Below are positions 1 through 64,000 of a stretch of DNA of 64,000 nucleotides, one piece after another. The notes under the pieces are model-generated. The model did not search any database and had not been told where the DNA came from. It saw only the letters and a list, made by a program, of their open reading frames with translations. The stretch comes from a virus: IMG/VR virus record IMGVR_UViG_3300045988_159010, one strand, 5' to 3'. Made by a program: the position numbers and the translations under genes. Positions within the stretch are counted from its first letter, which is position 1, and each line of letters starts with the position of its first letter.

Positions 1-600
1 TGTAGCCATCTTAATAAATCACCTGTTGGCTTTTCTTTGGTAAATGTAATTGTATTATAAGCCTAATTTTCCCAAGATATTTCTTTGTAATTAATAGTAG
101 AATTATCTTGAGGATTATGACCAACACAAGTGGTATCATAATATAACATATCTTCAAGAATAATACCATCTTTCTTGGGCTAAGTATTTTTTTTATATTC
201 TATAGAAGAATAAGTTATTCCATTAGAAACAAATTCAATATTACTTTTAAAATAGAAAGATGGGGCTTTATGAATAATCCAGGTTTCACTTAAATCATTT
301 TCTTCATTACCATTAAATTTTGCTTCTAACATTTTAGTATGATTTTTTAAATCATCTAATGTTACATATTCTAATTTAGCTAGTTCACTTTTTAATTCAT
401 TTCTAAATACAATTTCTTCAGTCTTTGGAGCGTTATTTAAATCTTTATAATTGCCACTAAATAAATCATTTTGATAAGCTATCCCACCATTGAATTCTAT
501 ATGAGTTAATAAATCCTATAATTCATTAACAGTTAGTTTAACAAGGTATCGATCTTCTAAGCCTGGCATTTTCAAAGATTTTAATTGTTTATCTGCCAAT
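1..600 (-). CDS. tail-fibre-like protein, N-terminal part only (gene continues beyond position 1); TTG start at 598-600; three in-frame TAG codons read as sense
   Basis: AGGAGGAACTTTCA precedes TTG by 8 nt; N-terminus LADKQLKSLK resembles the MADKTLN starts of downstream fibre genes; frame open to window edge if TAG is sense. Confidence 0.4.
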
Positions 601-692
601 GAAAGTTCCTCCTTTCAATGTTTCTTATTCTAAAATTATATAAAAAATAAAAATATTAAATTATTTAAATTAGTCCAGATAAAAAAAAATAA

Positions 693-716
693 AGACTCCA
701 TTTTGGAGTCTTTATT
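693..716 (-). terminator. hairpin AAAGACTCCA-N4-TGGAGTCTTT followed by T-run on minus strand
   Basis: perfect 10-bp inverted repeat immediately 3' of gene 718-1059 with poly-T on the transcribed strand. Confidence 0.5.
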
Positions 717-717
717 G

Positions 718-1059
718 TTATATATTTACAGTTGAAGAACCGCAATCAAAAATTACATAGTTGGCATCAGGGTTAGCGCCTATTTCATCAAGGGTATAGG
801 ATGGCTTTGTAGGTGCCTTAGCCCATGCCGGAACATCTGCTCCAAGCCCTGCACCCCAAGGTAGGTTTTCCCATGTGGTCGTACCATCGCCAACTTTAAA
901 TAATACAGTAGGAGCTGTGGTTGTTGTACCAGATGTAAGTGCTGGTACATAACAAAATCCCACTTCACCGGCAAGTAAAACTTTTGATTTGTTTGCAGTC
1001 CAATTAGCAAGTGTATCGTATTTAGACTTAATACGAATATTTAAAGTTTTATCAGCCAT
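718..1059 (-). CDS. tail-fibre protein with conserved phage fibre N-terminal domain (113 aa)
   Basis: ORF with GGAGGATTGGA-ATG RBS; MADKTLNIRI...GDGTTTWENLPW motif shared with 3775-4995, 5008-5533, 5549-6610. Confidence 0.6.
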   Translation of the reverse strand: MADKTLNIRIKSKYDTLANWTANKSKVLLAGEVGFCYVPALTSGTTTTAPTVLFKVGDGTTTWENLPWGAGLGADVPAWAKAPTKPSYTLDEIGANPDANYVIFDCGSSTVNI

Positions 1060-1107
1060 TCCAATCCTCCTAATAGAAAGGGGAGATTTCTCTCCCCTTA
1101 TGATTTA

Positions 1108-3750
1108 TTAAATTAAAGTACTAGCGTTACCACCATTAAGAACAAGGGTAAGTGTACCCTATTCAAGAAGATCAGTAGAAACTGCCTTTACGCTAAGAGT
1201 ATGATTAGCATTATTCTCAATAGAAGTGCCATCACCCTTATAGCTTTCAAGAGCTATTGTCTTCTTAGTAGGAGTCTGTTCTGTACCATTAACTGTAATC
1301 TTTTCAATTACGTTAACTTGAGCACCTTCAGCAATACCATCAAGTTTAGTAATCTTGGTATCAGCAATTAAGCTCTTACCAGTTTCCTTCTTAACAACAT
1401 CAGCATCTTTTGCGTACTGAGTGATATCGAGAGCATCGACTGCATCCTTAACTGTCTTAGCTACAGAGCCTTCAACAGTATCAGCACCTTCAAGAGTAGT
1501 AAGACGAGTAGCTAAGCCACTTTCAATACCCTTTGCACGAGCAGCTTCATCGGTAATTGCAGTATTAAGCTTTGTTTCTTCACCCTTGGCACGAGTTTCT
1601 TCAGTTTTAATAGCTGCTTCATTCGCACTAATCTTAGCAGTCCAGCCCGCAGCTTCAGTACCATGATTTGTAATATAATCTTGTAATTCTTTTAAGGTGT
1701 CAACAGCATTAGTAGTAAGATCTGCATCGGCAAGGAAGGTATCAACACGAGATTTGACACTAGCAATAGCAGTAGCATTTGCTTGTTCTTTACCTTCTGC
1801 ACGTGCCTGTTCAGCAGCAACTGCATCCTTAACTGTTTTAGCCACAGAGCCTTCAACAGTATCAGTGCCATTTAACTTAGTAATAGCATCAGCATTAGCT
1901 TTGATACTTGCCTTAACAGTGCTATCATCATAAGTAGCAGCTGCTTGGGCATCAGCAATCATCTGAACAATTGTCTTATCTGCTGGGACAGTACCAACTT
2001 TATCGCTTAATGCATTAACAGAAGTTTGAGCATTAGTGCTAGCTTTCTTTGCATCAGCAACAGCAGTGTCAACTTCAGTCTTAACTGCATAACCCTTGGC
2101 TTCGACTTCTTTCATTGTAGTCTTAGAAGCAGCAAGTTCATAAGCTTCTTTTACAGTGCCAGTATGTCCTTCACCAAGAATAGCGGTTTTAGCAGTTGCA
2201 ATTTTAGTATCAGCATTAGTACCTGCAGTATTAATAGCTTCGGTCTTAGCTGTATCAATTGCACCACTTACGCTATCAACATCAACCTTACCTTCAAGAG
2301 CGGCAACTTTCTTACCAATGGCAGAAGTATCGCCAACTAAACCATCAGCATAAGTTTTAGCAGAAGCAAGAGTAGTCTTACCGACTTCATCTGCATACAT
2401 CTTTGTACCATGGATGGTATTGCTATCCTTGGTATCAATATCAGTCTTACCATCTTCGCCGCCAAGAGTATGAATTAAATTATCAACAGCAGTATTAACA
2501 GTGCTTTCAGTAGCAACTTTGTTAGTGCCAGCATTATAAGCACCCTCAAATGTTAAATTATTCTGCTTAGCATCAAGAGCACCTTGAAGACCATCAATCT
2601 TGGAAATGCCAAGAGTAGGAATGTCAGAAACGGCAAGATTTTCACCCTTAGTTACAAGACCTTTAGCATCATAGGTAATCTTAGTAGCCGTAGCACCAGT
2701 AATTGCGGTATTAGCAACAACAGCAGCATCAGCCGTCTTTTTCACAGCAGCAATAGCAGTTGCATTATCGTTATCAGCTTTTTCAAGAGCTGCTACTTTA
2801 GTATCGTAAGCAGATTGATCAACAAAATTACCAGCATTTTGCTTTGCGTTCCACTTTTCAATATCTTCAGCAGTAATACCAGCTGCAGGAAGTTTTTCAA
2901 CTACACTCACGCGTCCGGCAAGAGTAGTTAAATCAGCAGCCTTAGCATAATCCTCAATCTTAAGAGCCTTAATAGCGCCATCAATATAAGCCTTTACTTC
3001 AGGAGATTGACCTTCAGCAGTACCAAATCCTTTAAGAATAGCTTTTAATTTATTAATATCGCCAGTTAAACCATTAACAATTTCTGGATGGGTTGCGACC
3101 CAATCGACTAATTCCTTGAAGGTATCAATAGTACCATTATTAGTAGCCTTGGTAGCAAATGCATCAATAGCATCATTAACAGCCTTCGCGACTGAACCTT
3201 CACCAGTGCCCTTTAGAACACCAATAGCATCTTCATTAGTCTTAATACGTTTACGAAGACCAGCAGTATCATCAGCACCAACAATAGTTTCAAGGGCATC
3301 TACGTCTTTCTGTGCTGCAACAGCCTTACCATCAGCAGTCTTTGCATCAGTAACACCCTTATCTGCTTGCTTTTGAGCTGCTTCAATTAATGCGTATAAG
3401 CCAGTTGCTGCGGTTTCGCCTTCCTTGGCTGCACCGACCTTCTCAATAAGAGAAGCAACTTTACCTTGTAATGTAGAAACATCAGAAGCAAGATCACCAG
3501 AAGCAGTAGTAGAAGCAAGCTTAACAAGAGTGCCAGCTTCGTTGCTGATCATATAAGCTTCGCAAGATTTATTAGTTTCATCGACTAATGTAATAATCTG
3601 ACCAACATAAGCAGTTACGCCAGATTTAGCATAAGTTTCCATCGTAGCTCTGTCATAATATACAGAACTATCGTCAAGAGGAATGGGGTTACCACGTTGA
3701 ATATTCATGGGGAGGCCCATGAAATTACCATCTTTTTTAATTAATGCCAT
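1108..3750 (-). CDS. Ala/Thr/Lys-rich coiled-coil tail fibre (about 880 aa) with internal repeats (GADTVEGSVAKTVKDAV twice); TAG at 1159-1161 read through to TAA at 1108
   Basis: 863-aa track ORF extended 17 codons past TAG; GGAGGAATAAATTGTT-ATG RBS; repeat-rich fibrous composition. Confidence 0.55.
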
Positions 3751-3774
3751 AACAATTTATTCCTCCTTTATAAA

Positions 3775-4995
3775 TTAACCAATTACAATACTGTAGCTCT
3801 GAGTGCTTGGAATAGAAGCAGGCTCAAAAACCCAAACAGTGTAAGGAGCAGAAGTGTAGCCCTCAGCGCCTTCAACAGCGACAGTGCCAGCCTGCTTTAC
3901 GAAGTCAGCAGTAGCATCAGCACCCATAGCAGAAGGAAGAGTAACTTTAGTCACATTGTGACCCGCAGGGCAAGCAACGATAACCTTAACCGTGCCTTCA
4001 CCAGCAGTAAATGTGCCAATGGTCTTTTTAGCAGCGGTTTCATGCTTTAAGCTACGAATATTAGCAGAGTTAAGTTCAAAATCAGCAGACTTAACAACAC
4101 CATAGAACATATGACGAACGCCAACTAAACTATCACTATCTTTAGAAGCAGAACCAGCAGTAATCTTACCAGCAGGATAAGGATTACCAAGATTGGTCAC
4201 AGGAATACTACCTTCGCCATAAGTAGCAGTAGCAGTAATCTTCTTAGGTGTCGCTTCAGCAATGACATTTTCAAAAGTACCTGTTGCAGTAGCCTTAGCT
4301 TCATCAATACCAGTGCATTTTACATTCCAACTCTGAGCCGTAATACCAGTAGGTGGGCCATAAGTATAACCACCAGCAGATAGTGCCGCTGTATATGTCA
4401 GATTCTTCTTAGTACCAATCTCAAATGTGCCAAAACCACCCTGTGCGCTGAAACTAACAGCAGGATTAGTCTTGGATGGGTTAGCTTCCTGTGCCATTAA
4501 CTTGGACAGAACATATTCAACACTCTTGCCTTTTGCCGCGAATTTAGCAGAACCCGAAGGCTTAGAAAGAGTACCAATAGCAACGGTATAAGTAATGTCA
4601 TCATCAAAATAAACATTATCAGCACGATAGTTGCCATCCATGGCCTTCCATTCGCCGTCATATACATAGGCAGTATAAGAAATCTTATCGCCAGTAATAG
4701 CACGCTTTACAATAGCAGTATCGCCATTATGAAGTTCTGCGGAAGCTACAACACGAGTAATAGCCTGAACATCAGTTTCCTCATTTTTTGGAGTAGCTTC
4801 AAAATTTTGAGCTTCATCGCCGCCAACAAACTTTAAATTGCCCAAGGCAGTAGTGCCATCACCAATCTTCATCTTGCGATTAGTTTGGTCATAAACGATT
4901 TCGCCTTTAAGAGGGACGGCAGTACTCTTTTTTTCAAGAGCTTCAGCAGTATCATTTAATACTTGAATACGAGTATTAAGAGTTTTATCAGCCAT
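3775..4995 (-). CDS. tail-fibre paralogue (406 aa) with the shared N-terminal domain
   Basis: MADKTLNTRIQ...KIGDGTTALGNL; TAGGAGGAAAATGATTT-ATG RBS; TAA stop. Confidence 0.6.
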   Translation of the reverse strand: MADKTLNTRIQVLNDTAEALEKKSTAVPLKGEIVYDQTNRKMKIGDGTTALGNLKFVGGDEAQNFEATPKNEETDVQAITRVVASAELHNGDTAIVKRAITGDKISYTAYVYDGEWKAMDGNYRADNVYFDDDITYTVAIGTLSKPSGSAKFAAKGKSVEYVLSKLMAQEANPSKTNPAVSFSAQGGFGTFEIGTKKNLTYTAALSAGGYTYGPPTGITAQSWNVKCTGIDEAKATATGTFENVIAEATPKKITATATYGEGSIPVTNLGNPYPAGKITAGSASKDSDSLVGVRHMFYGVVKSADFELNSANIRSLKHETAAKKTIGTFTAGEGTVKVIVACPAGHNVTKVTLPSAMGADATADFVKQAGTVAVEGAEGYTSAPYTVWVFEPASIPSTQSYSIVIG

Positions 4996-5007
4996 AAATC
5001 ATTTTCC

Positions 5008-5533
5008 TCCTATAAAATTAATTAAGAGTATTTGCGTCGCCGCCATTGAGAATATTATAACTATCTTCTCCATATTGAATAGGTACAAGATCATTATTTA
5101 CATCTACAATATAAGGCAACCATTTATTATTCTAAAAGATAGATACAATTTGACCAACACAATTATGCTAAGTGATATAGTTAATTGCATCTACTAAAGA
5201 ATTGAAAGAATTTTGTGCTGAAGAAGAAGTTTCTGTAGTTGTCCATTTACCATCATAAATATATAATTTACCATCATAAATACACATTTCTCCATCTTCA
5301 GCAGTAGCTGGAAGTGTATCAACTGTGCCTAAAAATTCCATTACATTATCAGGAAGATCAATTGTACCACTTTCGCCACCGATATATGGTAAATCATTCC
5401 ATAAGGTTTTACCATCACCAATTTTCAGTTTATGAGTATCTAATTCAAATCCAGGTTCGCCATCCTTAAGTAATAAGTTTTTTTCGCGCCATGTAGTTGA
5501 TCGACCTCTTTTGAACTTGATGATATCAGCCAT
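5008..5533 (-). CDS. tail-fibre N-domain protein (about 174 aa), two in-frame TAG codons (5168-5170 and about 5140)
   Basis: MADIIKFKRG...ELDTHKLKIGDGKTLWNDLPY; track ORF stops at TAG but the frame continues coherently to TAA at 5008-5010. Confidence 0.5.
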
Positions 5534-5548
5534 AGATTATTCCTCCTT

Positions 5549-6610
5549 CTAGACAGTATAGAAGCCATTGACAAGTATTTGTCTATAGCCAGGAGCCAAA
5601 TAAGAAGGATCTAATTCTCTATTAAAACGACCACCACTAATTTCAATATGAGGATCGCCCTCAACCTTGAAATTCTTATCTTGTGCAGTAATAAATGTAC
5701 CGCCACTAATATATGTATTTTGAGGATTTAAATCTTCACTTAATTTACGAAGATAAAAATTATATTCGCCTTGACTTGGCTTACTATTTTCAAAATACCC
5801 ATCAGTGATAGTCATTGACTTACCATTAGCAAGAATAGTATTATAGAATGTGCCGCCATTAATATTTAAAATAGCATTATCGTCATTTTTTATAGCATAT
5901 AAACCGCCAGCAAATGTACCATCATTAATAGTTAATGTAGGTGCTTCAGCATTTTGACCTTGAACATAGCCATTAGTAGTATTACCAGCGTGATAATCCC
6001 AATAGCCATTTTCAATCATACTGGAAAATTCGCCACCACTCATAAACATGCCGCCATTGATTGTCATAGTGCCATGATTAACAGCAGTATAATAACCATT
6101 ACCTGATACATCAGTAGTACGTTGTAATTTACCATTATTAATAGTAATATTACCATTATTAAAAACTGCGGCATTTTCATTCTTATTACATTCAATAGTA
6201 CCTTGGCCCTTAATAGTTAAATCGCCGTTTGCTTTGATATCTATTGGAGTTTTTTCATTATTAATAATATCATTACCATTTAATTCAATAGTCAATGCTT
6301 TATCAATAGAAACACTGTTATCAAAGTTAGCATTAAGACGAATTGTACTTCCTGCTGGAGCCTTCATAAATGCTACATCAATAGATTGATAAGGCACGCC
6401 ATCTACAACTGCTGGATTATCAGTGTATTCTTGAACATTAACAACTTTAGTTCCGCCTACATAAGATAGTTCATTCCAAGGGGTTGAACCATCGCCGACT
6501 TTAATCTAATGTGTATTAAGTTCTACGCCGATTTCACCAGCTGCCAGGACTATATTCTTTTTAGACCAACTAGTTGATTTACCGCGTCTTAACTTAATAA
6601 TTTCAGCCAT
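5549..6610 (-). CDS. tailspike-like protein: fibre N-domain plus right-handed beta-helix (pectate-lyase-like) repeats; in-frame TAG at 6506-6508
   Basis: N-terminal MAEIIKLRRGK...ELNTH-TAG-IKVGDGSTPWNELSY aligns with ELDTHKLKIGDGKTLWNDLPY of the neighbouring gene; Asn/Gly-rich repeats (NGG.F, TINGG) downstream; AAGGAGAACACGAG-ATG RBS. Confidence 0.55.
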
Positions 6611-6635
6611 CTCGTGTTCTCCTTTCTTTAATCAT

Positions 6636-6761
6636 CATCTATAGAGCCGCCATCCCAGCCGCCTGTTGACTTGGAAGTATCTTCTTTGTCAATATCGCCG
6701 CCATCTTTGCCGCCCTTATATGAAAGAATAAACATTTTCATATTGTCCTTCTCCTTTCATA
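6636..6761 (-). CDS. small Gly/Asp-rich ORF (41 aa)
   Basis: AAGGAGAAGGACAAT-ATG RBS; MKMFILSYKGGKDGGDIDKEDTSKSTGGWDGGSIDDD. Confidence 0.25.
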
Positions 6762-6905
6762 TTTAAAATTATTTTATATTGCTCTATACCTGTTGGACCG
6801 AAAATTTCTTAAATGGAATTTTAATTCAAGCATTCGGTTTTAATGGTCCAAGCCGGCCCGAGCACCTATAACCTACTGTCTTTAAAATATATAAAAAAAA
6901 AGATG

Positions 6906-6945
6906 GACTGATTAATCTAATCAGTCCATCTTTATAGAAAGGATG
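6906..6945 (-). terminator. strong intrinsic terminator (13-bp stem GATGGACTGATTA/TAATCAGTCCATC) with A-run on one side and T-run on the other
   Basis: perfect inverted repeat flanked by AAAAAAAAA and TTT; ends the minus-strand tRNA region transcripts. Confidence 0.55.
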
Positions 6946-7338
6946 AAATGCAATGAACGAATTTGAAACGAGTGGCGCGGAACTGAGGTGTCGATCCCCA
7001 TCCCTTTCATAGGACCACTTGTTTTCAAGACAAGGCTTACCGCCGGGCAAGTTAATTCCGCATATCATAATTGGCTATAGACCCTTAGCTATCTATGATT
7101 TAAATACGCCACAATTACTATGAAGCTTAGCGATACCAATTATTTTAATAAACAAGACTCATTGAAAAGCCAAAATAAAAACGCGGAATTTAGCTTACTA
7201 AATCAGCTAAAAAGAAAAAACTTTTCAAAATATACTTTATTTTCTTTATTATACTTTTTCATCTATTAGTAATAAATAAGTATTGTAGAGCCTTTACAGG
7301 CAAAAGTTTGCTGAAAATGAGTCTTAATACGTATGGCA

Positions 7339-7419
7339 TAGGAGCAAGGGATTCGAACCCTGGATGTGCAGCTACAATTAGTTTTGGAGACTAACCCAAT
7401 CGACCACTCTGGCACTCCT
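7339..7419 (-). tRNA. tRNA with anticodon loop CUCCAAA (anticodon CCA, Trp-like) and an unusually long variable arm
   Basis: reverse complement gives 7-bp acceptor stem with two G-U pairs, stem TTAGT/ACTAA around loop CTCCAAA, T-arm GGGTTCGAATCCC; no encoded CCA. Confidence 0.4.
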
Positions 7420-7427
7420 ACATATAA

Positions 7428-7514
7428 TGGCGGAATCGCCGCGACTCGAACGCGGACTACCCAAGAGGTAGGATGGATTAGCAATCCATTGGAATACCAT
7501 TATCCCACGACTCC
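7428..7514 (-). tRNA. tRNA-Ser (anticodon GCU), type II, CCA encoded
   Basis: GGAGTCGTGGGATAATGG...stem ATGGA loop TTGCTAA stem TCCAT; long variable arm; T-arm GCGTTCGAGTCGC; 3' CCA. Confidence 0.65.
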
Positions 7515-7673
7515 AAATATAGAAAAATAGATAGTAAAAAACAAGCATTGCACCAAGGCGTAAAAACTCTATCTATTGTATAGTTTTTGTTCCTTACATA
7601 TTTAAATATATAAGAAAGGATTACCGGTAGCCTGCCGCCTAATAGCAGGATTTCCTATAACCGGACTTTATAT

Positions 7674-7859
7674 TCACACCGTGGCCTCGGTGGAACGAAC
7701 TTTTACAAAATGTTCAGCCAGATGTTTTGGCATCCAAATCAGAGTACCGTCATAAAATCTGAAAAGATAAGTCATAAAATTGTCCTTATCATCAATCTTG
7801 CGGCACTTACCCTTACCATACCTCTTACACCAGACCTTATCTCCTGGATTAAACTTCAT
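7674..7859 (-). CDS. hypothetical protein (61 aa)
   Basis: ORF only. Confidence 0.3.
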   Translation of the reverse strand: MKFNPGDKVWCKRYGKGKCRKIDDKDNFMTYLFRFYDGTLIWMPKHLAEHFVKVRSTEATV

Positions 7860-8051
7860 TATTTTCTCCTTAACAATTTTAACAAAGCCCTAAAATCATT
7901 TGCTGGATTTGAACCAACTCTAAAAAATTTTTGCAGAATTTCTTATTTATCCTATTAAAAATTGCTGTGTGGGCTTTTCATAAAACATTATTAATTATAC
8001 TCATTTAATCAATTAGCGTTACCCAAGATACACCACGTGGAGGTTTGATTA

Positions 8052-8122
8052 ATGTATCTCTTGCGGGAGTGGGATTCGAACCCACGATAACCAGTTTATG
8101 AGGCTGGTGTCTTAACCACTTG
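8052..8122 (-). tRNA. tRNA-Met (anticodon CAU)
   Basis: GCGGGATCGTCAAGTGGTTAAGACACCAGCCTCATAAACTGG...GGGTTCGAATCCCACTCCCGCA; loop CTCATAA. Confidence 0.6.
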
Positions 8123-8189
8123 ACGATCCCGCAATATTAACAAGACAATTTTTATACGTTGCGCTACCAATTACGCTATATCCGATCTT

Positions 8190-8262
8190 CGACCAGACAG
8201 TAGGACTCGAACCTACAACACACGGCTCCCAAAGCAAATTTATAATTGCTGTATTGTCTTTC
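8190..8262 (-). tRNA. degenerate tRNA-like element (T-arm GTAGGTTCGAGTCCTAC present, acceptor pairing poor)
   Basis: T-arm consensus on minus strand but no convincing acceptor stem or anticodon arm. Confidence 0.25.
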
Positions 8263-8267
8263 ATAAA

Positions 8268-8341
8268 TGGTGGAGCCAGAGGGAATCGCACCCTCGACTT
8301 TGAATTAAATTCAACGTTTTCCTACCATAAACTATGTCCCC
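8268..8341 (-). tRNA. tRNA with anticodon UUA (tRNA-Sup(TTA)-like; would decode UAA and by wobble UAG) - candidate suppressor, needs tRNAscan-SE
   Basis: GGGGACATAGTTTATGGTAGGAAAACGTTGAATTTAATTCAAAGTCGAGGGTGCGATTCCCTCTGGCTCCACCA; palindromic anticodon arm TTGAATTTAATTCAA centred on TTA; acceptor 6/7 pairs; CCA encoded. Confidence 0.4.
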
Positions 8342-8415
8342 AAATATGATGGTTATAAAACTTAATCTAATGCAGGCATCAGACTAATAGAACGCTCCAT
8401 CAAGTTCTATGCACC
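8342..8415 (-). promoter_or_regulatory. conserved about 70-nt element upstream of tRNA 8268-8341 containing palindrome ATAGAAC-N10-GTTCTAT (copy 1 of 2)
   Basis: near-identical copy at 9508-9585 upstream of tRNA-Ala. Confidence 0.4.
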
Positions 8416-8445
8416 AGTTGAGTTGTATGTTTTCCGCGAGTGCGG

Positions 8446-8521
8446 TGGCGGATGCAGAAGGGTATGATCCTCCGACCCATTGATTAACAGTCAATTGCTC
8501 TACCAACTGAGCTATGCATCC
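8446..8521 (-). tRNA. tRNA-Asn (anticodon GUU), CCA encoded
   Basis: GGATGCATAGCTCAGTTGGTAGAGCAATTGACTGTTAATCAAT...TGCATCCGCCA; loop CTGTTAA. Confidence 0.6.
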
Positions 8522-8593
8522 ATATTCATAGGGAAGGCTTCTAGAAAACCCGTGTGCTTACCACCCTACGTGTTTGGAATATATCACACTTAA

Positions 8594-8636
8594 TGGTGGA
8601 ACTTGCGAGAGTCGAACTCGCTTTGCCTCAAGCTCC
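8594..8636 (-). ncRNA. 43-nt tRNA minihelix (acceptor stem plus T-arm plus CCA, no D or anticodon arms)
   Basis: GGAGCTTGAGGCAAAGCGAGTTCGACTCTCGCAAGTTCCACCA: acceptor GGAGCTTG/CAAGTTCC, T-stem GCGAG/CTCGC, loop TTCGACT. Confidence 0.3.
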
Positions 8637-8659
8637 AAATATTATAAATTTTTCATAAA

Positions 8660-9331
8660 TTAATAAGAAATAATTTTTTCCCTATTAATTAATTTATATT
8701 TATGAGAAGTTAATTTTTTATGACAAATAGGACATAATATGATTAAATTCTCTAATTCATTGTGTTCTCTATTTTCATTAATATGATGAACTTCTAAAAT
8801 ATCTTTATCTTCATCCCAACCACAGATAGCACATTTATGAGGATAATATTTAAAAGCATTTTTACGATAAGTATATATACTTTCAATATTATTTCCATAA
8901 TGATTTGGTTGAATTTCTTTCAAACCAAACTCTATCCGTTGAGCTAAATCTTTATGTTCTCTACAGCAAAAATATATTCCACTTTTTGAATTATTCAATT
9001 TAGAATTTGGACGAATAAATTTCTTTCCACAATAAGCACATTCTAATTCAGTTCTATTTGCAGAAAATTTTTCATTTTTCTTTTCTTCTGAACATTTAGG
9101 GCAAGAGCATCTTACTTCTTTTGGACCTCGCATAAAACATTCTGCGGATGCTTGAAAAACAATATCATGAATATTGCATTTTAAATCTATTGGTTTAGAT
9201 TTTCCTTTATATTCACTTATAACAAAATATTTATCCCCTACACATTCATAAACTCTTTGTTCAAATTCTTCTTGAGTTAATTTTCTAGGCATTTGATTCA
9301 ACTCCTTTTTTCCTTCTATTATATTTAGCAA
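8660..9331 (-). CDS. HNH homing endonuclease (223 aa)
   Basis: HHINENREHNELENLIILCPICH HNH motif plus Cys-rich Zn fingers; embedded in tRNA array. Confidence 0.7.
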   Translation of the reverse strand: MLNIIEGKKELNQMPRKLTQEEFEQRVYECVGDKYFVISEYKGKSKPIDLKCNIHDIVFQASAECFMRGPKEVRCSCPKCSEEKKNEKFSANRTELECAYCGKKFIRPNSKLNNSKSGIYFCCREHKDLAQRIEFGLKEIQPNHYGNNIESIYTYRKNAFKYYPHKCAICGWDEDKDILEVHHINENREHNELENLIILCPICHKKLTSHKYKLINREKIISY

Positions 9332-9431
9332 AATTTTTGAGGAGTTTAATTAACTTTGCCCGATTTTTATTTTTGTCCACTATTAGCATTACCCATCATC
9401 TACCTCGTGGCGGTTGTGGATCTTAGATGAC

Positions 9432-9507
9432 TGGAACACATGAGAATCGAACTCATCTGCTTTTCTCCTTGCAAGGGAGACGACCACTCCATGCAGTCCC
9501 GTGCCCC
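9432..9507 (-). tRNA. tRNA-Ala (anticodon UGC) with G3:U70 identity pair
   Basis: GGGGCACGGGACTGCATGGAGTGGTCGTCTCCCTTGCAAGGAGA...ATGAGTTCGATTCTCATGTGTTCCA; loop CTTGCAA. Confidence 0.55.
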
Positions 9508-9585
9508 AAATATGATAGTTATAAAACTTAATCTAACCAGATTAATAGAACGCTCTATCAAGTTCTATGTAACAAAATCGCTTAT
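9508..9585 (-). promoter_or_regulatory. second copy of the conserved palindrome-containing element upstream of a tRNA
   Basis: CCCCAAATATGATAGTTATAAAACTTAATCTAA...AATAGAACGCTCTATCAAGTTCTATG matches 8342-8415. Confidence 0.4.
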
Positions 9586-9599
9586 ATCGAGAAAACGAA

Positions 9600-9676
9600 T
9601 GGCGATGCTAAGGGGACTCGAACCCCTGACCTTCGGAGAGACAGTCCGACATTCTAGCCAACTGAACTATAGCACC
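9600..9676 (-). tRNA. tRNA-Asp (anticodon GUC), CCA encoded
   Basis: GGTGCTATAGTTCAGTTGGCTAGAATGTCGGACTGTCTCTCCGAAGGTCAGGGGTTCGAGTCCCCTTAGCATCGCCA. Confidence 0.65.
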
Positions 9677-9690
9677 ATATAAGAATAATT

Positions 9691-10314
9691 TTAATTATTT
9701 TCAATAAATTTCCATTTATAACCATAAGCACTTTGTCTTTTACCTAAACATACAGCGCTTATATGAGTAATATCAGGTTTATTAATAGCTCTACCTGCAC
9801 TTCCAATAGATGGAAATATATTTAAAATTTTTCCAGTTTTTTTATCACATTGAGCAACTTTTTTACCTGATTTAACTAAATTAACTTCTTGTTGAGAATA
9901 AATTTTTTCTTTTTTTTCTTTAAGAATTCTTTCTACACTATCAGAAGAAATTCCTAATTTACGAGCAGTTTCTTCAATATTTTTAATTTCTTGATAAGAA
10001 GCAATAATTAAATCATAATCAAGATACTTTTTACCATCTCCGCCTATTGTAGCATTATATCCCCATTTAAAAGAACCTAATTTTTCAATCCAATAAGTTT
10101 CTCGATTATTAGCATCATCAGTTTCTTCAATTAGTTCAATATGAAAATGTTCTACTCCATATTTTCGCATTGCTGAATATAATGGACGTTTTTCATTGCG
10201 CTCTCTAAAAGCATCTTTACAATGTTCTTTAAAACGTTTTTCAATAGAAAATTCAGTTTTACCAACATAAATTTTCTAATTTATATCATTAATAATCTAA
10301 TAAATGTATGCCAT
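9691..10314 (-). CDS. GIY-YIG homing endonuclease (about 207 aa) with two in-frame TAG codons in the GIY-YIG motif region
   Basis: AAAAAGGAG-N11-ATG; MAYIY-TAG-IINDIN-TAG-KIYVGKTEFSIEKRFKEH (GIY-YIG) continuous with track ORF 9691-10170 (YGYKWKF C-terminal domain). Confidence 0.6.
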
Positions 10315-10398
10315 AATTAAACAGCTCCTTTTTATTTACTTTATTCTACATTAGTTAAAACAAGATACACCGCGTGAAGGTTGTAGAATTTGTATCTC

Positions 10399-10471
10399 TA
10401 CTCCCAGCCGGATTTGAACCGGCGACTCCAGCGTGAAAGGCTGGTGACTTAGACCACTTGTCGATGGGAGC
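10399..10471 (-). tRNA. tRNA-Glu (anticodon UUC)
   Basis: GCTCCCATCGACAAGTGGTCTAAGTCACCAGCCTTTCACGCTGG...GCCGGTTCAAATCCGGCTGGGAGTA; loop CTTTCAC. Confidence 0.6.
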
Positions 10472-10475
10472 ATAT

Positions 10476-10643
10476 TTATTCATCAGAAATCATTTTTTCA
10501 GATTTTTCTTTTTCCTTCGCTCTATCATATTCCATGCCCTTACCTTTCTTGGCAGGCACAATTGATCTACGACGGCGGAACAGAAGATACTCGTTCAACT
10601 CTGTGCTGTCCATTTTAATTGCAGGTTTCTTAGTAGTTGCCAT
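10476..10643 (-). CDS. small basic protein (55 aa)
   Basis: TAAAGGAGATATTTGAA-ATG; MATTKKPAIKMDSTELNEYLLFRRRRS... Confidence 0.3.
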   Translation of the reverse strand: MATTKKPAIKMDSTELNEYLLFRRRRSIVPAKKGKGMEYDRAKEKEKSEKMISDE

Positions 10644-10708
10644 TTCAAATATCTCCTTTATTATTATATATATATTATATAATATTTTTTTTAAATTTTC
10701 AAATTTAT

Positions 10709-10785
10709 TGGTGCAGGATATTGGATTCGAACCAATGACCTCTTGGGTGTAAACCAAACGCTCTAACCAACTGAGCTAATCCCGC
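10709..10785 (-). tRNA. tRNA-Val (anticodon UAC), CCA encoded
   Basis: GCGGGATTAGCTCAGTTGGTTAGAGCGTTTGGTTTACACCCAAGAGGTCATTGGTTCGAATCCAATATCCTGCACCA. Confidence 0.65.
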
Positions 10786-10991
10786 ATACAGTCTATTTAA
10801 CTAAACTACCAAGAAAAATTAAATAGACCTTTATAAAAATTCCTCATTGGGTATGGAGGGTGTATTAAACTGGCTTTTACAGTAAGCCCAGTAAAATGGA
10901 CCTGCCTGACTTCCACAATAATGGTACTATCGGTCCATCTGTCCGCCTGATTTTACAGGGAGTTTATAAGATTTATACTTTTTAACTCAAA

Positions 10992-11124
10992 TGGTGCGCC
11001 AGGCGGGGATCGAACCCGCGTTGCCCTGCTTATGGTGCGGAATATTGGATTTGAACCAATACATTAAAATGCTACTTACATCAATTCCACAAAGGCAGGT
11101 GCCATACCACTTGGCCACTGGCGC
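10992..11124 (-). tRNA. tRNA-Gln (anticodon UUG) interrupted by a 58-nt tRNA-like insertion in the anticodon loop (insert about 11032-11089)
   Basis: Outer gene GCGCCAGTGGCCAAGTGGTATGGCA-CCTGC-CTTTG[insert]AA-GCAGG-GCAAC-GCGGGTTCGATCCCCGC-CTGGCGCACCA has a perfect acceptor and Gln-type D-arm; the insert GTGGAAT...TTGGTTCAAATCCAAT-ATTCCGCACCA has its own acceptor-like stem and T-arm. Confidence 0.45.
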
Positions 11125-11475
11125 ATATCGCATTTTAGAGGTTCCGGACCCTCCTGAGCAGCGTCACTCAAATAAGATTTTGCCACCTAACCTTTAAAAT
11201 CTTATCAAAAAACAAACCGGTTTTTTAGCTGAACCTTTAACTCCCTTTCCGCTTTTACTTATATGTCAAGAAACAGCCAAAGAGTAAGTATAAAAAGACA
11301 ACATATGAAGAATTTGTTTATAGACAAGCTTCAAACACTCGTCTTGCGGCCATATTATTTTATAGTCAAGTAAGTAATAACTTCAACCGCATTTCTTTAA
11401 CTTAAATAACCTTTAATAATAGTCCTATGTTAAATAATTAGTTATGGGCGACTATTATTTCCCAGCTTTAATTAA

Positions 11476-11545
11476 TCCTTCTATTGGAATTGAACCAATA
11501 CCTCTACCTCTTTCAGGCAGCATGCTTCCATTACACCAAGAAGTA
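11476..11545 (-). tRNA. tRNA-like locus, anticodon not assignable by eye
   Basis: T-arm ATTGGTTCAATTCCAAT on minus strand; acceptor 6/7; anticodon arm ambiguous. Confidence 0.3.
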
Positions 11546-11629
11546 ATATACATATGGCTTATTTACATAACGATGGAGCCACCAACCATCGAGCCTTGAT
11601 TATAGTGAGTATAGCTACTACTTCACTGT

Positions 11630-11659
11630 TGGTACCGGTGAAAGGATTCGAACCTTCAC
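11630..11659 (-). ncRNA. tRNA 3'-half fragment (T-arm plus acceptor 3' strand plus CCA) without a 5' half
   Basis: GTGAAGGTTCGAATCCTTTCAC-CGGTACCA; no complementary GGTACCG upstream. Confidence 0.25.
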
Positions 11660-11669
11660 ACCTTATATA

Positions 11670-11945
11670 TTAAATATTTTTCCAATCTTCATCAGAAATT
11701 TTTTTAATTTTTAATGACTAATAAGGTAAATCATAATTTTTACACCATTTTCTGACAGCATTATCAGAAACTTCATACATTTTCCCTATAGTTACAAATG
11801 GTGTAGTTCTAATTAATTCTTTTAAAATTTCTCTATCTGGAGATTTAGAATTTTGTCTAAATTTAGATGCACAAGATTTACATCTAATAGCTTTTAAACA
11901 TATCTCTTTTCCACAATCACAACAATAATTTTTCTTTTGAATATG
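11670..11945 (-). pseudogene. orphan C-terminal fragment of a homing-endonuclease-like DNA-binding domain (Zn finger CxxC...CxxC plus HTH), no start codon, abuts tRNA-Leu
   Basis: frame ...CCDCGKEICLKAIRCKSCASKF...MYEVSDNAVRKWCKNYDLPY-TAG-SLKIKK... begins inside the tRNA with no ATG/GTG/TTG plus RBS. Confidence 0.25.
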
Positions 11946-12030
11946 ATTGGTGCGGGATGAGGGACTCGGACCCTCACACCTGTCGGCCTCACCGTCTAAA
12001 GATGAGTTGTCTACCTATTCCAGCAATCCC
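11946..12030 (-). tRNA. tRNA-Leu (anticodon UAG), type II, CCA encoded
   Basis: GCGGGATTGCTGGAATAGGTAGACAACTCATCTTTAGACGGTGAGG...GGGTCCGAGTCCCTCATCCCGCACCA; loop TTTAGAC; 85 nt. Confidence 0.55.
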
Positions 12031-12483
12031 GCGTATTTACCGATATTTGCTCCACTATTTCCATTTTGAATTGAATGACAATTAGGACATAAAATTTGTA
12101 GATTATTTAAATCATTATCAAAATGGTTTCCATTTTTATGATGTAATTCTAAAGGTAATTTAATTCCTTGCCACATAGAAATACCACAAATTTCACATTT
12201 GTCTTTTTTCAATCCATCTTTTACTAATTTTTGTCTTAAAACAGAAGAGCTAATATACTTATGATTATCAATATAATAAATAGCTGGCTTATAACATCGA
12301 GGATTTTTATTCTATCCTTTTTTATAAGGCTATCCCTTATATTCAATATTCATTTTCTCCAAATAAGAATTTAAAGTTTCAGGTTTACAATGCAACTATT
12401 CACATATATAACGTTTAGATTTTTCTTCGTTTATCCACTAACGAATTTCTTTTTCTTTTTCTAAAATATCTGAACGAGCCATA
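12015..12483 (-). CDS. HNH endonuclease (about 155 aa) with four in-frame TAG codons; 3' end overlaps tRNA-Leu
   Basis: AAAGGAGAGATTGTT-ATG; MARSDILEKEKEIR-TAG-WINEEKSKRYICE-TAG-LHCKPE...-TAG-...-TAG-...KDKCEICGISMW...ELHHKNGNHFDNDLNNLQILCPNCH (HNH); track shows only the last 65 aa. Confidence 0.55.
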
Positions 12484-12812
12484 ACAATCTCTCCTTTCAT
12501 AATATATTAGAAATTAAAAATTATTCATTAATGGAATTGAACCAAAAAATTTTCAGTTCAATTCCATTCGCCTATGCCATTCGGCTACACCGGCTTATGG
12601 TGGAAAGAAGTATTTCACCTTTTATAGCACGCTTCTCCCCGTTCCCGTGCTACCTCTCTCCCAATTAGCTTGATTACAAGAGGATTTCATTATGAAGTTC
12701 ATCATAACTACCCGATTTCCCTTTGCCTCAGTTTATTTTTAATTGGTCTATTGCCAACGGCAGGTGACTAATCTGCCTAGTTCAAATCGGAAACCCCATG
12801 TGTAAGACCAAA

Positions 12813-12890
12813 TGGTGGGACAGGGAGGTATCGAGCCTCCATCCTTTGGTTTTTCAGACCAATGCTCCGACCTCGTAAGCTACTGTCCCA
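12813..12890 (-). tRNA. tRNA-Phe (anticodon GAA), CCA encoded
   Basis: GGGACAGTAGCTTACGAGGTCGGAGCATTGGTCTGAAAAACCAAAGGATGGAGGCTCGATACCTCCCTGTCCCACCA. Confidence 0.6.
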
Positions 12891-12920
12891 TACAAATGAG
12901 AATTTATTTCTCATTTATTT

Positions 12921-12960
12921 TGTATATATATTTTATAATATTTTTTTTAATTTTTCAATT
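12921..12960 (-). promoter_or_regulatory. copy of the recurrent AT-rich promoter-like motif (TATATATATTTTATAATATTTTTTT...) upstream of tRNA-Phe
   Basis: same about 40-bp motif as at 24348, 36089, 41538, 43975, 50881 and others. Confidence 0.45.
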
Positions 12961-13581
12961 TTTCAATTTTTCTTTAATTACAATATGCCAAGTCATATTA
13001 TTAGTATTACTTCTTTTTCTTAATTCACCAGTTGTTTTACTGATAAAATAATCAAAAGGATTAAATACTGAACAATAAGTACCAAATAAATTTTGATCAG
13101 AACAAAAAACTTTATTATTTTCTTGATAAAATGCTGTATTAAATTTTAAAAGAGTTTCTTTATCTTTAATTGGAGCCGATGAAGTGCCGCTTCTTTTGCA
13201 ATAAGGCTTTTGAATTTCAAAAGTATAATTATTAAAAAAATCATCAAAAGCCACAAGAGAAATATTATTATTATTAATAACAATAAAAGCCCCTACTTGT
13301 TTAGCTCTATAATGTTCTTTTACAAAATTTATACAAGTTTCTTCATCATTTTTACCCAAATAAATAGCTTCAGCATATGGGTTATTACTGATGGTACTTT
13401 TAGTAAATTGCCCGCATCGAGCACCATTAGTAATATCTTTTACTTCAATATAATAATTATATAAAGGAGAATAAATATCTGAAATAGTAGAATCATTACG
13501 TCCTTGGTAAACTGCATCATTATCATAGTTATTTTTAAACCATTCAAATGCTTTCTTTTCACTTTTCTCCCAATTCATCAT
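12955..13581 (-). CDS. hypothetical protein (208 aa) translationally coupled downstream of the C5-MTase; possible restriction or MTase-associated partner
   Basis: AAAGGAACAATATT-ATG; start overlaps MTase stop region; no recognisable motif. Confidence 0.4.
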   Translation of the reverse strand: MMNWEKSEKKAFEWFKNNYDNDAVYQGRNDSTISDIYSPLYNYYIEVKDITNGARCGQFTKSTISNNPYAEAIYLGKNDEETCINFVKEHYRAKQVGAFIVINNNNISLVAFDDFFNNYTFEIQKPYCKRSGTSSAPIKDKETLLKFNTAFYQENNKVFCSDQNLFGTYCSVFNPFDYFISKTTGELRKRSNTNNMTWHIVIKEKLKN

Positions 13582-14518
13582 AATATTGTTCCTTTATCCC
13601 TTTAAAAATATGAATTAACACATTTCTATCAATGGCATTGCCCAAGCAAAAACCCACTTCTCTAGGGGTTAAAACAGAACAAATCTTTTCTGCTTCTGCT
13701 TTAGTCCAACCCATTACTTTACAAATCTCAATTGGAGTAAGTTTATAAATACTATTATTACGAAGATACAAACCACCGCTTGATCCGGCTTTTCCTCCAC
13801 CAGAAGCAGTTAATGTAACTCCTTGTCCAAATATAGAATAAATTCGATTTCCTTGACCACCATTTTTATAATCACAGAGTTTTTTAGCTCCATTATAATA
13901 TGGTGTAGTAATATCACTTGGGCCATCATAACTATCAATGAAATATTCTTCGTTAATTGGCTCTAAAAAATCTTTTAAAGTAGTTTTAACATTTTCAGCT
14001 AAAGGGAAAATAAACTTTTTTAAAGGAGAAATTACTGAAACCATGAATACACGATCCCTAATAGTTGCTCCGCCATATTCATAAGCTTTTATTTTCTTCC
14101 AACTAGATACATAACCTAATTCAGCTAAACTATTAATCCACTCTTGAAATTTTGGCATAAAAGTATTATTACAAATATTGGCCACATTTTCCATTAAAAG
14201 AATTTTTGGCTTTGGAGAAGAAAGCAAGAGACGATATACCTCATAAATTAATGAAGAATTTTTTCCTTGAAAACCTTCTTGCTTCCCTGCAATAGATAAA
14301 TCAGTACAAGGGAAAGAATAAGTCCAAATATCTGCATAGGGTAAAATATCAATTTTTGTGATATCACCAAAATTATTATATTCACCATTCAAAACTTTAT
14401 ATGCTTTCAATGGTCGTTCATCAATTTCGCTAATACCTATTGATCTAATATTTGGATCAATTTTAACCAAAGCTGAAATCTATGTCCCAATTCCCGCAAA
14501 TAATTCAATAATAGTCAT
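13559..14518 (-). CDS. DNA cytosine-5 methyltransferase (Dcm-type, about 319 aa); in-frame TAG at 14480-14482
   Basis: GAGGGAAAGA-ATG; motif I ELFAGIGT-TAG-ISALV, motif IV FPCTDLSIAG, ENV motif LLMENV; track ORF truncated at TAG. Confidence 0.65.
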
Positions 14519-14573
14519 TCTTTCCCTCACTCTCTATATAATATAATAATATTTTTATTAAAAATCAAATTTA

Positions 14574-14813
14574 TTAAACTTCAGAATGACGAACAAAAAA
14601 TTCAATAAATAAACCTTCATCTTGCTTACTATCACAAAAAAGTTCCAGTTCATCGCCATGCTGACCAAGTAATGCACCAAGTGCAATATACTGTGAAAGT
14701 GCAGATTTCATATTGTATCTATCGCCCTGCGGACTAACCAGCCATACATTACTATGAGCACGATTAACTGCTGAAATAAAATCTTCAACCTGCTTAATAT
14801 TTGTCAACTTCAT
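14574..14813 (-). CDS. hypothetical protein (79 aa)
   Basis: ORF, moderately GC-richer than surroundings. Confidence 0.4.
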   Translation of the reverse strand: MKLTNIKQVEDFISAVNRAHSNVWLVSPQGDRYNMKSALSQYIALGALLGQHGDELELFCDSKQDEGLFIEFFVRHSEV

Positions 14814-14829
14814 TATTTTAATTCCTTTC

Positions 14830-14988
14830 TATTGGAATATGGTGCTCCCGTCGGGATTTGAACCCACATCTGGCGATTTGGCCCAAAATGTTAGATTTGA
14901 ACTTACATCTTTCTTGCGCATAAACTATTTTACCATTTAAACTAATTTTGGATAAGTCGCCGGCTCTGACCAATTGAGCTACGAGAGC
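14830..14988 (-). tRNA. tRNA (Ile-like, anticodon UAU if spliced as CTTAT...AA) interrupted by about 73-nt insertion (about 14879-14951) in the anticodon loop
   Basis: GCTCTCGTAGCTCAATTGGTCAGAGCC-GGCGA-CTTAT[insert CCAAAAT...ATTTTGG]AA-TCGCC...GTGGGTTCAAATCCCGACGGGAGCACCA; insert has terminal 7-bp inverted repeat and an internal GTTCAAATC T-loop-like motif. Confidence 0.4.
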
Positions 14989-15079
14989 ATTTATTTAATT
15001 TCTTATTGATTACTTATATATTATATTATATTTTTTTAATTTTTTCAAATTAAGAAATTTACCCAAGACTTTTTATACT

Positions 15080-15154
15080 TGGCTCCAAGGAAGGAATTTG
15101 AATCCTTATTTTCAGAATTAACTCTGATGAATTATCCAGTTATTCGACCACGGA
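15080..15154 (-). tRNA. tRNA-like gene with palindromic anticodon arm TCAGAGTTAATTCTGA (possible UAA-anticodon Leu or degenerate)
   Basis: T-arm AGGATTCAAATTCCT, CCA encoded, acceptor 6/7; anticodon loop apparently 6 nt. Confidence 0.3.
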
Positions 15155-15260
15155 AAAAAGTTTAAGTTGCTGTAAAAGCCTTTCTCTTTTCATATAAATA
15201 TTATATAATATTTTTTATTAAAAATCAAATAATTATTTTATTCAAACAAGACTTATTTGG

Positions 15261-15345
15261 TTTGGTTCCGCTGGGTTTAACCGCTTCCCTACCTCCGCCA
15301 TATAGTGGTGGGGAGGGCAGGATTCGAACCTGCGTAGCATTCGCG
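15261..15345 (-). ncRNA. rearranged tRNA halves: a 3'-half (T-arm plus CCTCCCCACCA) lies upstream of a 5'-half-like segment (GGCGGAGGTAGGGAAGCGGTTAAACCC)
   Basis: T-arm GCAGGTTCGAATCCTGC plus CCA at 15306-15333 with no 5' partner; 5'-half-like sequence on the wrong side. Confidence 0.2.
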
Positions 15346-15423
15346 ACGGATTTACTGTCCATTTCTTTGCTGTTAAAGTCTTTATTTTCTTTATTTTGTA
15401 TATATATTATATATTAATTTTTA

Positions 15424-16125
15424 TTAAATATCAAATTTATAAATTTTTTCTTGTGAATGATTATCAATAATTTCAATTAATTCATTAAGATAATTTTTAT
15501 TTTCTGCAACTTTATCAATTTCAATAGCTAAATTTAAAGCTGTATAACTAAAAGAGAGCTATTCTTTAATTCCAGGAATTTTTTTTATTTCTTCAGTAAA
15601 TTGCTATAAATTACTTTTATTCAAATAAAAATTTCCCAACAATAAAAATAAATTAGTTTTACCATTAATTAAAAAATAAATCTAATCTAAAATTTTCCAA
15701 AATTGTTTATCTATTTTTTTAAAATTATTAAATAGTAATTTTAAACAATAATTTATATAACTAATATTTTGTTCAAAATTAAAATTATTAAAATCAGTGT
15801 ATATTAACTAATTATCAAAATTATAATTATTATTAATAATCTACAATAATAATTTATATCTATTAATAAAAATTTTATCTTGAATTTCCATAATTTTATA
15901 TAATTCTATACCTTTATATTGTTTTAATATATCTTTATGTAAAATATACTTTTGAAATAAATATTCATAAATAGATAAAATCTAAATATCCATATCATAT
16001 TTTTGAAAGTTTATATTTTTATAATCACTTATACAAAATAAAATATTATTTTGTATAAGATACATATAATATATTTTACAATTATATATATTTTCAATAA
16101 ATGTTTTTAAATTATAATGGTTCAT
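15424..16125 (-). CDS. Asn/Ile/Lys-rich hypothetical protein (about 233 aa) with at least 7 in-frame TAG codons; last gene of the rSAM cassette
   Basis: continuous frame MNHYNLKTFIENIYNCKIYY...KYDMDI-TAG-ILSIYEY...IEIIDNHSQEKIYKFDI-TAA only if TAG is sense; start assignment uncertain. Confidence 0.35.
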
Positions 16126-16762
16126 TCCTACCAGTTCCACTACATGTGCCAGTACAACTTGTGCATAATCCAGAACAACTTCCTCCACACAATCCAGTAC
16201 AATCGTTAGCACAATGTCTTGTACAGCTACCGCTGCATCCGCTACACCCAGTCTGGCATCCACCTGAGCAAGAACCACTGCATCCATCACAACTGCCACT
16301 ACAACTGCTTCGACATCCGCCTCTGCAAGTGTTTTGGCAGCCTCCTTGGCAAGTATTCTTACAACTGCCTAAACAAGTTCCCTGACATTGTACTCCACAA
16401 CTTTCACTACAACTAGTAGAACATAATCCAGTGCAATAAGCTGAACATCCAGTATTCGAATCAGTTAATCCCATAGCTTGATAAGCTGTAATTTTTGCCT
16501 CTAATGTACTTAAATCATCATCTTTAATAACATTTATATTTTCATTCTGATTTTCAATATTTATTGCCGCCATAGGTTCTACCAGTTTTGTTATATGTTC
16601 TTTTGAAATAACTTTTCCATTATTAGGCTAAGTAGTATAATCATAAGAAGTCCCTCCATATGAACTTACACTACCTATATATTTACGACGTAAACATTCA
16701 GCCTTTATTTTTTTCTTTAATTCATTGAATCTATCAGAAGTTATTGTCGTGCCTATTTTCAT
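16112..16762 (-). CDS. Cys-rich repeat protein (about 216 aa): about 100-aa N-domain followed by about 28 tandem CxxxC repeats; one in-frame TAG (about 16631)
   Basis: AAGGAGGCAATGACAA-ATG; ...GGTSYDYTT-TAG-PNNGKV...CSAYCTGLCSTSCSESCGVQCQGTCLGSC...CTGTCSGTGRNEPL; immediately downstream of rSAM/SPASM gene. Confidence 0.55.
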
Positions 16763-18074
16763 TTGTCATTGCCTCCTTTATTATATTATATTCATCCTAA
16801 GAGATAATTTTTAATGCTTTTTCCATATCTCCATTAAATTTAAATCGTTTATTCGAGTTTATTTTTTTTAAAATAGAATTTAAATAATATAAAGAAGCTA
16901 GAACTATAGCATAATGCATATCACAAATATAAGTAACTCTTTTATTAACATTACCTGTTTCTTGATAATTATAAGCTGTACACCAAGAGCATCCTCCAGA
17001 AATTTCACAATCTAAACATTTTTGAGGAGATTGACTAATAACTGTTATTTCAGATAAATCTTTTAATCTATTGATGGTTAAATTATCTTGGCCTATTCCC
17101 TAATAAATATCTCCAATATAATATTCTGGCTGATTACTTATGCTATCTTCCATATAACGTAAACAGGGATAATATTTACCTTTCCAATTTAAGGCTAACA
17201 TACGACCATTCCCGCCGCACCAATTATCATTAGATAAATTTTTACTTCCATCATTAATATAAAAAATAGATAAATAAACTTTATCCCACAAATCATTATT
17301 TAATAAATAATCAGCAATTTTTTTTAACTAATAATATAATGTAGTGGCATGGTTAAGTTCCCAACCTTTTTCATACACACAATTTAGATTGATTTGACTA
17401 TAACCATTGTTTATCATTTCTAAAACAGCGTCATATAAATAATCTATATTAAATGGAGAGATAGTCATTTTACTCCCGATCCATTTGTTATAATTATGGC
17501 TATAATGTAATGCGGCGGACAATGCTTTATCATAACTACCACTACCATCAGGGAAAACTCTACAAGCATCATGTAATTTTTTATTTCCATCAATAGAAAT
17601 TGATAAACTTAAATTTTCATTATTTTTTTTAATATACTCTTGTACTTTTGGTTCAAAATATAAAATACCATTAGAACTAATTGAAATTTTATATTTAGTG
17701 ACCCAAGGATGCCGCAATTCAATCATTTTATTAATAAAATAATCAGTAATCTAATCAATTAATTCAATTTCTAAAAATGGCTCTCCACCTATAAATTCTA
17801 TTACTACTCCTGGTATTTTATAAGAGTCAATATAATTAATAACTTTACTGTCTCTTGTTAGTATCTAATCAATCATCTATTTAGCTGTATTAAAGGATAA
17901 TTTATGTTTTCCTTTATGTCCTTGATAACAATAAACACAATTTAGACAACAATCATCTGTAACCTAAAAAGTTAATGTAAATACAGCCTAAGAATTTAAG
18001 CAATCATTAGAATATAAACGACTTATAAAATCAGAAAATTCTTCAGGAATATTAACTATCTTAGGAAATAACAT
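16735..18074 (-). CDS. radical SAM enzyme with SPASM-type C-terminal domain (about 446 aa), about 8 in-frame TAG codons
   Basis: GAGGTAAATATTG-ATG; CxxxCxxC at VTDDCCLNCVYCYQGH; ISISSNG...SISIDGNKKLHD core; C-terminal Cys cluster CGGNGRMLALNWKGKYYPCLRYMED...CLDCEISGGCSWCTAYN; track shows three separated fragments joined only by reading TAG as sense; ends TGA at 16735. Confidence 0.65.
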
Positions 18075-18342
18075 CAATATTTACCTCGTTTGTCTAAAAA
18101 TCTAAATTCCAATTACAAGTTTGATTTCCAATTACTGGTTTAATATAATTATTTTCTAATTCTAATTTAGCTAATTCATATTCAGCAAATAATTCTATAT
18201 ACTCATTATGATAATCATCAAAAGCTTTATTTCTAATATTTTGTCTAATTAAAAATTGACATAAATTTTTTCTAGCTTCAATTTCATAATTTAATTTCTA
18301 AAGATAATTTACTTCTTCTTGAGGAATTATAATCTTCTTCAT
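18061..18342 (-). CDS. small protein (about 93 aa, two in-frame TAG) immediately upstream of and overlapping the rSAM start; possible precursor or partner peptide
   Basis: TAAGAAAGGAATAAAAAT-ATG; MKKIIIPQEEVNYL-TAG-KLNYEIEARKNLCQFLIRQN...NQTCNWNLDF-TAG-TNEVNIDVIS-TAA. Confidence 0.4.
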
Positions 18343-18449
18343 ATTTTTATTCCTTTCTTATATAAGAAATTTAATTATTTAATTAATATAATATGCCCTA
18401 TATAAATAATTATAACATAAAAATAAGAGAAAGTCAATTTGACTTTCTC

Positions 18450-18758
18450 TTACAAACCAAGCTTTTCAATTAAAGCTTTTAAATTTTCTTCTTCTTCTGG
18501 ACTAATTTCTGTAGCCTTTTTCGCAGGCTGAATTGTTGCTCCATCTTCAAAATTAAGTTCATTATTACCAAAATCCATAGAACCAAAAGATTCAACTGGA
18601 GTTTTTGGACAAGTCAGACTAATTGCAATCTGAATATATTGTCCATTTTCTTTAGCTCGCACATAATACTTTTTATCATAAGATCCGAGGAAATCTTCGC
18701 CAAATGCTTCTGCAATTTTTTCTACAACAGCATCTTTAGCAATACTACCTTTTGCCAT
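18450..18758 (-). CDS. hypothetical protein (102 aa)
   Basis: ORF; start overlaps upstream stop in TAATG arrangement. Confidence 0.45.
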   Translation of the reverse strand: MAKGSIAKDAVVEKIAEAFGEDFLGSYDKKYYVRAKENGQYIQIAISLTCPKTPVESFGSMDFGNNELNFEDGATIQPAKKATEISPEEEENLKALIEKLGL

Positions 18759-20083
18759 TATTCATTATTCTCCCTATCAAATAAAATTTCATCATAACAA
18801 GCTTCACAGTAGTAAGCATTGTTTTCTTTATCATAAATTAAATCTTTTTTATCATAATACATATTACAATTATCACATATCTAATAATTGTCTCCGCAAC
18901 TGCGGCATACATAACCATCATCATCATCTAATGATATTGCTTCAGGAATATAGATACGTCTACCACATTCTCTACAGAAAGTAAAATCTTCTGTTTCTTC
19001 TGTACCATATTTAAGTTCGCAATCAATACAAAGCATTGTATCTGTTAAAACACAATCATTTTTACCACAAATACAACATTTTACATCATGTCCTATATTA
19101 ACTTTAGTAGTAGTACGAGTTCTTGGAAGAATTAATTTATCTTGCGGAATACCTTCTTCATGCCAATAAGGTTCACTATAAGCAATACTAAACCAATAGT
19201 CATATACAGTAGAATGAAGAGGGTCATTATAATGTAAAGGATTTTTTGGGTCAACAATAACCTTAATATCTGGAGTCATTACATATCCAGTAGGCAATAA
19301 ACGGCTATCATTAGAGAAAATTTTATCATTTATTGTAAATGTATTATACTTTTCATGACACCAATCAGTAAAACGGTATCCTTGCCCGAAAAATGTTTCA
19401 TATAATTCAAGAGCAAAATCTTGCAATCCTTTACTTTCATAAGGATAATGCCGACCTGAAATAACCATAGTGTCATCATCAGATACATGAAGAAGCATAC
19501 GCCACTTCTTATCTGCCCATGGTACATCATCTGGGAATCTAGGTAAAACCGCATCATGTTCACTCTTAATATAGCATATAATTGTACAATTATCTGCCAT
19601 ATAAGATAAATTACCAGCACGGTATTCTCCATCAAGGGCATGGCATGACCGCCAATTATGTGTATTTTCACTCAAACTAAGATAATCCAATGGATGAACT
19701 GACATACAAAAATATCCACTAATTTTTGTATTTTGAATAAGCATACTAGCTTTATCTTGTATTTCAGTAAGAATTTCCTTATCTTCTACAAAATATTTAA
19801 ATGCTTTAATTATTTTCATTCCTTTTGGAATAACAGTTCCATTATTCATTGAATAATCTTCATTTAAAATATTATTATAAAAATTTTTTCTATTATTTTC
19901 AACAAAATCTCTTAATTCAAATAAGCCATAACGCCAACGAATATTATCAATAAAACAATCTAATTCAGCTTTTTTATCATCTTCTGAAATAGACATTGTA
20001 ATAGGTGTATGGCTTTGATAAATTAATTTATTACCAGGAAGCCTACTATAAAATTTGCATTTATTCTCTTCCCAATCATTCAT
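18758..20083 (-). CDS. large paralogue A of a three-member family (about 441 aa) with HPLDY motif and C-terminal multi-CxxC Zn-ribbon tail; TAG at 18881-18883
   Basis: SVHPLDYLSLSENTHNWRSCHALDGEYRAGN conserved with 22678-24321 and 29751-31415; C-terminal CCICGKNDC...CIDCE...CREC...CRSCGDNY-TAG-ICDNCNMYY...CEACYDE. Confidence 0.55.
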
Positions 20084-20163
20084 TAATTTATCAATATTTA
20101 AAAGGTTAATGTCCAGCCCCTATGAATAGGCAATAACCTTCTTTACTTGTTCTTTAATTTCAT

Positions 20164-21162
20164 TTAAATTACAACAGGGACTCGACATTTATCACATACT
20201 CTTTCTCTCATATTATTTGAATAAAATAAATTATAGCACTTTTCACATTGATGAATATTAGGATCAAGGGCCAAACATTCAGGACATACATGAACTTTTA
20301 CTCCATCAATATCAAGAGGAAAATCTTCCCACTCATAATACAACTGATTACAAAAACTACAATTAAGAAGTTTATCATCATCAAAATCATAAGGCATATG
20401 ATATTTATTAGTTAATGTAATCCACTGAAGATATTCCTTACTAGGAATAAACTTATATTTATCTGCATTTTCGATATCATCAAGCATTTTACATACTTTA
20501 TTAATTGTATTATACAATGTTCTAATATGTAAATCTTCATTTTGAGTATGTTCATGATGATAGCCAACTGATAAATTTACTCCGGCAATTTCCCATTCAG
20601 GCATAATAATACTAATATCTGTAAATGATCCAATTGCTTGCCTAAAACCAAAACTTTCAACATAATCTACAAATGTAAAATTTTCACATTCATAGAAAAC
20701 ACAATCTTTTTCACCAGCTCTATCCAGCTCAATCATATATTTAATATCTGGGGCTACTGGATGTGCTTCAATGAACATATGGGCACCATAACCGCCCATT
20801 TCTTCATCTGTTGTAAAAAGGACATAAGGTCTATACTTCTTACGCAAAATTTGAATAATCGCAAAAACACCTGCTCTATCGTCTGCTCCAAGACCTTCCT
20901 TGCCTTTATAAACAGCTCTTTTCTCATTATAAGTAAATTGACGAATTGGCTGTCTAAATACAGTATCTACGTGTGCGATAAGCATTACAGGAATATTGCC
21001 TTCAGCGTATACATAATCTTCTGTAATTTCTACATTAGAATATTTATTAGATACAAAATCACCAAGAGCTTTTAAAAGACCTACTTCACTAATCTTGAAT
21101 AGCCCTTCCAAAAGCCCTCTACAATTTTCAGTAAAATCAGGAACTAAAACTTTTTTACCCAT
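20164..21162 (-). CDS. M20/M28/M42-family zinc metallopeptidase with C-terminal Zn-ribbon tail (332 aa)
   Basis: HVDTV, GADDRAG, TTDEEMG metal-ligand motifs; C-terminal CSFCN...CPEC...CEKC...CDKC. Confidence 0.6.
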   Translation of the reverse strand: MGKKVLVPDFTENCRGLLEGLFKISEVGLLKALGDFVSNKYSNVEITEDYVYAEGNIPVMLIAHVDTVFRQPIRQFTYNEKRAVYKGKEGLGADDRAGVFAIIQILRKKYRPYVLFTTDEEMGGYGAHMFIEAHPVAPDIKYMIELDRAGEKDCVFYECENFTFVDYVESFGFRQAIGSFTDISIIMPEWEIAGVNLSVGYHHEHTQNEDLHIRTLYNTINKVCKMLDDIENADKYKFIPSKEYLQWITLTNKYHMPYDFDDDKLLNCSFCNQLYYEWEDFPLDIDGVKVHVCPECLALDPNIHQCEKCYNLFYSNNMRERVCDKCRVPVVI

Positions 21163-21216
21163 TTCTTATTCCCTTCTATTATTATATAAATATTATATAA
21201 TAATTTTATTAAATAA

Positions 21217-22044
21217 TCAATTAGGGCTTATCTGTTCTTGGTCTTCTCCCTCATGTTCAGCAATGTACTCCTTGGCCCATTGACGTCCGGCCCGTTCGAA
21301 ATATAATACTTTATCACACATTTGACAATAAGGTTTTGGCGTTTCACATACTTGTTTACAATTAAGACGCATTTCATCAAGACCTTCATATACTAATCTA
21401 TCATCAATATTAGTATTAAGACCAAAAATTAATGAATTCATGTCATTCGGCCAAGACTTATCTTCAAAATAAATGCGGTAGAAGGCTCGTTCTTGGGTGG
21501 GTCCATCATTTTCAAATTCACAAACATCAAAATATGGCTCATAAATATCAAGTTTTTCTGGACGGACCCAAGTGCCATGTAACCCACTCATTTGTGGAAT
21601 ATGACCTTGGATATATGCCCGATTTGGCACAAGTCTTAATGGAATATCTATTTTTTTTACTTCATTTAAATCAAAGAAAATAGGAGCATCAATATAAGCA
21701 TATGATACACCTAATTTTTTTAGATTATACAGCTCATAATATGTTTTTACTGGTTCACTATAAAAAAATTTAAAATCGTATTTCTCCATCCAGCGTAATG
21801 TAAGCAAAGGATTTAGATCATGCAGCCGAATATAGAAGGTATGACCCTAATGCAGGCCGGCCTTGCATGCGGCTATACTTTTCCAATCCATTGGTTTGCC
21901 TTTTGGAGCATCTATAATAAAATCTTTATCAGGATATTTCTCTACCAAATCAAGAAGATGGTCAATAAATGCCCATTTAACCTCTACCTATTCTGCCTTT
22001 TGGAGATACTGTTCTTCTTGATTATGTCTTAAACAAACTTTCAT
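21217..22044 (-). CDS. hypothetical protein (about 275 aa) with two in-frame TAG and a C-terminal Cys cluster
   Basis: AAAAGGAGTAGATAAAA-ATG; MKVCLRHNQEEQYLQKAE-TAG-VEVKWAF...GLH-TAG-GHTFYIRLHDLNPLLTLRWMEKY... continuous with track ORF 21217-21807. Confidence 0.45.
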
Positions 22045-22210
22045 TTTTATCTACTCCTTTTTATATTATTTTACCATATTATTAGCATTTAGTCAAAAAA
22101 ATTCTTAAACCACTTTTCAATTTGGATGTTCGGTATAGACGCTTGACCTTGGCCGGAGCAGCACCCTAAAATGGCAAAACAAAAGGGTCGGTTTCCCGAC
22201 CCTTCATTTA

Positions 22211-22606
22211 TTAAGCTCTTGCGTAACACATGGCGTGCCGCGTCTTCTCACCCTCGCCGCCGGGGACCTTCATCTCCTGCTTCTTCACCAGACCATCGCG
22301 GACAAGACCGGCCAGACGATGACGAACCTTACCAAGGGTAATCTCTTCATCATCAATGGTATCGTGAATTACATCAGCAGTGCGGAACTGCTCATCAACT
22401 GCGGCAAATACCTTCTCGCGTGCAACATCAGGCTCAGCCTTCTTAGCTTCACGCTTCTCACGGTCCTTGGCATTACGCTGGTCAATACGGTCAATCTCTG
22501 ACTGACAAAAATCAACCAGAGTCTGTGCATCAACCTCAACCTCTTCACCACACAGCTTGCCAATCAGAGCATCATACAGCTCACGCTTCGTAAACTTCTT
22601 TTCCAT
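22211..22606 (-). CDS. GC-rich island gene (131 aa); family shared with 51594-51971 and 54422-54808 in the GC-rich block
   Basis: C-terminal ...LVRDGLVKKQEMK... parallels ...LVEDGRVIKTTEKRRVYYTKA; flanked by GC-rich hairpin AAGGGTCGGTTTCCCGACCCTT; driven by an AT-rich phage promoter motif at about 22630. Confidence 0.5.
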   Translation of the reverse strand: MEKKFTKRELYDALIGKLCGEEVEVDAQTLVDFCQSEIDRIDQRNAKDREKREAKKAEPDVAREKVFAAVDEQFRTADVIHDTIDDEEITLGKVRHRLAGLVRDGLVKKQEMKVPGGEGEKTRHAMCYARA

Positions 22607-22677
22607 AATTTAATAACTCCTTTTATTTTTCCTTTATTTTATGTATATATTATATTATTTTATTTTTAAAATTTCAA

Positions 22678-24321
22678 TTAAATCGCAATTGGCGTATTGC
22701 CATTATAGAAACGCTCAGGATAACGACGAATAGCATAAGGATAATTGTTAATTATAGTAGAATAAGGATCATTAGAAATTATCTTTTTAGCTTCTACATT
22801 TAAATCATCTTCTTCAATCAAGAGAGCTGTCATACCATAATAAGGACCGCCATCTAATCGAATTGTTTCAGCTCTAATATCAATATCTCCTAGATACTTT
22901 AAATATTCTTTATTGGCAAGACAATCAGCACAAATATAATGTTCATCATAGTCAACATTAATAGTTTGATTATCGATGTGTCCAACGAATACCGGAGTAA
23001 AATCATCCTCAAAATGAGCATCTTCACAGCACATACATCTAGGCAAATCATGATAACAATCTTCACAAACTAATTCGCCATCTACTTCAATTGAATTACT
23101 TGCATTAATTCGTTCGCCACAGCAATAACAATACTCAGGTGGATCGCATTCTTCGCAAACAACTGCTTCAGTATCATCATCCCAATAATCTTTTCCGCCG
23201 CAACACATACAAGTCATTAAACCAGAATAATTAATTGCGAATGTACGATATTTATTGTCTGGTGGATTAATTGAAAAAATTCCATAATTTTCTGTATTAC
23301 CAAAATCATTATACATTTCATTTGTTTCAAAATCCAACAGGAAACGATTATCTTCATCTTCTTTATCTTGCCAAGCTTCGATATAAGAGCAACTATCTAA
23401 ACTTTCTTGTGGCTTTTTTCTATTATAACGCCATTCGGTTTTTTCTTCAACCAAATTAGCAAGCCAATTCACAAGAGCTTTATCAAATGCAATATTGTAA
23501 TAAGGATAAGATTTTACAGAACAAATAGCTTTTGGATGAACAATAATCAATTCTCTCCAACTTTTGGAAGTCCACTCAATTGAAGTATTTGCTGGATAAT
23601 AAGGTTTAGTAGTAATATATGCTACAACAACTAATGGACTATTCATCATTTCAATAGTACCAGCACGATAACTTCCCGGTCCTTGAGTCCAATTCATACA
23701 ACTTTCCCAACAATTTGCATTATCGCTCATAGTCATATAATCCAAGGGATGAATAGACAAAGTAAATTTAATTTTAGATTTACGTACTTCAGTAATACGT
23801 GAAACATGATTGCGAAAAATTTCAAAATCAGGCAAATCAAATTCTTTAGCCATTTTCTGAAGAACTTTCATTACCTTAGCTCCTTCTGGAACTTTAACTA
23901 CTTTACCATCTTTATTGTGATAAGTAAATCCTTTAACAACTCTATTAGTAAAAAGTTGATAAGCTTGAGTTAAATTATATATCGCATGCCTTGTTGCATA
24001 AGTATTTTCAAAATAAGTAGTATCAGATTCAAATAATCTACGAAGATTTGTAATAAAATTGATACCAGGATTAGTGCTATAGAGATACTCATTAACTTCT
24101 CTTACTTTTTTGTTATCTCCATCTTCAACCTGGATTTCCTTCTCCAACATTAACTTTTCGCCAAAAATATTAAATAGAGTTTGTTTACTCTTATTCCATT
24201 CTCGAAGGATATAATCAAGAGATGCTTTGAGTTTAATAGGGGAATTAACGCCACCCCATGTTTCAATATATTCAGTAATATATTTCTTATCTTGTGCCGT
24301 TAATGCTTCATAAGGTGTCAT
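22678..24321 (-). CDS. large paralogue B (547 aa) with HPLDY motif and C-terminal multi-CxxC tail
   Basis: SIHPLDYMTMSDNANCWESCMNWTQGPGSYRAGTIEMMNSP; CMCCGGKDYW...CEECDPPEYCYCCGE...CEDCYHDLPRCMCCE. Confidence 0.55.
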   Translation of the reverse strand: MTPYEALTAQDKKYITEYIETWGGVNSPIKLKASLDYILREWNKSKQTLFNIFGEKLMLEKEIQVEDGDNKKVREVNEYLYSTNPGINFITNLRRLFESDTTYFENTYATRHAIYNLTQAYQLFTNRVVKGFTYHNKDGKVVKVPEGAKVMKVLQKMAKEFDLPDFEIFRNHVSRITEVRKSKIKFTLSIHPLDYMTMSDNANCWESCMNWTQGPGSYRAGTIEMMNSPLVVVAYITTKPYYPANTSIEWTSKSWRELIIVHPKAICSVKSYPYYNIAFDKALVNWLANLVEEKTEWRYNRKKPQESLDSCSYIEAWQDKEDEDNRFLLDFETNEMYNDFGNTENYGIFSINPPDNKYRTFAINYSGLMTCMCCGGKDYWDDDTEAVVCEECDPPEYCYCCGERINASNSIEVDGELVCEDCYHDLPRCMCCEDAHFEDDFTPVFVGHIDNQTINVDYDEHYICADCLANKEYLKYLGDIDIRAETIRLDGGPYYGMTALLIEEDDLNVEAKKIISNDPYSTIINNYPYAIRRYPERFYNGNTPIAI

Positions 24322-24347
24322 GATTATTTACTCCCTTTATTTTTTCT

Positions 24348-24385
24348 ATAAATATTTTATAATATTTTTTTATAAAAATAAAAAA
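24348..24385 (-). promoter_or_regulatory. AT-rich promoter-like motif copy with adjacent terminator hairpin GGGATAAAGAATCAAATCTTTATCCC (24386-24411)
   Basis: TTTTCTATAAATATTTTATAATATTTTTTTATAAAAATAAAA upstream of gene 22678-24321. Confidence 0.45.
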
Positions 24386-24424
24386 GGGATAAAGAATCAA
24401 ATCTTTATCCCTTTTTATCTATGT

Positions 24425-24925
24425 TTAATTATCTTTTTTCTGATTATATGTCACAATAGGTTCACAAACGAAGCAACACATAGCACAAGAAACTTTAACA
24501 GCTTCTTCTGAATCATGTCCAAGATGAAGTGCTGTCAAAGCATAAGGAGCACCAGCACCGATGGCATAATAATCTTTAATTTCTCTAACCAAATATCCAC
24601 AAATCTGGAAAAGATGACCTTCAAAAGCCATTAAATAACTATTCTTAATATCACGAGTATTAGCAATATCGCCTTTCCATTTACCAAATTCAGCAAAATA
24701 ATTAAGAATTTCTCTCTCTGTAGCATTAAGCGGCTGATGATTTTCCATATATAGCCACATAAGGCTACATTCATCTGCATTACCAACACTACCAACAATC
24801 ATATCATTTAAAGAAATAATTTTAGTAAAGTTAGTATTAGGGTCTTTTTCCCATCCATTAGTTAAAATACTATCTGCAGACATTTGAATATTATTATCAT
24901 ATACCTTCGCGGCAACTACGCTCAT
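24425..24925 (-). CDS. HslV/proteasome-beta-like Ntn-hydrolase (166 aa)
   Basis: YAIGAGAPYALTALHLG parallels HslV IAIGSGGPYAQAAARAL; DMIVGSVGNAD Gly-rich strand; N-terminal MSVVAAK. Confidence 0.45.
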   Translation of the reverse strand: MSVVAAKVYDNNIQMSADSILTNGWEKDPNTNFTKIISLNDMIVGSVGNADECSLMWLYMENHQPLNATEREILNYFAEFGKWKGDIANTRDIKNSYLMAFEGHLFQICGYLVREIKDYYAIGAGAPYALTALHLGHDSEEAVKVSCAMCCFVCEPIVTYNQKKDN

Positions 24926-24951
24926 TTTATATTACCTCATTTAATATTATT

Positions 24952-25539
24952 TTATTTATAAATTATTCCTTTTAACAAATCGGGTAATTCATTATTAAGG
25001 ACTTCTTTCCACCCAATTATGTTACCTTCAAAGCCTTCAAGGTCTTTGAAATTGCCAGTTGGGCAAGTTTGACTAATCTTACTATCTACAACAAGCTCAA
25101 TTAATTCATCACAAATAATACCGTGAATTAAATCCCAGTTTTTTGTATGGCGGTCTTGCTTTTCATCAGCTTTAACTACCTTAATTTCTGAACCATCTTC
25201 ACAAATAAAAATCCATTTTGAACCAATCTTACCGAAATACCTTCCAAGAGCACAAGCAGTATAGCCATCATCAGTAGCTAATGTGCCGTTTTCCTAAACA
25301 GTTAAATAATTATGAATTAAATCCCATTGAGGACTATCAGTAGATGTAATATCAGTCCACCATTCAAAGGGTTTATTAGTATGGTCGATTCCGCAATTAC
25401 AATATTCTGTAGGACCGTATTCGATTTCTGACCTGCTTCCGCCATCAGCACTATAATTTATTACGTTAAAAGCATTTACTGGCATCATCATTAAAGCAAT
25501 CATAGCGATTACAAGAATGACATTTAAGAATTTTCGCAT
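24952..25539 (-). CDS. secreted protein (about 195 aa) with signal peptide; in-frame TAG at 25294-25296
   Basis: MRKFLNVILVIAMIALMMMPVNA signal; frame continues ...NYLTV-TAG-ENGTLATDDGYTACALGRYFGKIGSKWIFICEDG...LLKGIIYK-TAA. Confidence 0.45.
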
Positions 25540-25632
25540 ATTAATTCTCCTTTAATATAAAATAAATAACTAGTAAATAATACTATATTTTATATGAAAA
25601 GTCAAATTTAATAGCTAAAAAGAATTGACCGT

Positions 25633-26412
25633 TTAGATGCGGTCAATGTTATTTACAGTATCATCCATTTTATCATGCCAGAGAAAAATATCCTCTAATG
25701 GGTCCATACAGTTAAAATAAAAGATATTATGTCTATTTACAAAGCGGTCAACATGATGATGCCCGCTGAGCCACACATCATATGTAATCATATTCTTAAT
25801 AGTTTCAAGCCACTCTTCCATAGATGTATCTACAGTAGATTGGTCTACTACTGAAAGAAATTTATCAACTGGCCTAAGAGAATAAGGGCAAGTGTGCGAG
25901 AGCACAAGGTCAAAATGCTTGTTAGTCTGCCGAATAAGTCTCTCTACTTCTGACTTCTCTGCATCAGTCAACTGCTCATCTTCCCACCAGAGCAGATTAT
26001 TTTTAAGACGGTAATATTTATCAACAGAGTAAGCCCCGCAGATGACCAACGTGCGATATTCTCTATCTTCTGTTTTAAGATAATAAACCCCATAATTATC
26101 AAAATATTTAATCAAAGGGTAGGCCGGCTCATACCATACGTTAGCTTGGACATTACTATCCCAAATGCGTTCCATACCTTCAACATTCTCAGGACGTACC
26201 TCATGGTTACCACGCACGCAATAGATAGAATATCCAAACTGGCTTGCATACTTTTTCTTCATATCATCCCGGAATGTATTGCCACTATTGAAACCTACAT
26301 CACCAAGGATAATAATTGCGTAGTCTTTTGGATTTAAAATTCTAAACATTCTTGCGTTAAGCCATGTGAAATCGCCATGACAATCGCCTCTAATCAGATA
26401 GTCCTTGAACAT
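25633..26412 (-). CDS. calcineurin-like metallophosphoesterase (259 aa)
   Basis: GDCHGD, LGDVGFNSG, RGNHE motifs. Confidence 0.65.
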   Translation of the reverse strand: MFKDYLIRGDCHGDFTWLNARMFRILNPKDYAIIILGDVGFNSGNTFRDDMKKKYASQFGYSIYCVRGNHEVRPENVEGMERIWDSNVQANVWYEPAYPLIKYFDNYGVYYLKTEDREYRTLVICGAYSVDKYYRLKNNLLWWEDEQLTDAEKSEVERLIRQTNKHFDLVLSHTCPYSLRPVDKFLSVVDQSTVDTSMEEWLETIKNMITYDVWLSGHHHVDRFVNRHNIFYFNCMDPLEDIFLWHDKMDDTVNNIDRI

Positions 26413-26425
26413 TAAAGGTCCCTCC

Positions 26426-26617
26426 TTACGTATTTTCTTCTTTAGCCAACTCTTCCTTTAATTCTTCTACTTTTTCTATAACTGCACTAAGCACAACAGC
26501 TTGAGCACCAAATCTGGTAAAATGTTCAGTCAGCCATTTACCAAGATCATCAAAATTATTTTCAATTTCTTCAATATCTCGACTATCAATTTCAATAGTC
26601 ATATTATCTTCAGACAT
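26426..26617 (-). CDS. small acidic protein (63 aa)
   Basis: ORF. Confidence 0.4.
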   Translation of the reverse strand: MSEDNMTIEIDSRDIEEIENNFDDLGKWLTEHFTRFGAQAVVLSAVIEKVEELKEELAKEENT

Positions 26618-27425
26618 TTAACATTTCCTTTACAATTCTTTTTTTCATAATAAGATAAACAATCTTATTCATAAAATCTTCAAGCTCTTCATTACCTTCA
26701 TCCTTGGTCTTAGAACAATAATCATCAGCTACTCTTGTAATATTACTAATAGCAGTATTGGCTACAATTCGTGCAGTTTCAAGATTATAATGATAATTTT
26801 TTACATCAAGAAGATAATCACCCATTGGGGCTTGAAGACAATCTGCATATTTAACACCATCAATATAACGTCCAAGGTATCTTTCAATACGAAGTAGATG
26901 CATAAGCTGCTTGCTATCATAACCATATGTATCAATCAGATGGGCCTTAGTAGGATATCTATGTTCCATTGCATGGTATTTTTCCATAGCAATACCCTTC
27001 ATTGTCTTAACTGCCTTGTAAGGATTATAGCGTGCAATAGCTTCACGCTCATTAAGCAGTGCCTGCCACTCATTCCAATACGTACTTGATGCCATTTTAT
27101 AAGGCGTGAAGATACATTCAAGATAAGCCATATTCTGTTTCTTCAAACAATCAATAAACAAACGAATATCTTTAAAATCAATATGTTCATCATTAGGAAG
27201 AATCTTGGTATAAGATACCGGCTTCTTATTCAATACAATATCTTCAAATGAAGGAAGAACAATAAGGCGGGTATCTACATCAGAATTTTGAGTATCAAGA
27301 CCATAATTCTGGCTACCATAAGCCATTAAACTAACCCAATTTTCGCTTCTAATATTAGCTGCTTCTAAATGAGTTTCTACCTTATCCATAACCCATTTAT
27401 CTGAATGGTAATTCATAATTATCAC
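26610..27425 (-). CDS. Pol-beta-superfamily nucleotidyltransferase (271 aa)
   Basis: YGSQNYGLDTQNSDVDTRLIV matches hG[GS]-x9-13-DhD NTase signature. Confidence 0.5.
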   Translation of the reverse strand: MIIMNYHSDKWVMDKVETHLEAANIRSENWVSLMAYGSQNYGLDTQNSDVDTRLIVLPSFEDIVLNKKPVSYTKILPNDEHIDFKDIRLFIDCLKKQNMAYLECIFTPYKMASSTYWNEWQALLNEREAIARYNPYKAVKTMKGIAMEKYHAMEHRYPTKAHLIDTYGYDSKQLMHLLRIERYLGRYIDGVKYADCLQAPMGDYLLDVKNYHYNLETARIVANTAISNITRVADDYCSKTKDEGNEELEDFMNKIVYLIMKKRIVKEMLNV

Positions 27426-27661
27426 TCTCCATACATAATTTCAATTAAATCTCTGGTCAAAGCCGCTTCATTTTCAAGGCTATTAACCTTATTCATATAT
27501 CCATCAGCATCCCAATCCAAATCTCTGGCTCTGGTACGAAGCTGAACAGGTGTCATATCCAGAAGTTCAGGATGCTCTTTAACCAAATCAAGAATATCTT
27601 CTTTCTGATATTTATTCCAATCAGTTTTTTCAACCAGTTTAATCAATTCTGCTATATTCAT
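27422..27661 (-). CDS. small protein (about 80 aa; track ORF 5' extension probably spurious)
   Basis: MNIAELIKLVEKTDWNKYQKEDILDLVKEHPELLDM... Confidence 0.3.
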   Translation of the reverse strand: MNIAELIKLVEKTDWNKYQKEDILDLVKEHPELLDMTPVQLRTRARDLDWDADGYMNKVNSLENEAALTRDLIEIMYGE

Positions 27662-27890
27662 CGTCTTCAAAAATCCCTTCATATACAAATCCAATAGTAT
27701 CAGAATAAACATTATCAATAGCATCATACTCTCGCACGTGTGAATAGCCCCAATAATATCTACTCTCTCCGGCGGCTTTCCGAATAATTTGATTAGCATA
27801 TTCAGCATCAAGGGCAGCAACTAGACTAAATCCATGCCAACCCACCTGCGGCGGAACCAGATATACTTTACATTTATATTCAGTCATCAA
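27639..27890 (-). CDS. hypothetical protein (83 aa)
   Basis: ORF. Confidence 0.35.
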   Translation of the reverse strand: MMTEYKCKVYLVPPQVGWHGFSLVAALDAEYANQIIRKAAGESRYYWGYSHVREYDAIDNVYSDTIGFVYEGIFEDDEYSRID

Positions 27891-28152
27891 TAGTCTCCTT
27901 TACAACCCATTTGTATTCATTTTCCTCAGTAGCATTTCTGCAATGAAAATCTGGACAATAGCCATAACTTTCAGCAATCATCTGATGGTCGCTATCCTTA
28001 TGGAGTGAACAACCATATGGTCCACCATTTACAATCTGCATATTTCCATCTTTATCTTTCTCAAAAAAATAATCTAGAATAACATATTTACAAACATTAC
28101 AACAGGCCAAGCGGAGACATTCTTCTGAGCATGCAATCATTTTATGAATCAT
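27880..28152 (-). CDS. small Cys-rich protein (90 aa)
   Basis: CSEECLRLACCNVC...CSLH...CPDFHC. Confidence 0.4.
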   Translation of the reverse strand: MIHKMIACSEECLRLACCNVCKYVILDYFFEKDKDGNMQIVNGGPYGCSLHKDSDHQMIAESYGYCPDFHCRNATEENEYKWVVKETIDD

Positions 28153-28313
28153 TTTTCTTCTCCTTATAATAAGGGCATTTTGAACAAGTCCAAGAAAAAA
28201 TTTCTTTTTTCTTTTTATTCTTTAAACAATAATACTTATAATCAGGATGATCGAACACATCACCGTGCCAAGGAGTCGTATCTTCATAACTAAAATATTT
28301 ACATTCAGCCATA

Positions 28314-28544
28314 TTACTCCTTAATAAAATGAATAATTAAATCATATCCATCTTCTGTTTCAATCATTTCATAAGGATGCATTGTATTAATTTTATAACC
28401 ATCACGTTTCTGAATTTCAACACCCTGAGAACCAAAGGTATTAGGAAAAATACGAATTTTATTAGAAGTATATTTCCAAGACGAAATAAGAAGTAATCCA
28501 ACAGTTACAACTAATAGAATAGTTACAATACATTTTTTAAACAT
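28314..28544 (-). CDS. small membrane protein (about 76 aa)
   Basis: MFKKCIVTILLVVTVGLLLISSW TM helix. Confidence 0.3.
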   Translation of the reverse strand: MFKKCIVTILLVVTVGLLLISSWKYTSNKIRIFPNTFGSQGVEIQKRDGYKINTMHPYEMIETEDGYDLIIHFIKE

Positions 28545-28779
28545 CTGACATATCCTTCCAAGAGCAAGTATTAAGCCAATATCTTGTATGGTTATTTTCA
28601 TCCTTAGAACTACCAGCCAAGCCTTGACCAATGAGACCACGCATTACACCCGAGGCACCCTGTGGTGTAATGTCAAAATCATACTTACGTTTAGCAAATG
28701 CAGAAATCTGTTTTGCGGTCAGAGTACCGCACTCACTCAAAACTTTAATTACAATCTTTTTCTTTTCCATTACATCCAA
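28537..28779 (-). CDS. small putative DNA-binding protein (80 aa)
   Basis: ORF; LTAKQISAFAKRKY HTH-like. Confidence 0.4.
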   Translation of the reverse strand: MDVMEKKKIVIKVLSECGTLTAKQISAFAKRKYDFDITPQGASGVMRGLIGQGLAGSSKDENNHTRYWLNTCSWKDMSDV

Positions 28780-29234
28780 TCCTCACTTGTTCTGTCATCA
28801 TCAGGTCTTTCAAGATTTTCCATATCATTAATTCGGATAGGTTCCCAATTATAATGTGCGTGATGCAGCCAATCTTCCTTGCTCCAATTGACTACTTCTT
28901 CTTTAATCTCTTGGATTTGCTGAAGTCTATTGCGTGTTTCTATAATTTTTCGTTCACACTGATTGAAATTATTTTTAGAAGCTTCTTTACTTAACTGTCC
29001 ATGTTTTGGAGCATGAAGATAGAAATTACAGCTTTGAATATATCTATCAAGACTTTCTTTGTAATCTTTCTCTGTCTCATTGATACCATCAAGATGATTA
29101 TGCTTATGCTGTTCCATCCAAGAGCTATTGTAAACAGCATTGAGATATTCTTCCAACTTATCTTCTGTAAGATAAGCAATGTCATATTCATCCCAAGCAT
29201 TGCCGCGGCTTACCTTATAAATTGTCATTAGCAA
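28770..29234 (-). CDS. hypothetical protein, paralogue pair member 1 (154 aa)
   Basis: C-terminal WLHHAHYNWEPI shared with 29228-29671 (WLHWADYNWEPI). Confidence 0.45.
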   Translation of the reverse strand: MLMTIYKVSRGNAWDEYDIAYLTEDKLEEYLNAVYNSSWMEQHKHNHLDGINETEKDYKESLDRYIQSCNFYLHAPKHGQLSKEASKNNFNQCERKIIETRNRLQQIQEIKEEVVNWSKEDWLHHAHYNWEPIRINDMENLERPDDDRTSEDWM

Positions 29235-29671
29235 TCCTCCTCATTAACTTGTCTGATTACATTAAGTTCAATCGGCTCCCAATTATAATCAGCCCAATGA
29301 AGCCAATCAACTGCCGTCCATTTCTTGCATTCCTCAAGCAGCATATCCGCTTTCTTCATTTGCCATTTACAATCAATGATAATGCGTTCATATTTCTTAT
29401 ATTCTTTCTTGGCATTCCTATATTCAGGACTTGCTTTGCCTTCCTGAAGGATGGGAAGATATTTATTCATATCCTGAATAGCATTATAACGCTTGGTTGC
29501 ATATCTAATCTTTTCTGCTCGGAGAGTTTCAAAATGACTATGAATACTATCTTTCATCAGAGTTGAATGAAACAACTCTTCAAGATAATCATTCAGCTTA
29601 TCTTCTGTAAGATAACCAAGTTTCTGTTCTTCATAGTCAGAACCATAAGTCAATTTATAAATGCGTTCCAT
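29228..29671 (-). CDS. hypothetical protein, paralogue pair member 2 (147 aa)
   Basis: shared motif with 28770-29234. Confidence 0.45.
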   Translation of the reverse strand: MERIYKLTYGSDYEEQKLGYLTEDKLNDYLEELFHSTLMKDSIHSHFETLRAEKIRYATKRYNAIQDMNKYLPILQEGKASPEYRNAKKEYKKYERIIIDCKWQMKKADMLLEECKKWTAVDWLHWADYNWEPIELNVIRQVNEEDC

Positions 29672-29750
29672 ATCTCTCCCATCCTTTCTATATATATTAT
29701 ATCAAATTTTTTATAAATTTTCGAGTATTCAATTTTGGCAAGAATTTAAA

Positions 29751-31415
29751 CTAAACATAATCATCAGGGTAAGTTGCCTTTAGCCGCACCTTGGCATCAG
29801 CAATTCTTTCAAGGGACAGAAATGGCTCCCATACCTTCTTATCTACCTTGTCAACATCAATATATTGAAAATCTCCCCACAAGTCTGGTTCCTTTGGTAC
29901 ATCATCGAAACAATAATCTTCATAGCAATCATCACAGACATCAATCGGATTTCCAATATCTCGACGATGCTTACCATTAGGAGTTTTTACTTCAAACATA
30001 TATGGAAGAGCCTGCTTCTTGAAATCATAATCAAGCCATTTAGTTTCTCCGCAGCAGCTACAAACCTGGGTGCGACCCTCTGCACACCAACTACAATAAG
30101 TTGCACCATCTTCACTACAAAACCAAGCATCTTCACTATCAATCCAAGCACCGCAATCATCGCACTGGACTTTGCCTTCGCAGGTTGCACATACGACTTT
30201 ATCACATTCTACAAATGCATCTACATTTCCACTCGGGTCAGCTTCATAGCCTTTGCCGCAACACATACATTCAGCTACACCAGAATAACAAACTTCTACT
30301 TCTTTGACTTCTGGATTGATATAAGCATAATGATTATCATAATAATCATTATACATAGCTCCAGTCCTCATGCGGATATAAACCTGACCAAAATCAGTAT
30401 CATTAGGTTGATTCTGCCAAACCTCATACATTTTATCATCATAATGCCAGCCCATATTCTGTTCAGCCAACTGCTTAATCTTATTCAGCACATAGTCACG
30501 CAGATAAATGTTATTATAAGGATACTGTTTGATTTCAGTGATAATATCCTTATTAACAATATAAAGACACCGCCAACGCTTATTGCTCCAAGTTCTATTA
30601 TCACGGTCAATAGGACAATAAGGATGTTCGGACTCAACATATGCTTCAAGGATAACAGGGGAGTTCATCATTTCAACAGTACCAAGACGATAATCGCCAC
30701 CCTGATACCAGTTCATACAGCTCTCCCAATCACAAGCATTGTCACTCATAGTAAGATAGTCAAGCGGATGAATAGATAGTACAATATCAGCATTAATCAT
30801 ACGATCATTCAAAACACGCGAATGAAGAATGCGGAACTGCTCAAATGCTTCTTTATCCAGTTCAAACCAATCAACAATTTTAGCCATCATTCGCATCAAC
30901 TTCATATCACTCTTCAGTTCAAGCGGCTTCGAAGTATCTGCATGCGGACCACGGCGAATAGTAACAGATTTGCGACCCCAATCAAACATATACACATTTT
31001 TATTGGCCACGAGAGATTCACTATCAAGGCAATGCTCAATCATGCTACAACAATTAACACGTTCATCCTTATCAAGAGTGGCATCCATCCAAGAATAATA
31101 AATATTAGTAATCTGCTCATAAGAGTCAATGAATTTTTTAACGTTTGCTAATTCAGGATTATTATAAATTTCTTCATACATTTCACTGAACTTATCCATC
31201 AAATCCTCTTCAGATGCCTGATAGGAAATATGGTCTTTAACCATCAGATTCTTACCAAGCAACTCATACAGGTCAAGCTTTTCAGCAGCCCAAAACCGCA
31301 GAAGATGATTAATTTCATCTACTGTACAGTAATTATCAGAATGAAGGTACTCTTTAATATAATCGTGCAGCAGGTTCTTTTCTTCTTCTGGAATAAGAGT
31401 CCTCAAATCTGTCAT
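29751..31415 (-). CDS. large paralogue C (554 aa) with HPLDY motif and C-terminal multi-CxxC tail
   Basis: SIHPLDYLTMSDNACDWESCMNWYQGGDYRLGTVEMMNSP; CYSGVAECMCCGKGYE...CATCEGKVQCDDCG...CSWCAEGRTQVCSCCGE. Confidence 0.55.
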   Translation of the reverse strand: MTDLRTLIPEEEKNLLHDYIKEYLHSDNYCTVDEINHLLRFWAAEKLDLYELLGKNLMVKDHISYQASEEDLMDKFSEMYEEIYNNPELANVKKFIDSYEQITNIYYSWMDATLDKDERVNCCSMIEHCLDSESLVANKNVYMFDWGRKSVTIRRGPHADTSKPLELKSDMKLMRMMAKIVDWFELDKEAFEQFRILHSRVLNDRMINADIVLSIHPLDYLTMSDNACDWESCMNWYQGGDYRLGTVEMMNSPVILEAYVESEHPYCPIDRDNRTWSNKRWRCLYIVNKDIITEIKQYPYNNIYLRDYVLNKIKQLAEQNMGWHYDDKMYEVWQNQPNDTDFGQVYIRMRTGAMYNDYYDNHYAYINPEVKEVEVCYSGVAECMCCGKGYEADPSGNVDAFVECDKVVCATCEGKVQCDDCGAWIDSEDAWFCSEDGATYCSWCAEGRTQVCSCCGETKWLDYDFKKQALPYMFEVKTPNGKHRRDIGNPIDVCDDCYEDYCFDDVPKEPDLWGDFQYIDVDKVDKKVWEPFLSLERIADAKVRLKATYPDDYV

Positions 31416-31561
31416 TTTAATTCACCTTTTCCTTTTAATTTATATATATATTTTATTATATTTTTTTATAAAAATAAAATAGACCCCGGATAACCGAGGT
31501 CTATTTCGTAAAGGAAGTGATTTTCTAAACTGGCAAATATTTAGAAATATCTATACTAACC

Positions 31562-33184
31562 TTACTTCTTCATATTCATCATAAGAAGAAGAGGAAGCAT
31601 ACTTTCATCATCACCCTTGCCGTCCTTCATCATGAAGTACAGCATCATCGGGTCCATTGTGCTGCCAGCCTTACCATTCATCAGCATCATCATCGGCAGC
31701 ATATCTTTCATAGAGGAATTGTCATCCATCATTGCAAACATCCACATATTACCAAAAGGATTATCAGCAGAAGGAGTATCGCCGAACATATTGTCTGCTA
31801 GAGACATAACCTTCGTAATGAAATTAAAGCCAAACGGGCTACGTGTCGGCATGATAGTCTTCTTCTCACCCATTGCAATATCAATTGCAATCACATCACC
31901 CTGCTCGGAGAAACCAAAGACAAAGCACGGGCGTCTGTTAAAGATGATTACATCGCCGGCTTCAATTGCATCAATGCCAACAGGAATCTTGAAGAACATA
32001 TTATCAGCCTTGAAGTTGAAAACATCAACATCCATAATCTCACCATTCTTCTTATCATATGCCTGATAAGTACCATTAACATTCTTAACAGCCAGACCAT
32101 ACGGCGACATACGAATAGCATCATTATCCTTAATCGGACCAAAATCAAAATTAAACATCTTCATATTATTTCCTTTCCCTTTCACATCATGATTGTTTGT
32201 TTCAAGTTTATTAATTCTTTCTTCCATTGTATCAATACGATGAGTTAAGTTATCATCAATTGAAATAGTGGCTGTGCCATAAGAACCATCATTACTGATT
32301 TTAATAGTGGAAAAATCAGAGACTCCTCCACCAACAATAGGTACTGTCTTAGCAGTAGATGTATTATACTTCCAATCAGTTGATGCAGTTGCTGTAGAAG
32401 CTTCAGTAGAAATTTGACAATTTAGAAAATCCTGAACTGCCTGCTGTGCTTCATCCTTCGTAATCGCTCTAATAGGATTAACGTTAACATTTGCACAATC
32501 TGACACTGAAGTCTTTACTCTATCTACATCTTTGTAAACAGTATTAAGCCACTCTTTATTACTATCTTTATAGAAATTATAACAATTATTAAGAATTTCA
32601 GTAGTTTTATCAAATTCATAACTAAGATTCTTAATACTATCATTCACATTTTCAAAAATCATTTTACCGGGTTTGCCCTCCACCGCAGGATTAAGTGCCC
32701 AGCTGAGAGCACGCCAACCGATATTATCCTCTGAACCATATGCTCCTAAATTATTCAAGCCAAATAATCTATAATCATCTGTCTTTCCAGTAGTTTCCAT
32801 ACAATCAAAATAATCATAGAATAGCATATCAGCCAAATATGCACCAAATGAATAAGCCTCAGAAGTATCATACTTCTTATCAGTACCTACCATTCTAAAA
32901 TTATCTGAATCTTTTAAATATTTAAATTCCTGAATATGAGCTACCGTAGGAGCCAGATATACATTATCAATTTCAAACCAGACTACCTTGTAATCTCCAT
33001 CCATCAGATGAAGAATTCTCCAATCAGCATAAGGTAATTTGCTATAAGTTCCTACTTTAACATTCTCGTTAAAATCTTCTAATAGTTTTTCCCAAGCTTC
33101 TTTATCATAAACCTTAGCATCATAAACTGGACTATAAGTTCTTTTCTTGTCCATCGGCCATATGTCTTTTAAATAAACTTTCAT
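31562..33184 (-). CDS. large hypothetical protein (540 aa) with Met-rich C-terminal tail (LPMMMLMNGK...MMLYFMMKDGKG...LLLMMNMKK)
   Basis: ORF; ATGA overlap with upstream gene. Confidence 0.5.
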   Translation of the reverse strand: MKVYLKDIWPMDKKRTYSPVYDAKVYDKEAWEKLLEDFNENVKVGTYSKLPYADWRILHLMDGDYKVVWFEIDNVYLAPTVAHIQEFKYLKDSDNFRMVGTDKKYDTSEAYSFGAYLADMLFYDYFDCMETTGKTDDYRLFGLNNLGAYGSEDNIGWRALSWALNPAVEGKPGKMIFENVNDSIKNLSYEFDKTTEILNNCYNFYKDSNKEWLNTVYKDVDRVKTSVSDCANVNVNPIRAITKDEAQQAVQDFLNCQISTEASTATASTDWKYNTSTAKTVPIVGGGVSDFSTIKISNDGSYGTATISIDDNLTHRIDTMEERINKLETNNHDVKGKGNNMKMFNFDFGPIKDNDAIRMSPYGLAVKNVNGTYQAYDKKNGEIMDVDVFNFKADNMFFKIPVGIDAIEAGDVIIFNRRPCFVFGFSEQGDVIAIDIAMGEKKTIMPTRSPFGFNFITKVMSLADNMFGDTPSADNPFGNMWMFAMMDDNSSMKDMLPMMMLMNGKAGSTMDPMMLYFMMKDGKGDDESMLPLLLMMNMKK

Positions 33185-33405
33185 CCTCGGCTATACATCT
33201 CCCATACCATATCTTCTTCGGCAGGTGTAATATCTTCAATCCCGCACTCTTCACACATAATATTAAAATTTTCCTCAACATACCATCGAGGACTTTCTTG
33301 CATCTTACGTACCAGAGTATTAATACATCCAGTACGAGTGTTTACCATTCCAGTACCCTCTGCTTCATTCATGAACAGAAAATAGCTATCATCAAAACCA
33401 AACAT
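33181..33405 (-). CDS. hypothetical protein (74 aa)
   Basis: ORF. Confidence 0.4.
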   Translation of the reverse strand: MFGFDDSYFLFMNEAEGTGMVNTRTGCINTLVRKMQESPRWYVEENFNIMCEECGIEDITPAEEDMVWEMYSRG

Positions 33406-33465
33406 ATTAATTACTCCTTATCTTTTATATAAATATTATATAATATTTTTTTATTTTTTTCAAAT

Positions 33466-34065
33466 TTACGAGCAAGTAATAGAACCTTCCGGCTGTTTAC
33501 TCAATTGTGCAGTTGCAGTATAATCATATTTAACAAGTTCAACAGTGCCATCTTCATTAACTACACACTTATAAATATGTTTAAGTTCAGCATCATTTTC
33601 AACCGTTTGCTTAATAAGCTTGGCACTATTGATCGCCGCTTTACGGATTGCCTCTTGGCTTTCTTCTTTAAGAGCACGGCAATCTTCTCTTATAAGCTTG
33701 CAGAATTCAAGACCTTTAAGCAGTTCGTCTTCTTGCTTTGCTTTAGTTTTTTTATTTTCCCACCATTGGATAAATTTACGATATTCCTTATAAGAACTAA
33801 AATACACATAAAAATTATTTTCGCCACCATTACGAGTACGCTTACCAGTCTTATAAGAAATGCTATTACCAGTAACACACCATTTATCAGGTTTAATAGC
33901 AGAGTATTTCATTACTTCATCGAAGGTAAGCTCAACAGTTTTTTCATGCCATTTAATAGCTCCTTCTTTAAAACCCTGATAATTTTCCCAATCTTTGAAA
34001 TAACTAAATACTGTAAAACAGATAATAGCAAATACAATAAAAATACCTAAAACAATCAAAAACAT
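33466..34065 (-). CDS. membrane-anchored hypothetical protein (199 aa)
   Basis: N-terminal TM MFLIVLGIFIVFAIICFTVF. Confidence 0.45.
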   Translation of the reverse strand: MFLIVLGIFIVFAIICFTVFSYFKDWENYQGFKEGAIKWHEKTVELTFDEVMKYSAIKPDKWCVTGNSISYKTGKRTRNGGENNFYVYFSSYKEYRKFIQWWENKKTKAKQEDELLKGLEFCKLIREDCRALKEESQEAIRKAAINSAKLIKQTVENDAELKHIYKCVVNEDGTVELVKYDYTATAQLSKQPEGSITCS

Positions 34066-34610
34066 TACTTATTATCCCCCTTCTCCTGCCGCAAGTCATG
34101 GTCTTCACCATCGTAAATTTCACGATATTTAGTGAACAGAGAACCATCATTGTAATAATATCTAATATTATTCCAACCATTATAATGGTCAGTCAAATTA
34201 GGCCAGTCTACAATACGTGCCTGCCGTTCAAGCTCCTGCTGCGGCACTACTCTATGTCTCTGGGAGTTCCATTCCTTTGAATTTTCTACGCTAGCAATAA
34301 TAACCATAAGCTGATAGTTATCGAAATGGGGGAAACGGCTTCTGATTTCTTCTCTCTGTCCAAGAGTCAAACAGTTAGTATCAATGATAATATCTGCATT
34401 GTCCAGTTCTGCACAATGTACAATCTGATACAATGTCTGCCAAACTTCGAACTTATGACTACGGTTGCATTCATCACCATTAAAGACAGCATACAATTCA
34501 TCAGGGTTTACATACCGGATGTGATTCATCTTTGCGAAGGATTTCGCGAATGTAGTCTTTCCATTTGCACTCAAGCCGCACATCATATATAGAGTCGCCA
34601 TCAACTTCAT
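34065..34610 (-). CDS. P-loop kinase (polynucleotide/nucleoside kinase-like, 181 aa)
   Basis: Walker A GLSANGKTT; size and context like phage Pnk kinase domains. Confidence 0.5.
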   Translation of the reverse strand: MKLMATLYMMCGLSANGKTTFAKSFAKMNHIRYVNPDELYAVFNGDECNRSHKFEVWQTLYQIVHCAELDNADIIIDTNCLTLGQREEIRSRFPHFDNYQLMVIIASVENSKEWNSQRHRVVPQQELERQARIVDWPNLTDHYNGWNNIRYYYNDGSLFTKYREIYDGEDHDLRQEKGDNK

Positions 34611-34929
34611 CTCCTCTCATTCTGCTTGCCAATATATATTCCATATAGATAGAATCTACTGTTGGATTTTCTATTCTTTCTATACTAATTACATCTATTT
34701 CTGATATAATTACAATATAAAAATCATTAAGACATTTAACTAATGCTTTATACCATTCATGACCATGCCAACACCAATAGTCTTCAAGAATAACTCTGCC
34801 TGATTTAAGAAGCATATGGTATTTATTTAATGTGTCTTCTTTCTTAATACGACCCATTAAAAAATCCATCTGATTAAATACAAAAGGATTGCCTGGACCA
34901 GACATTACCTTGCTCATATCAAATTCCAA
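34501..34929 (-). CDS. hypothetical protein (track ORF; 3' portion overlaps kinase gene in another frame, true extent uncertain)
   Basis: ORF. Confidence 0.3.
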   Translation of the reverse strand: MEFDMSKVMSGPGNPFVFNQMDFLMGRIKKEDTLNKYHMLLKSGRVILEDYWCWHGHEWYKALVKCLNDFYIVIISEIDVISIERIENPTVDSIYMEYILASRMRGDEVDGDSIYDVRLECKWKDYIREILRKDESHPVCKP

Positions 34930-35195
34930 TTACTCAATTCAATCCTCTCATTATAACTTTTCTTGTCAGAAATCGGCTCACAAAAAATAACTATTCCATT
35001 ACGCATCCAATCTGCATAAACCATATCATCCCAAAGGATTATACGCAAACGATAATAGTTTCCATTCTCTTCACTCTGTAAATCAATAGCAATCTTGCCA
35101 TATTTAAGAACATTAGAATGCTTTTCATTAACCATATGCTGATAAACTTCTTCAGCATATGCATCAAATACATCCATCCAATTATCCAACTTCAC
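34914..35195 (-). CDS. hypothetical protein (93 aa)
   Basis: ORF. Confidence 0.4.
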   Translation of the reverse strand: MKLDNWMDVFDAYAEEVYQHMVNEKHSNVLKYGKIAIDLQSEENGNYYRLRIILWDDMVYADWMRNGIVIFCEPISDKKSYNERIELSNWNLI

Positions 35196-35892
35196 TACAC
35201 CTCGTCAAATAAGTAATTTTCTGCTTCTGGTAAGTTCCAAGAGACTTAATAGTGCCCTTAATAGTAAGTTCCTTACCAATTTCCCAATTCTTGGCAGCTG
35301 TACTCCAACAGTACAGATTCTCATTGGCATCAATGAATGTCATAATATGGTTAACACCATAATAATTTTCTGCTTCAATGTTTTTAATTACTTTTACATC
35401 ACGCTCAATCTTGTCCCCAACTTCACCCTGATAGCGGCTATTGCCTTCATCATAAATAAGGTTTTCAACTACCTTATTAATAACTACTGTATCTTTCAGA
35501 GTGCCGTCGTCATCACCTACAAGCTCCCAAGGCAGCTGCACTGGCGTAATGCCGTCAGGCACATCTGCCGGAACTTCTTCTGTAGAAACAACATACCACT
35601 TAAACATAGTGTGGAAACGAGCATTAGAGCGTTCAAACCATTCAAAATTTTCATAGGTATTACCCTTAAACAGAGTAATATATCCATTATCAAAACCAAG
35701 AATATGCTTACGATTACCAGGCTTAATAATTTTCACAGAAGGATAATAGCGGTCATACTCTGACTGGGTGTACGATTTAACTTTTTTGACCTTGCCATCC
35801 TTGGTACGCACATCACAATAACGCTTGCCATTTTCAATATAAGTATCGCGGACAATTTCCAAATCCTGATAAGACTTAGCAACAAGAGCCAT
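35182..35892 (-). CDS. hypothetical protein (236 aa)
   Basis: ORF. Confidence 0.5.
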   Translation of the reverse strand: MALVAKSYQDLEIVRDTYIENGKRYCDVRTKDGKVKKVKSYTQSEYDRYYPSVKIIKPGNRKHILGFDNGYITLFKGNTYENFEWFERSNARFHTMFKWYVVSTEEVPADVPDGITPVQLPWELVGDDDGTLKDTVVINKVVENLIYDEGNSRYQGEVGDKIERDVKVIKNIEAENYYGVNHIMTFIDANENLYCWSTAAKNWEIGKELTIKGTIKSLGTYQKQKITYLTRCSEVG

Positions 35893-36086
35893 TATCTATC
35901 ACCCTCCTCAAAAAGCTGCTTATAAAGAATATCAAGAGCCATGTCAATTTCTTCTGCTTCATCATTGTCAATATACTCATAATTACTTACACAGAGATCA
36001 ACGACCTTATTATAAGCATTGACAACTTCTTCATTTCTAATCTTGTCCATAGTATCGTCTCCTTTAAAATTCTTTATATCTCTCAT
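35892..36086 (-). CDS. small acidic protein (64 aa)
   Basis: ORF. Confidence 0.4.
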   Translation of the reverse strand: MRDIKNFKGDDTMDKIRNEEVVNAYNKVVDLCVSNYEYIDNDEAEEIDMALDILYKQLFEEGDR

Positions 36087-36088
36087 TT

Positions 36089-36131
36089 CTTTATATATAT
36101 ATTTTATAATATTTTTTTATAAAAATAAAAG
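36089..36131 (-). promoter_or_regulatory. AT-rich promoter-like motif CTTTATATATATATTTTATAATATTTTTTTATAAAAATAAAAG followed by hairpin GAGGAGTCTC-N7-GACTCCTC (36131-36155)
   Basis: identical 43-mer at 41538-41580; close variants elsewhere. Confidence 0.5.
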
Positions 36132-36143
36132 AGGAGTCTCTTA

Positions 36144-36554
36144 TCAAGACTCCTCTGTATAATCAATCAATTCAATTTCTGACCAAAATGGCTGCTCATA
36201 CCAGCTTGTCCAAGGATTACTCCTATAAAACTGGTGAAAACGTACTTTCTCATTAAACTCTTTTACTTGAGTATAATACAATTCATTTACACCAACTCTT
36301 GAAGTCTCAAGAAAACTATCATGATGTTCTACCTGATAAACAATAACATCACGTTCGGCTTCAATATTTGCACGGTCAATAGGTTCTCTGACTCCTTGAC
36401 TGATAAAAACAATAGTGCTAATAAATACTACAAGAGTCGTCATAAAACCTACTGTGAATGGAAGAACACTCCAATCACTAAAATTATCACTTAAAATTTT
36501 TCCAATGATAAAACAAACTACGCAAACAACAATAGCCAACAAATACAATAACAT
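36144..36554 (-). CDS. membrane protein (136 aa)
   Basis: two TM helices. Confidence 0.45.
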   Translation of the reverse strand: MLLYLLAIVVCVVCFIIGKILSDNFSDWSVLPFTVGFMTTLVVFISTIVFISQGVREPIDRANIEAERDVIVYQVEHHDSFLETSRVGVNELYYTQVKEFNEKVRFHQFYRSNPWTSWYEQPFWSEIELIDYTEES

Positions 36555-36556
36555 AA

Positions 36557-36853
36557 TTATTCCTCCACTGTTCTATAACCTTCAACATCTACATCAGCCA
36601 TATCGCTAATGTCGAAATCATCATCATCTTCTGGAACATTATAATCTGCTTTGGCCGCATCAATAAAATCTCTAATAGATGCACCGTACCAATCCCAATT
36701 GTCAACGCCGCCACAGTCTAATGCCTGAAGCCGCAAACTATCATAGAGCAAATCTTTTAGTTCATCTTTTGGAACGAGGCAATAAATCATATTAATACTT
36801 GGTTCCTTTCTTATAGTTATAAAAATACAATCCGCCAATGACAACAATAGCAA
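36557..36853 (-). CDS. acidic hypothetical protein (98 aa)
   Basis: ORF. Confidence 0.4.
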   Translation of the reverse strand: MLLLSLADCIFITIRKEPSINMIYCLVPKDELKDLLYDSLRLQALDCGGVDNWDWYGASIRDFIDAAKADYNVPEDDDDFDISDMADVDVEGYRTVEE

Positions 36854-36879
36854 TAACCAGAATAATTACGGGGTCCATA

Positions 36880-39003
36880 TTAGTTCTCCTTTTTAAAATC
36901 AAAAATTGTTTTTAATTCTTCTACTTTATCGAGCTGTTCCCAAGGGCTATTGCATTCAATGCGACCAAAATGACCGAAGCAAGCATAGGGCAGATAACGA
37001 GTATGCTTTAAATCAAATTTATGAATAATACTGCGTGGTGCAAAATCAAATGTCTGATTAACTGCATCAAGAATTTCAGCAATAGGTTTCTTCTCTGTGC
37101 CAAAACAATTAATATCAATAGATGCAGGTTCTGTCTGCCCAATGATATAAGCAACTTGAATCATGCACTTATCGCAAACGCCAGAAGCTACAAGATTTTT
37201 AGCTACATAACGTGCCATATATGCACCACTACGGTCTACCTTACTGGGGTCTTTGCCGCTAAAACAATTGCCTGTAATAAAAACTCGATTATTATATCTT
37301 AATACAAGATTATGAGAAGGTACATTAATACAATACATCCAAGGATCATTATCTTCATAATCTTCAATAGTTAGATTGGCAATTGAAGAACCTGAAGTTC
37401 TGAATGGAGTAGAATATTTATATTTACCTTGTCTTACTTCATAACAAATACTTCTACGAGTATAATTTTCACTGAATGTTTCACCTATTCTATCATCAAT
37501 AGAAAAATGAGAAGATGTGCCATAAACTGCCATAAAAATAAATTGAATAAAATCGGCTTCATCTTTATGTGTGGTTCTAAAAACACAATCTCTATCTCCA
37601 TCCCATTTAATTACTTCATCAGCAATTATTTGAGCTTGATGCAAATTGCATTTAGATAAACATTCATTCATTTTTTTATTTACGAAGGAAGGCTTATACC
37701 AAAAAATACTACAATCATTATCTGGGGTTTCCTTATAATCAAGTCCTGTTGAAGCGAATAGTTTTCTTAATGCCTCTTTTTTATATTTCTTTTTAACTCT
37801 AATTCTTCCAGTCCATCCTGAATTCTCTTTTAGAATAGTACCATCTGCACAAAATGCTACTTGAAGTCTAATTTCATCATCAGTTAAATCAAGGCCAGGA
37901 TTATCCTTAAAATCATAAGTAAAATAAATAGGGATTTGAATACTTCTAAACCCATTATTTTTATAATAATAGTCTAAAATTTCTTGACAAGTTTTCTTCT
38001 GATAATTTCCTTTAGATGTTTTATAGAGAACATTATGATTATCAGATAATATCATATCCAATGATTTATTAGTAGCAATATGATACATTTTAGTTTTAGG
38101 TAGCCTTACAAATTCACCATTAACAAATGAAATCTTGCCATCATCCCATTGAGCTACTTTATCATCTGAAGAAAATTCAGAGATTTTTTTCCACCCATTA
38201 AGGGTTAAAAATTCTGTATCTCCATTTACGCATCCACCACCATGCGGAGCGTAGCCACCATATGTATCTACAACGATTTTACGTCCTGTTAATCCAGTAT
38301 CAGCCTGGGGACCGCCCTTCACAAACTTACCTGTTGGGTTAATATAAAATTTACAATCTTTTTTAATGGCATAACCTTGAAGGGCAATATTACAAATGTT
38401 CGTAATATCGGGCGTTATTTCCTTAATACTATACTTGTCTTTGTGTTGGGCCGATACGACAATTGTATCTACCCCTTCAAAGTTGCCATCATCATCGTAT
38501 TGGACAGTTATCTGGCATTTGCCGTCAGGTAATGCCCAAGGTAGCAAATCATTTTTATACTTACTAAACATAATGACCGAGATATTGTTAGCAAGTTGCT
38601 GAGCGATAGGCATATAATTTTCTGTTTCATTGGTTGCATAACCAAACATCATGCCTTGGTCGCCAGCACCATCCCTATCAACACCCGCAGCGATGTCAGG
38701 GGATTGATTTACTACATTAATAATATATGAACAAGTGTCGCAGTTAAATCCTGCTTCATCATTGTCATAACCAATAAATCTTAAAGTCTCTCTTGCAATT
38801 TCCTGATAAGGAATAGATTGTTCTGTTTTAGCTGTAATTTCTCCCATAATATGGAAGATGCCTGGGCTAATAGTACATTCACAAGCTACTCGTGCATCAG
38901 GGTCAAGCTGGAGGACATAATCCAGAATAGCATCACTTACCTAATCACAAACCTTATCAGGGTGACCGGCAAAAACACTCTCACTGGTAAATAAATAACT
39001 CAT
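36880..39003 (-). CDS. metK: S-adenosylmethionine synthetase (MetK) interrupted by an intein; one in-frame TAG (38941-38943) aligning with conserved Gln
   Basis: GGAGGAAATATTAT-ATG; N-terminus [30 protein letters not shown] versus E. coli GHPDKIADQISDAVLD; GAGDQGMMFGYATNET; C-extein CFSGKDPSKVDRSGAYMARYVAKNLVASG...QVAYIIG...YACFGHFGR; host split at HGGG^(A/C)FSGKD. Confidence 0.7.
37267..38232 (-). mobile_element. intein (about 322 aa) with LAGLIDADG-type homing-endonuclease domain inside metK
   Basis: starts CVNGDTEFLTLNG (block A), contains LQVAFCADGTILKE, ends ...VLRYNNRVFITGN followed by Cys plus-1 (CFSGKD). Confidence 0.55.
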
Positions 39004-39049
39004 ATAATATTTCCTCCTTTATTATATAAATATTATATAATATTATTTT

Positions 39050-39490
39050 TTATTTTTCAATTTTTTCTATTACACAATAACAAGCGTTATAGAAATCTTC
39101 TTTTTCATCGTATTCATCACGATGTTCCGGCCACCAATCAGCTGTTAGTTCTTCTTTCATCCAATGCTCAAATTGCTCTACACTATTAGAACCATTAGCA
39201 ATAAGCCAAGTGCTATATTCTCCATAAGGAGTATAACCTGTAAGTCTAAAACAATCTTTATCCTTTTTATAACAAGCTTCATCTGTAATTAAAGTTTTAG
39301 TATAATAACACTGACTCAATACATCAGCTACATCGCGATACTTATCTGAATGTTTCTCATAGCAATCACAAGCTACATCCATTAACATGCTGCCAGTGAT
39401 ATCATATCTTCGTGCTTCGGCAGGTGTTGCACACACTTTCTTATAATCGCCTTCTGGCGACCAAAATTCATATAAATAGTCCTATGACAT
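39050..39490 (-). CDS. Cys-rich hypothetical protein (about 146 aa), in-frame TAG at codon 3
   Basis: GGAGGACAAT-ATG-TCA-TAG-GACTAT... continuous with track ORF 39050-39436. Confidence 0.4.
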
Positions 39491-39681
39491 ATTGTCCTCC
39501 TTTGCCCAAAATGGTTTGACATAATTAAAATTTTTTTGTATAATATATTTAGAAAATAGTTCTATATAAAATTTAATCTTCTAAATGTAAACGTAAATAA
39601 ATAGCTACTCCTAATAGAATTAGACCCGGAATGAGAAACCATAGCGGGTCTATTGTAGAATGGATAATTGCCAACATTAAT

Positions 39682-40143
39682 TTAATGACCAAAATACAAC
39701 CACCACTTTGCCGTAGATACTTCTGCAAGGGCAAGTTTACAATTCTTAATGCTCACTAGATAATTATTGTAAATTTCCAACTGCCGTTTAACTAATTCAC
39801 TACTGGACAATTCAGGATAAATAGATGCGAAGATAATAGCATTTTCAGGAGTCAATGCAGCATATGTATCTTTTTCGTGGTCAAGATAATTAGCGACTAC
39901 ATCATTAATTGTCACTTGGATGGTTTGCATTTCAGTTTCATATACTTCAATTTTCTTATTGTATTCAGGCACTTTACTAATTGATAGAGCACAAACGATA
40001 ATGCCAACAGCTGCAAAAAATGCGAGGATGCCGCCAACTACTACCCAGCCTACGCCTTTTTCTTCATAAGAGCCATATCTTAAATTAAGCATGACACCAA
40101 CAATAATAAGAATAATGCCAATAACAAGAGCCACAATAGTCAT
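39682..40143 (-). CDS. membrane protein (153 aa)
   Basis: two N-terminal TM helices. Confidence 0.45.
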   Translation of the reverse strand: MTIVALVIGIILIIVGVMLNLRYGSYEEKGVGWVVVGGILAFFAAVGIIVCALSISKVPEYNKKIEVYETEMQTIQVTINDVVANYLDHEKDTYAALTPENAIIFASIYPELSSSELVKRQLEIYNNYLVSIKNCKLALAEVSTAKWWLYFGH

Positions 40144-40497
40144 TTATTTATCCTCCATATTGCAATCACAAACGAATTGATTTACCCATTCCCAGAAATG
40201 ATACCCATTGAACATAGTAAAATCAAGGTCATCAAATCTTTTACTGCCAAGTAGTTTCTTTTCTTTATCCCAAATAGTTAGATATACAATGGCATAATTG
40301 CCGCTGCCATCTTCATAAGTTGCATGGAAAATATCATCACAATGAACTACAAATCTGCCTTTCCATAGAGGGTCGTCGTGCAAATTTTTGTTCATCTTCT
40401 TGATACGATGAATAATCTTACGTTTCAGATTCTTCTTACTATTGGAACTGTGAGAACTTTCCCAGTACTTGTCATTCTTCTCCATTACTTCTTCCAC
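40144..40497 (-). CDS. hypothetical protein (117 aa)
   Basis: ORF. Confidence 0.45.
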   Translation of the reverse strand: MEEVMEKNDKYWESSHSSNSKKNLKRKIIHRIKKMNKNLHDDPLWKGRFVVHCDDIFHATYEDGSGNYAIVYLTIWDKEKKLLGSKRFDDLDFTMFNGYHFWEWVNQFVCDCNMEDK

Positions 40498-40820
40498 TCC
40501 TTAATTCTGTACTGATACATACCTTTAGAATAATCTGTTGGGTCTTTTACTACAACAAAAATTGCATCATAATAAGGCGGATTATCAATAACAGTATAAT
40601 CAATATCCTTATGATAGCCGCATCTATCAAGTGCAATTTTAACTGTCTGTACCATGCCTTCACGCACAATCCAAATGCTATGAGTATTGGCCAGGTTTGC
40701 CTGTACCATCATGGCACTATCAGGAATAGATTTTAATGCTTTATAAATAACTCTACTCGCACAATCCTTTTCGCCGATTACGCCTTCTGCAATCAGTCTC
40801 TCTTCATCAGTCTTTACCAT
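40485..40820 (-). CDS. hypothetical protein (111 aa)
   Basis: ORF. Confidence 0.45.
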   Translation of the reverse strand: MVKTDEERLIAEGVIGEKDCASRVIYKALKSIPDSAMMVQANLANTHSIWIVREGMVQTVKIALDRCGYHKDIDYTVIDNPPYYDAIFVVVKDPTDYSKGMYQYRIKEWKK

Positions 40821-41146
40821 TGTTTTACATCCTCCACATAAATAAATTCAATAAATTTGTCTACATAAGACATAAATGCCAATTTACCTTCGCCCAAGAG
40901 ACAAGCAGTTTCATAGAGGAACCATTGCTCTGTTGCTTCCAGACTTGTTTCATACATTTGCTTTTGGATGTAATAGATAAGTTCATCTGCTACATCTTCT
41001 ACAACTGCCCGCCGCACTTCTTCAATTTCGGCAAATGTCTCTTTCCATGTCGGTTTGCGTTCAAGAGCAATGAAATCATAGGTGTCCATAAAATCATAAT
41101 TGCCTTCATCAAGCGGTAAATGATTAATAACAATTAAGCCATCCAT
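40814..41146 (-). CDS. hypothetical protein (110 aa)
   Basis: ORF. Confidence 0.45.
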   Translation of the reverse strand: MDGLIVINHLPLDEGNYDFMDTYDFIALERKPTWKETFAEIEEVRRAVVEDVADELIYYIQKQMYETSLEATEQWFLYETACLLGEGKLAFMSYVDKFIEFIYVEDVKQW

Positions 41147-41535
41147 TAATATGCCCTCTCTACAATATAGTTACTAAAAATCGGCGGATATTCGCCAAAC
41201 ACTTCATTAAACTTTTTTTCCATTTCGTGTTCCTTATTTACATCAATTTCAAAATGGTTAAGGCGATTATAATTAAATGACGAATCAAGGTCAATACTAA
41301 AAAGACGATAACCAAAAAAGATATGATCCAGCCAATCATAGCCATAACAATCAGAAATTACAAGGTCATCTTCTTGAAGAATTTCAAATGCTTCATAAGG
41401 ATCAATCTTTACTCGTTCACAATATTCTTTAAATGTAGGAACGTTATCTTCACCAAACATAAAACCGCGGCCTACAAATGCTTCATACTCAACACTCATG
41501 ATATATGCCTCCTTGTTAATTTTTTTATTTCTCAT
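41146..41535 (-). CDS. hypothetical protein (129 aa)
   Basis: ORF. Confidence 0.45.
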   Translation of the reverse strand: MRNKKINKEAYIMSVEYEAFVGRGFMFGEDNVPTFKEYCERVKIDPYEAFEILQEDDLVISDCYGYDWLDHIFFGYRLFSIDLDSSFNYNRLNHFEIDVNKEHEMEKKFNEVFGEYPPIFSNYIVERAY

Positions 41536-41537
41536 TT

Positions 41538-41580
41538 CTTTATATATATATTTTATAATATTTTTTTATAAAAATAAAAG
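41538..41580 (-). promoter_or_regulatory. AT-rich promoter-like motif, identical to the 36089-36131 copy, followed by hairpin AAGCCGA-N14-TCGGCTT
   Basis: exact 43-mer repeat. Confidence 0.5.
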
Positions 41581-41606
41581 AAGCCGAATGGCGTTAACCA
41601 ATCGGC

Positions 41607-42104
41607 TTATGTAATAGGTTTATAAATTCCAGGAGGAAGTGTAATAAATGTTTCATCACTAAGGGCATTCCAGAGACAAAGCCATTGACGATAATCATTA
41701 TATTTTGTATAATTAATTGTTTTTACATTAGGTACTTCGCCATCGGCACAGGTCTTAATAAATACTGAACTATTATCAAGCTTATATGTCTGATAATAAC
41801 CATTATCTAAAAGAACAATTGCGGAATTGTCGCTACCCCATTGGATATAAGTACCTTCTGACATAGGCTTAAGTTCATGATAATTTTCTATTTTAGTTAC
41901 TGAATGTTCTTTGCCACTGGGACTATCACAATAAATAACAGCTAATAGTCCACTGATAGCGATAGCGACCATACAAGTACAAACGGCTGCCCATAGAAAT
42001 TCGGACTTAAACCACTTCCAAATTTTTGAAAAATTATAATATTTAATATACTGCTGAATACTATAAACAATAGTGATAGCTATGGCGATCAAGAAAAAAA
42101 TCAT
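41607..42104 (-). CDS. membrane protein (165 aa)
   Basis: TM helices at N-terminus. Confidence 0.45.
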   Translation of the reverse strand: MIFFLIAIAITIVYSIQQYIKYYNFSKIWKWFKSEFLWAAVCTCMVAIAISGLLAVIYCDSPSGKEHSVTKIENYHELKPMSEGTYIQWGSDNSAIVLLDNGYYQTYKLDNSSVFIKTCADGEVPNVKTINYTKYNDYRQWLCLWNALSDETFITLPPGIYKPIT

Positions 42105-42307
42105 TTTTCTACTTTTCCTCCCATAAATTCAATAAAATCGCGGTTTTCGAGAGCATTAATAGTAAGTTTATACCTTTTTGATAAAGATTCAACCATTGTT
42201 AATTCGTACAAATTTTTTTCAATTTTAATGATATACATAATAGGAATAACAGCAGTATTAACATGAATAGGATATGGATATCCTTCAGCTTTAATTTTAT
42301 AAATCAT
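42101..42307 (-). CDS. hypothetical protein (68 aa)
   Basis: ORF. Confidence 0.35.
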   Translation of the reverse strand: MIYKIKAEGYPYPIHVNTAVIPIMYIIKIEKNLYELTMVESLSKRYKLTINALENRDFIEFMGGKVEK

Positions 42308-42519
42308 ATATTACTCCCACAATTTACACAATAAATTTTATCATCTACAATAAGGACTTGATTATTTTGAAGGATAGTGCCGCACCTGGTACAATGCGGC
42401 GGGTTAGAGCAGAAGAATTTGCAGCCTGGGTCTTCATCATCGACCCGTAAGCCAGAGACGATGCGGCATTGGCCTTGAACACGATAGCCGCATCTGCCGC
42501 ATCGACGCAAATTTACCAC
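42304..42519 (-). CDS. Zn-ribbon protein (71 aa)
   Basis: CGRCGY...CKFFC...CTRCG...CVNCG. Confidence 0.45.
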   Translation of the reverse strand: MVNLRRCGRCGYRVQGQCRIVSGLRVDDEDPGCKFFCSNPPHCTRCGTILQNNQVLIVDDKIYCVNCGSNI

Positions 42520-42743
42520 AGCACATTCTCCTGAATTGCATCAAGTGCTTCGGCACTTACTTCAAGACAATCATCAGGAGCGAATGCTTCAAGCTCTACT
42601 TTATTGATGCTATCAAAATACTGACAGATCTTTTCCATAGCATCAGTATATCCTTCATCAACGTCATTATCAGAATACACAAGTCCTGTCTCATCTTTTG
42701 ACTTGTCATCAAAATTCCAGTTTACTTTATATCTAAAATACAT
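42513..42743 (-). CDS. hypothetical acidic protein (76 aa)
   Basis: ORF. Confidence 0.4.
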   Translation of the reverse strand: MYFRYKVNWNFDDKSKDETGLVYSDNDVDEGYTDAMEKICQYFDSINKVELEAFAPDDCLEVSAEALDAIQENVLW

Positions 42744-42745
42744 AT

Positions 42746-43021
42746 TTAATCCTCCAAACTTGGAATAGCTCTAATGTAGTAATTAATTCCGCCAAAGAAA
42801 AGAGCAATGCATTCATTACTACATTGATATTTCTTCCACCAATCACGTAATGTATCTGTATATTCTTCAAGAGTATCGGCATCATCAAGTTTGTTAATGC
42901 CATAATTATATTCGATAAATGCTTCTTCCTCGGCGATAGATAGAACAAGTTCTTCGGCAGAAATTCGGTTATCACAGCAAATTAAATCATCATTACAGCT
43001 ATTCCAAACAATATATTTCAT
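42746..43021 (-). CDS. tandem paralogue 4 of 4 (91 aa) of small Cys-containing acidic proteins
   Basis: MKYIVWNSCNDDLICCDNRISAEELVLSIAEEEA. Confidence 0.5.
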   Translation of the reverse strand: MKYIVWNSCNDDLICCDNRISAEELVLSIAEEEAFIEYNYGINKLDDADTLEEYTDTLRDWWKKYQCSNECIALFFGGINYYIRAIPSLED

Positions 43022-43297
43022 TTAATATTCTCCTAATTCTTCAATAATAAATCGACCACTCATAAACCAAAGAGCTGTGCCATAATGAGTTTTACATTTC
43101 ACTTCTGGATGGCGGGATCTTCTGAAAGCAAAACTATAAGTAAAGAAATCATCTACGCCATCGTACATTGCTTGATTATATACATCTTCTTCAGTTATTG
43201 CAAGAATAAGTTCTTCGGCGTCTGCCCGAGTGTTGCAAATATATCGAGGGATTTCGCAACAAGCATCATCATCAATTTCAGAAATTAAATATTTCAT
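43022..43297 (-). CDS. tandem paralogue 3 of 4 (91 aa)
   Basis: MKYLISEIDDDACCEIPRYICNTRADAEELILAITEED. Confidence 0.5.
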   Translation of the reverse strand: MKYLISEIDDDACCEIPRYICNTRADAEELILAITEEDVYNQAMYDGVDDFFTYSFAFRRSRHPEVKCKTHYGTALWFMSGRFIIEELGEY

Positions 43298-43630
43298 TTA
43301 ATACTCCTCTCCAATAGAATAATTATAATATTCACCAGCCATAAGAAGAGTCCAACCATAGAAAGAAATATTTTTATCGTCAAATGGAAATCTAAATTTA
43401 TTATACTCTTTCCAGTCAAGAATTTTATCATTGAGATAAACTTCAATAGGATTTTCACCAGGCTCTACTGTAATTCCTGTTTCATCATAATAATAATCAT
43501 CAAGGAATGCATTATATGCTTCTTCTTCAGCTGCTGCGAGAATCAACTCTTGTACATCGGCTTCAGTATTGCAAATACCAAGAATACCAGGATAGAAGTT
43601 ATCAAAATAATCATAAGCAACATATTTCAT
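43298..43630 (-). CDS. tandem paralogue 2 of 4 (110 aa)
   Basis: MKYVAYDYF...ICNTEADVQELILAAAEEEA. Confidence 0.5.
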   Translation of the reverse strand: MKYVAYDYFDNFYPGILGICNTEADVQELILAAAEEEAYNAFLDDYYYDETGITVEPGENPIEVYLNDKILDWKEYNKFRFPFDDKNISFYGWTLLMAGEYYNYSIGEEY

Positions 43631-43632
43631 TA

Positions 43633-43959
43633 TTAATAGCCCTCCACTTCACAAATATAATAACTCATAGATAAATCATAAAGGATATATGCTTCCATAC
43701 TTAAAGAGTTTTTCTTCTTATGGGACGCATAATTTAGGTATTCGTTATGCCATTCAGTGCGATTTTTCCAAGTATCAAGATAAGTTTGCATAGGGTTTTG
43801 GATACAAATTCTTGCTATATATTCATAGAAGAAATTTTCATAATCTTGTCCTTCAACAAGAGCAAGGAGAAATTCTTCTGCGTCTGCTCTTGTATCACAT
43901 ACAGTTTCGATTTCAGCATCATCTTGCCATTCCTGATGATATACAACATAACGTTTCAT
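43633..43959 (-). CDS. tandem paralogue 1 of 4 (108 aa)
   Basis: MKRYVVYHQ...VCDTRADAEEFLLALVEGQD. Confidence 0.5.
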   Translation of the reverse strand: MKRYVVYHQEWQDDAEIETVCDTRADAEEFLLALVEGQDYENFFYEYIARICIQNPMQTYLDTWKNRTEWHNEYLNYASHKKKNSLSMEAYILYDLSMSYYICEVEGY

Positions 43960-43974
43960 TTATTTTCTCCCTCA

Positions 43975-44019
43975 TTTTTATATATATATTTTAACAAATT
44001 TTTTTATAAAAATAAAAGA
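43975..44019 (-). promoter_or_regulatory. AT-rich promoter-like motif copy with terminator hairpin AGAGCCAGA-N5-TCTGGCTCT (44019-44041)
   Basis: TTTATATATATATTTTAACAAATTTTTTTATAAAAATAAAAG. Confidence 0.45.
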
Positions 44020-44043
44020 GCCAGATTTGTTCTGGCTCTTTGG

Positions 44044-44346
44044 TTATTTATTTACTTCTTCAACGATTACAATAGCATTATGAATTACAATACGATTACC
44101 ATTATAATCAAAGAATGTTTCATTTTCTGACTCGCTAATGTCAATCATTGTCGGACCGTATTCTCGCAAAAGATTACCATTGTAATCATAGACAGACACA
44201 ATACGATAAAGGCCGCCCGTGTAATTACTTCTCCAACTCTTGATGGTACGTTGGAAATTCGCACCACTGAAAGTAAGAACCAAAAGGCCAAGTACAAGAA
44301 TAATTACAACAAGAATTACTGCGACACTACCACTTCTACTTCTCAT
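44044..44346 (-). CDS. membrane-anchored protein (100 aa)
   Basis: N-terminal TM AVILVVIILVLGLLVLTF. Confidence 0.45.
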   Translation of the reverse strand: MRSRSGSVAVILVVIILVLGLLVLTFSGANFQRTIKSWRSNYTGGLYRIVSVYDYNGNLLREYGPTMIDISESENETFFDYNGNRIVIHNAIVIVEEVNK

Positions 44347-44569
44347 ATTAATTCTCCTTATAAATCATTTGTTTTACAGAATAAATACATTACAAATGCA
44401 ATGATTATAAAACCAAAAATAAGTATTTTAATCATTATATAAACTGCCAAGAGCATAAAAGATAAGACAAATAAAAATGGTTAAGAAAAATAGTCCCATT
44501 AATCAGTAGCCCTCGCTAATACAATTCCTACAATTGCACCAATTAAAACGCAAATCATTCCAATAATCA

Positions 44570-45979
44570 TTAATTATCCTCCAGAGTCATTTCTTCTTCA
44601 ATTTCTTCCATGTCCGGCACTTCGGCATCAACCTTAATTAGATTCTCAAGTACCTTAAAATTATAAGATTTATCTTTTGCAACGTCGAAACGTGTACCAT
44701 TCATCTTGCGAATAACTACACCTTCAATTACATGAGAAGAATCAATCGTAGAAGGAATATCCTCATACTTGGCAATCCGTGCGAGGAAATCCTCTTCAGT
44801 GGTGTAGATGAAACGTTCCAGTTCAGGCACAGTTTCAAAACCCATCTGTTCTGCACGCTGCTTAACAAGGTCCCAAGGATATTCAATTACTACACCTTCA
44901 GGAGTAGTATAAGTCATACGGTAAACAAAATAGCGGTTAAGCGGTCTTTCTTCATGAGTACCATCACCATAAGTGTAATAACCAGTTTCAGTACATCCAT
45001 AAGAAAAAGTGGTAGTCTTACCATACTGCTTAATAAATTGCTTATCTTTTGTTTTAGTATTATCTCCACGAGACATAATAGGAACTGCACCGCCATAATT
45101 ATCTTTGTAGAAGCCTGCAATTTCACCGAAGCATTCCTCATTAGGCAGAAGCTTACCCTTGAAACGCTCGCCCCAAGCCTTACGGAAGTCATCATTGCCA
45201 TAAAAGCCGCCGGTGCTATTGTTAGTAAGGACAGTGCGGCGAGTACCAATCAGATAACGCATTTCAGTTTTAGGGGTAAGGTGAGACTGTGCGGACATAC
45301 GCCACTTCTTCGGCAGCCAGTTGCTATGTGCAATAAGCTTGGTAAGGAAGAAACCGTTTTCGCCAACAATTGCAGTCTGATATGCGTTTCGAGAACTGGT
45401 ACCATGGACCTTCTCGGTCAAGCAGATAATGTCGCCCGGCTTAAACATATCCATATTAAAACGAAGCTGGGGAGTATCAATATGTTCTGCGAAGAATGGA
45501 TACTTAATGCGGCATTTCTTTGCAGACTTATGGTTGTGTTCGCCGCGTGCAGTAGACTCTGAAACTCTGGGCTTATGCATCGGCACATACTTCTCGGCGA
45601 TTACATGACCATTGAAGGTAGATACAATATCACCTTCGGCCAGATTACTGATGTCACCAAAAGGTGTAAGGCAAGTAAGTGGAAGGATAAGACCTTCGGA
45701 CTTATTACCGCGAAGACGAATTGCACCAATATTACGCTTCACAGGGTCAATGAAACCGCCCGCCGGATTACCATTCTCATCCTTGCGGCGGAAGAGGTCA
45801 TTTGCCTTACCAAACTCTTCACTAATTTGACCATCCGTGGGGAAATAGACGTAGAGGTCATTTTCATTCACGGATTTATCAACAATGGTAGTAATACCAA
45901 ATACTTCACAGGCATTCAGACGATTAGCATTCTCCGCAGGTCTAATGTTTTTTACTTTACAAACATATACATTATACAT
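44570..45979 (-). CDS. ATP-dependent RNA ligase-family nucleotidyltransferase (469 aa)
   Basis: motif I KVHGTS (KxHGT), motif IV EGVVIRK; N-terminal extra domain. Confidence 0.55.
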   Translation of the reverse strand: MYNVYVCKVKNIRPAENANRLNACEVFGITTIVDKSVNENDLYVYFPTDGQISEEFGKANDLFRRKDENGNPAGGFIDPVKRNIGAIRLRGNKSEGLILPLTCLTPFGDISNLAEGDIVSTFNGHVIAEKYVPMHKPRVSESTARGEHNHKSAKKCRIKYPFFAEHIDTPQLRFNMDMFKPGDIICLTEKVHGTSSRNAYQTAIVGENGFFLTKLIAHSNWLPKKWRMSAQSHLTPKTEMRYLIGTRRTVLTNNSTGGFYGNDDFRKAWGERFKGKLLPNEECFGEIAGFYKDNYGGAVPIMSRGDNTKTKDKQFIKQYGKTTTFSYGCTETGYYTYGDGTHEERPLNRYFVYRMTYTTPEGVVIEYPWDLVKQRAEQMGFETVPELERFIYTTEEDFLARIAKYEDIPSTIDSSHVIEGVVIRKMNGTRFDVAKDKSYNFKVLENLIKVDAEVPDMEEIEEEMTLEDN

Positions 45980-46006
45980 TTACGTCTATTCCTTTCTTAA
46001 TTTTAG

Positions 46007-46159
46007 TTAGTTTTCTACTGGAGTAAAGAAGTTGAGGCTTTCGGTTAGCCATCTATTTGCTTCGGGATCAAAGTAAAGGACACGGAAATATCCGCTATCG
46101 TCTCGGAAGATTTGTGCGATCGTGTAAGTCTTACCGGAGACATTGTTTTTCATTTTCAT
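46007..46159 (-). CDS. small protein (50 aa)
   Basis: MKMKNNVSGKTYTIAQIFRDDSGYFRVLYFDPEANRWLTESLNFFTPVEN; below track length cutoff. Confidence 0.3.
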   Translation of the reverse strand: MKMKNNVSGKTYTIAQIFRDDSGYFRVLYFDPEANRWLTESLNFFTPVEN

Positions 46160-46161
46160 AA

Positions 46162-46437
46162 TTAAATCCTTTCGTTATAGGGGATGCGGCTATAACCCAT
46201 AATCATAGGCCATAACATCTTAATCAAATCTGGATAAGAAGTTAGAGTGCTTAAATATTCTATCTTCTTTTCTTCTACTATTGGTGTATATGCCGGACGA
46301 GAATGTTCTTTTTTAAGTTCTACCAAGTTTTTTGCCAATTGAACTCTTTCGTCCAAAAGGCGTACTATCTTCTCATCATATGCGGCAATCTCGTTTCGCA
46401 TTTCAGTTGCACGATCAAGGTATTCATCAAGGTTCAT
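46162..46437 (-). CDS. AroQ-class chorismate-mutase-like protein (91 aa)
   Basis: MRNEIAAYDEKIVRLLDERVQLAKNLVELKKE aligns with E. coli CM [30 protein letters not shown] (R11, D18-E19-K20, R28, K39 equivalents conserved). Confidence 0.5.
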   Translation of the reverse strand: MNLDEYLDRATEMRNEIAAYDEKIVRLLDERVQLAKNLVELKKEHSRPAYTPIVEEKKIEYLSTLTSYPDLIKMLWPMIMGYSRIPYNERI

Positions 46438-46724
46438 GCGTCACGCCACCTAACAATCATTGTATTATCTTGGAAATATTGAGTTGTAAAGTTATTAGAA
46501 TTAAGAATTTCTTGAAGTTTCTTAACGGTATAATTGTTCGACGAGGGAGTATCATCGGGAGAAATGACAATGGTATAAGCATAAGCACCATTTGTTGCCG
46601 CTTGCAGCATGGCTGGGGTATTATTTGCGATGATTTGTTCTGCCTTTTCAGTTGCCCGACGCTCTTTATTGACTTCTGCTTCTGATGTAAGAGTAGTAAG
46701 CTTAGCGAATAAGGTTTTATCCAT
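46434..46724 (-). CDS. hypothetical protein (96 aa)
   Basis: ORF. Confidence 0.4.
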   Translation of the reverse strand: MDKTLFAKLTTLTSEAEVNKERRATEKAEQIIANNTPAMLQAATNGAYAYTIVISPDDTPSSNNYTVKKLQEILNSNNFTTQYFQDNTMIVRWRDA

Positions 46725-46784
46725 TTCTTATTTCTCCTCTATTCTTTATATATATATTTTATAATATTTTTATTTATTTTTCAA

Positions 46785-46985
46785 TTAAAACGGATATTGA
46801 ATGTTTCGGCGAAGTCTCTCATATGCAGCAATATAATAGATTCTATCATCACATTTGTATTTAGCTTTTCTGCCGCTCCAAAAGGTAACATAAATAGTAT
46901 TAGTAGTATTGTTGCCTTTTACGAAGCGAATGTCATTTTTTACCTGATGTTTGCGTTGAAGGCCTGTATAGATAGTAATTACCAT
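46785..46985 (-). CDS. hypothetical protein (66 aa)
   Basis: ORF. Confidence 0.35.
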   Translation of the reverse strand: MVITIYTGLQRKHQVKNDIRFVKGNNTTNTIYVTFWSGRKAKYKCDDRIYYIAAYERLRRNIQYPF

Positions 46986-47272
46986 GGGTCAACATCTCCA
47001 TAACTACCATAATATCTCATACTGGTATTATTTGCTGCTTCATTACGGGCCGCACGCATAAGGTCCATCCATTTTTCTTGGGCAACATCCCAATATTTTT
47101 TATCTTGGAAGGAATAAACAGCTATAGTTTCATCAGTATCTCCTGTGACTTGGATTTGCATTTTATATTTTTCATTTGGGTCAGTATAGAAACTAACGTA
47201 GATGATACTTGATGTTTTATAGCAGCAGAGGTTTTTATTATCTGTTGTAAATGTGAAGTAAGGATTAATCAT
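46979..47272 (-). CDS. hypothetical protein (97 aa)
   Basis: ORF. Confidence 0.4.
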   Translation of the reverse strand: MINPYFTFTTDNKNLCCYKTSSIIYVSFYTDPNEKYKMQIQVTGDTDETIAVYSFQDKKYWDVAQEKWMDLMRAARNEAANNTSMRYYGSYGDVDPW

Positions 47273-47466
47273 AGGTCATTAAATACCTCAACTGCATATT
47301 CCCAATCTTTTGGATTATCAAAAACAAATGTTTCAATGCCATGAGATTTAGTTGTAAGGTCCATAGAGAGTTCTGAACCATAGTGGAATTTTGCACTCAT
47401 AACATCATTAACAGCATAGAAAAATGTATCATTGTCATCTGTTGTAAATGTTATAAATCTTTTCAT
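47269..47466 (-). CDS. hypothetical protein (65 aa)
   Basis: ORF. Confidence 0.35.
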   Translation of the reverse strand: MKRFITFTTDDNDTFFYAVNDVMSAKFHYGSELSMDLTTKSHGIETFVFDNPKDWEYAVEVFNDL

Positions 47467-47930
47467 GCAAGGGCCTCCAAGTATTTATCTACTGTTTTAG
47501 TATAGTCGGCATAATCAATCTTTGTATTCCACTTCTGGATATCGGCAAGAATGGCGTCAATGGTTGTAAGAGTAGGTGCGTCGCCATAGTTAGTAGTATC
47601 TACTTCAAATGTGGTTTTAGGAGCAGGCTTAGGGGCGAGTGAGAACTTTTCGCACGCTGCGATATTTTTCTTGAAATTCACTTTTCCATAATTGCCCATA
47701 GTGCCAAGGCAGTAGAGGTTGTCGCGGTCATTAGGGTTAATCATATAGGCGTACATGCAGTCGGGCAGTAGCTTGTGATAGGGGTCATATTCTTTAAGGC
47801 AGTAAATGGTAGTAGCATTAAGTCCGCCCTTGGTGAGTAGCTTCTTTTGGAACTCATTACCATTAAGGACCCAGACTTTTAAGTTGTTGTAGCTACCAAC
47901 TTCGCCATTCTGTTCACGATAATTTGGCAT
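47463..47930 (-). CDS. hypothetical protein (155 aa)
   Basis: ORF. Confidence 0.4.
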   Translation of the reverse strand: MPNYREQNGEVGSYNNLKVWVLNGNEFQKKLLTKGGLNATTIYCLKEYDPYHKLLPDCMYAYMINPNDRDNLYCLGTMGNYGKVNFKKNIAACEKFSLAPKPAPKTTFEVDTTNYGDAPTLTTIDAILADIQKWNTKIDYADYTKTVDKYLEALA

Positions 47931-48145
47931 TTAAGATTTTCCTTTCTTATCTTTTATCTTATATATATTTTATCAAATTTTTTTATATTTTTCCACTATT
48001 TATAAAACCAATAGGTATATTTTTATTTCAACTTATATCAATTAAACTTGTTATAAATTACTTAAAATTTTTTGGGCCACCGCGGTTAAGAATATTGATT
48101 TAATTTTTATATATAGTAGATTAATAAAAGAAAAGGAGAATATAT

Positions 48146-48296
48146 ATGCCAAGTAAACGTGAAGGCTATCATAATATTGCAACTCGTGTTAAGGATGAAG
48201 AGAAGGCACGTATTGATGAATTCTGCAAAGAAAATGATATGAGTGTTTCGCAATTAATTAGAAAAGCCATTAAAGAATATATGGATAAGGAGAAGT
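48146..48296 (+). CDS. ribbon-helix-helix (CopG/Arc-like) DNA-binding protein (50 aa)
   Basis: AAAAGGAGAATATAT-ATG; MPSKREGYHNIATRVKDEEKARIDEFCKENDMSVSQLIRKAIKEYMDKEK. Confidence 0.5.
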
Positions 48297-48485
48297 AATA
48301 TAACAAAATGCCAAATACAAAGATTATTTATTCACTAAAAGTCCATATTTATCTTCAAGGGTTAGGATTTAAATATATTATTGAAATGTAGAATCCTCAA
48401 TATGAATGGTTAAATTGCTGGGTTTATGAAGAAACGCCTGATTTAATGTAGGCTCTTGATACGTATTTCAAGGAGGTACAAAATA

Positions 48486-49008
48486 ATGATAAAAGAATTT
48501 AAAGATACTCCTTGTTTAAAGAATAGTGGTATTATTTATGAAGATACATTTAAATCAGCAAAAGAACTATATGAATTAGACCCTGTTAGAGGGGGAGAAT
48601 TAGCTATGGCTATATTAGAAGTAGCTATGACTGGTGATTATAGTAGTGATGATGCTATGTTTAAAATTATATTAAATCCATTTATTACATAGACTAATAA
48701 GACAGATTAGACTTATAAGAAAAAGAAAGAAGAAGGCAAAGCTAAACAAGTAGCTGAATTATCATTAGATAAAATTGCTGAATATTATAATTAGGGTATG
48801 ACATAGAAATAGATTTCAGATAGATTACATGGGGCTATTACTCAACAGACAGTAAGTGCTCGTTTAAAAAAGATTAAAGAAATGTATCCTGAAATGATAA
48901 ATGAAGAAGAACATAAGAAAAATACAAGTAAAGCGAAGGTTTTACAAGATGAAAAATCTTGTATACAAGACGAAAATGCTTGTAAAAAGGCGGATTTTAA
49001 TTTTTAAG
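48486..49008 (+). CDS. HTH DNA-binding protein (about 173 aa) with six in-frame TAG codons; 3' end runs into the iteron array
   Basis: AGGAGGTACAAAATA-ATG; ...ILNPFIT-TAG-TNKTD-TAG-TYKKKKEEGKAKQVAELSLDKIAEYYN-TAG-GMT-TAG-K-TAG-ISDRLHGAITQQTVSARLKKIKEMYPEMINEE... (HTH) ...KKADFNF-TAA. Confidence 0.45.
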
Positions 49009-49330
49009 CTTGTTTTACAAGGATAGGAAATTTTTGCTTGTAAAAGTTCTTGTAAAAATCTATTTTTACAAGCAATTTTGCTTGTAAAAAATTTTTGCTT
49101 GTAAAATGCTTGTAAAATTTTAAATGAAAGACTTGATTTTTACAAGCAATTTTACAAGCATTTTTATCTACTCCTTGTATTACAAGCATTTTTATTTATT
49201 TTACAAGCAATTTTTACAAGCAATTTTAAATGTTTACAAGAAAATGGATTTTTACAAGCGATACAAGCACAATAAGAATATAAATGTAAATAAGTATTGT
49301 TTGTAAAAGTTTGTATGCTTCGCATACAAG
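49008..49330. repeat. iteron array: about 16 copies of 10-bp unit TTTTACAAGC / GCTTGTAAAA in both orientations within about 320 bp
   Basis: direct reading of repeated units spaced about 10-20 bp. Confidence 0.6.
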
Positions 49331-49500
49331 CTTTAGGGTACTTCCTTTGTGGCGGGTGTCTTCCCCGTGGTAGTGTAGGGTTGATGGGTGTAAAGAAATA
49401 TTTTAAGAAATGAATTGAAAAACGAAATCAAAAATTGAAAGGAAAATATGAATTGAAAAATTATGGATTTCATAAGAACATAAAGAACTATTAGAACTTA

Positions 49501-50070
49501 ATGAATATATATAAAACTCTTGAACCATTATCTAAATTTGTAGAGTATAGAGAATAGGCATATGGTATTCCTCGTATAGCTATGATAGTACCAAATAATT
49601 ATAAAGAGATATGTTTAGAAGATTAGAAACAATTGAGTAAACCATATTGGACTTATAATTAGAATTATTATAGATGGTTTGGCACATAGAAAGAATTTGA
49701 TGCTATGATAGCTAAAATTAAAAAAGAAGAATAGAGATAGATAAGGAAAGATAAAGGAATAAAAGATGGTGGAGTATATGGTGTATATAAAAATGGATAG
49801 TTAATTTATATAGGTAGTACTACTGATTTTAATAAGAGATGGAATGAGCATAAAAGCCATATAAGAAATAAAGATTATAAGCTATATTTTTATAAGTTAA
49901 TTAAACCAGAGGATAATATAGAATTTAAAATATTAATTGATGGTAGTAAATTAAAGGCAGATAAAGCATTAACGGCTACTGATTTAAAGACTATGGAATT
50001 TGCATTAATTACCTTATCTTAGCCTATTGGAAATATAGCAGGTAGATTGTAGCCGTTTAGATATAAATAA
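49501..50070 (+). CDS. GIY-YIG nuclease (about 189 aa) with about 10 in-frame TAG codons
   Basis: MNIYKTLEPLSKFVEYRE-TAG-AYGIPRIAMIVPNNYKEICLED-TAG-K-TAG-LSKPYWTYN-TAG-...GVYGVYKNG-TAG-LIYIGSTTDFNKRWNEHKSH (GIY-YIG). Confidence 0.45.
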
Positions 50071-50422
50071 AGTAGGCTAATATAATAATTAGTCTACTTA
50101 TCTTATAATATAAAATAAGAGTAGTATAAGGTATATTAAATTATATTATAATCAAACATTAATAAAATGTATATAAAATTATATAATTATATTAAAAAAT
50201 CATTAAAAATTGTATTAAAATTGAGCTAAATTGTGTCAAATTACTAAAAATTGAGAAAAGGGTGGCCCTACTGCACCAGTGGCACCCCTATTATTGTTAT
50301 ATCGACCGACAACAAATAATCACTACCCTAATGCAATTATATCTTTTTTTAATATTATATCATATTTTTTTATAAAAGTCAAATTTGACTTTCCAAAAAT
50401 TTCCATTTTAGGCTAAAAAGAA

Positions 50423-50440
50423 AAGGGCATAAGCCCTTTT
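50423..50440 (-). terminator. hairpin AAGGGC-ATAA-GCCCTT with T-run downstream of gene 50443-50838
   Basis: inverted repeat plus TTTTCTTTTT on minus strand. Confidence 0.5.
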
Positions 50441-50442
50441 CC

Positions 50443-50838
50443 TCACCACCCCATCATATCAAGGAACTTATCAATGACTTCATCAGCAGAGCCATTGACC
50501 TTGTATACCTTAGCCTTTACTTTCTCAGCAGGCTTCTCAACCGTCTTACCAAGGTCTTCAATAGCACGACCAATCTTATCAGCCATATCAAAAACCTTCA
50601 TCAGGTCTTCCGGCTTAACCTCAATGTCATAGCCATAGTAATCCTTTGCAAACTTCGCCAAGCCAGTGCAGATAGCCTCTGCATCCGCGGCCATTGTCTG
50701 ATCTCTCTTGGACTTTTCAGCCTGAGCCTTCAACTCTTCTGTTCTCTTGGCCTGTGCCTTGTTCAGTTCATCAGTGATGCTCTTGGCAATATCCTCTGCG
50801 GATTCACCCTTCATCAGACGATCATAAAAATCATACAT
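50443..50838 (-). CDS. hypothetical protein (131 aa), GC-richer gene driven by an AT-rich promoter motif at 50881-50920
   Basis: ORF; TGA stop; compositional contrast with the upstream motif. Confidence 0.5.
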   Translation of the reverse strand: MYDFYDRLMKGESAEDIAKSITDELNKAQAKRTEELKAQAEKSKRDQTMAADAEAICTGLAKFAKDYYGYDIEVKPEDLMKVFDMADKIGRAIEDLGKTVEKPAEKVKAKVYKVNGSADEVIDKFLDMMGW

Positions 50839-50880
50839 ATGTATATTACCTCTTTATAAAGATTTTCAGAACTCTTTATT

Positions 50881-50920
50881 CTGTATATATATTATAAAAT
50901 ATTTTTTTAAAAATTGCAAA
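50881..50920 (-). promoter_or_regulatory. last (rightmost) copy of the AT-rich promoter-like motif
   Basis: CTGTATATATATTATAAAATATTTTTTTAAAAATTGCAAATA. Confidence 0.45.
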
Positions 50921-51137
50921 TATAGTGAGCGAAGCGAACCAGTTTCGGGAAAAACATGCGGCATATGAGAGGCCGCTAGATTGAGCAAAAAATTGCCATA
51001 TGGTAGATTAAACGGAAATTCGGCACATTAGCTCGCTAACGTGCCGCTGGAATCTTATGTAAATTTACATAAATTTCCTTGGAAAAATTTTCCAATTATG
51101 ATTCCAAAAATTGGAATGGGATTTTCTCCCATTCCAA

Positions 51138-51500
51138 TTATTTCCTTGGACGCATCAGGGTCAACCGGTATTTAATTCCATTGTAAGTAAATTCCATTTC
51201 TCGTTCTGGATTTGTAATGGTAATATTACCCAAATCCAAATCGGGATAGGCATCTTCCAAAGAACTTTCCAAATACTGGATTAGCTCCCTTTTATCTTCA
51301 TCAGGCTTGCGTTCCCGTTTTACATTTTCCACTTTCTTCCGGTCAGCACGTCTTGCCTTTTTCGCTCCTGCTTCAAGCTCCGGCGGCAATTCAAACAGCT
51401 TTTCGCCCCTATCAATTCGCTTATCCATTTCCAAAACTTGGTTAGCTTCTTCAATAGAGATTTTAAGTGAATTTGCCAACTTTTCTGCGGTCATTGACAT
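51138..51500 (-). CDS. hypothetical protein (120 aa); paralogue of 53977-54375
   Basis: shared C-terminal motif ...GIKYRLTLMRPRK versus ...GERFELTLIQKRKPKS. Confidence 0.5.
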   Translation of the reverse strand: MSMTAEKLANSLKISIEEANQVLEMDKRIDRGEKLFELPPELEAGAKKARRADRKKVENVKRERKPDEDKRELIQYLESSLEDAYPDLDLGNITITNPEREMEFTYNGIKYRLTLMRPRK

Positions 51501-51593
51501 TTTACCATCCCATTAGAATTTTGTTTGCTGGGAGCTAGCTAGAACTAGCTGGGAGAAGTAAGGGGAGAAAGCTCCCCTTACTTCTTTTTCCGC

Positions 51594-51971
51594 TCATGCC
51601 TTGGTGTAATAGACACGCCGCTTTTCAGTGGTCTTAATCACCCTGCCATCTTCCACAAGGGTTTTGAGCAGATTCGCTATTTTCTGAGTGGACATATCAT
51701 TCTCATGCTTGGCATTGAAATCAGCCACAACCGGAAGCTCCTTGAGCAGTTCGGCGATAGAGTAGGTGCGGTTGGCTTCCATCTCCTGATAAATCCGCTC
51801 CACCATCTCGGCGTTCTCCACCTGCTGTGCGGTTTCCTTCTTTTCGCCGGACTTCTTGGAAACAGAGGCAAGCAGGGCTTCCAGCTTCTCCCGCACATCA
51901 GATGCAAGGACGATGTTCTCATTGTTCAGAACGGTGTTCAGAGCCTGAGCATAGGTAATCTTCTTTTCCAT
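51594..51971 (-). CDS. hypothetical protein (about 125 aa), family with 22211-22606 and 54422-54808
   Basis: conserved leader AAAGGAATTGATAATT-ATG places the start at MEKKITYAQ; C-terminal GRVIKTTEKRRVYYTKA. Confidence 0.5.
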   Translation of the reverse strand: MEKKITYAQALNTVLNNENIVLASDVREKLEALLASVSKKSGEKKETAQQVENAEMVERIYQEMEANRTYSIAELLKELPVVADFNAKHENDMSTQKIANLLKTLVEDGRVIKTTEKRRVYYTKA

Positions 51972-52199
51972 AATTATCAATTCCTTTCTAGCGGTAGGTC
52001 GCAACCCTTATTTGTTTTGTGTTCCTCTCTTGGAACAATTATATTGTATCACAAACCTATTGATTTGTCAATACCTTATTTTGAATTTTCCACGATTTTT
52101 TTTCGACTTGAATAAAGTATCGCGGAACGCTGGAAGTATTTGTCAGAATGGCAATTTCAATACCGTAGCTATGAAAATTTTGGGAGGGATGGGAGCCTT

Positions 52200-53057
52200 T
52201 TACAGCTCCCAATCACTGTCAAATCTTCCCAACTTTTTATAGGGGAAATATTCAATACCCATCTCAAACTTGTGCTTGGTCTTTTCTCCAATGAGGGCAA
52301 ACAGCATGGATTCAATAATTGCGTCTTCCAATGCAGTATGTGCTTCTTCAAAATCTTCCTGCTGGAAACAATAGGCAAATGCCTTTTCCGCGTTGGTCGG
52401 ATAGTATTTGCCGCTTGCCGTTCTCCACTCATTATCATAACACATCTGCTTATAGTCGGGATTATTCAACAGATGTTCACAAGACAAGCCCCACAGGTCA
52501 AACAGCGGATACGTCTTGCCATGGAAGCGGAAAACATCAGGTTCAAATTCTTTCTGCGAATGGGGCTTGCTTCCGTGGGCGATTGCTTCACATCTATCAT
52601 TCTGATATGCTTCCCACTCAAAGAAATCAGGAGCATAGAGCTTGGAAACATACAGATCAGTGAACGGAATAGCTTTCTTGAAGTCGAACATACTGTTATA
52701 TGCTCCAACAGCTACAACAGCATCCAAATCTTCAATCAGTTCAGCAATAGCCGTATTCCAGTCCGTCAGCTTGATTTCTCCGGCTTTCAGACGGTCAAGA
52801 TAAATCGGCCGCTTGCTTGCATAATATGCAGTATTGAAAACGGCGGGAACACTGAAAATTTCAGAAATGAGATAGGACGCACGCTTGTAGACCTTGCCCC
52901 GAATATCCACAATCTGCCATCCCAAATCATAAATCAGCGGCTTGGCGATTGCGACATCTTTTTTCTGGTTTGCGGGAAACTTTGCGGCATAAGGAAGTGT
53001 CGCAGTTTCACAATCCAGAATCAGGTAATACTTTCGACGCTTATCAAGTTTAGTCAT
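52200..53057 (-). CDS. DnaQ-like DEDDh 3'-5' exonuclease (285 aa)
   Basis: Exo I YYLILDCETATLP, Exo III AHTALEDAIIE. Confidence 0.6.
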   Translation of the reverse strand: MTKLDKRRKYYLILDCETATLPYAAKFPANQKKDVAIAKPLIYDLGWQIVDIRGKVYKRASYLISEIFSVPAVFNTAYYASKRPIYLDRLKAGEIKLTDWNTAIAELIEDLDAVVAVGAYNSMFDFKKAIPFTDLYVSKLYAPDFFEWEAYQNDRCEAIAHGSKPHSQKEFEPDVFRFHGKTYPLFDLWGLSCEHLLNNPDYKQMCYDNEWRTASGKYYPTNAEKAFAYCFQQEDFEEAHTALEDAIIESMLFALIGEKTKHKFEMGIEYFPYKKLGRFDSDWEL

Positions 53058-53290
53058 AGGGTTTCCATCCTTTTAATAATGTCAATCAGGGTTTGCCATC
53101 GCTCCCTCATTGCTCTTATATATTATCACACCTTGCCCAAAATGTCAAGAAGAATATTTATTCATTTTCAATGAATATTTATGCACGCTTTAACACTTTA
53201 ATGTGGTGAAGTGCGGCACTTTAAGGATTTAACACTTTAATCAAATGAAGCGGCAATTTGAGAAAAAAATTGGTAAAACTGGTAAATATT

Positions 53291-53325
53291 GGAAATTCTG
53301 CCCGGCTAGGTCGTGGCCGGGCAGC
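53291..53325 (-). terminator. GC-rich hairpin CTGCCCGGC-N9-GCCGGGCAG followed by CTCAAAA (conserved intergenic module)
   Basis: analogous hairpins at 55078, 57383, 58921, 61103, 62866. Confidence 0.5.
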
Positions 53326-53353
53326 TCAAAATAAAATAGGGGCATTTCTGCCC

Positions 53354-53920
53354 CTATGCGTTCGCCATTACCAAATTGTAATTATTTTCAAAAACTTGTA
53401 AATCTTCGGCAGTCGGTTCAAACGCCTCGAACCTATCGTTTGGAATAAATTTCCGAGTTTTTCTGAAATAGGCTCTCATTAGATTTTCCAGAACCTGGGC
53501 AAGATCATCATTCGGCAACTGGTAAGACTTTACAATTTCAATGTTAGAAATCTTTACCCTGCCGCCTCTTTTGTATTCATGTTTAAGAAGCCCTTGCATC
53601 CTCTTTGCAATTACATTGGCCTTACCAATTTTTGTAAAAACCCATTTACCTGCTTCATCAAACATTTTGATTAGGTAAGTGTTGCTTGTTCCTTCTTCTT
53701 TTGGCCGTCTCTTGGTAACAAACTCACCAATGGCAAGAATTACCTGGTTTACCTTATCCAGAATGTACTTTTTTGCCCAATCCTTGCAAGCGTTGAAAAT
53801 TTCTTCGCAAGCTTCAAACCAATGAGATTTCCAACGCTTGTTTGCATTGTCAAATCTTTCCTTTGCACCCTCAAAATCGTTAGACGAAACATAATCAGAA
53901 TATGTGGGATTTTTTACCAT
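53354..53920 (-). CDS. hypothetical protein (about 188 aa)
   Basis: conserved leader AAAGGTGATAAAA-ATG places the start at MVKNPTYSDY. Confidence 0.45.
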   Translation of the reverse strand: MVKNPTYSDYVSSNDFEGAKERFDNANKRWKSHWFEACEEIFNACKDWAKKYILDKVNQVILAIGEFVTKRRPKEEGTSNTYLIKMFDEAGKWVFTKIGKANVIAKRMQGLLKHEYKRGGRVKISNIEIVKSYQLPNDDLAQVLENLMRAYFRKTRKFIPNDRFEAFEPTAEDLQVFENNYNLVMANA

Positions 53921-53976
53921 TTTTATCACCTTTTTCAATTTTTTTGGAAGAAAATGGGGAAAAATCCCCATTTTCT

Positions 53977-54375
53977 TTAACTTTTCGGCTTTCTTTTCTG
54001 GATAAGGGTCAATTCAAACCGTTCACCGCCACTAGTAAACATAATTGTGCGTTCTTTGTTGGTGATTTCTTCATCCAACACTTCAAAATCTGCCATTTCT
54101 GCCAAATATTTTGACAAACCGGCGATAATCGCACCTTTAATTTCATTAGGTTTACGCGGGCGGTACACGTTGCTTTTCTTGACCGTATGCTCTTTGACAT
54201 TAGCAAGTTTCATCGCCTGCTTATGTTCTTCTGGACTCAAATCAAAATCAACCTTTTGATTGCGGTCAATAGCTTTGTCGGCGTCCAGAATGTCAACTGC
54301 TTCATCAATCGAACATTCCAGCTTGTCAACAAGATTATCGACTTTTGCCCATTCCTTTTCAGTCAATTCTCTCAT
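53977..54375 (-). CDS. hypothetical protein (132 aa); paralogue of 51138-51500
   Basis: shared motif; ORF. Confidence 0.5.
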   Translation of the reverse strand: MRELTEKEWAKVDNLVDKLECSIDEAVDILDADKAIDRNQKVDFDLSPEEHKQAMKLANVKEHTVKKSNVYRPRKPNEIKGAIIAGLSKYLAEMADFEVLDEEITNKERTIMFTSGGERFELTLIQKRKPKS

Positions 54376-54421
54376 AGGCTCTCCTTAATTAGTGGGGCGG
54401 ATTTCTCCGCCCCTTGGTTTA

Positions 54422-54808
54422 TCACGCCTTAGTGTAGAACACGCGACGCTTCTCCGTGGTCTTAATGACCTTGCCACCATCGACCAGCGGCTTCAACAGA
54501 CTTGCGAGCTTCTGAACCGACAGTTCGGTCTCATGGTTGGTGTTCCAGTCATTGACCATCGGAAGCTCCTTCATCAGCTCTGCAACACTGTACTTACGCT
54601 CGAATGCCATCTGCTCATAGATTGCATCAGAGTAGGCGGCGTTTTCTTCCTGCTCCTTAGCCTGCTTCTTGTTCTCTTTCTTGTTTTCCAGAAGCTCAAT
54701 CTGGTGATTGATGAAGTCAATCAGGTCAGTGTCTGCACCATATTGTGCGAGGAAATCAGAAACAGTAGTGAACATTTCCTTACGGGTCGGGGCTTTAATC
54801 TTTTCCAT
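54422..54808 (-). CDS. hypothetical protein (about 128 aa), family with 51594-51971 and 22211-22606
   Basis: AAAAAGGAATTGATACC-ATG; C-terminal GGKVIKTTEKRRVFYTKA. Confidence 0.5.
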   Translation of the reverse strand: MEKIKAPTRKEMFTTVSDFLAQYGADTDLIDFINHQIELLENKKENKKQAKEQEENAAYSDAIYEQMAFERKYSVAELMKELPMVNDWNTNHETELSVQKLASLLKPLVDGGKVIKTTEKRRVFYTKA

Positions 54809-54862
54809 GGTATCAATTCCTTTTTGGTTTTTAAGTGTTTCCTTCACTTGTTGACTTAATTA

Positions 54863-54940
54863 TAGCACATTAGATGGAGATTGTCAAGAGGGAATTTTAT
54901 TTTTTTTACACACGAACCTAGGAAGTTGTGTAGCCCGACT
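54863..54940 (-). promoter_or_regulatory. sigma-A promoter (TTGACA-17-TATAAT: CCCTCTTGACAATCTCCATCTAATGTGCTATAATTAAG on minus strand) bracketed by 13-bp inverted repeats TGTCAAGAGGGAA / TTCCCTCTTGACA
   Basis: canonical hexamers and spacing; the inverted repeat overlaps the -35 (operator-like). Confidence 0.5.
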
Positions 54941-55077
54941 AACTATGTCAAGCACTTTTAGTTGCTGTTCCCTCTTGACATTATGAATTATACCATGTTT
55001 CAGGATTCTTGTCTATTGGCAAAATACACAAAATTTGCATGAAAAAATTGTGTAAAATGCTTAAAAATTAAAATGCC

Positions 55078-55106
55078 GCCCAATTGCGTTGGTAATTGGG
55101 CGGCTC
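55078..55106 (-). terminator. hairpin GCCGCCCAATTGCG-TTGG-TAATTGGGCGGC followed by TCAAATG
   Basis: conserved intergenic module. Confidence 0.5.
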
Positions 55107-55125
55107 AAATGAACCGCCCATTTTT

Positions 55126-55446
55126 TTAGGAATTTTCATCCAAACCGCAAGCAATTTCCAGAAGATTACAGATGTTCAAAACATCATAAATGTCTGGCTG
55201 TTCAAAATCATCATCATCTTCCCACCATTCCCAGCAAATACAACCACAGTATTCACCATTGGCATTCAATGGATAACAATACCAGCCATTTTCAATTTTT
55301 GATGCTTCTCCTAAATTTTTTGGAAACCAGTAATCTTTTACCGTGGTATTATAACTTATAACGGGAAGACCATCTGCACCATAAATTACAACTGGCATTT
55401 CATTTCTTCTAAACCAAGCCATAATAACCTTAATAAAAAAAGCCAT
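55126..55446 (-). CDS. hypothetical protein (about 106 aa)
   Basis: ORF; GGAGGATTGAAA-ATG. Confidence 0.45.
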   Translation of the reverse strand: MAFFIKVIMAWFRRNEMPVVIYGADGLPVISYNTTVKDYWFPKNLGEASKIENGWYCYPLNANGEYCGCICWEWWEDDDDFEQPDIYDVLNICNLLEIACGLDENS

Positions 55447-55448
55447 TT

Positions 55449-55598
55449 TCAATCCTCCACCAGATTTTCCCTGATAAATTCATCATCTTCATAGAAGTAT
55501 TCGCCCCAAGAGTATTGGCAAATCCACAAGGCGTCTGTATCATCCCACTGGATGACTTGGGCGGTATAACCGCCCTTGTTAAATCTCTTTCCTCTCAT
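55449..55598 (-). CDS. small protein (49 aa)
   Basis: GAAGGATTTTAACGA-ATG; MRGKRFNKGGYTAQVIQWDDTDALWICQYSWGEYFYEDDEFIRENLVED. Confidence 0.3.
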   Translation of the reverse strand: MRGKRFNKGGYTAQVIQWDDTDALWICQYSWGEYFYEDDEFIRENLVED

Positions 55599-55870
55599 TC
55601 GTTAAAATCCTTCTTTCCGTCAAGAATTGCTTCAATTTCAGAAGTGGTCAGGCGGTCAACCTTTTCTTCAATCTCATTGAGAATTTCTCCGTCATCCCCG
55701 CAGATTTCATCGGTGATGTTCAACCATTCATCATAGATGTGAAGCAGGACAAAATCGCCCGATTCGATTGTTGCACCACAACAGCCGCAGATAATTTCAT
55801 CTCTGTCCTGATTCCAGATACCCGTTTGAACAGTTCCTTCATTGTCCATGAAAATAACCTGATAATTCAT
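55595..55870 (-). CDS. hypothetical protein (91 aa) with CxxC pair
   Basis: ORF. Confidence 0.45.
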   Translation of the reverse strand: MNYQVIFMDNEGTVQTGIWNQDRDEIICGCCGATIESGDFVLLHIYDEWLNITDEICGDDGEILNEIEEKVDRLTTSEIEAILDGKKDFNE

Positions 55871-55925
55871 TGTATCATTTCCTTTCCTTTTGATAAATCA
55901 ATTATATCACAGGTCAAGGGGCTTG

Positions 55926-56336
55926 TCAAGCCCCTTGATTAAATTTCTTGCCAATTTCCTGAATATCTTCAAGAACTTCTTCATAAGACCGCCACTCGCC
56001 ATAATGGTATTCAGGGTCATAATACCACAGACCATAGTAGTCAATCAGTCCCATGACAATTTTAATGGGAACTTCATAGCCCATTTCATCAAAATAATCA
56101 TTGATGAATTGTGCTTGGGCATAAGAATGAATTTCCACCGCCCCAATTTCATCACATTTAGGATAATTAAATCCCTCAATTTCCTTGCCTTCAAGGTCGA
56201 ACAGCGTCAACGGCTCGCAATTTTCAGATTTACATAAATCTTCGTATCTGCATTTCCATTCGTGATGAATACATTCTTCTTCATCGTTGAACACCTGCCC
56301 GCAGAAGTCGCACTCATAGGTTGTAATTTCAGTCAT
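55926..56336 (-). CDS. hypothetical protein (about 136 aa) with N-terminal Zn-finger-like CDFCG...C-x2-H-x3-C
   Basis: conserved leader GAAAGGAATTGATAAAC-ATG at MTEITTYECDFCG. Confidence 0.45.
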   Translation of the reverse strand: MTEITTYECDFCGQVFNDEEECIHHEWKCRYEDLCKSENCEPLTLFDLEGKEIEGFNYPKCDEIGAVEIHSYAQAQFINDYFDEMGYEVPIKIVMGLIDYYGLWYYDPEYHYGEWRSYEEVLEDIQEIGKKFNQGA

Positions 56337-56351
56337 GTTTATCAATTCCTT

Positions 56352-56513
56352 TCACTTAATTTCACCATTTTTGAAATATCCAGTTGCTGGTACTAACTTT
56401 ACTTCTTTTGGATTTATCCAATGCTCTTTCATGTATTTTTCCGCTGTTTCTTCATCTTCAAAAACAAGTCCTGTGAATCTTAACCCACATTCATATTTCA
56501 TCAATGCTATCAT
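56352..56513 (-). CDS. small protein (53 aa)
   Basis: MIALMKYECGLRFTGLVFEDEETAEKYMKEHWINPKEVKLVPATGYFKNGEIK; GAAAGGAATTGATACT leader. Confidence 0.3.
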   Translation of the reverse strand: MIALMKYECGLRFTGLVFEDEETAEKYMKEHWINPKEVKLVPATGYFKNGEIK

Positions 56514-56619
56514 AGTATCAATTCCTTTCCTTTTGGTACTATTATTATATCAAATTTTTTTTAATTTGTCAAGCCGGTTGGGAATTTTTTTTTATAATTT
56601 TTTTCCCAACCGGCATTTT

Positions 56620-56943
56620 TTATTTCATGATTGAAGAAAATTCTTCTGTGTGTCCACAACTATCGCAAGTATAGTAATAATCTTTTGAACCGCGATAATT
56701 TGTAGCACTTGAAAATTGATACTGACCGCCACATTCACAATAACCATTATTCCAGCGGTCATGATTGCTTTCTTGTTCTTTGTACAATAGAGTTGCAACG
56801 CCAAAACCAATAGCAATCGCAATCAGAACAGCAACAACTCTACCATGCCAAGTTTCAGGGGCAACAATGGCGATCATTAAAGGAAGAATGGTTAAAACTA
56901 ACCAAGCAAAATAAAAACCCGGATTTGTAAGCATTTGTATCAC
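56620..56943 (-). CDS. membrane protein with C-terminal Zn-ribbon (107 aa)
   Basis: two TM helices; CECGG...CDSCGH. Confidence 0.45.
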   Translation of the reverse strand: MIQMLTNPGFYFAWLVLTILPLMIAIVAPETWHGRVVAVLIAIAIGFGVATLLYKEQESNHDRWNNGYCECGGQYQFSSATNYRGSKDYYYTCDSCGHTEEFSSIMK

Positions 56944-56946
56944 TCC

Positions 56947-57258
56947 TTAAATATAAATGATTCCATTGCCACCAGCAGGCGGATTCAGATTGTCTACGGT
57001 GATGTCAGTAGCCGCGTCCTGGCCATCTTCGTCTTCATACTCAACATGGAATGTCAAATCTCCAACATTATCCAGATAATCCTGAACAGACTTGATGATT
57101 GCGGCCATGTATTTTGCTTCTTTCTCTTGGTCTAACTGGTTAATTCTTTCCTTGGCTAATGCAATTAAGGTCTGTAATTCTTCCGGCTTCCTGTTATTTA
57201 TGTAGTCGTTCAAGTCCTGCAAATTCATTGCTTTAACAATAGCGGCGTCCATAATCAT
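56947..57258 (-). CDS. hypothetical acidic protein (about 103 aa)
   Basis: AAGGAATTGATAAAA-ATG leader. Confidence 0.45.
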   Translation of the reverse strand: MIMDAAIVKAMNLQDLNDYINNRKPEELQTLIALAKERINQLDQEKEAKYMAAIIKSVQDYLDNVGDLTFHVEYEDEDGQDAATDITVDNLNPPAGGNGIIYI

Positions 57259-57382
57259 TTTTATCAATTCCTTTCTTAATTTGTATCTTAATTATACACG
57301 GTTTCAGGATTTTTGTCTATTGGCAGAATAACCAAATTTGTGAGTAAAAAATTGTGCAATGTGCCAAAAATCTAAAAATCCT

Positions 57383-57410
57383 CGCGGCTGGACCGTGGCC
57401 GCGAGGCTCA
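57383..57410 (-). terminator. hairpin CCTCGCGGC-N9-GCCGCGAGG followed by CTCAAAAAA
   Basis: conserved intergenic module. Confidence 0.5.
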
Positions 57411-57460
57411 AAAAATAACACAAGGGACTTATTTTATCAAGCCCCTTGTGTTATTTTTTT

Positions 57461-57910
57461 TTAATCCTCAATTACAGTACCAAGGTAGCGGGCAATCATC
57501 ATCACTTCACAGCCCATGTCTTGTGAATCGCAAACCACATATCCCACGCGGTCACCATCTGCGTCAATCGGGTAAACGCCGTAAGTGGCATTGTATTCAA
57601 ATGGTTCGTCTTCATCTTCCCAGGTCTTTGAGACATAGGACGGAAAGTTTTCCATACCTCGCAATTTTGTATCAGCGTCATAAATTGCAATAGGACGCAA
57701 ACCGGAATTTGATGCCATTTTAATAGCAATTCGTAAGGGTTCTTCTGCAAGGGAACCAAGTGTTGAATACTTCTGAAAATAAACGCCGTTATTTTCAATA
57801 AAGATTTCAAGTGGGTCACCCTCATGAATCTTTAAGCTACGGCGAATTTCTTTCGGAATAACAACACGTCCAAGGTCATCAATTCTGCGAATAATGCCAG
57901 TTGCTTTCAT
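57461..57910 (-). CDS. AbrB/SpoVT-family transition-state-regulator-like DNA-binding protein (about 149 aa)
   Basis: MKATGIIRRIDDLGRVVIPKEIRRSLKIHEGDPLEIFIENNGVYFQKY closely parallels B. subtilis AbrB MKSTGIVRKVDELGRVVIPIELRRTLGIAEKDALEIYVDDEKIILKKY; conserved leader. Confidence 0.6.
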   Translation of the reverse strand: MKATGIIRRIDDLGRVVIPKEIRRSLKIHEGDPLEIFIENNGVYFQKYSTLGSLAEEPLRIAIKMASNSGLRPIAIYDADTKLRGMENFPSYVSKTWEDEDEPFEYNATYGVYPIDADGDRVGYVVCDSQDMGCEVMMIARYLGTVIED

Positions 57911-57946
57911 TTTTATCAATTCCTTTCTTTTGATAGCCCTATTGTA

Positions 57947-58318
57947 TCACAATAGGGCTTTATTCTCTTTCTTAATGGTATAATAAGTTTTATTTCTTTT
58001 GTGAGTACAGTTAAGTTTGTTATCAAAATAGGCAAGCTGAATAGCATACCATGCGATAGCCTGACAAGGAATTTCTTCGTTGACTGCTCGGTAAATATCA
58101 AACTGCATATCTGTCGGAGTCAATGCTTTATCTGCATGATTCAAAACCAAAAGGATTAGACCCTTAATCTTTTCAGCTTTTTCTGCCTGAATAGCGTGCC
58201 GACGTTCAAGTTCTTCTTCATGCTTTTGACAAGCTCTTTCAAGAACGTACTTGTCATAGCTTGATAATTCAGAACCCTCGGTGAGTTTTTTCAATACAGA
58301 GTAAATTCCATAATTCAT
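57947..58318 (-). CDS. hypothetical protein (123 aa)
   Basis: ORF with conserved leader. Confidence 0.45.
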   Translation of the reverse strand: MNYGIYSVLKKLTEGSELSSYDKYVLERACQKHEEELERRHAIQAEKAEKIKGLILLVLNHADKALTPTDMQFDIYRAVNEEIPCQAIAWYAIQLAYFDNKLNCTHKRNKTYYTIKKENKALL

Positions 58319-58386
58319 GGTATCAATTCCTTTCTTAATTTGTATAGTTATTGTATCACATTAGGGGTTGTTTGTCAACCCCTAAT

Positions 58387-58800
58387 TTATTTAATCATCG
58401 GGCAAGTGTTCATTCCATTGTCTTTCATCCAGCGGATAAAATCTTCTGCGGACAATTCTCCCGACAACTTCTTGAAACTCATGTCATAATCAATTGGTTT
58501 ATAAATTGTTTCACGTGAAACAGGGAAACTGATTTTTTCGGGCTTGTATTCTTCGCCTTTCCAGTATCTCATATCCTCGATATGGAATTTTTTGATTCTT
58601 CTGTCAAAAGTTCCACGCTTAATAGAACCATTGACATAGTTACTGCAAATAGCTACTGCAAGGTTTGTTGTGTTTTTAATTGTCAATACTTCATTTTCAG
58701 GCGGTTCGGGGCGATAAACAAGTTGCGGGTCCCAATTCAGAATAGGCTCTTGACCATCATTCATTTTCATGTAAATGCGTTTCCAATACAGATTTTTCAT
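58387..58800 (-). CDS. hypothetical protein (137 aa)
   Basis: ORF. Confidence 0.45.
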   Translation of the reverse strand: MKNLYWKRIYMKMNDGQEPILNWDPQLVYRPEPPENEVLTIKNTTNLAVAICSNYVNGSIKRGTFDRRIKKFHIEDMRYWKGEEYKPEKISFPVSRETIYKPIDYDMSFKKLSGELSAEDFIRWMKDNGMNTCPMIK

Positions 58801-58920
58801 AGTTCATTCTCCTTACTTATTATCTCTTGGAACAATTATAGTATAACAGGTATCGGGAAAAAAGTCAACTGTCATTTTGCACAAAATTTGGGGTAAAAAA
58901 TTGGTGAAAATGCTGAAAAT

Positions 58921-58955
58921 CTAAAATGCCTGCCGCGGCGTGGGATCGCGGCAGG
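58921..58955 (-). terminator. hairpin GCCTGCCGCG-N11-CGCGGCAGGC followed by TCAAATAG; near-identical to 61103-61132
   Basis: conserved intergenic module. Confidence 0.5.
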
Positions 58956-59030
58956 CTCAAATAGAATTTCCATTTAATTCCAATAGACAAGTAAGAAAAT
59001 GGGAATCCAAAATCTGGATTCCCAAATTTT

Positions 59031-59318
59031 TCAAATAGGAAGTGAATTGAGAGGACAAGGAAAAACTGTAATACCAACATTTGGTTTCAGCAAGAATTTG
59101 GCATCTTCTCCGATATAATCAAAACTGAAAACTGCCCATTCAGTTTCGATATCTTCATCATCCAGCATCAGATTTTGCCAAGCAGGATTTACTGTGGAAA
59201 CCTTGTCAAAAATTGTCTGGACTGCTTCTTTCGCTTTCTCAAAACTGTCGAATGCACAATCCAAATCGTTGAAATCTGCTTCTTCAAAATGAACTACCCA
59301 AATAACCTTTGTTTCCAT
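59031..59318 (-). CDS. hypothetical acidic protein (about 95 aa)
   Basis: ORF; start placed at METKVIWVVHF. Confidence 0.4.
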   Translation of the reverse strand: METKVIWVVHFEEADFNDLDCAFDSFEKAKEAVQTIFDKVSTVNPAWQNLMLDDEDIETEWAVFSFDYIGEDAKFLLKPNVGITVFPCPLNSLPI

Positions 59319-59392
59319 TTTTATCCATCCAGCCCAAGGCAATCAAAATTTTAATGTCCGTTGCTTCTTCAAGCAAAATGTCAAGCTGTTCG

Positions 59393-59590
59393 TCATTCAT
59401 TTGATTCTTCTCCCCAAGTAATAATTTTTGTGTAGGTCTTTACTCCGAACATAAGTCTTTTCATGTCTAAAATAAATGAATCGGCATCACGTTCTGTGCG
59501 AAAATCTAATTCATTGTTATAATATACTCTTTTTTCATCATAGCCTGAATATTTGACAGTAATTTTTTTAGGAATCATCATCTTCATCGT
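59393..59590 (-). CDS. hypothetical protein (about 65 aa)
   Basis: start MKMMIPKK overlapping upstream stop. Confidence 0.35.
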   Translation of the reverse strand, partial: TMKMMIPKKITVKYSGYDEKRVYYNNELDFRTERDADSFILDMKRLMFGVKTYTKIITWGEESNE

Positions 59591-59786
59591 CTCCCCAAAT
59601 GGCAACAGCCAAAGTATAACAGTCATTTTGTAAATCAGAATGAATTTCAAACAGTTTATCACTTAATTCTTGTGCGTTTGTAAAATCATAAGGATTTGAG
59701 ATATTCTTTTTTTCACAGTAAACTTTTCCAGCTAATTTTCCGATTCGATTTGCTAAATCGGCAAGTTCTTTAAGAATATCATTCAT
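59568..59786 (-). CDS. hypothetical acidic protein (72 aa)
   Basis: AAGGGGAAAATAAA-ATG. Confidence 0.4.
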   Translation of the reverse strand: MNDILKELADLANRIGKLAGKVYCEKKNISNPYDFTNAQELSDKLFEIHSDLQNDCYTLAVAIWGDDEDDDS

Positions 59787-59810
59787 TTTATTTTCCCCTT
59801 ATGGGCTGGA

Positions 59811-60284
59811 TTATTCCAGCCCATTCAAAATTTCTTTCAATACTTCCAGAATGTCAACCTTAGTTGGGTCGATTGCTCCGCCCAAGTTCCAATCTCTGCG
59901 GACTCTTGCATCATCATCAAAAATCAGGGCTTCTTCATCATCAGCAAGTCGTGCGGCTTCAACCTTATGCTTCGGCGTTCCATAAGCTACACAGCGAAGA
60001 CTGTCAAATGGAAAACCATATTCTTTCAGCCAAGCACGCTTCGCTTTTCTGACTTCATCATCATACTGCTTGTTCGGCTCTTTTGACAGCCAAGTGATAA
60101 CTGCAACATTGATACCGCAATTCTGCAAGCTACGGAGCAGACAGGCAAGTTCTGCCATATCAACCAGCGGTTCGGCGGTCTGATAGGGTGTAGGGTCATA
60201 GGCTCGAATTTTATCAAGCCAATCTTCCACACCATAGAGGTCAACCAGAGTTCCATCAAGATCGAAACACAATTCCTTAATCAT
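59811..60284 (-). CDS. HAD-superfamily phosphatase (157 aa), nucleotidase-like
   Basis: motif I FDLDGTLVD; small cap-less HAD size typical of phage 5'(3')-nucleotidases. Confidence 0.55.
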   Translation of the reverse strand: MIKELCFDLDGTLVDLYGVEDWLDKIRAYDPTPYQTAEPLVDMAELACLLRSLQNCGINVAVITWLSKEPNKQYDDEVRKAKRAWLKEYGFPFDSLRCVAYGTPKHKVEAARLADDEEALIFDDDARVRRDWNLGGAIDPTKVDILEVLKEILNGLE

Positions 60285-60355
60285 TTTATCATTTCCTTTC
60301 TCTTTTGGAGTATCTTTATTATAACAGGTTCAACCAAATTTGTCAAGTGTTTTTT

Positions 60356-60739
60356 TCAAACTAATTTAATATTTTTATAGTTTTCAATAGCCCAAGCACT
60401 TGCAAATGGCATAATAGACATATCTTTTACACCATTATTTACACTCATTTGGATATTTTTCCCAAGAGCATAAGCATATCCGATTTCCCAAGCTGTTCCA
60501 GAATCAGAATACAGACCATCATATACGACAAACACCATGTCACATTCTTGAATGGCGGCAATATCCATTTTGAAAACTTCCCTTGCCCAATCCTCTTGTG
60601 ACATTTCCCAAGCATTTGGAACTGTATGTTCTTGCGGCACAAATACATCATACCCAAGCCGCCGGAAACCAGCCGCATATGAATCAATTCTTGATTTTGT
60701 CTCAGGGCGGAAGAACGCACCTGCCATATAGATTTTCAT
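60356..60739 (-). CDS. nucleoside 2-deoxyribosyltransferase / dNMP N-hydrolase-family protein (about 127 aa)
   Basis: MKIYMAGAFF...PQEH...YDGLYSDSGTAWEIGYAYALGK family signature; GAAAGGAGAATCTGAT-ATG. Confidence 0.5.
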   Translation of the reverse strand: MKIYMAGAFFRPETKSRIDSYAAGFRRLGYDVFVPQEHTVPNAWEMSQEDWAREVFKMDIAAIQECDMVFVVYDGLYSDSGTAWEIGYAYALGKNIQMSVNNGVKDMSIMPFASAWAIENYKNIKLV

Positions 60740-60753
60740 ATCAGATTCTCCTT

Positions 60754-60921
60754 TCAAGAACCGATTGACAAAATATTTCCATTTTTGTCAAATTCAAACA
60801 TAATGTCTTCGCCTAAACAGGCGTTCTCAATTTCGACATATACATCAGTGCTGGTAATAATAGGTTGTAGGCTTTTGTTCAGATGTTCCAAAATCTGGTT
60901 GAGGGCTTCGCGGTCAGTCAT
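60754..60921 (-). CDS. small protein (55 aa)
   Basis: GGAAAGGAAATAAATCAA-ATG; MTDREALNQILEHLNK... Confidence 0.4.
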   Translation of the reverse strand: MTDREALNQILEHLNKSLQPIITSTDVYVEIENACLGEDIMFEFDKNGNILSIGS

Positions 60922-61102
60922 TTGATTTATTTCCTTTCCTCTTGGATTGTTTATAGTATAGCACAGGGCAAGCCAAATGTCAAGACATAAAATGGAAAAT
61001 GTTTTCGTCAAATTGCACAAAGATTTTGGGAAAAATTTCCAAGAGCTGGGCTGGAAGGATTTGGAAAACTTTTTTACGTTAGCACTTTAATTCGCGAAAT
61101 TC

Positions 61103-61132
61103 CGGCCGCGGCGTGGGATCGCGGCCGGCTCA
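61103..61132 (-). terminator. hairpin GCCGGCCGCG-N10-CGCGGCCGGC followed by TCAAATG
   Basis: conserved intergenic module. Confidence 0.5.
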
Positions 61133-61312
61133 AATGAATTTCCAAATTATGGGATTGCCAAAATTTTCCGCATTTGATTTTTCGACTGGAAAATTATAGA
61201 ATTGAAACAGAAATAAAAATTATTTTTTTTATATAAAAAATTATATTATTTTTTTCTATAATTTTCAAATAAGAATTTCCTCCCAAAATATGGGAGGAAA
61301 CTCAAATTGATT

Positions 61313-61531
61313 TTAGAATTTATAATGCGGAATTTCGGAAGCGTCAAGAACTCTTGCGATAGGTTCATCATTTTCGACTAACATATAGTCTTTTCCACAG
61401 TGCTTCTGAATATGGGATTCAGCTTCTGAACGGCACGAGGCATCTACAAAAAACAGACGCGGCCAGTCTTTTGTGGGGAAGAAGTTAATTACCAGATATT
61501 TCCACGTCTTATCTCCTTCCATTTTTACCAC
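61313..61531 (-). CDS. hypothetical protein (72 aa)
   Basis: ORF. Confidence 0.4.
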   Translation of the reverse strand: MVKMEGDKTWKYLVINFFPTKDWPRLFFVDASCRSEAESHIQKHCGKDYMLVENDEPIARVLDASEIPHYKF

Positions 61532-61755
61532 TCCTTAATATTCAGTGTAGCTTCTACGGCGTAGACTTTTGCATCATCAGGGAAACAGTCAAATTCTCCG
61601 GTAGCTAAATCAATTGCGTTAATTTCATCGCCCTCATTGTCGATACATTCTGTTTTCATATGAATTGTGTCTGTCCTTGGGTCGCGGAAAACAGTTCCAA
61701 CTTCCAAGGAAGCGAAATGTCTAAATTCTTTTTTCTGTGCAAATTCGATTTTCAT
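61525..61755 (-). CDS. hypothetical protein (76 aa)
   Basis: ORF. Confidence 0.4.
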   Translation of the reverse strand: MKIEFAQKKEFRHFASLEVGTVFRDPRTDTIHMKTECIDNEGDEINAIDLATGEFDCFPDDAKVYAVEATLNIKEW

Positions 61756-61757
61756 TT

Positions 61758-62081
61758 TTATTTTTCCTTTCTATGTTTAATTAGCTTTTTTGCCATGTTC
61801 TTCTGAATTGCGTCATATACCACTTTCGGCATTTTCATCTGCCCGTTTCGTCTGAAAATTGCAGTTGCTTTGTCCATGTTGACATAATATAATGTGATTA
61901 GAAATTCCATCCGGCTATCTGTAATCAAAATCACTCCTGTACTTGTAATAATTTGCCATTTGTCCTCATATTTGAATTTTGCAACAGGTTCGCCAAGTCC
62001 GGTATTCATTTGAATTTCAACATATCTATCCAAGCGGTCTTCCTTGATATGCTGACTAACTTGCAATTTTGTGATATCCAT
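61758..62081 (-). CDS. hypothetical protein (107 aa)
   Basis: ORF. Confidence 0.45.
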   Translation of the reverse strand: MDITKLQVSQHIKEDRLDRYVEIQMNTGLGEPVAKFKYEDKWQIITSTGVILITDSRMEFLITLYYVNMDKATAIFRRNGQMKMPKVVYDAIQKNMAKKLIKHRKEK

Positions 62082-62111
62082 TTTAATTTCCTCCTTTTGG
62101 AAGAGGGCTTT

Positions 62112-62303
62112 TTAGCCCTCATTCCTATCATCTTCAATCCAACGGTTAAGGAACTGTTCGCAAGATTCATCCGGATTATCAATAACCGCTTTCTCACAAG
62201 CCTTCTGAAAAGGACAGGCTTCACAAGAAGGAAGGTGTTTAATAAGTTCAATCAGCATTTTCTTATCAAGAATGTTATTTGCAAATTCAGACATTTTCAT
62301 TTT
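62112..62303 (-). CDS. small Cys-containing protein (about 63 aa)
   Basis: GGGGGGGGGAAAATAAAA-ATG at MKMSEFANN; CEACPFQKACE...C. Confidence 0.4.
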   Translation of the reverse strand, partial: KMKMSEFANNILDKKMLIELIKHLPSCEACPFQKACEKAVIDNPDESCEQFLNRWIEDDRNEG

Positions 62304-62319
62304 TATTTTCCCCCCCCCC

Positions 62320-62460
62320 TTAATCAATATAAGTAGACATTAGACAAACCCATTCGCGGTTCTCATACTTTGGGCTTCTTTCCCTAGCGTCTGCTAGGGA
62401 ATAGCCATATGCAGTTTCAATTTCACCCGTGTTGACGTTGTACATTTCAAATTCAAACAT
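62320..62460 (-). CDS. small protein (46 aa)
   Basis: GAGGAGGACTAACATC-ATG; MFEFEMYNVNTGEIETAYGYSLADARERSPKYENREWVCLMSTYID. Confidence 0.35.
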   Translation of the reverse strand: MFEFEMYNVNTGEIETAYGYSLADARERSPKYENREWVCLMSTYID

Positions 62461-62464
62461 GATG

Positions 62465-62626
62465 TTAGTCCTCCTCGATGCAACCGCAGACTGTGTACCA
62501 CAGACCCATATACTCGTCATAATTACGGGCATATGTATTGCAGAAGTCATTGATGGATTCCGCACTGAAATCATGGTCATTATCAATCCATTCGTTCAGC
62601 AGTTCAGCGATTCTTTCAGTAGTCAT
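62465..62626 (-). CDS. small acidic Cys-containing protein (53 aa)
   Basis: TGGAGATACAAAAA-ATG; MTTERIAELLNEWIDNDHDFSAESINDFCNTYARNYDEYMGLWYTVCGCIEED. Confidence 0.35.
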   Translation of the reverse strand: MTTERIAELLNEWIDNDHDFSAESINDFCNTYARNYDEYMGLWYTVCGCIEED

Positions 62627-63038
62627 TTTTTGTATCTCCATTTCATTTTTTATCTGTTCCCTTGGAACAATTATATATTAGCACACCCTATGGCAAATGT
62701 CAATAGGAAAGTCAAATTTTTTTATTCGTCAATATGCACAAAGATTTTGGAAATAAATGGTATGGAATTATATACCATAAGCTGGTAGGATATGGGAAAT
62801 GGAACATAATGTCAGATATGGTAAAATTTGACTGGAAATATTCGGAATTGGTATTAAATGGAAAATGCGGGGCGTGGCGAGCCTGCTGTGGATATAGCAA
62901 TTTCGCCACGCCCCGGCGAGGAACTTCATTTGATTAAAGTGATGATGAATTAAAGAAAATGAATATTCATTTTGAAATGTATAAATATTCATTTCCAAAA
63001 GATAGAAAAATGGGGCTGATTTCCAGCCCCATATGGAA

Positions 63039-63350
63039 TTAAATGTAAAGGCAAGCCGGATTGCCACGCCATCTGTAAATCGAAAGCTGATTACATTTCT
63101 TGCCAATTTCAACCGCCTCGCGTTTTGTGGAAACTCGTTTGGAAATGTCAATGTAATATCTGCCATTTTCAACCCAAACGCCGCATGTGCCCTTGAACTC
63201 TCGAACCGCCTGTATTGCCATTTCAGGGCTTATGACCTCGACGCCATTAGTAGCTACCTGATAGCCGCTCTTGTACCTCTTGATTTTTCCATTTTTAAGA
63301 GTCAGGCCATCGCCGTCAGCCAGTTTCTTGATTGTGCGAATGTTAATCAT
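63039..63350 (-). CDS. hypothetical protein (103 aa)
   Basis: AACAGAAAGGAATTGATAAT-ATG leader. Confidence 0.45.
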   Translation of the reverse strand: MINIRTIKKLADGDGLTLKNGKIKRYKSGYQVATNGVEVISPEMAIQAVREFKGTCGVWVENGRYYIDISKRVSTKREAVEIGKKCNQLSIYRWRGNPACLYI

Positions 63351-63383
63351 ATTATCAATTCCTTTCTGTTGGTGAAGAGGGTC

Positions 63384-63626
63384 TTACCCCTCTTCACTCC
63401 AATTTGCCCTAGACCTATCAAGGTCTACCTTAAAGACTTCCCAATGCTGGGGAATGATTTCAAACTCCCGTGTTGAGAGGTTGAAAGCATTAGAGCCATC
63501 CGCCCAGCCTTCTGCACCAACTGGGATATAGAGAATATCATCCCATTCCCCGTTGAGAGTAAAGAGGTCATGTGCTCCAAGGGCTCCTTCCTGTGTCCAT
63601 TCACCAGACCATTTATGATTTTTCAT
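63384..63626 (-). CDS. hypothetical protein (80 aa)
   Basis: ORF. Confidence 0.4.
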   Translation of the reverse strand: MKNHKWSGEWTQEGALGAHDLFTLNGEWDDILYIPVGAEGWADGSNAFNLSTREFEIIPQHWEVFKVDLDRSRANWSEEG

Positions 63627-63627
63627 T

Positions 63628-63780
63628 TTAATCCTCCATCATCACGAAAAAGTTCCAAGAGGGATATTCAGGTCTGCCGCCAGCAGGATTATTGTGGCGG
63701 ACCACCTGACAAAATGAAACAGAAATCCAGAGCATAATGATAATGCCGGATAGGGTCAACGCGAGTTTGAGATTTTTCAT
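63628..63780 (-). CDS. small secreted or membrane protein (about 50 aa)
   Basis: CGGAAAGGAATTTTTGAA-ATG; MKNLKLALTLSGIIIMLWISVSF signal/TM. Confidence 0.4.
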   Translation of the reverse strand: MKNLKLALTLSGIIIMLWISVSFCQVVRHNNPAGGRPEYPSWNFFVMMED

Positions 63781-64000
63781 TTCAAAAATTCCTTTCCGAA
63801 AATTCAATTCATGTGCTCGATTGTGCGGTTGGTAAGCGGTAGAGGGACTCAAATGTCCCTCACCACTAACGTCAAATGGTCTGCCATATGTTCAATACAC
63901 TGCACCATCTGATAGCTTGTGAAATGATAAGTTGTCAGCAGGCCAGAGGTAAATACCGCAGACCGACTGCCGAACCCTACAATTTCCAGTTCCTGCATGA

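Follow-up and report, generated by a model that had tools for sequence, protein, structure and literature searches.

A four-gene cassette on the minus strand of DNA from a TAG-recoded gut phage (a stretch of 64,000 nucleotides, designated the window) is interpreted as a phage-borne CXXX-repeat target radical SAM maturation system, which would staple a Cys-rich protein by thioether bonds and yield a virion or tail-associated product. We give this reading a probability of about 0.6. By profile and gene-order comparison the system is assigned to an already curated pair, the TIGR04115 enzyme and its TIGR04114/PF27846 target. The original prediction had presented this combination as one that was not recognised, but homologues are already so named by JGI and NCBI. 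New here are a family of small partner proteins encoded upstream of the enzyme gene, a lineage-specific fourth gene, a substrate of protein size with an entry motif, and the tail-fibre context. A literature search found no paper, and hence no biochemistry, for any TIGR04115/TIGR04114 member; a preprint from 2026 that deals with Cys-rich repeats of eukaryotes is unrelated to this family.

Re-calling of the ORFs confirmed four co-directional, overlapping genes (g1 to g4) at 15424-18342 (Table 1). The original prediction had placed them at the same coordinates, save that the end of g2 was put at 16735, 1 nt short of the position reached with the TGA stop (16734). Adjacent genes overlap by 14 nt (g1/g2), 29 nt (g2/g3) and 14 nt (g3/g4), and Shine-Dalgarno-like GAGG/AGGAGG sequences are found 5′ of g2 and of g3. 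The gene upstream of g1 ends at a terminator-like hairpin with a 14-bp stem (18453-18423), which is overlapped by a near-consensus promoter-like sequence, TTGACT-17-TATAAT with a TG extension (18437-18409). The latter is a consensus match only, of a type not enriched overall (30 sites found versus 28.7 expected in shuffles). The promoter-like site and the hairpin suggest that the cassette is a transcription unit of its own. An M28-like peptidase gene is located at 20164-21162, 2 kb upstream of the cassette. Tail-fibre-like genes lie at 718-6610 of the window, the nearest being ~8.8 kb from the cassette. The gene of a SAM synthetase (MetK), which the original prediction had linked to a need for SAM supply, is ~19 kb away and its connection to the cassette is unsupported.

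Table 1. Features of the cassette and of its upstream control region in the window.
Feature	Coordinates	Strand	Description
g1	18061..18342	-	93 aa, 2 in-frame TAG
g2	16734..18074	-	446 aa, 8 in-frame TAG, span with TGA stop
g3, whole gene	16112..16762	-	216 aa, 1 in-frame TAG
g3, N-terminal domain	16448..16762	-	residues 1-105, conserved
g3, Cys-repeat core	16142..16447	-	residues 106-207, predicted substrate region
g4	15424..16125	-	233 aa, Asn/Ile/Lys-rich, 6 in-frame TAG
Intergenic control region 5′ of g1	18409..18453	-	hairpin and promoter-like site (consensus match)

The four genes carry 17 in-frame TAG codons in total, present in each of them as originally reported, and g2 is broken into pieces under standard-code ORF calling. 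The cassette is thus a clear example of genes invisible to standard-code annotation. Homologue alignments show that TAG serves as a Gln codon, and translation of the cassette genes is possible only that way. In g2, Gln occupies column 37 in 12/13 homologues, column 108 in 8/13 and column 249 in 6/13; in MetK, TAG is found at the conserved Q position of the motif DKVCDQVSD. None of the 48 ORFs checked in the window terminates with TAG (TAA, 39; TGA, 9). A suppressor tRNA(CUA) was looked for in the 64-kb window and not found. The density of TAG per 1000 codons is 17.2 in the cassette versus 2.3 in 45 other ORFs (7.5 times), which is counted as support for late expression. The GC content also differs, being 25.1% in the cassette (13.5% in g4) versus 35.7% elsewhere.

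The product of g2 is assigned to the radical SAM/SPASM enzymes and, within them, to TIGR04115, a family named “radical SAM peptide maturase, CXXX-repeat target family” in NCBIfam. The match reaches 427.7 bits (cut-off 350; E=4.4e-128) and extends over profile positions 3-359 of 359; g2 also matches phrog_1802 (E=8e-64). The two Cys clusters anticipated in the original prediction are both invariant across 14 homologues (alignment A2). One is the radical SAM CxxxCxxC motif (C42, C46, C49). The other, described at the time as SPASM-like, is a full seven-Cys signature (C286-x12-G299-x4-C304, C353-x2-C356-x5-C362-x2-C365, C384) which is the signature for two auxiliary clusters. Pfam models give scores around their thresholds: Radical_SAM is just below its cut-off (28.2 versus 29.5 bits), Fer4_12 is above (23.2 versus 22) and SPASM is below (13.5 versus 21.5). 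The closest solved structure is that of CteB (5wgg; E=1.4e-33), with which the SPASM regions align. This alignment begins at CteB residue 82, leaving out the first 81 residues that contain its RiPP recognition element (RRE), and no such PqqD-like element, fused to g2 or stand-alone, was found. The next-best NCBIfam matches of g2 are all Cys-thioether maturases that score below their own cut-offs: PapB (NF047865; 159.4 bits, cut-off 340), SCIFF (TIGR03974; 105.9, cut-off 425), CcpM (TIGR04068; 98.2, cut-off 500) and QhpD (TIGR03906; 80.7, cut-off 453). The two other identities considered in the original prediction are not borne out: an anSME (TIGR03942) is matched with 63.6 bits versus a cut-off of 349, and there is no match to any tRNA-modifying family.

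The g3 protein has the architecture first proposed, a conserved N-terminal domain of ~105 residues followed by a Cys core. It has 28 Cys, 27 of which are found within the 102 residues of the core, separated by 26 intervals (23 CX3C and 3 CX2C). The periodicity of a Cys at every fourth residue therefore stands, while the number of 28 CxxxC repeats in the original prediction does not. The spacers are rich in Gly/Ser/Thr, and no tandem repeat was detected in the array at the DNA level. The core opens with an entry motif, C106-x3-C110-T-G112-L-C114, whose C106, C110, G112 and C114 are invariant in 17 diverse homologues (alignment A7; family form C-x3-C-x-G-x-C). The same alignment defines the N-domain by invariant E22, R25 and R26 and by a YGG..YDYT block. 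This domain was detected in 41/80 viral loci and in 5 bacterial loci, and no relatives of it were found in PDB sequences or PHROGs; it is proposed to act in recognition or attachment. An AF2 model of g3, built on an alignment of 4 homologues, is uninformative (pLDDT 36, no defined fold).

The role of g3 as the Cys-repeat substrate of g2, predicted at the outset, is favoured by its match to TIGR04114, which is marginal (21.0 bits, cut-off 20; E=3e-4), and by PF27846 (tSAM_targ_Cxxx_rpt), recorded on the 98% identical protein P0121 with the flag “weak”. It also matches phrog_6085 (E=2e-7). No Pfam family was found for g3 itself, and in NCBIfam only TIGR04114 and TIGR04117, so that the metallothionein, ferredoxin or keratin-type families to which such a protein might have belonged are not matched. 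The g3 cluster comprises 192 near-identical sequences, and the contigs that carry them reach about 190 kb. Substrate ORFs range from 216 to 829 aa across the viral loci, and one clade has the Cys array joined to two glycine-rich domains of ALK/LTK type (E=2e-96). The predicted substrate is, by these comparisons, a whole protein and not a short peptide.

The first gene, initially listed merely as encoding a 93-aa peptide, is a conserved folded accessory or partner protein. Its homologues are found directly upstream of the enzyme gene in 60/80 viral loci, as well as in bacterial prophage loci, and the family contains 934 representative clusters. The predicted fold (pLDDT 95.9) consists of a first β-strand, a long α-hairpin and a β-hairpin. 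We propose that g1 may serve in substrate docking or chaperoning. The third “CXXX repeat peptide modification system protein” of TIGRFAMs, which we take to be TIGR04116, was considered as its curated family, but g1 and 13 diverse homologues have no NCBIfam/Pfam match at E<=1. Apparent fusions of g1 in the representative library (P0389, P0270, P0384) were discarded, as the gene calls behind most of them seem to be over-extended or out of frame. In P0330 the substrate is fused to g1; this may be a read-through of adjacent genes and was left out of the evidence. The fourth gene had been counted as a full component of the cassette, a position it does not keep: g4 homologues are found in 3/80 viral loci only (L001-L003), its closest relatives, and are missing from a locus of the same synteny (L072), which rules it out as a core component. 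No family match of g4 was found in NCBIfam, Pfam or PHROGs. It is a lineage-specific passenger or accessory gene outside the conserved core.

At least 100 viral contigs contain the cassette, which is far beyond chance. A co-directional CX3C-rich ORF is found near the enzyme gene in 74/80 viral loci, the other six ending at contig ends, and comparison of homologues and gene order showed a conserved core of three genes, g1, g2 and g3, in hundreds of loci of phages and prophages. Many contigs of about 190 kb carry full-length relatives at 94-98% identity. It is chiefly in phages and prophages of gut and rumen Clostridia that the system is found. No close homologue was found in the INPHARED cultured phages, the best match (35% identity) being in uncultured faecal contigs; INPHARED jumbo-phage radical SAM genes are ~26% identical. 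In five loci (L027, L083, L025, L028, L005) baseplate-wedge and tail-fibre genes come immediately before the cassette, with an endolysin gene downstream of it in L027 and a tail protein gene in L005, and in smaller phages and Clostridia prophages it lies among tail-fibre genes. Locus L082, a prophage of the cultured Neglectibacter timonensis SN17, has the complete cassette behind tail-fibre genes. In L003 and L072, which belong to the lineage of the window, the neighbours of the cassette are genes without assigned function and a tRNA island rather than tail genes. Cargo (“moron”) genes are classically inserted where tail-fibre and lysis genes meet, and position alone is therefore no proof of a structural role.

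Comparison to known systems places the cassette closest to the curated TIGR04115/TIGR04114 pair, with which it shares the above cut-off enzyme score, the periodic Cys of the target and the adjacency of the two genes. That pair is defined by comparative genomics only. The present cassette departs from it by its 216-aa target with a conserved 105-residue N-domain in place of a short peptide, by its TAG-recoded genes and by a partner, g1, that matches no curated model. The ranthipeptide thioether synthases CteB/SCIFF and PapB share the radical SAM and SPASM domains and Cys-rich substrates. PapB is the second-best family match of g2 (E=1e-46), but the scores given above make g2 a member of neither family. 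PapB acts iteratively on CX3-spaced motifs (CX3D), with an Asp acceptor at position +4. In g3 this position is a Cys and no conserved Asp acceptor is found in the 27-Cys substrate. CteB has an N-terminal RRE, unlike g2, and the substrate in the present case is a phage-encoded protein. QhpD is a SPASM enzyme that adds several Cys-to-carbon thioethers to a protein subunit and not to a released peptide. This subunit is QhpC of quinohemoprotein amine dehydrogenase, and QhpD, which g2 detectably matches, provides a precedent for a protein-subunit target; it differs by the very low score of g2, the genomic context, the lack of repeats in QhpC and the number of cross-links. The CefB “Cys-every-fifth” maturase (NF038107) is likewise defined by comparative genomics and combines a SPASM enzyme and a substrate with periodic Cys, but its periodicity is 5 versus 4 and the weak match (52 bits, cut-off 600) indicates another family. 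The original prediction allowed for a RiPP-like or a protein-crosslinking system. The crosslinking reading fits better. The features of a classical RiPP cluster (family score, RRE, short precursor with protease or exporter) are missing: g3 has 216 aa and the cassette codes no peptidase or ABC transporter.

The enzyme, aided by its small partner protein, probably staples g3. The most likely mechanism would be thioether cross-linking from Cys to carbon, performed iteratively as by CteB and PapB. The characterised relatives of g2 have a peptide-recognition domain at the N terminus that g2 lacks. It would dock on the ~105-residue N-domain of g3 and its C-x3-C-T-G-L-C motif, and g1 would serve as a docking or chaperone subunit in its own right. 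The enzyme would then move along the array, each cleavage of SAM generating a 5′-deoxyadenosyl radical that takes a hydrogen from a carbon of the backbone or of a side chain, and the adjacent Cys thiol, bound to an auxiliary Fe-S cluster, would trap the carbon radical as a thioether. This radical-to-thioether chemistry is known for CteB, PapB and QhpD. The result would be a Gly/Ser/Thr/Cys rod that is densely stapled, redox-insensitive and protease-resistant. More speculatively, it may be a late-expressed virion or tail-associated protein and not a secreted peptide. A further elaboration is tentative and rather doubtful: the CX3C-repeat proteins could be associated with the tail fibre or baseplate of the virion and receive before assembly a thioether ladder, a redox-proof substitute for disulfides in phages of strict anaerobes, g1 being a new stand-alone docking subunit that replaces the RRE.

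Other explanations of the same genes were weighed. The cassette could be a cargo set making a released RiPP-like product, with the N-domain of g3 as a long leader and the core, freed at lysis or by cleavage, acting outside the virion as a bacteriocin, signal or anti-competitor factor. The nearest characterised enzymes (PapB, SCIFF/CteB, CcpM) are indeed RiPP maturases, the more distant bacterial members (L089, L091) have the enzyme paired with 72-88-aa precursors, and a set of genes with its own promoter-like site and terminator, a base composition unlike that of the rest of the window and relatives in a tail-fibre/lysis slot commonly taken by cargo genes would suit such an origin. We nevertheless consider a released product unlikely: neither the cassette nor any locus examined has a protease, ABC exporter or immunity gene beside the core, the N-domain greatly exceeds typical leaders in length and the substrates extend to several hundred residues, the array is joined to large glycine-rich domains in one clade, and inspection of g3 revealed no signal peptide.

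A mainly metal- or Fe-S-binding array (metallothionein-like or a redox/electron carrier), with g2 performing another modification or cluster loading, is improbable. The number and the CX3C and CX2C spacing of the Cys could allow metal chelation, the absence of a defined fold in the g3 model is as expected of a metal-dependent one, and thioether formation by g2 is deduced from its relatives. Against this stand the lack of a metallothionein or ferredoxin family match, spacers free of the Lys/Pro patterns of metallothioneins, and the strict genomic coupling of g3 to a SPASM enzyme, all of whose closest relatives form thioethers between Cys and carbon. The cassette is richer in AT and in TAG than the rest of the window, which might also denote a decaying, horizontally acquired and non-functional remnant in which the in-frame TAG are genuine stops. 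This is effectively refuted because every catalytic Cys is intact, TAG aligns with conserved Gln in homologues and no ORF checked ends in TAG; the nearly identical full-length relatives on many contigs also argue against it. The maturation system with thioether stapling of g3 remains the preferred reading.

Given such chemistry, the combination of an invariant entry motif and a separate docking partner would be useful for stapled-peptide engineering. If the more tentative reading of a thioether ladder in the virion is true, no earlier case of a viral structural protein cross-linked by a radical SAM enzyme would be known, and such proteins would be the most heavily thioether-stapled known, with up to about 26 links here and >60 in relatives. 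Provided that the chemistry proposed is right, the cross-linking would be exceptionally dense and RiPP-type radical chemistry would reach into virus structural biology.

The cassette consists of four overlapping ORFs on the minus strand (15424-18342; g1 to g4 in the table), which are open only when TAG is translated, here as Gln. TAG recoding in the window is genuine: none of the 48 ORFs checked uses TAG as terminal stop, and the conserved Gln of the MetK motif DKVCDQVSD is encoded by TAG. As originally predicted, all four cassette genes carry in-frame TAG, and the sites in g2 coincide with Gln columns of its homologues (12 of 13 at column 37, 8 of 13 at column 108). TAG occurs 17.2 times per 1000 codons in the cassette, at a GC content of 25.1%; the corresponding values for the other 45 ORFs are 2.3 and 35.7%. 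No tRNA with a CUA anticodon was found within the window. Upstream of g1, a strong terminator-like hairpin is overlapped by a near-consensus promoter-like site. Two ORFs in an AT-rich patch (GC 26-28%) equal the cassette in TAG density and are encoded on the strand opposite to nearly all other window genes.

Features of the cassette and of other window regions
Feature	Coordinates	Strand	Remarks
Tail-fibre-like region	718-6610	-	five consecutive ORFs
tRNA island	7334-15360	-	11 tRNAs by ARAGORN
tRNA called by Rfam	8271-8341	-	48.5 bits
GIY-YIG homing endonuclease	9691-10314	-	TAG-rich; inside tRNA island
HNH-like homing endonuclease	11670-12500	-	TAG-rich; inside tRNA island
DNA methyltransferase	13559-14518	-	inside tRNA island
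Intron-like tRNA	14843-14988		146 nt
tRNA-3'-half-like element	15300-15362	-	GGTTCGAATCCTGCCCTCCCCACCA
g4	15424-16125	-	233 aa; 6 in-frame TAG
g3	16112-16762	-	216 aa; 1 in-frame TAG
g2	16734-18074	-	446 aa; 8 in-frame TAG; TGA stop included
g1	18061-18342	-	93 aa; 2 in-frame TAG
HPLDY paralogues (476-572 aa)	18758-20188, 22678-24321, 29697-31415	-	core HPLDY..SDN...W.SC
SAM synthetase	36880-39003	-	707 aa
AT-rich patch ORFs	48486-50070	+	173 and 189 aa; 5 and 9 in-frame TAG

The gene g2 encodes a radical SAM/SPASM enzyme, as had been proposed. It scores 427.7 bits against the NCBIfam model TIGR04115 ("radical SAM peptide maturase, CXXX-repeat target family"; cut-off 350), a name that its homologues already bear at JGI and NCBI. 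Scores for every other maturase family are below cut-off (bits/cut-off: PapB 159/340, SCIFF 106/425, CcpM 98/500, QhpD 81/453), as is that for anSME (64/349), an identity that would have undermined the proposal. The cofactor-binding motifs are in place: in an alignment of 14 homologues C42, C46 and C49 are invariant and the SPASM signature is complete (C286-x12-G-x4-C304, C353-x2-C356-x5-C362-x2-C365, C384); the Pfam SPASM model taken alone is sub-threshold. Among solved structures, the thioether synthase CteB (5wgg, E=1.4e-33) is the closest. The match starts only at CteB residue 82, so that g2 lacks the N-terminal RiPP recognition element (RRE) domain of CteB.

The predicted substrate g3 has 28 Cys, 27 of which fall in residues 106-207 with CX3C (n=23) and CX2C (n=3) spacings and Gly-, Ser- and Thr-rich spacers; no tandem repeat was found at the DNA level in this array. 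g3 matches the paired target model TIGR04114, marginally (21.0 bits, cut-off 20), and Pfam PF27846 (tSAM_targ_Cxxx_rpt) is recorded on its database twin (98% identical). E22, R25 and R26 of the N-domain (residues 1-105) and the entry motif that opens the array, C-x3-C-(T/S)-G-(L)-C, are invariant in 17 diverse substrates. No relatives of the N-domain were detectable among PDB sequences or PHROGs.

Scanning of viral contigs yielded at least 100 relatives (45-94% identity), and 80 loci were retained. A co-directional CX3C-rich ORF (216-829 aa, 26-86 Cys) is found in 74 of them, the other six all ending early at contig edges; 41 of the 80 have an identifiable g3 N-domain. Since a g1 homologue lies directly 5' of the enzyme gene in 60 loci, g1, previously listed simply as a 93-aa peptide, is assigned by this linkage as a core component of the system. 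Its family comprises 934 representative clusters (E<=1e-3), and its predicted fold (pLDDT 95.9, high confidence) places a long helical hairpin between a first beta strand and a closing beta hairpin, with no likeness to RREs or to any annotated protein. Linkage is thus a property of g1, g2 and g3; g4, originally included in the cassette, has homologues in no loci other than the three most closely related ones.

Several unrelated phage backbones have the cassette directly 3' of baseplate-wedge and tail-fibre genes; an endolysin gene follows it in L027 and a tail protein gene (phrog_5302) in L005. The L005 tail protein (9655-11526) holds the segment '...YRGIENPWGNVYDWIDG...', which we take to resemble the C-type-lectin/FGE-like fold found in receptor-binding proteins that are varied by diversity-generating retroelements. 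In one large clade (L041-L069 type loci, e.g., L041 2708-5191) the array shares one protein with two ALK/LTK-type glycine-rich domains (PF12810). Just upstream of this fusion are paralogues with the glycine-rich domains only, and a further small conserved ORF (~95-130 aa, 44 loci), absent from the window, accompanies the cassette in these clades. Locus L071 has five consecutive Cys-repeat ORFs (68-4634; 172-533 aa, 31-76 Cys each) upstream of a single maturase gene (6001-7206), which suggests that one enzyme may serve several substrates. Close bacterial orthologues (>=37% identity) are confined to Clostridia/Bacillota (e.g., Neglectibacter timonensis), and their flanks match those of the viral loci, suggesting that they lie in prophages. 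More distant bacterial members have a longer enzyme and 72-88-aa precursors.

In the window lineage the cassette is syntenic, between genes of unknown function and a tRNA/homing-endonuclease island. In the window this island is immediately 3' of the cassette; Rfam or intron-tolerant ARAGORN adds further tRNAs to it, including the intron-like one. The tRNA at 8271-8341, missed by ARAGORN, has by eye a candidate anticodon loop AUUUAAU (anticodon UUA, ochre-type); RNAfold gave no cloverleaf (z=0.18). The element just 3' of the g4 stop, where no complete tRNA was called, could represent part of a tRNA or a remnant resembling an attachment site. The HPLDY paralogues have C-termini dense in CxxC zinc-ribbon-like pairs; the first matches phrog_18912 and retains synteny with the cassette in L003 and L072. 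The tail-fibre-like genes lie ~8.8 kb from the cassette. Four of the five ORFs in their region start with a similar motif (MA[DE]..L/IK.R.....W....L..GE.G), and both motif-bearing ORFs scanned match tail-fibre and structural PHROG families. The SAM synthetase gene, ~19 kb from the cassette and connected to it by no finding of this analysis, is genuine, with all three MetK Pfam domains (N, M, C). Its product owes its length to a ~320-aa insertion that splits the conserved GGG|AFSGKD motif and, with its Cys...Asn-Cys edges (GGG-CVNGDTEFL ... FITGN-CFSGKD), looks like an intein.

CteB, PapB and QhpD are characterised thioether-forming relatives. By analogy, g2 would cleave SAM reductively and abstract hydrogen from a carbon within a g3 repeat, a Cys thiol would capture this carbon to form a thioether, and the reaction would be repeated down the array. 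As g2 has no RRE, we propose that the substrate is docked through g1, with the N-domain and entry motif of g3 also taking part. We favour a virion-associated, cross-linked protein as the product because of the protein-sized substrates, the glycine-rich fusions and the tail-module context. A serious rival is a released RiPP-like cargo; the insertion site is a typical cargo-gene slot and relatives with short precursors exist. A metal-binding array is less likely, as g3 matches no metal-binding family.

The original observation is therefore borne out and its interpretation right in kind, while novelty was overstated and g1 and g4 were misjudged. From the TIGR04115, TIGR04114 and PF27846 matches and the names of its homologues, the system is of a known, curated kind, although no paper on its chemistry or biology was found. 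The cassette is, by the same matches, a recoded phage-borne addition to this catalogued family, whose association with phage tail modules, substrates of protein size and conserved partner g1 deserve to be pursued.

Follow-up and report, generated by a model that had tools for sequence, protein, structure and literature searches.

A putative early gene block compatible with the standard code in a gut phage with TAG as a glutamine codon

We analyzed a window of 64,000 nucleotides of phage DNA and conclude, with a probability of roughly 0.78, that its 50.4-64 kb segment is an early block of the host-takeover type, readable in the standard code, in a gut phage that uses TAG as a glutamine codon in other genes. 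The assignment "early" is suggested by the architecture of promoters and genes. According to this reading, host sigma-A RNA polymerase would transcribe the block from at least 10 near-consensus extended -10 promoters, generating short operons closed by intrinsic terminators. The unmodified host apparatus would translate the transcripts in the standard code, with initiation at a repeated extended Shine-Dalgarno leader, GAAAGGAATTGATA; the block would therefore contain no in-frame TAG and could use TAG as a stop. Genes at 25.6-48.1 kb, nearly without TAG and of intermediate composition, would constitute a middle class, and the later, TAG-bearing genes (tail fibres, terminase, portal, homing endonucleases and radical SAM maturase) would yield full-length products only once a phage-supplied decoder renders TAG readable. 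The initial annotation had proposed a division into early and late codes within a single genome. One genome and an early set in the standard code fit the data, but the boundary at 50.9 kb, the tuning to phage tRNAs and a strict coupling of promoter class to code are not supported.

Source genome and continuity of the junction

The window is part of one ~189.5-kb genome of an uncultured human-gut phage, which has been assembled independently several times, two such assemblies having permuted ends. Two of these ~189.5-kb assemblies, obtained independently from different samples, contain the 48.0-53.5 kb region as one contiguous stretch with 100% identity; the region shows 99.9% identity where two further contigs cover it, and is collinear in diverged relatives. 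Because independent assemblies repeatedly yielded the same phage, the junction at 50.9 kb is not chimeric, and the single-genome view of the initial annotation stands. Near 50.9 kb, both the composition and the regulatory signals shift abruptly, and this is the one observation in favour of an assembly chimera, or of an insertion from the host or another mobile element fused to a recoded phage; that explanation is effectively refuted by the recurrence of the junction. Moreover, recoded phage genes flank the block on either side, an AT-class promoter lies within it (61223), and sigma-A-like promoters lie outside it. A host-chromosomal origin of the GC-richer block, considered in the initial annotation, found no support either: isolate bacterial genomes gave no match to the block, and the only matches obtained were to contigs of phages and to MAG contigs whose binning is inconsistent. 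The bins containing matching contigs point to Clostridia, although their taxonomy is inconsistent, and the phage host is probably a member of the Clostridia.

TAG corresponds to glutamine in the recoded genes

On the evidence of alignments, TAG encodes glutamine in the recoded genes of this phage. Conserved genes are interrupted by TAG only, with 14 in-frame TAG codons in the terminase gene, 10 in the portal gene, 10 in a GIY-YIG gene and 8 in the radical SAM gene. The following genes within the window are relevant here:

16734-18074, minus strand: radical SAM peptide maturase gene with 8 in-frame TAG codons, the basis for the assignment of TAG to Gln
36880-39003, minus strand: metK gene with in-frame TAG
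5018-6610, minus strand: pair of late structural genes for Mtd_N-type tail fibres, containing in-frame TAG

The radical SAM gene contains its TAG codons within 446 codons, and neither TAA nor TGA is present in frame. At three conserved columns, TAG is opposite Gln in 28/29, 18/29 and 17/29 homologues, compared with a background Gln frequency of 3.7%, although some homologues come from recoded phages and were translated with Gln by convention. In MetK, the in-frame TAG at 38941-38943 coincides with the invariant Gln of the HPDKxCDQxSDA motif. Recoding is uneven: late structural and packaging genes are recoded, the early set is compatible with the standard code, and relatives keep this pattern.

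Three regimes of composition and TAG usage

In the initial annotation, the DNA was divided at about 50.9 kb into a very AT-rich, TAG-recoded block and a GC-richer block read in the standard code. The latter block is real, but its boundaries were misplaced and three regimes are present rather than two. The four regions compared are the following:

1-25.6 kb: GC3 0.19 (gene GC 0.325); 39 in-frame TAG in 6621 codons
25.6-48.1 kb, minus strand: middle-type region with AT-class promoters and RNA-repair and metabolic genes; GC3 0.29 (gene GC 0.358); 3 in-frame TAG in 6798 codons
48.1-50.1 kb (48146-50070), plus strand: very AT-rich opposite-strand module; GC3 0.20; 17 in-frame TAG in 492 codons
50.4-64 kb: GC3 0.40 (0.403; gene GC 0.406); 2 in-frame TAG in 3412 codons

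The difference in GC3 between the second and the fourth region is significant (P=3e-6), and the 50.4-64 kb block is GC-richer, as previously described. Late-type genes, with a GC3 of ~0.19 and 6-35 TAG per 1000 codons, occupy 0-25.5 kb, the plus-strand module (encoding an RHH protein, a 64-aa protein, a 173-aa HTH protein and a GIY-YIG endonuclease) and a packaging operon beyond the window. This terminase/portal operon, on the far side of the block, has 10-14 TAG per gene (terminase 14, portal 10, YonG-like 10). TAG-bearing genes amount to 12/25 at 0-25.5 kb and 3/4 at 48.1-50.1 kb, but only 2/43 at 25.6-48.1 kb. Hence neither TAG as a sense codon throughout 1-50.9 kb nor an end of TAG use at 50.9 kb could be upheld. 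Uniform AT-richness of that stretch also proved incorrect, since 718-4995, 44570-45979 and 47463-47930 have a GC content of 0.40-0.43.

The absence of in-frame TAG from the 50.4-64 kb block was borne out over its 3412 codons, as both counted TAGs sit beyond a true TAG stop; at the late-gene rate ~20 would be expected (P about 3e-9). CAG accounts for 24% of the Gln codons CAA and CAG in late-class genes and for 68% in those of the early block. One alternative is that TAG merely arose from CAG under AT pressure, so that GC-richer genes gained none and no functional partition exists. TAG-bearing genes do have a lower GC3 (median 0.17 versus 0.31, P=7e-7), and late genes contain about as many TAG as CAG codons. 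Such a neutral origin is nevertheless very improbable. Off-frame TAG is abundant in all four regions, including the block (27 and 18), where in-frame TAG is zero and TAG serves as a real stop. Besides, the middle region contains only 2 real TAGs beside 169 Gln codons despite its low GC3, and within 1-25.6 kb GC3 fails to separate TAG-bearing from TAG-free genes (P=0.14).

Conservation of the block in related phages

The TAG-poor, promoter-dense block is shared by 64 related IMG/VR contigs, in which TAG occurs 0.69 times per 1000 codons in the block and 3.26 times elsewhere. When nine MAG contigs are included with these relatives, the block strand carries 927 extended -10 promoters and the other strand 134. 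Relatives show only a weak GC contrast (mean +0.02, positive in 32/45). Together with the TAG-rich terminase/portal operon beyond the block and the real TAG stop inside it, the 64 TAG-poor relatives fit the proposed distinction between early genes in the host code and late TAG-recoded genes.

The block might instead have been recombined in from a GC-richer phage lineage using the standard code, its composition and lack of TAG then reflecting history and not selection. GC varies gene by gene, with GC-rich islands at 22211, 44570, 47463 and 50443; early-block gene content differs between strains; homologues of a 285-aa protein are present in Enterococcus phages that use the standard code; and certain relatives have no TAG at all in 20 kb. 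However, relatives with protein identities as low as 38% still have a TAG-poor block in the same context, implying that it has long resided there and that TAG has continued to be avoided. Furthermore, the 25.6-48.1 kb region is nearly TAG-free though AT-richer, and therefore TAG avoidance does not simply track GC. We regard mosaic ancestry as an unlikely sufficient cause; it is compatible with the early-block explanation, which we prefer.

Promoters, leaders and terminators

Ten intergenic near-consensus promoters of the type TTGACA-17-TGnTATAAT (at least 11/12 matches) are present upstream of genes on the gene strand of the block, eight of them 31-51 nt ahead of the start codon. The sites and associated signals, all on the minus strand, include:

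54859-54887: sigma-A-type promoter, TTGACA-17-TGnTATAAT, 12/12
55901-55929: sigma-A-type promoter, 12/12 with TG
56544-56572: sigma-A-type promoter, 12/12 with TG
60318-60346: sigma-A-type promoter, 12/12 with TG
57291-57319: sigma-A-type promoter, TAGACA-17-TATAAT, 11/12
52043-52071: sigma-A-type promoter, 11/12 with TG
54987-55015, 58350-58378 and 60955-60983: additional 11/12 sigma-A-type sites
57262-57274: copy of the leader AAAGGAATTGATA, 2-3 nt ahead of ATG
50874-50923: AT-rich class promoter, TTTGCAA-N-TATAAT-ATATATA, for gene 50443-50838
50354-50382: hybrid promoter, TTGACT-17-TGnTATAAT with AT-class spacer
51109-51139: intrinsic terminator hairpin GGAATGGGA/TCCCATTCC plus T-run, directly past the stop of the last early gene
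51021-51046: second hairpin CGGCACGTTAGC/GCTAATGTGCCG, back-up terminator at the module 3' end

The two sigma-A sites noted in the initial annotation (54887-54859, 12/12, and 57319-57291, 11/12) thus exist and are two of ten. The latter lies in an 88-nt repeat, other copies of which are present at 54986-55073 and 58839-58926. The leader, described before as preceding ATG by two nucleotides, was recovered in 10 copies with a spacing of N2-3, on the gene strand only and confined to 51.9-63.4 kb (first bases at 63365, 60299, 58333, 57926, 57274, 56528, 56352, 55885, 54823 and 51987). Its form GAAAGGAATTGATA matches the complement of the Firmicute 16S 3' end at 11/14 positions, as scored against the textbook B. 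subtilis 16S, which may not be that of the host. Terminator-like sites in the block number 26 versus 10.2 expected, and both palindromes reported at the junction were found (51046-51021 and 51139-51109).

The AT-rich promoter motif (~45 nt) is present in ~20 copies at 10.6-50.9 kb. One further copy, at 61.2 kb, lies inside the block, and the motif is itself sigma-70-like (TTGAAA-N17-TATAAT). Conversely, the heavily recoded packaging operon is headed by a TTGACT-17-TGnTATAAT promoter. Promoter and code classes are therefore not cleanly coupled, contrary to the strict link between promoter type and code drawn initially. The hybrid promoter is followed by a candidate structured transcript of ~85 nt (50347-50265) and by no ORF.

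Genes and cassettes of the block, and GC-rich islands

The genes and duplications discussed below, all on the minus strand, are:

51021-64000: early (host-takeover-like) module, ~32 small genes, GC3 0.40, no in-frame TAG
53354-53356: genuine TAG stop codon of gene 53354-53920, within terminator hairpin 53357-53336
53977-54808: two-gene cassette, 54422-54808 and 53977-54375
51138-51971: second copy of the cassette, 51594-51971 and 51138-51494
22211-22606: GC-rich island (GC 0.51) with an AT-class promoter in front
50443-50838: GC-rich monocistronic gene, GC3 0.50, with its own terminator at 50440-50415

The module runs past the window to ~66.9 kb (L005 6755), every gene is on the minus strand, and median gene length is ~90 aa. 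Only three genes have a significant function-pointing family match (Nuc_deoxyrib_tr, MazE/AbrB and a nucleotidase-like family); a host-takeover function of the block genes is putative and likened by architecture. Past the TAG stop of gene 53354-53920, strains differ by 1-nt indels that disrupt the frame, but the hairpin is conserved. This TAG stop in an early gene lends indirect support to a standard code in the host.

Paralogy among genes 22211, 51594 and 54422 had been proposed. Genes 51594 and 54422 are indeed paralogues (58% identity), but 22211 is a remote member recognized by profile comparison only (hhalign probability 94.8%), BLASTP giving no significant match to the 51594/54422 family. 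Likewise, the islands 22211-22606 and 50443-50838 are GC-rich and lie behind the AT-rich motif as described, but 50443 is unrelated to the 51594 family.

tRNA genes and a possible route to TAG decoding

A search for a CUA suppressor tRNA gave none in the window and in 86 fetched loci, with ~106 kb of the genome lying outside these. According to Borges et al. (10.1101/2021.08.26.457843), such tRNAs are detected in only 40% of TAG-recoded genomes. Two candidates for stop-codon-reading tRNAs were identified:

8268-8341, minus strand: tRNA with anticodon UUA, a G27.A43 mismatch atop the anticodon stem and encoded CCA
15080-15154: weaker candidate stop-codon-reading tRNA

The former, identical in two relatives, is the best-supported candidate in the window. 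A tRNA-like insert ending in CCA splits each of the genes for tRNA-Ile(UAU) and tRNA-Lys(UUU) after nucleotide 36. TAG, AUA and AAA codons abound in late genes. The tRNAs of the window account for 48% of the codons in late genes and 51% in the early block, which does not support the suggestion that late genes are tuned to the phage tRNA set. Middle-region genes include those for an RNA ligase, an RlaP-like nucleotidyltransferase, a kinase-like protein and a phosphoesterase.

A conceivable, though rather improbable, route from the standard code to TAG as Gln without a CUA tRNA is a three-step cascade, in which early sigma-A transcription under the standard code would be followed by nearly TAG-free middle genes, and late decoding would depend on middle products and the non-canonical tRNA cluster. 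The inserts in the two split tRNA genes would then need excision and religation before late decoding, and the UUA tRNA with its unpinned anticodon stem would be among the tRNAs enabling it. The first gene of the packaging operon, preceded by the sigma-A-like promoter, belongs to a PHROG "sigma factor" family and contains in-frame TAG, so that under such a cascade late transcription would be gated by the code switch.

Comparison with known systems

The layout of early and late codes is already published for recoded gut phages: Borges et al. (10.1101/2021.08.26.457843) describe code 15 gut phages whose early genes stay compatible with the standard code (crAss-like, Lak, Jade, Sapphire and Agate clades), and the model of the initial annotation corresponds to theirs. 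As in those phages, in-frame TAG encodes Gln and is concentrated in structural and packaging genes, a fraction of the genes is recoded in several modules over a ~150-210 kb genome, GC is low and TAA is the preferred stop. The sample source is also the same, as Peruvian Matses/Tunapuco gut metagenomes belonged to that survey. In contrast, only a UUA tRNA was seen here, and no CUA suppressor, in the window and the 86 loci. The promoter, leader and terminator anatomy of the unrecoded block, the real TAG stop and the three-step GC3 gradient were not found in the passages compared.

An analogue of the block is the host-takeover module of the Bacillus phage SPO1 (Herelleviridae), whose small early genes have strong promoters and ribosome-binding sites. 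Both are ~12-16 kb clusters of ~25-35 small genes, organized in numerous short operons whose sigma-A promoters and ribosome-binding sites are strong (PMC6873191); the corresponding features here are ~32 genes, 10 promoters, the excess of terminator-like sites and ten leader copies, unusually strong when judged against the B. subtilis textbook 16S. No homology to SPO1 genes 37-60 (gp37-gp60) was detected in the block, no PHROG match names an SPO1 takeover function, and a location in a terminal redundancy was not found, the assemblies being permuted. Therefore, the block "works like" the SPO1 module without being a member of that type. SPO1, unlike the phage studied here, uses the standard code throughout.

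Phage phAss-1 of the proposed Phassvirus (PMC10607447) likewise comes from the human gut, has TAG as Gln in numerous ORFs and is predicted to infect Clostridia. Among its relatives are Enterococcus phage EF1-like phages, and it encodes a distant homologue (25% identity) of the 285-aa early-block protein. It differs in its size of 136 kb and in having three tRNA-Sup-CTA genes, and it shows no nucleotide similarity to the window.

Phage T4 has discrete codon-usage classes by expression time, early versus late, and encodes tRNAs; it is not known to reassign a stop codon. Unlike in T4, the tRNA set of the window shows no preferential match to late-gene codons, but as in T4, discrete codon-usage classes appear to follow expression time within one phage genome.

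Three Regimes of TAG Usage

Gene calling with TAG allowed as a sense codon divided the window, of which nearly all genes are carried by the minus strand, into three regimes of TAG usage, and not into two as the initial annotation had proposed.

GC3 and in-frame TAG codons in four regions of the window
R1, 1-25.6 kb, late-type: GC3 0.19; TAG at 39/6621 codons; real internal TAG in 12/25 genes
R2, 25.6-48.1 kb, middle-type: GC3 0.29; TAG at 3/6798 codons; real internal TAG in 2/43 genes
R3, 48.1-50.1 kb, plus strand, late-type: GC3 0.20; TAG at 17/492 codons; real internal TAG in 3/4 genes
R4 (the block), 50.4-64 kb, minus strand, GC-richest: GC3 0.40; TAG at 2/3412 codons; real internal TAG in 0/32 genes

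The TAG-bearing genes of R1 include those for tail fibres, homing endonucleases, a radical SAM peptide maturase and a methyltransferase. Two of the three in-frame TAGs of R2 are real (codon 21 of the MetK gene and codon 3 of 39050-39490), and both of those in R4 are located 3' of a true TAG stop. Had R4 carried in-frame TAGs at the R1 rate, it would contain about 20 of them (P about 3e-9). Off-frame TAGs are abundant in all regions (98 and 117 in R2; 27 and 18 in R4). The preferred glutamine codon shifts from CAA in R1 (76%) to CAG in R4 (68%). The boundary previously placed at 50.9 kb is therefore right as the point where the GC-richest class begins, but not as the limit of TAG use, because only 2/43 genes of R2 contain a TAG. 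Genes of RNA-repair type are also present in the almost TAG-free middle region (25633-27416, 34065-34601 and 44570-45979, minus strand); the set comprises a metallophosphoesterase, an RlaP-like nucleotidyltransferase, an AAA_33 kinase-like protein and an RNA ligase.

TAG as a Glutamine Codon

The protein encoded at 16734-18074 belongs to the CXXX-repeat-target family of radical SAM peptide maturases, and the 446 codons of its ORF are open except for eight TAGs, despite a local GC content of only 26%. When the protein was aligned with 29 homologues, TAGs at three conserved columns corresponded to glutamine in 28/29, 18/29 and 17/29 of them, against a glutamine background of 3.7%. Similarly, the TAG at 38941-38943 falls on the invariant glutamine of the MetK motif HPDKxCDQxSDA. 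Other TAGs lie within motif I of a C5 methyltransferase, within a GIY-YIG motif, and within a Zn-ribbon repeat that resumes past the TAG. The positions of TAG on conserved glutamines and inside conserved motifs and repeats lead us to conclude that TAG is read as glutamine (genetic code 15).

Directly downstream of the maturase gene (minus strand), a Cys/Gly/Ser-rich CXXX-repeat protein is encoded at 16112-16740 (minus strand); the real genes within 15424-16398 are this one (from about 16112) and, at 15424 to about 16060, an AT-rich ORF. Homologues are found on many contigs of 180-214 kb, and relatives contain further radical SAM genes near their tail-fibre genes. The gene for MetK, a SAM synthetase (36880-39003, minus strand), contains an insertion of about 320-340 amino acids between the central and C-terminal domains, which matches a PhoH-like ATPase PHROG family; a search of this gene for an intein domain did not detect any.

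TAG as a Stop Codon in the Block

The block gene 53354-53920 ends in ...VMANA-TAG, and this TAG makes up the initial part of a hairpin, ATAGGGGCAGAAATGCCCCTAT, which is followed by a T-run. Between strains, the protein is conserved as far as the TAG, and so is the hairpin, while 1-nt indels 3' of the TAG shift the reading frame. TAG is a real stop in this gene. The database gene calls, made with code 15, over-extend it from 188 to 227 amino acids.

Anatomy of the Block

On its gene strand, the block has ten intergenic sites that match TTGACA-17-TATAAT at 11-12 of 12 positions, and nine of them include an extended -10 TG. Eight of these promoters end 31-51 nt upstream of the start codon (31-34 nt in six cases); the other two, and further features of the block, are as follows.

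Features of the block
52071-52043, minus strand: promoter ending 72 nt before the start codon
55015-54987, minus strand: promoter ending 179 nt before the start codon
54422+53977 and 51594+51138: duplicated two-gene cassette
51139-51109 and 51046-51021: palindromes directly 3' of the stop codon of the last block gene

Three promoters share an 88-nt repeat that takes in conserved upstream sequence. The leader AAAGGAATTGATA, located 2-3 nt 5' of ATG in ten copies, occurs on the gene strand only and in the block only, and we read it as a putative extended Shine-Dalgarno sequence. The sequence GAAAGGAATTGATA agrees at 11 of 14 positions with GAAAGGAGGTGATC, the complement of the textbook 3' end of B. 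subtilis 16S rRNA, which may not be that of the host. Terminator-like hairpins are enriched in the block (26 observed versus 10.2 expected). The palindromes that had been noticed at the junction are indeed present and are the closing terminators of the module.

Paralogues had also been reported to link the regions. The 51594/54422 duplication is real, and 22211-22606 is a remote member of this family (hhalign probability 94.8%, E=4.9e-8), although BLASTP of 22211 against 51594, 54422 and 50443 gave no significant match. We rejected 50443-50838 as a member because profile comparison found no relation. Significant family matches suggestive of a function were obtained for only three block proteins: a nucleoside deoxyribosyltransferase, an AbrB/MazE-type DNA binder and a nucleotidase-like protein.

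Promoter Types Do Not Strictly Follow the Code

The AT-rich promoter motif on the gene strand is TTGAAA-N17-TATAAT, its A-tract spacer being invariant and an (AT)n run following downstream, and is therefore also sigma-70-like; in a variant, TTTTAT replaces the -35 element. It is located upstream of TAG-free and TAG-bearing genes alike and hence defines no code class. Past the window end, the block extends as far as a point equivalent to about 66.9 kb, where a sigma-A promoter with a 12/12 match stands opposite a divergent TTGACT-17-TGnTATAAT promoter. The divergent packaging operon contains the following genes.

Genes of the divergent operon
L005 (locus covering this stretch just outside the window) 5521-6642, minus strand: first gene, behind the sigma-A-like extended -10 promoter; PHROG "sigma factor" family (E=5e-52); 1 TAG
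YonG-like protein: 10 TAGs
Terminase large subunit: 14 TAGs
Portal protein: 10 TAGs

A Pfam search of the "sigma factor" family protein did not reveal a sigma-70 domain. The presence of this recoded operon on the far side means that recoded late-type genes flank the block on either side. It also shows that a sigma-A-like promoter can head a recoded operon which, together with the dual use of the AT-rich motif, contradicts the strict link between promoter type and code assumed previously. Translational gating by TAG thus fits these arrangements better than a purely transcriptional partition.

At 50265-50382 (minus strand), a strong hybrid promoter, TTGACT-17-TGnTATAAT, precedes a structured transcript of about 85 nt that ends in a hairpin and T-run and contains no ORF. 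This candidate small RNA (folding z-score -2.1) is convergent with the TAG-rich plus-strand module. In E-value-based Rfam scans, neither the tRNA region nor 47.9-51.3 kb yielded a ribozyme, riboswitch or known sRNA.

Genome Continuity and Origin of the Block

Exact-protein look-ups placed the window in a contig of about 189.5 kb recovered in several independent assemblies of Peruvian human-gut metagenomes, besides shorter contigs.

Assemblies of the phage genome
ERZ5855809 scaffold_9: 189,494 bp; about 86.8-150.8 kb, reverse-complemented, corresponds to the window
ERZ28620964 scaffold_10: 189,525 bp; ends permuted
ERZ28620746: 189,320 bp

The region 48.0-53.5 kb is contiguous and 100% identical in two assemblies from different samples, and 99.9% identical over the portions covered by two further contigs; it is collinear in relatives at 82-93% identity. 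An assembly chimera at the junction is therefore excluded, and the single genome proposed initially is confirmed.

When 50.4-64 kb and 29-46 kb were compared with 50,697 phage records by Megablast, no match was obtained, and relatives were detectable only by protein comparison. Relatives of a 285-aa block protein are present in 64 IMG/VR loci (38-97% identity; contigs up to 189 kb). In relatives, TAG occurs at 0.69 per 1000 codons in the co-directional block versus 3.26 in neighbouring genes, and the GC excess of the block is smaller (mean +0.02; above 0 in 32/45 loci). In the 64 loci and nine MAG contigs, 927 extended -10 promoters are on the block strand versus 134 on the opposite strand, and the leader sequence is mostly limited to closer relatives. 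The possibility that the block derives from a host chromosome was addressed by scanning 185,579 species genomes: the matches were MAG contigs only, of inconsistent taxonomy and mostly in Clostridia bins, and the block is therefore not host DNA.

tRNA Genes and Decoding of TAG

The tRNA cluster at 7.3-15.2 kb contains at least 15 tRNA or tRNA-like genes. No CUA suppressor tRNA was found in the window or in any fetched locus using ARAGORN (default, relaxed and intron modes) or the Rfam tRNA model.

Candidate and unusual tRNA genes (all minus strand)
8268-8341: anticodon UUA; G27.A43 mismatch atop the anticodon stem; encoded CCA; identical in two relatives
15080-15154: tRNA-like; 6-nt loop (GUUAAU) that can be read as Stop or Leu; encoded CCA; conserved in relatives
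14840-14988 and 10992-11124: anticodon loop interrupted, with the insert between nucleotides 36 and 37
7334-7421: anticodon CCA; 8-bp acceptor stem; 6-bp anticodon stem; long variable arm

The gene at 8268-8341 is the best-supported stop-reading candidate within the window, and that at 15080-15154 is a weaker one. However, a UUA anticodon should read UAA besides UAG, which is at odds with TAA being the main stop codon here. A CUA tRNA elsewhere in the genome is the likelier answer, since about 106 kb lies outside the part examined. The late genes had been proposed to be tuned to the phage tRNA set; we discarded this idea, as the window tRNAs cover 482 per 1000 late-gene codons versus 510 per 1000 codons of the early block.

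The inserts in the interrupted tRNAs (73 and 58 nt) are AT-rich, tRNA-like and CCA-ending, and their exact removal restores canonical 7-nt loops, upon which ARAGORN in default mode calls tRNA-Ile(UAU) and tRNA-Lys(UUU). The arrangement is conserved in two related loci (L085 5372-5542 and 4007-4156; L086 4002-4171), with compensatory changes in the outer and inner stems; the Lys(UUU) orthologue is uninterrupted in one relative. A literature search for tRNAs nested in tRNA anticodon loops found no description. The architecture of 7334-7421 resembles that of selenocysteine or allo-tRNAs; its Rfam tRNA-Sec score, 38.8 bits, falls short of the gathering score (47). An HNH endonuclease frame with six TAGs (11670-12482, minus strand) extends right across the tRNA-Leu(UAG) gene (11948-12032). 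This cluster has HNH and GIY-YIG genes scattered among its tRNAs, which the more compact clusters of relatives lack.

Discussion

These data are read most economically under the model already published for recoded gut phages, in which standard-code early genes are followed by a code switch for recoded late genes (Borges et al. preprint, 10.1101/2021.08.26.457843). Early genes would be translated under the host's standard code, and the switch would then permit translation of late genes with in-frame stops; we infer the early timing of the block and the late timing of the recoded genes. The initial proposal of one genome with standard-code early and TAG-recoded late genes agrees with this model; the feature is real and its essentials were correctly sensed.

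The phage offers a clean, well-anchored case of one genome using TAG as an early-gene stop, within a terminator hairpin, and as a late-gene glutamine codon. For annotation, neither code 11 nor code 15 alone is correct for all genes of such genomes. The mapped promoters, leaders and terminators of the unrecoded block provide concrete parts for in vitro tests of the timing of the published code switch.

The survey of Borges et al. took in these Peruvian samples, and the clades it describes are about 150-210 kb in size and contain several recoded modules (10.1101/2021.08.26.457843). The feature belongs to a known phenomenon and adds useful detail to it; the model is unchanged. In its architecture, the block is similar to SPO1's host-takeover module (PMC6873191), with which it shares no detectable homology.
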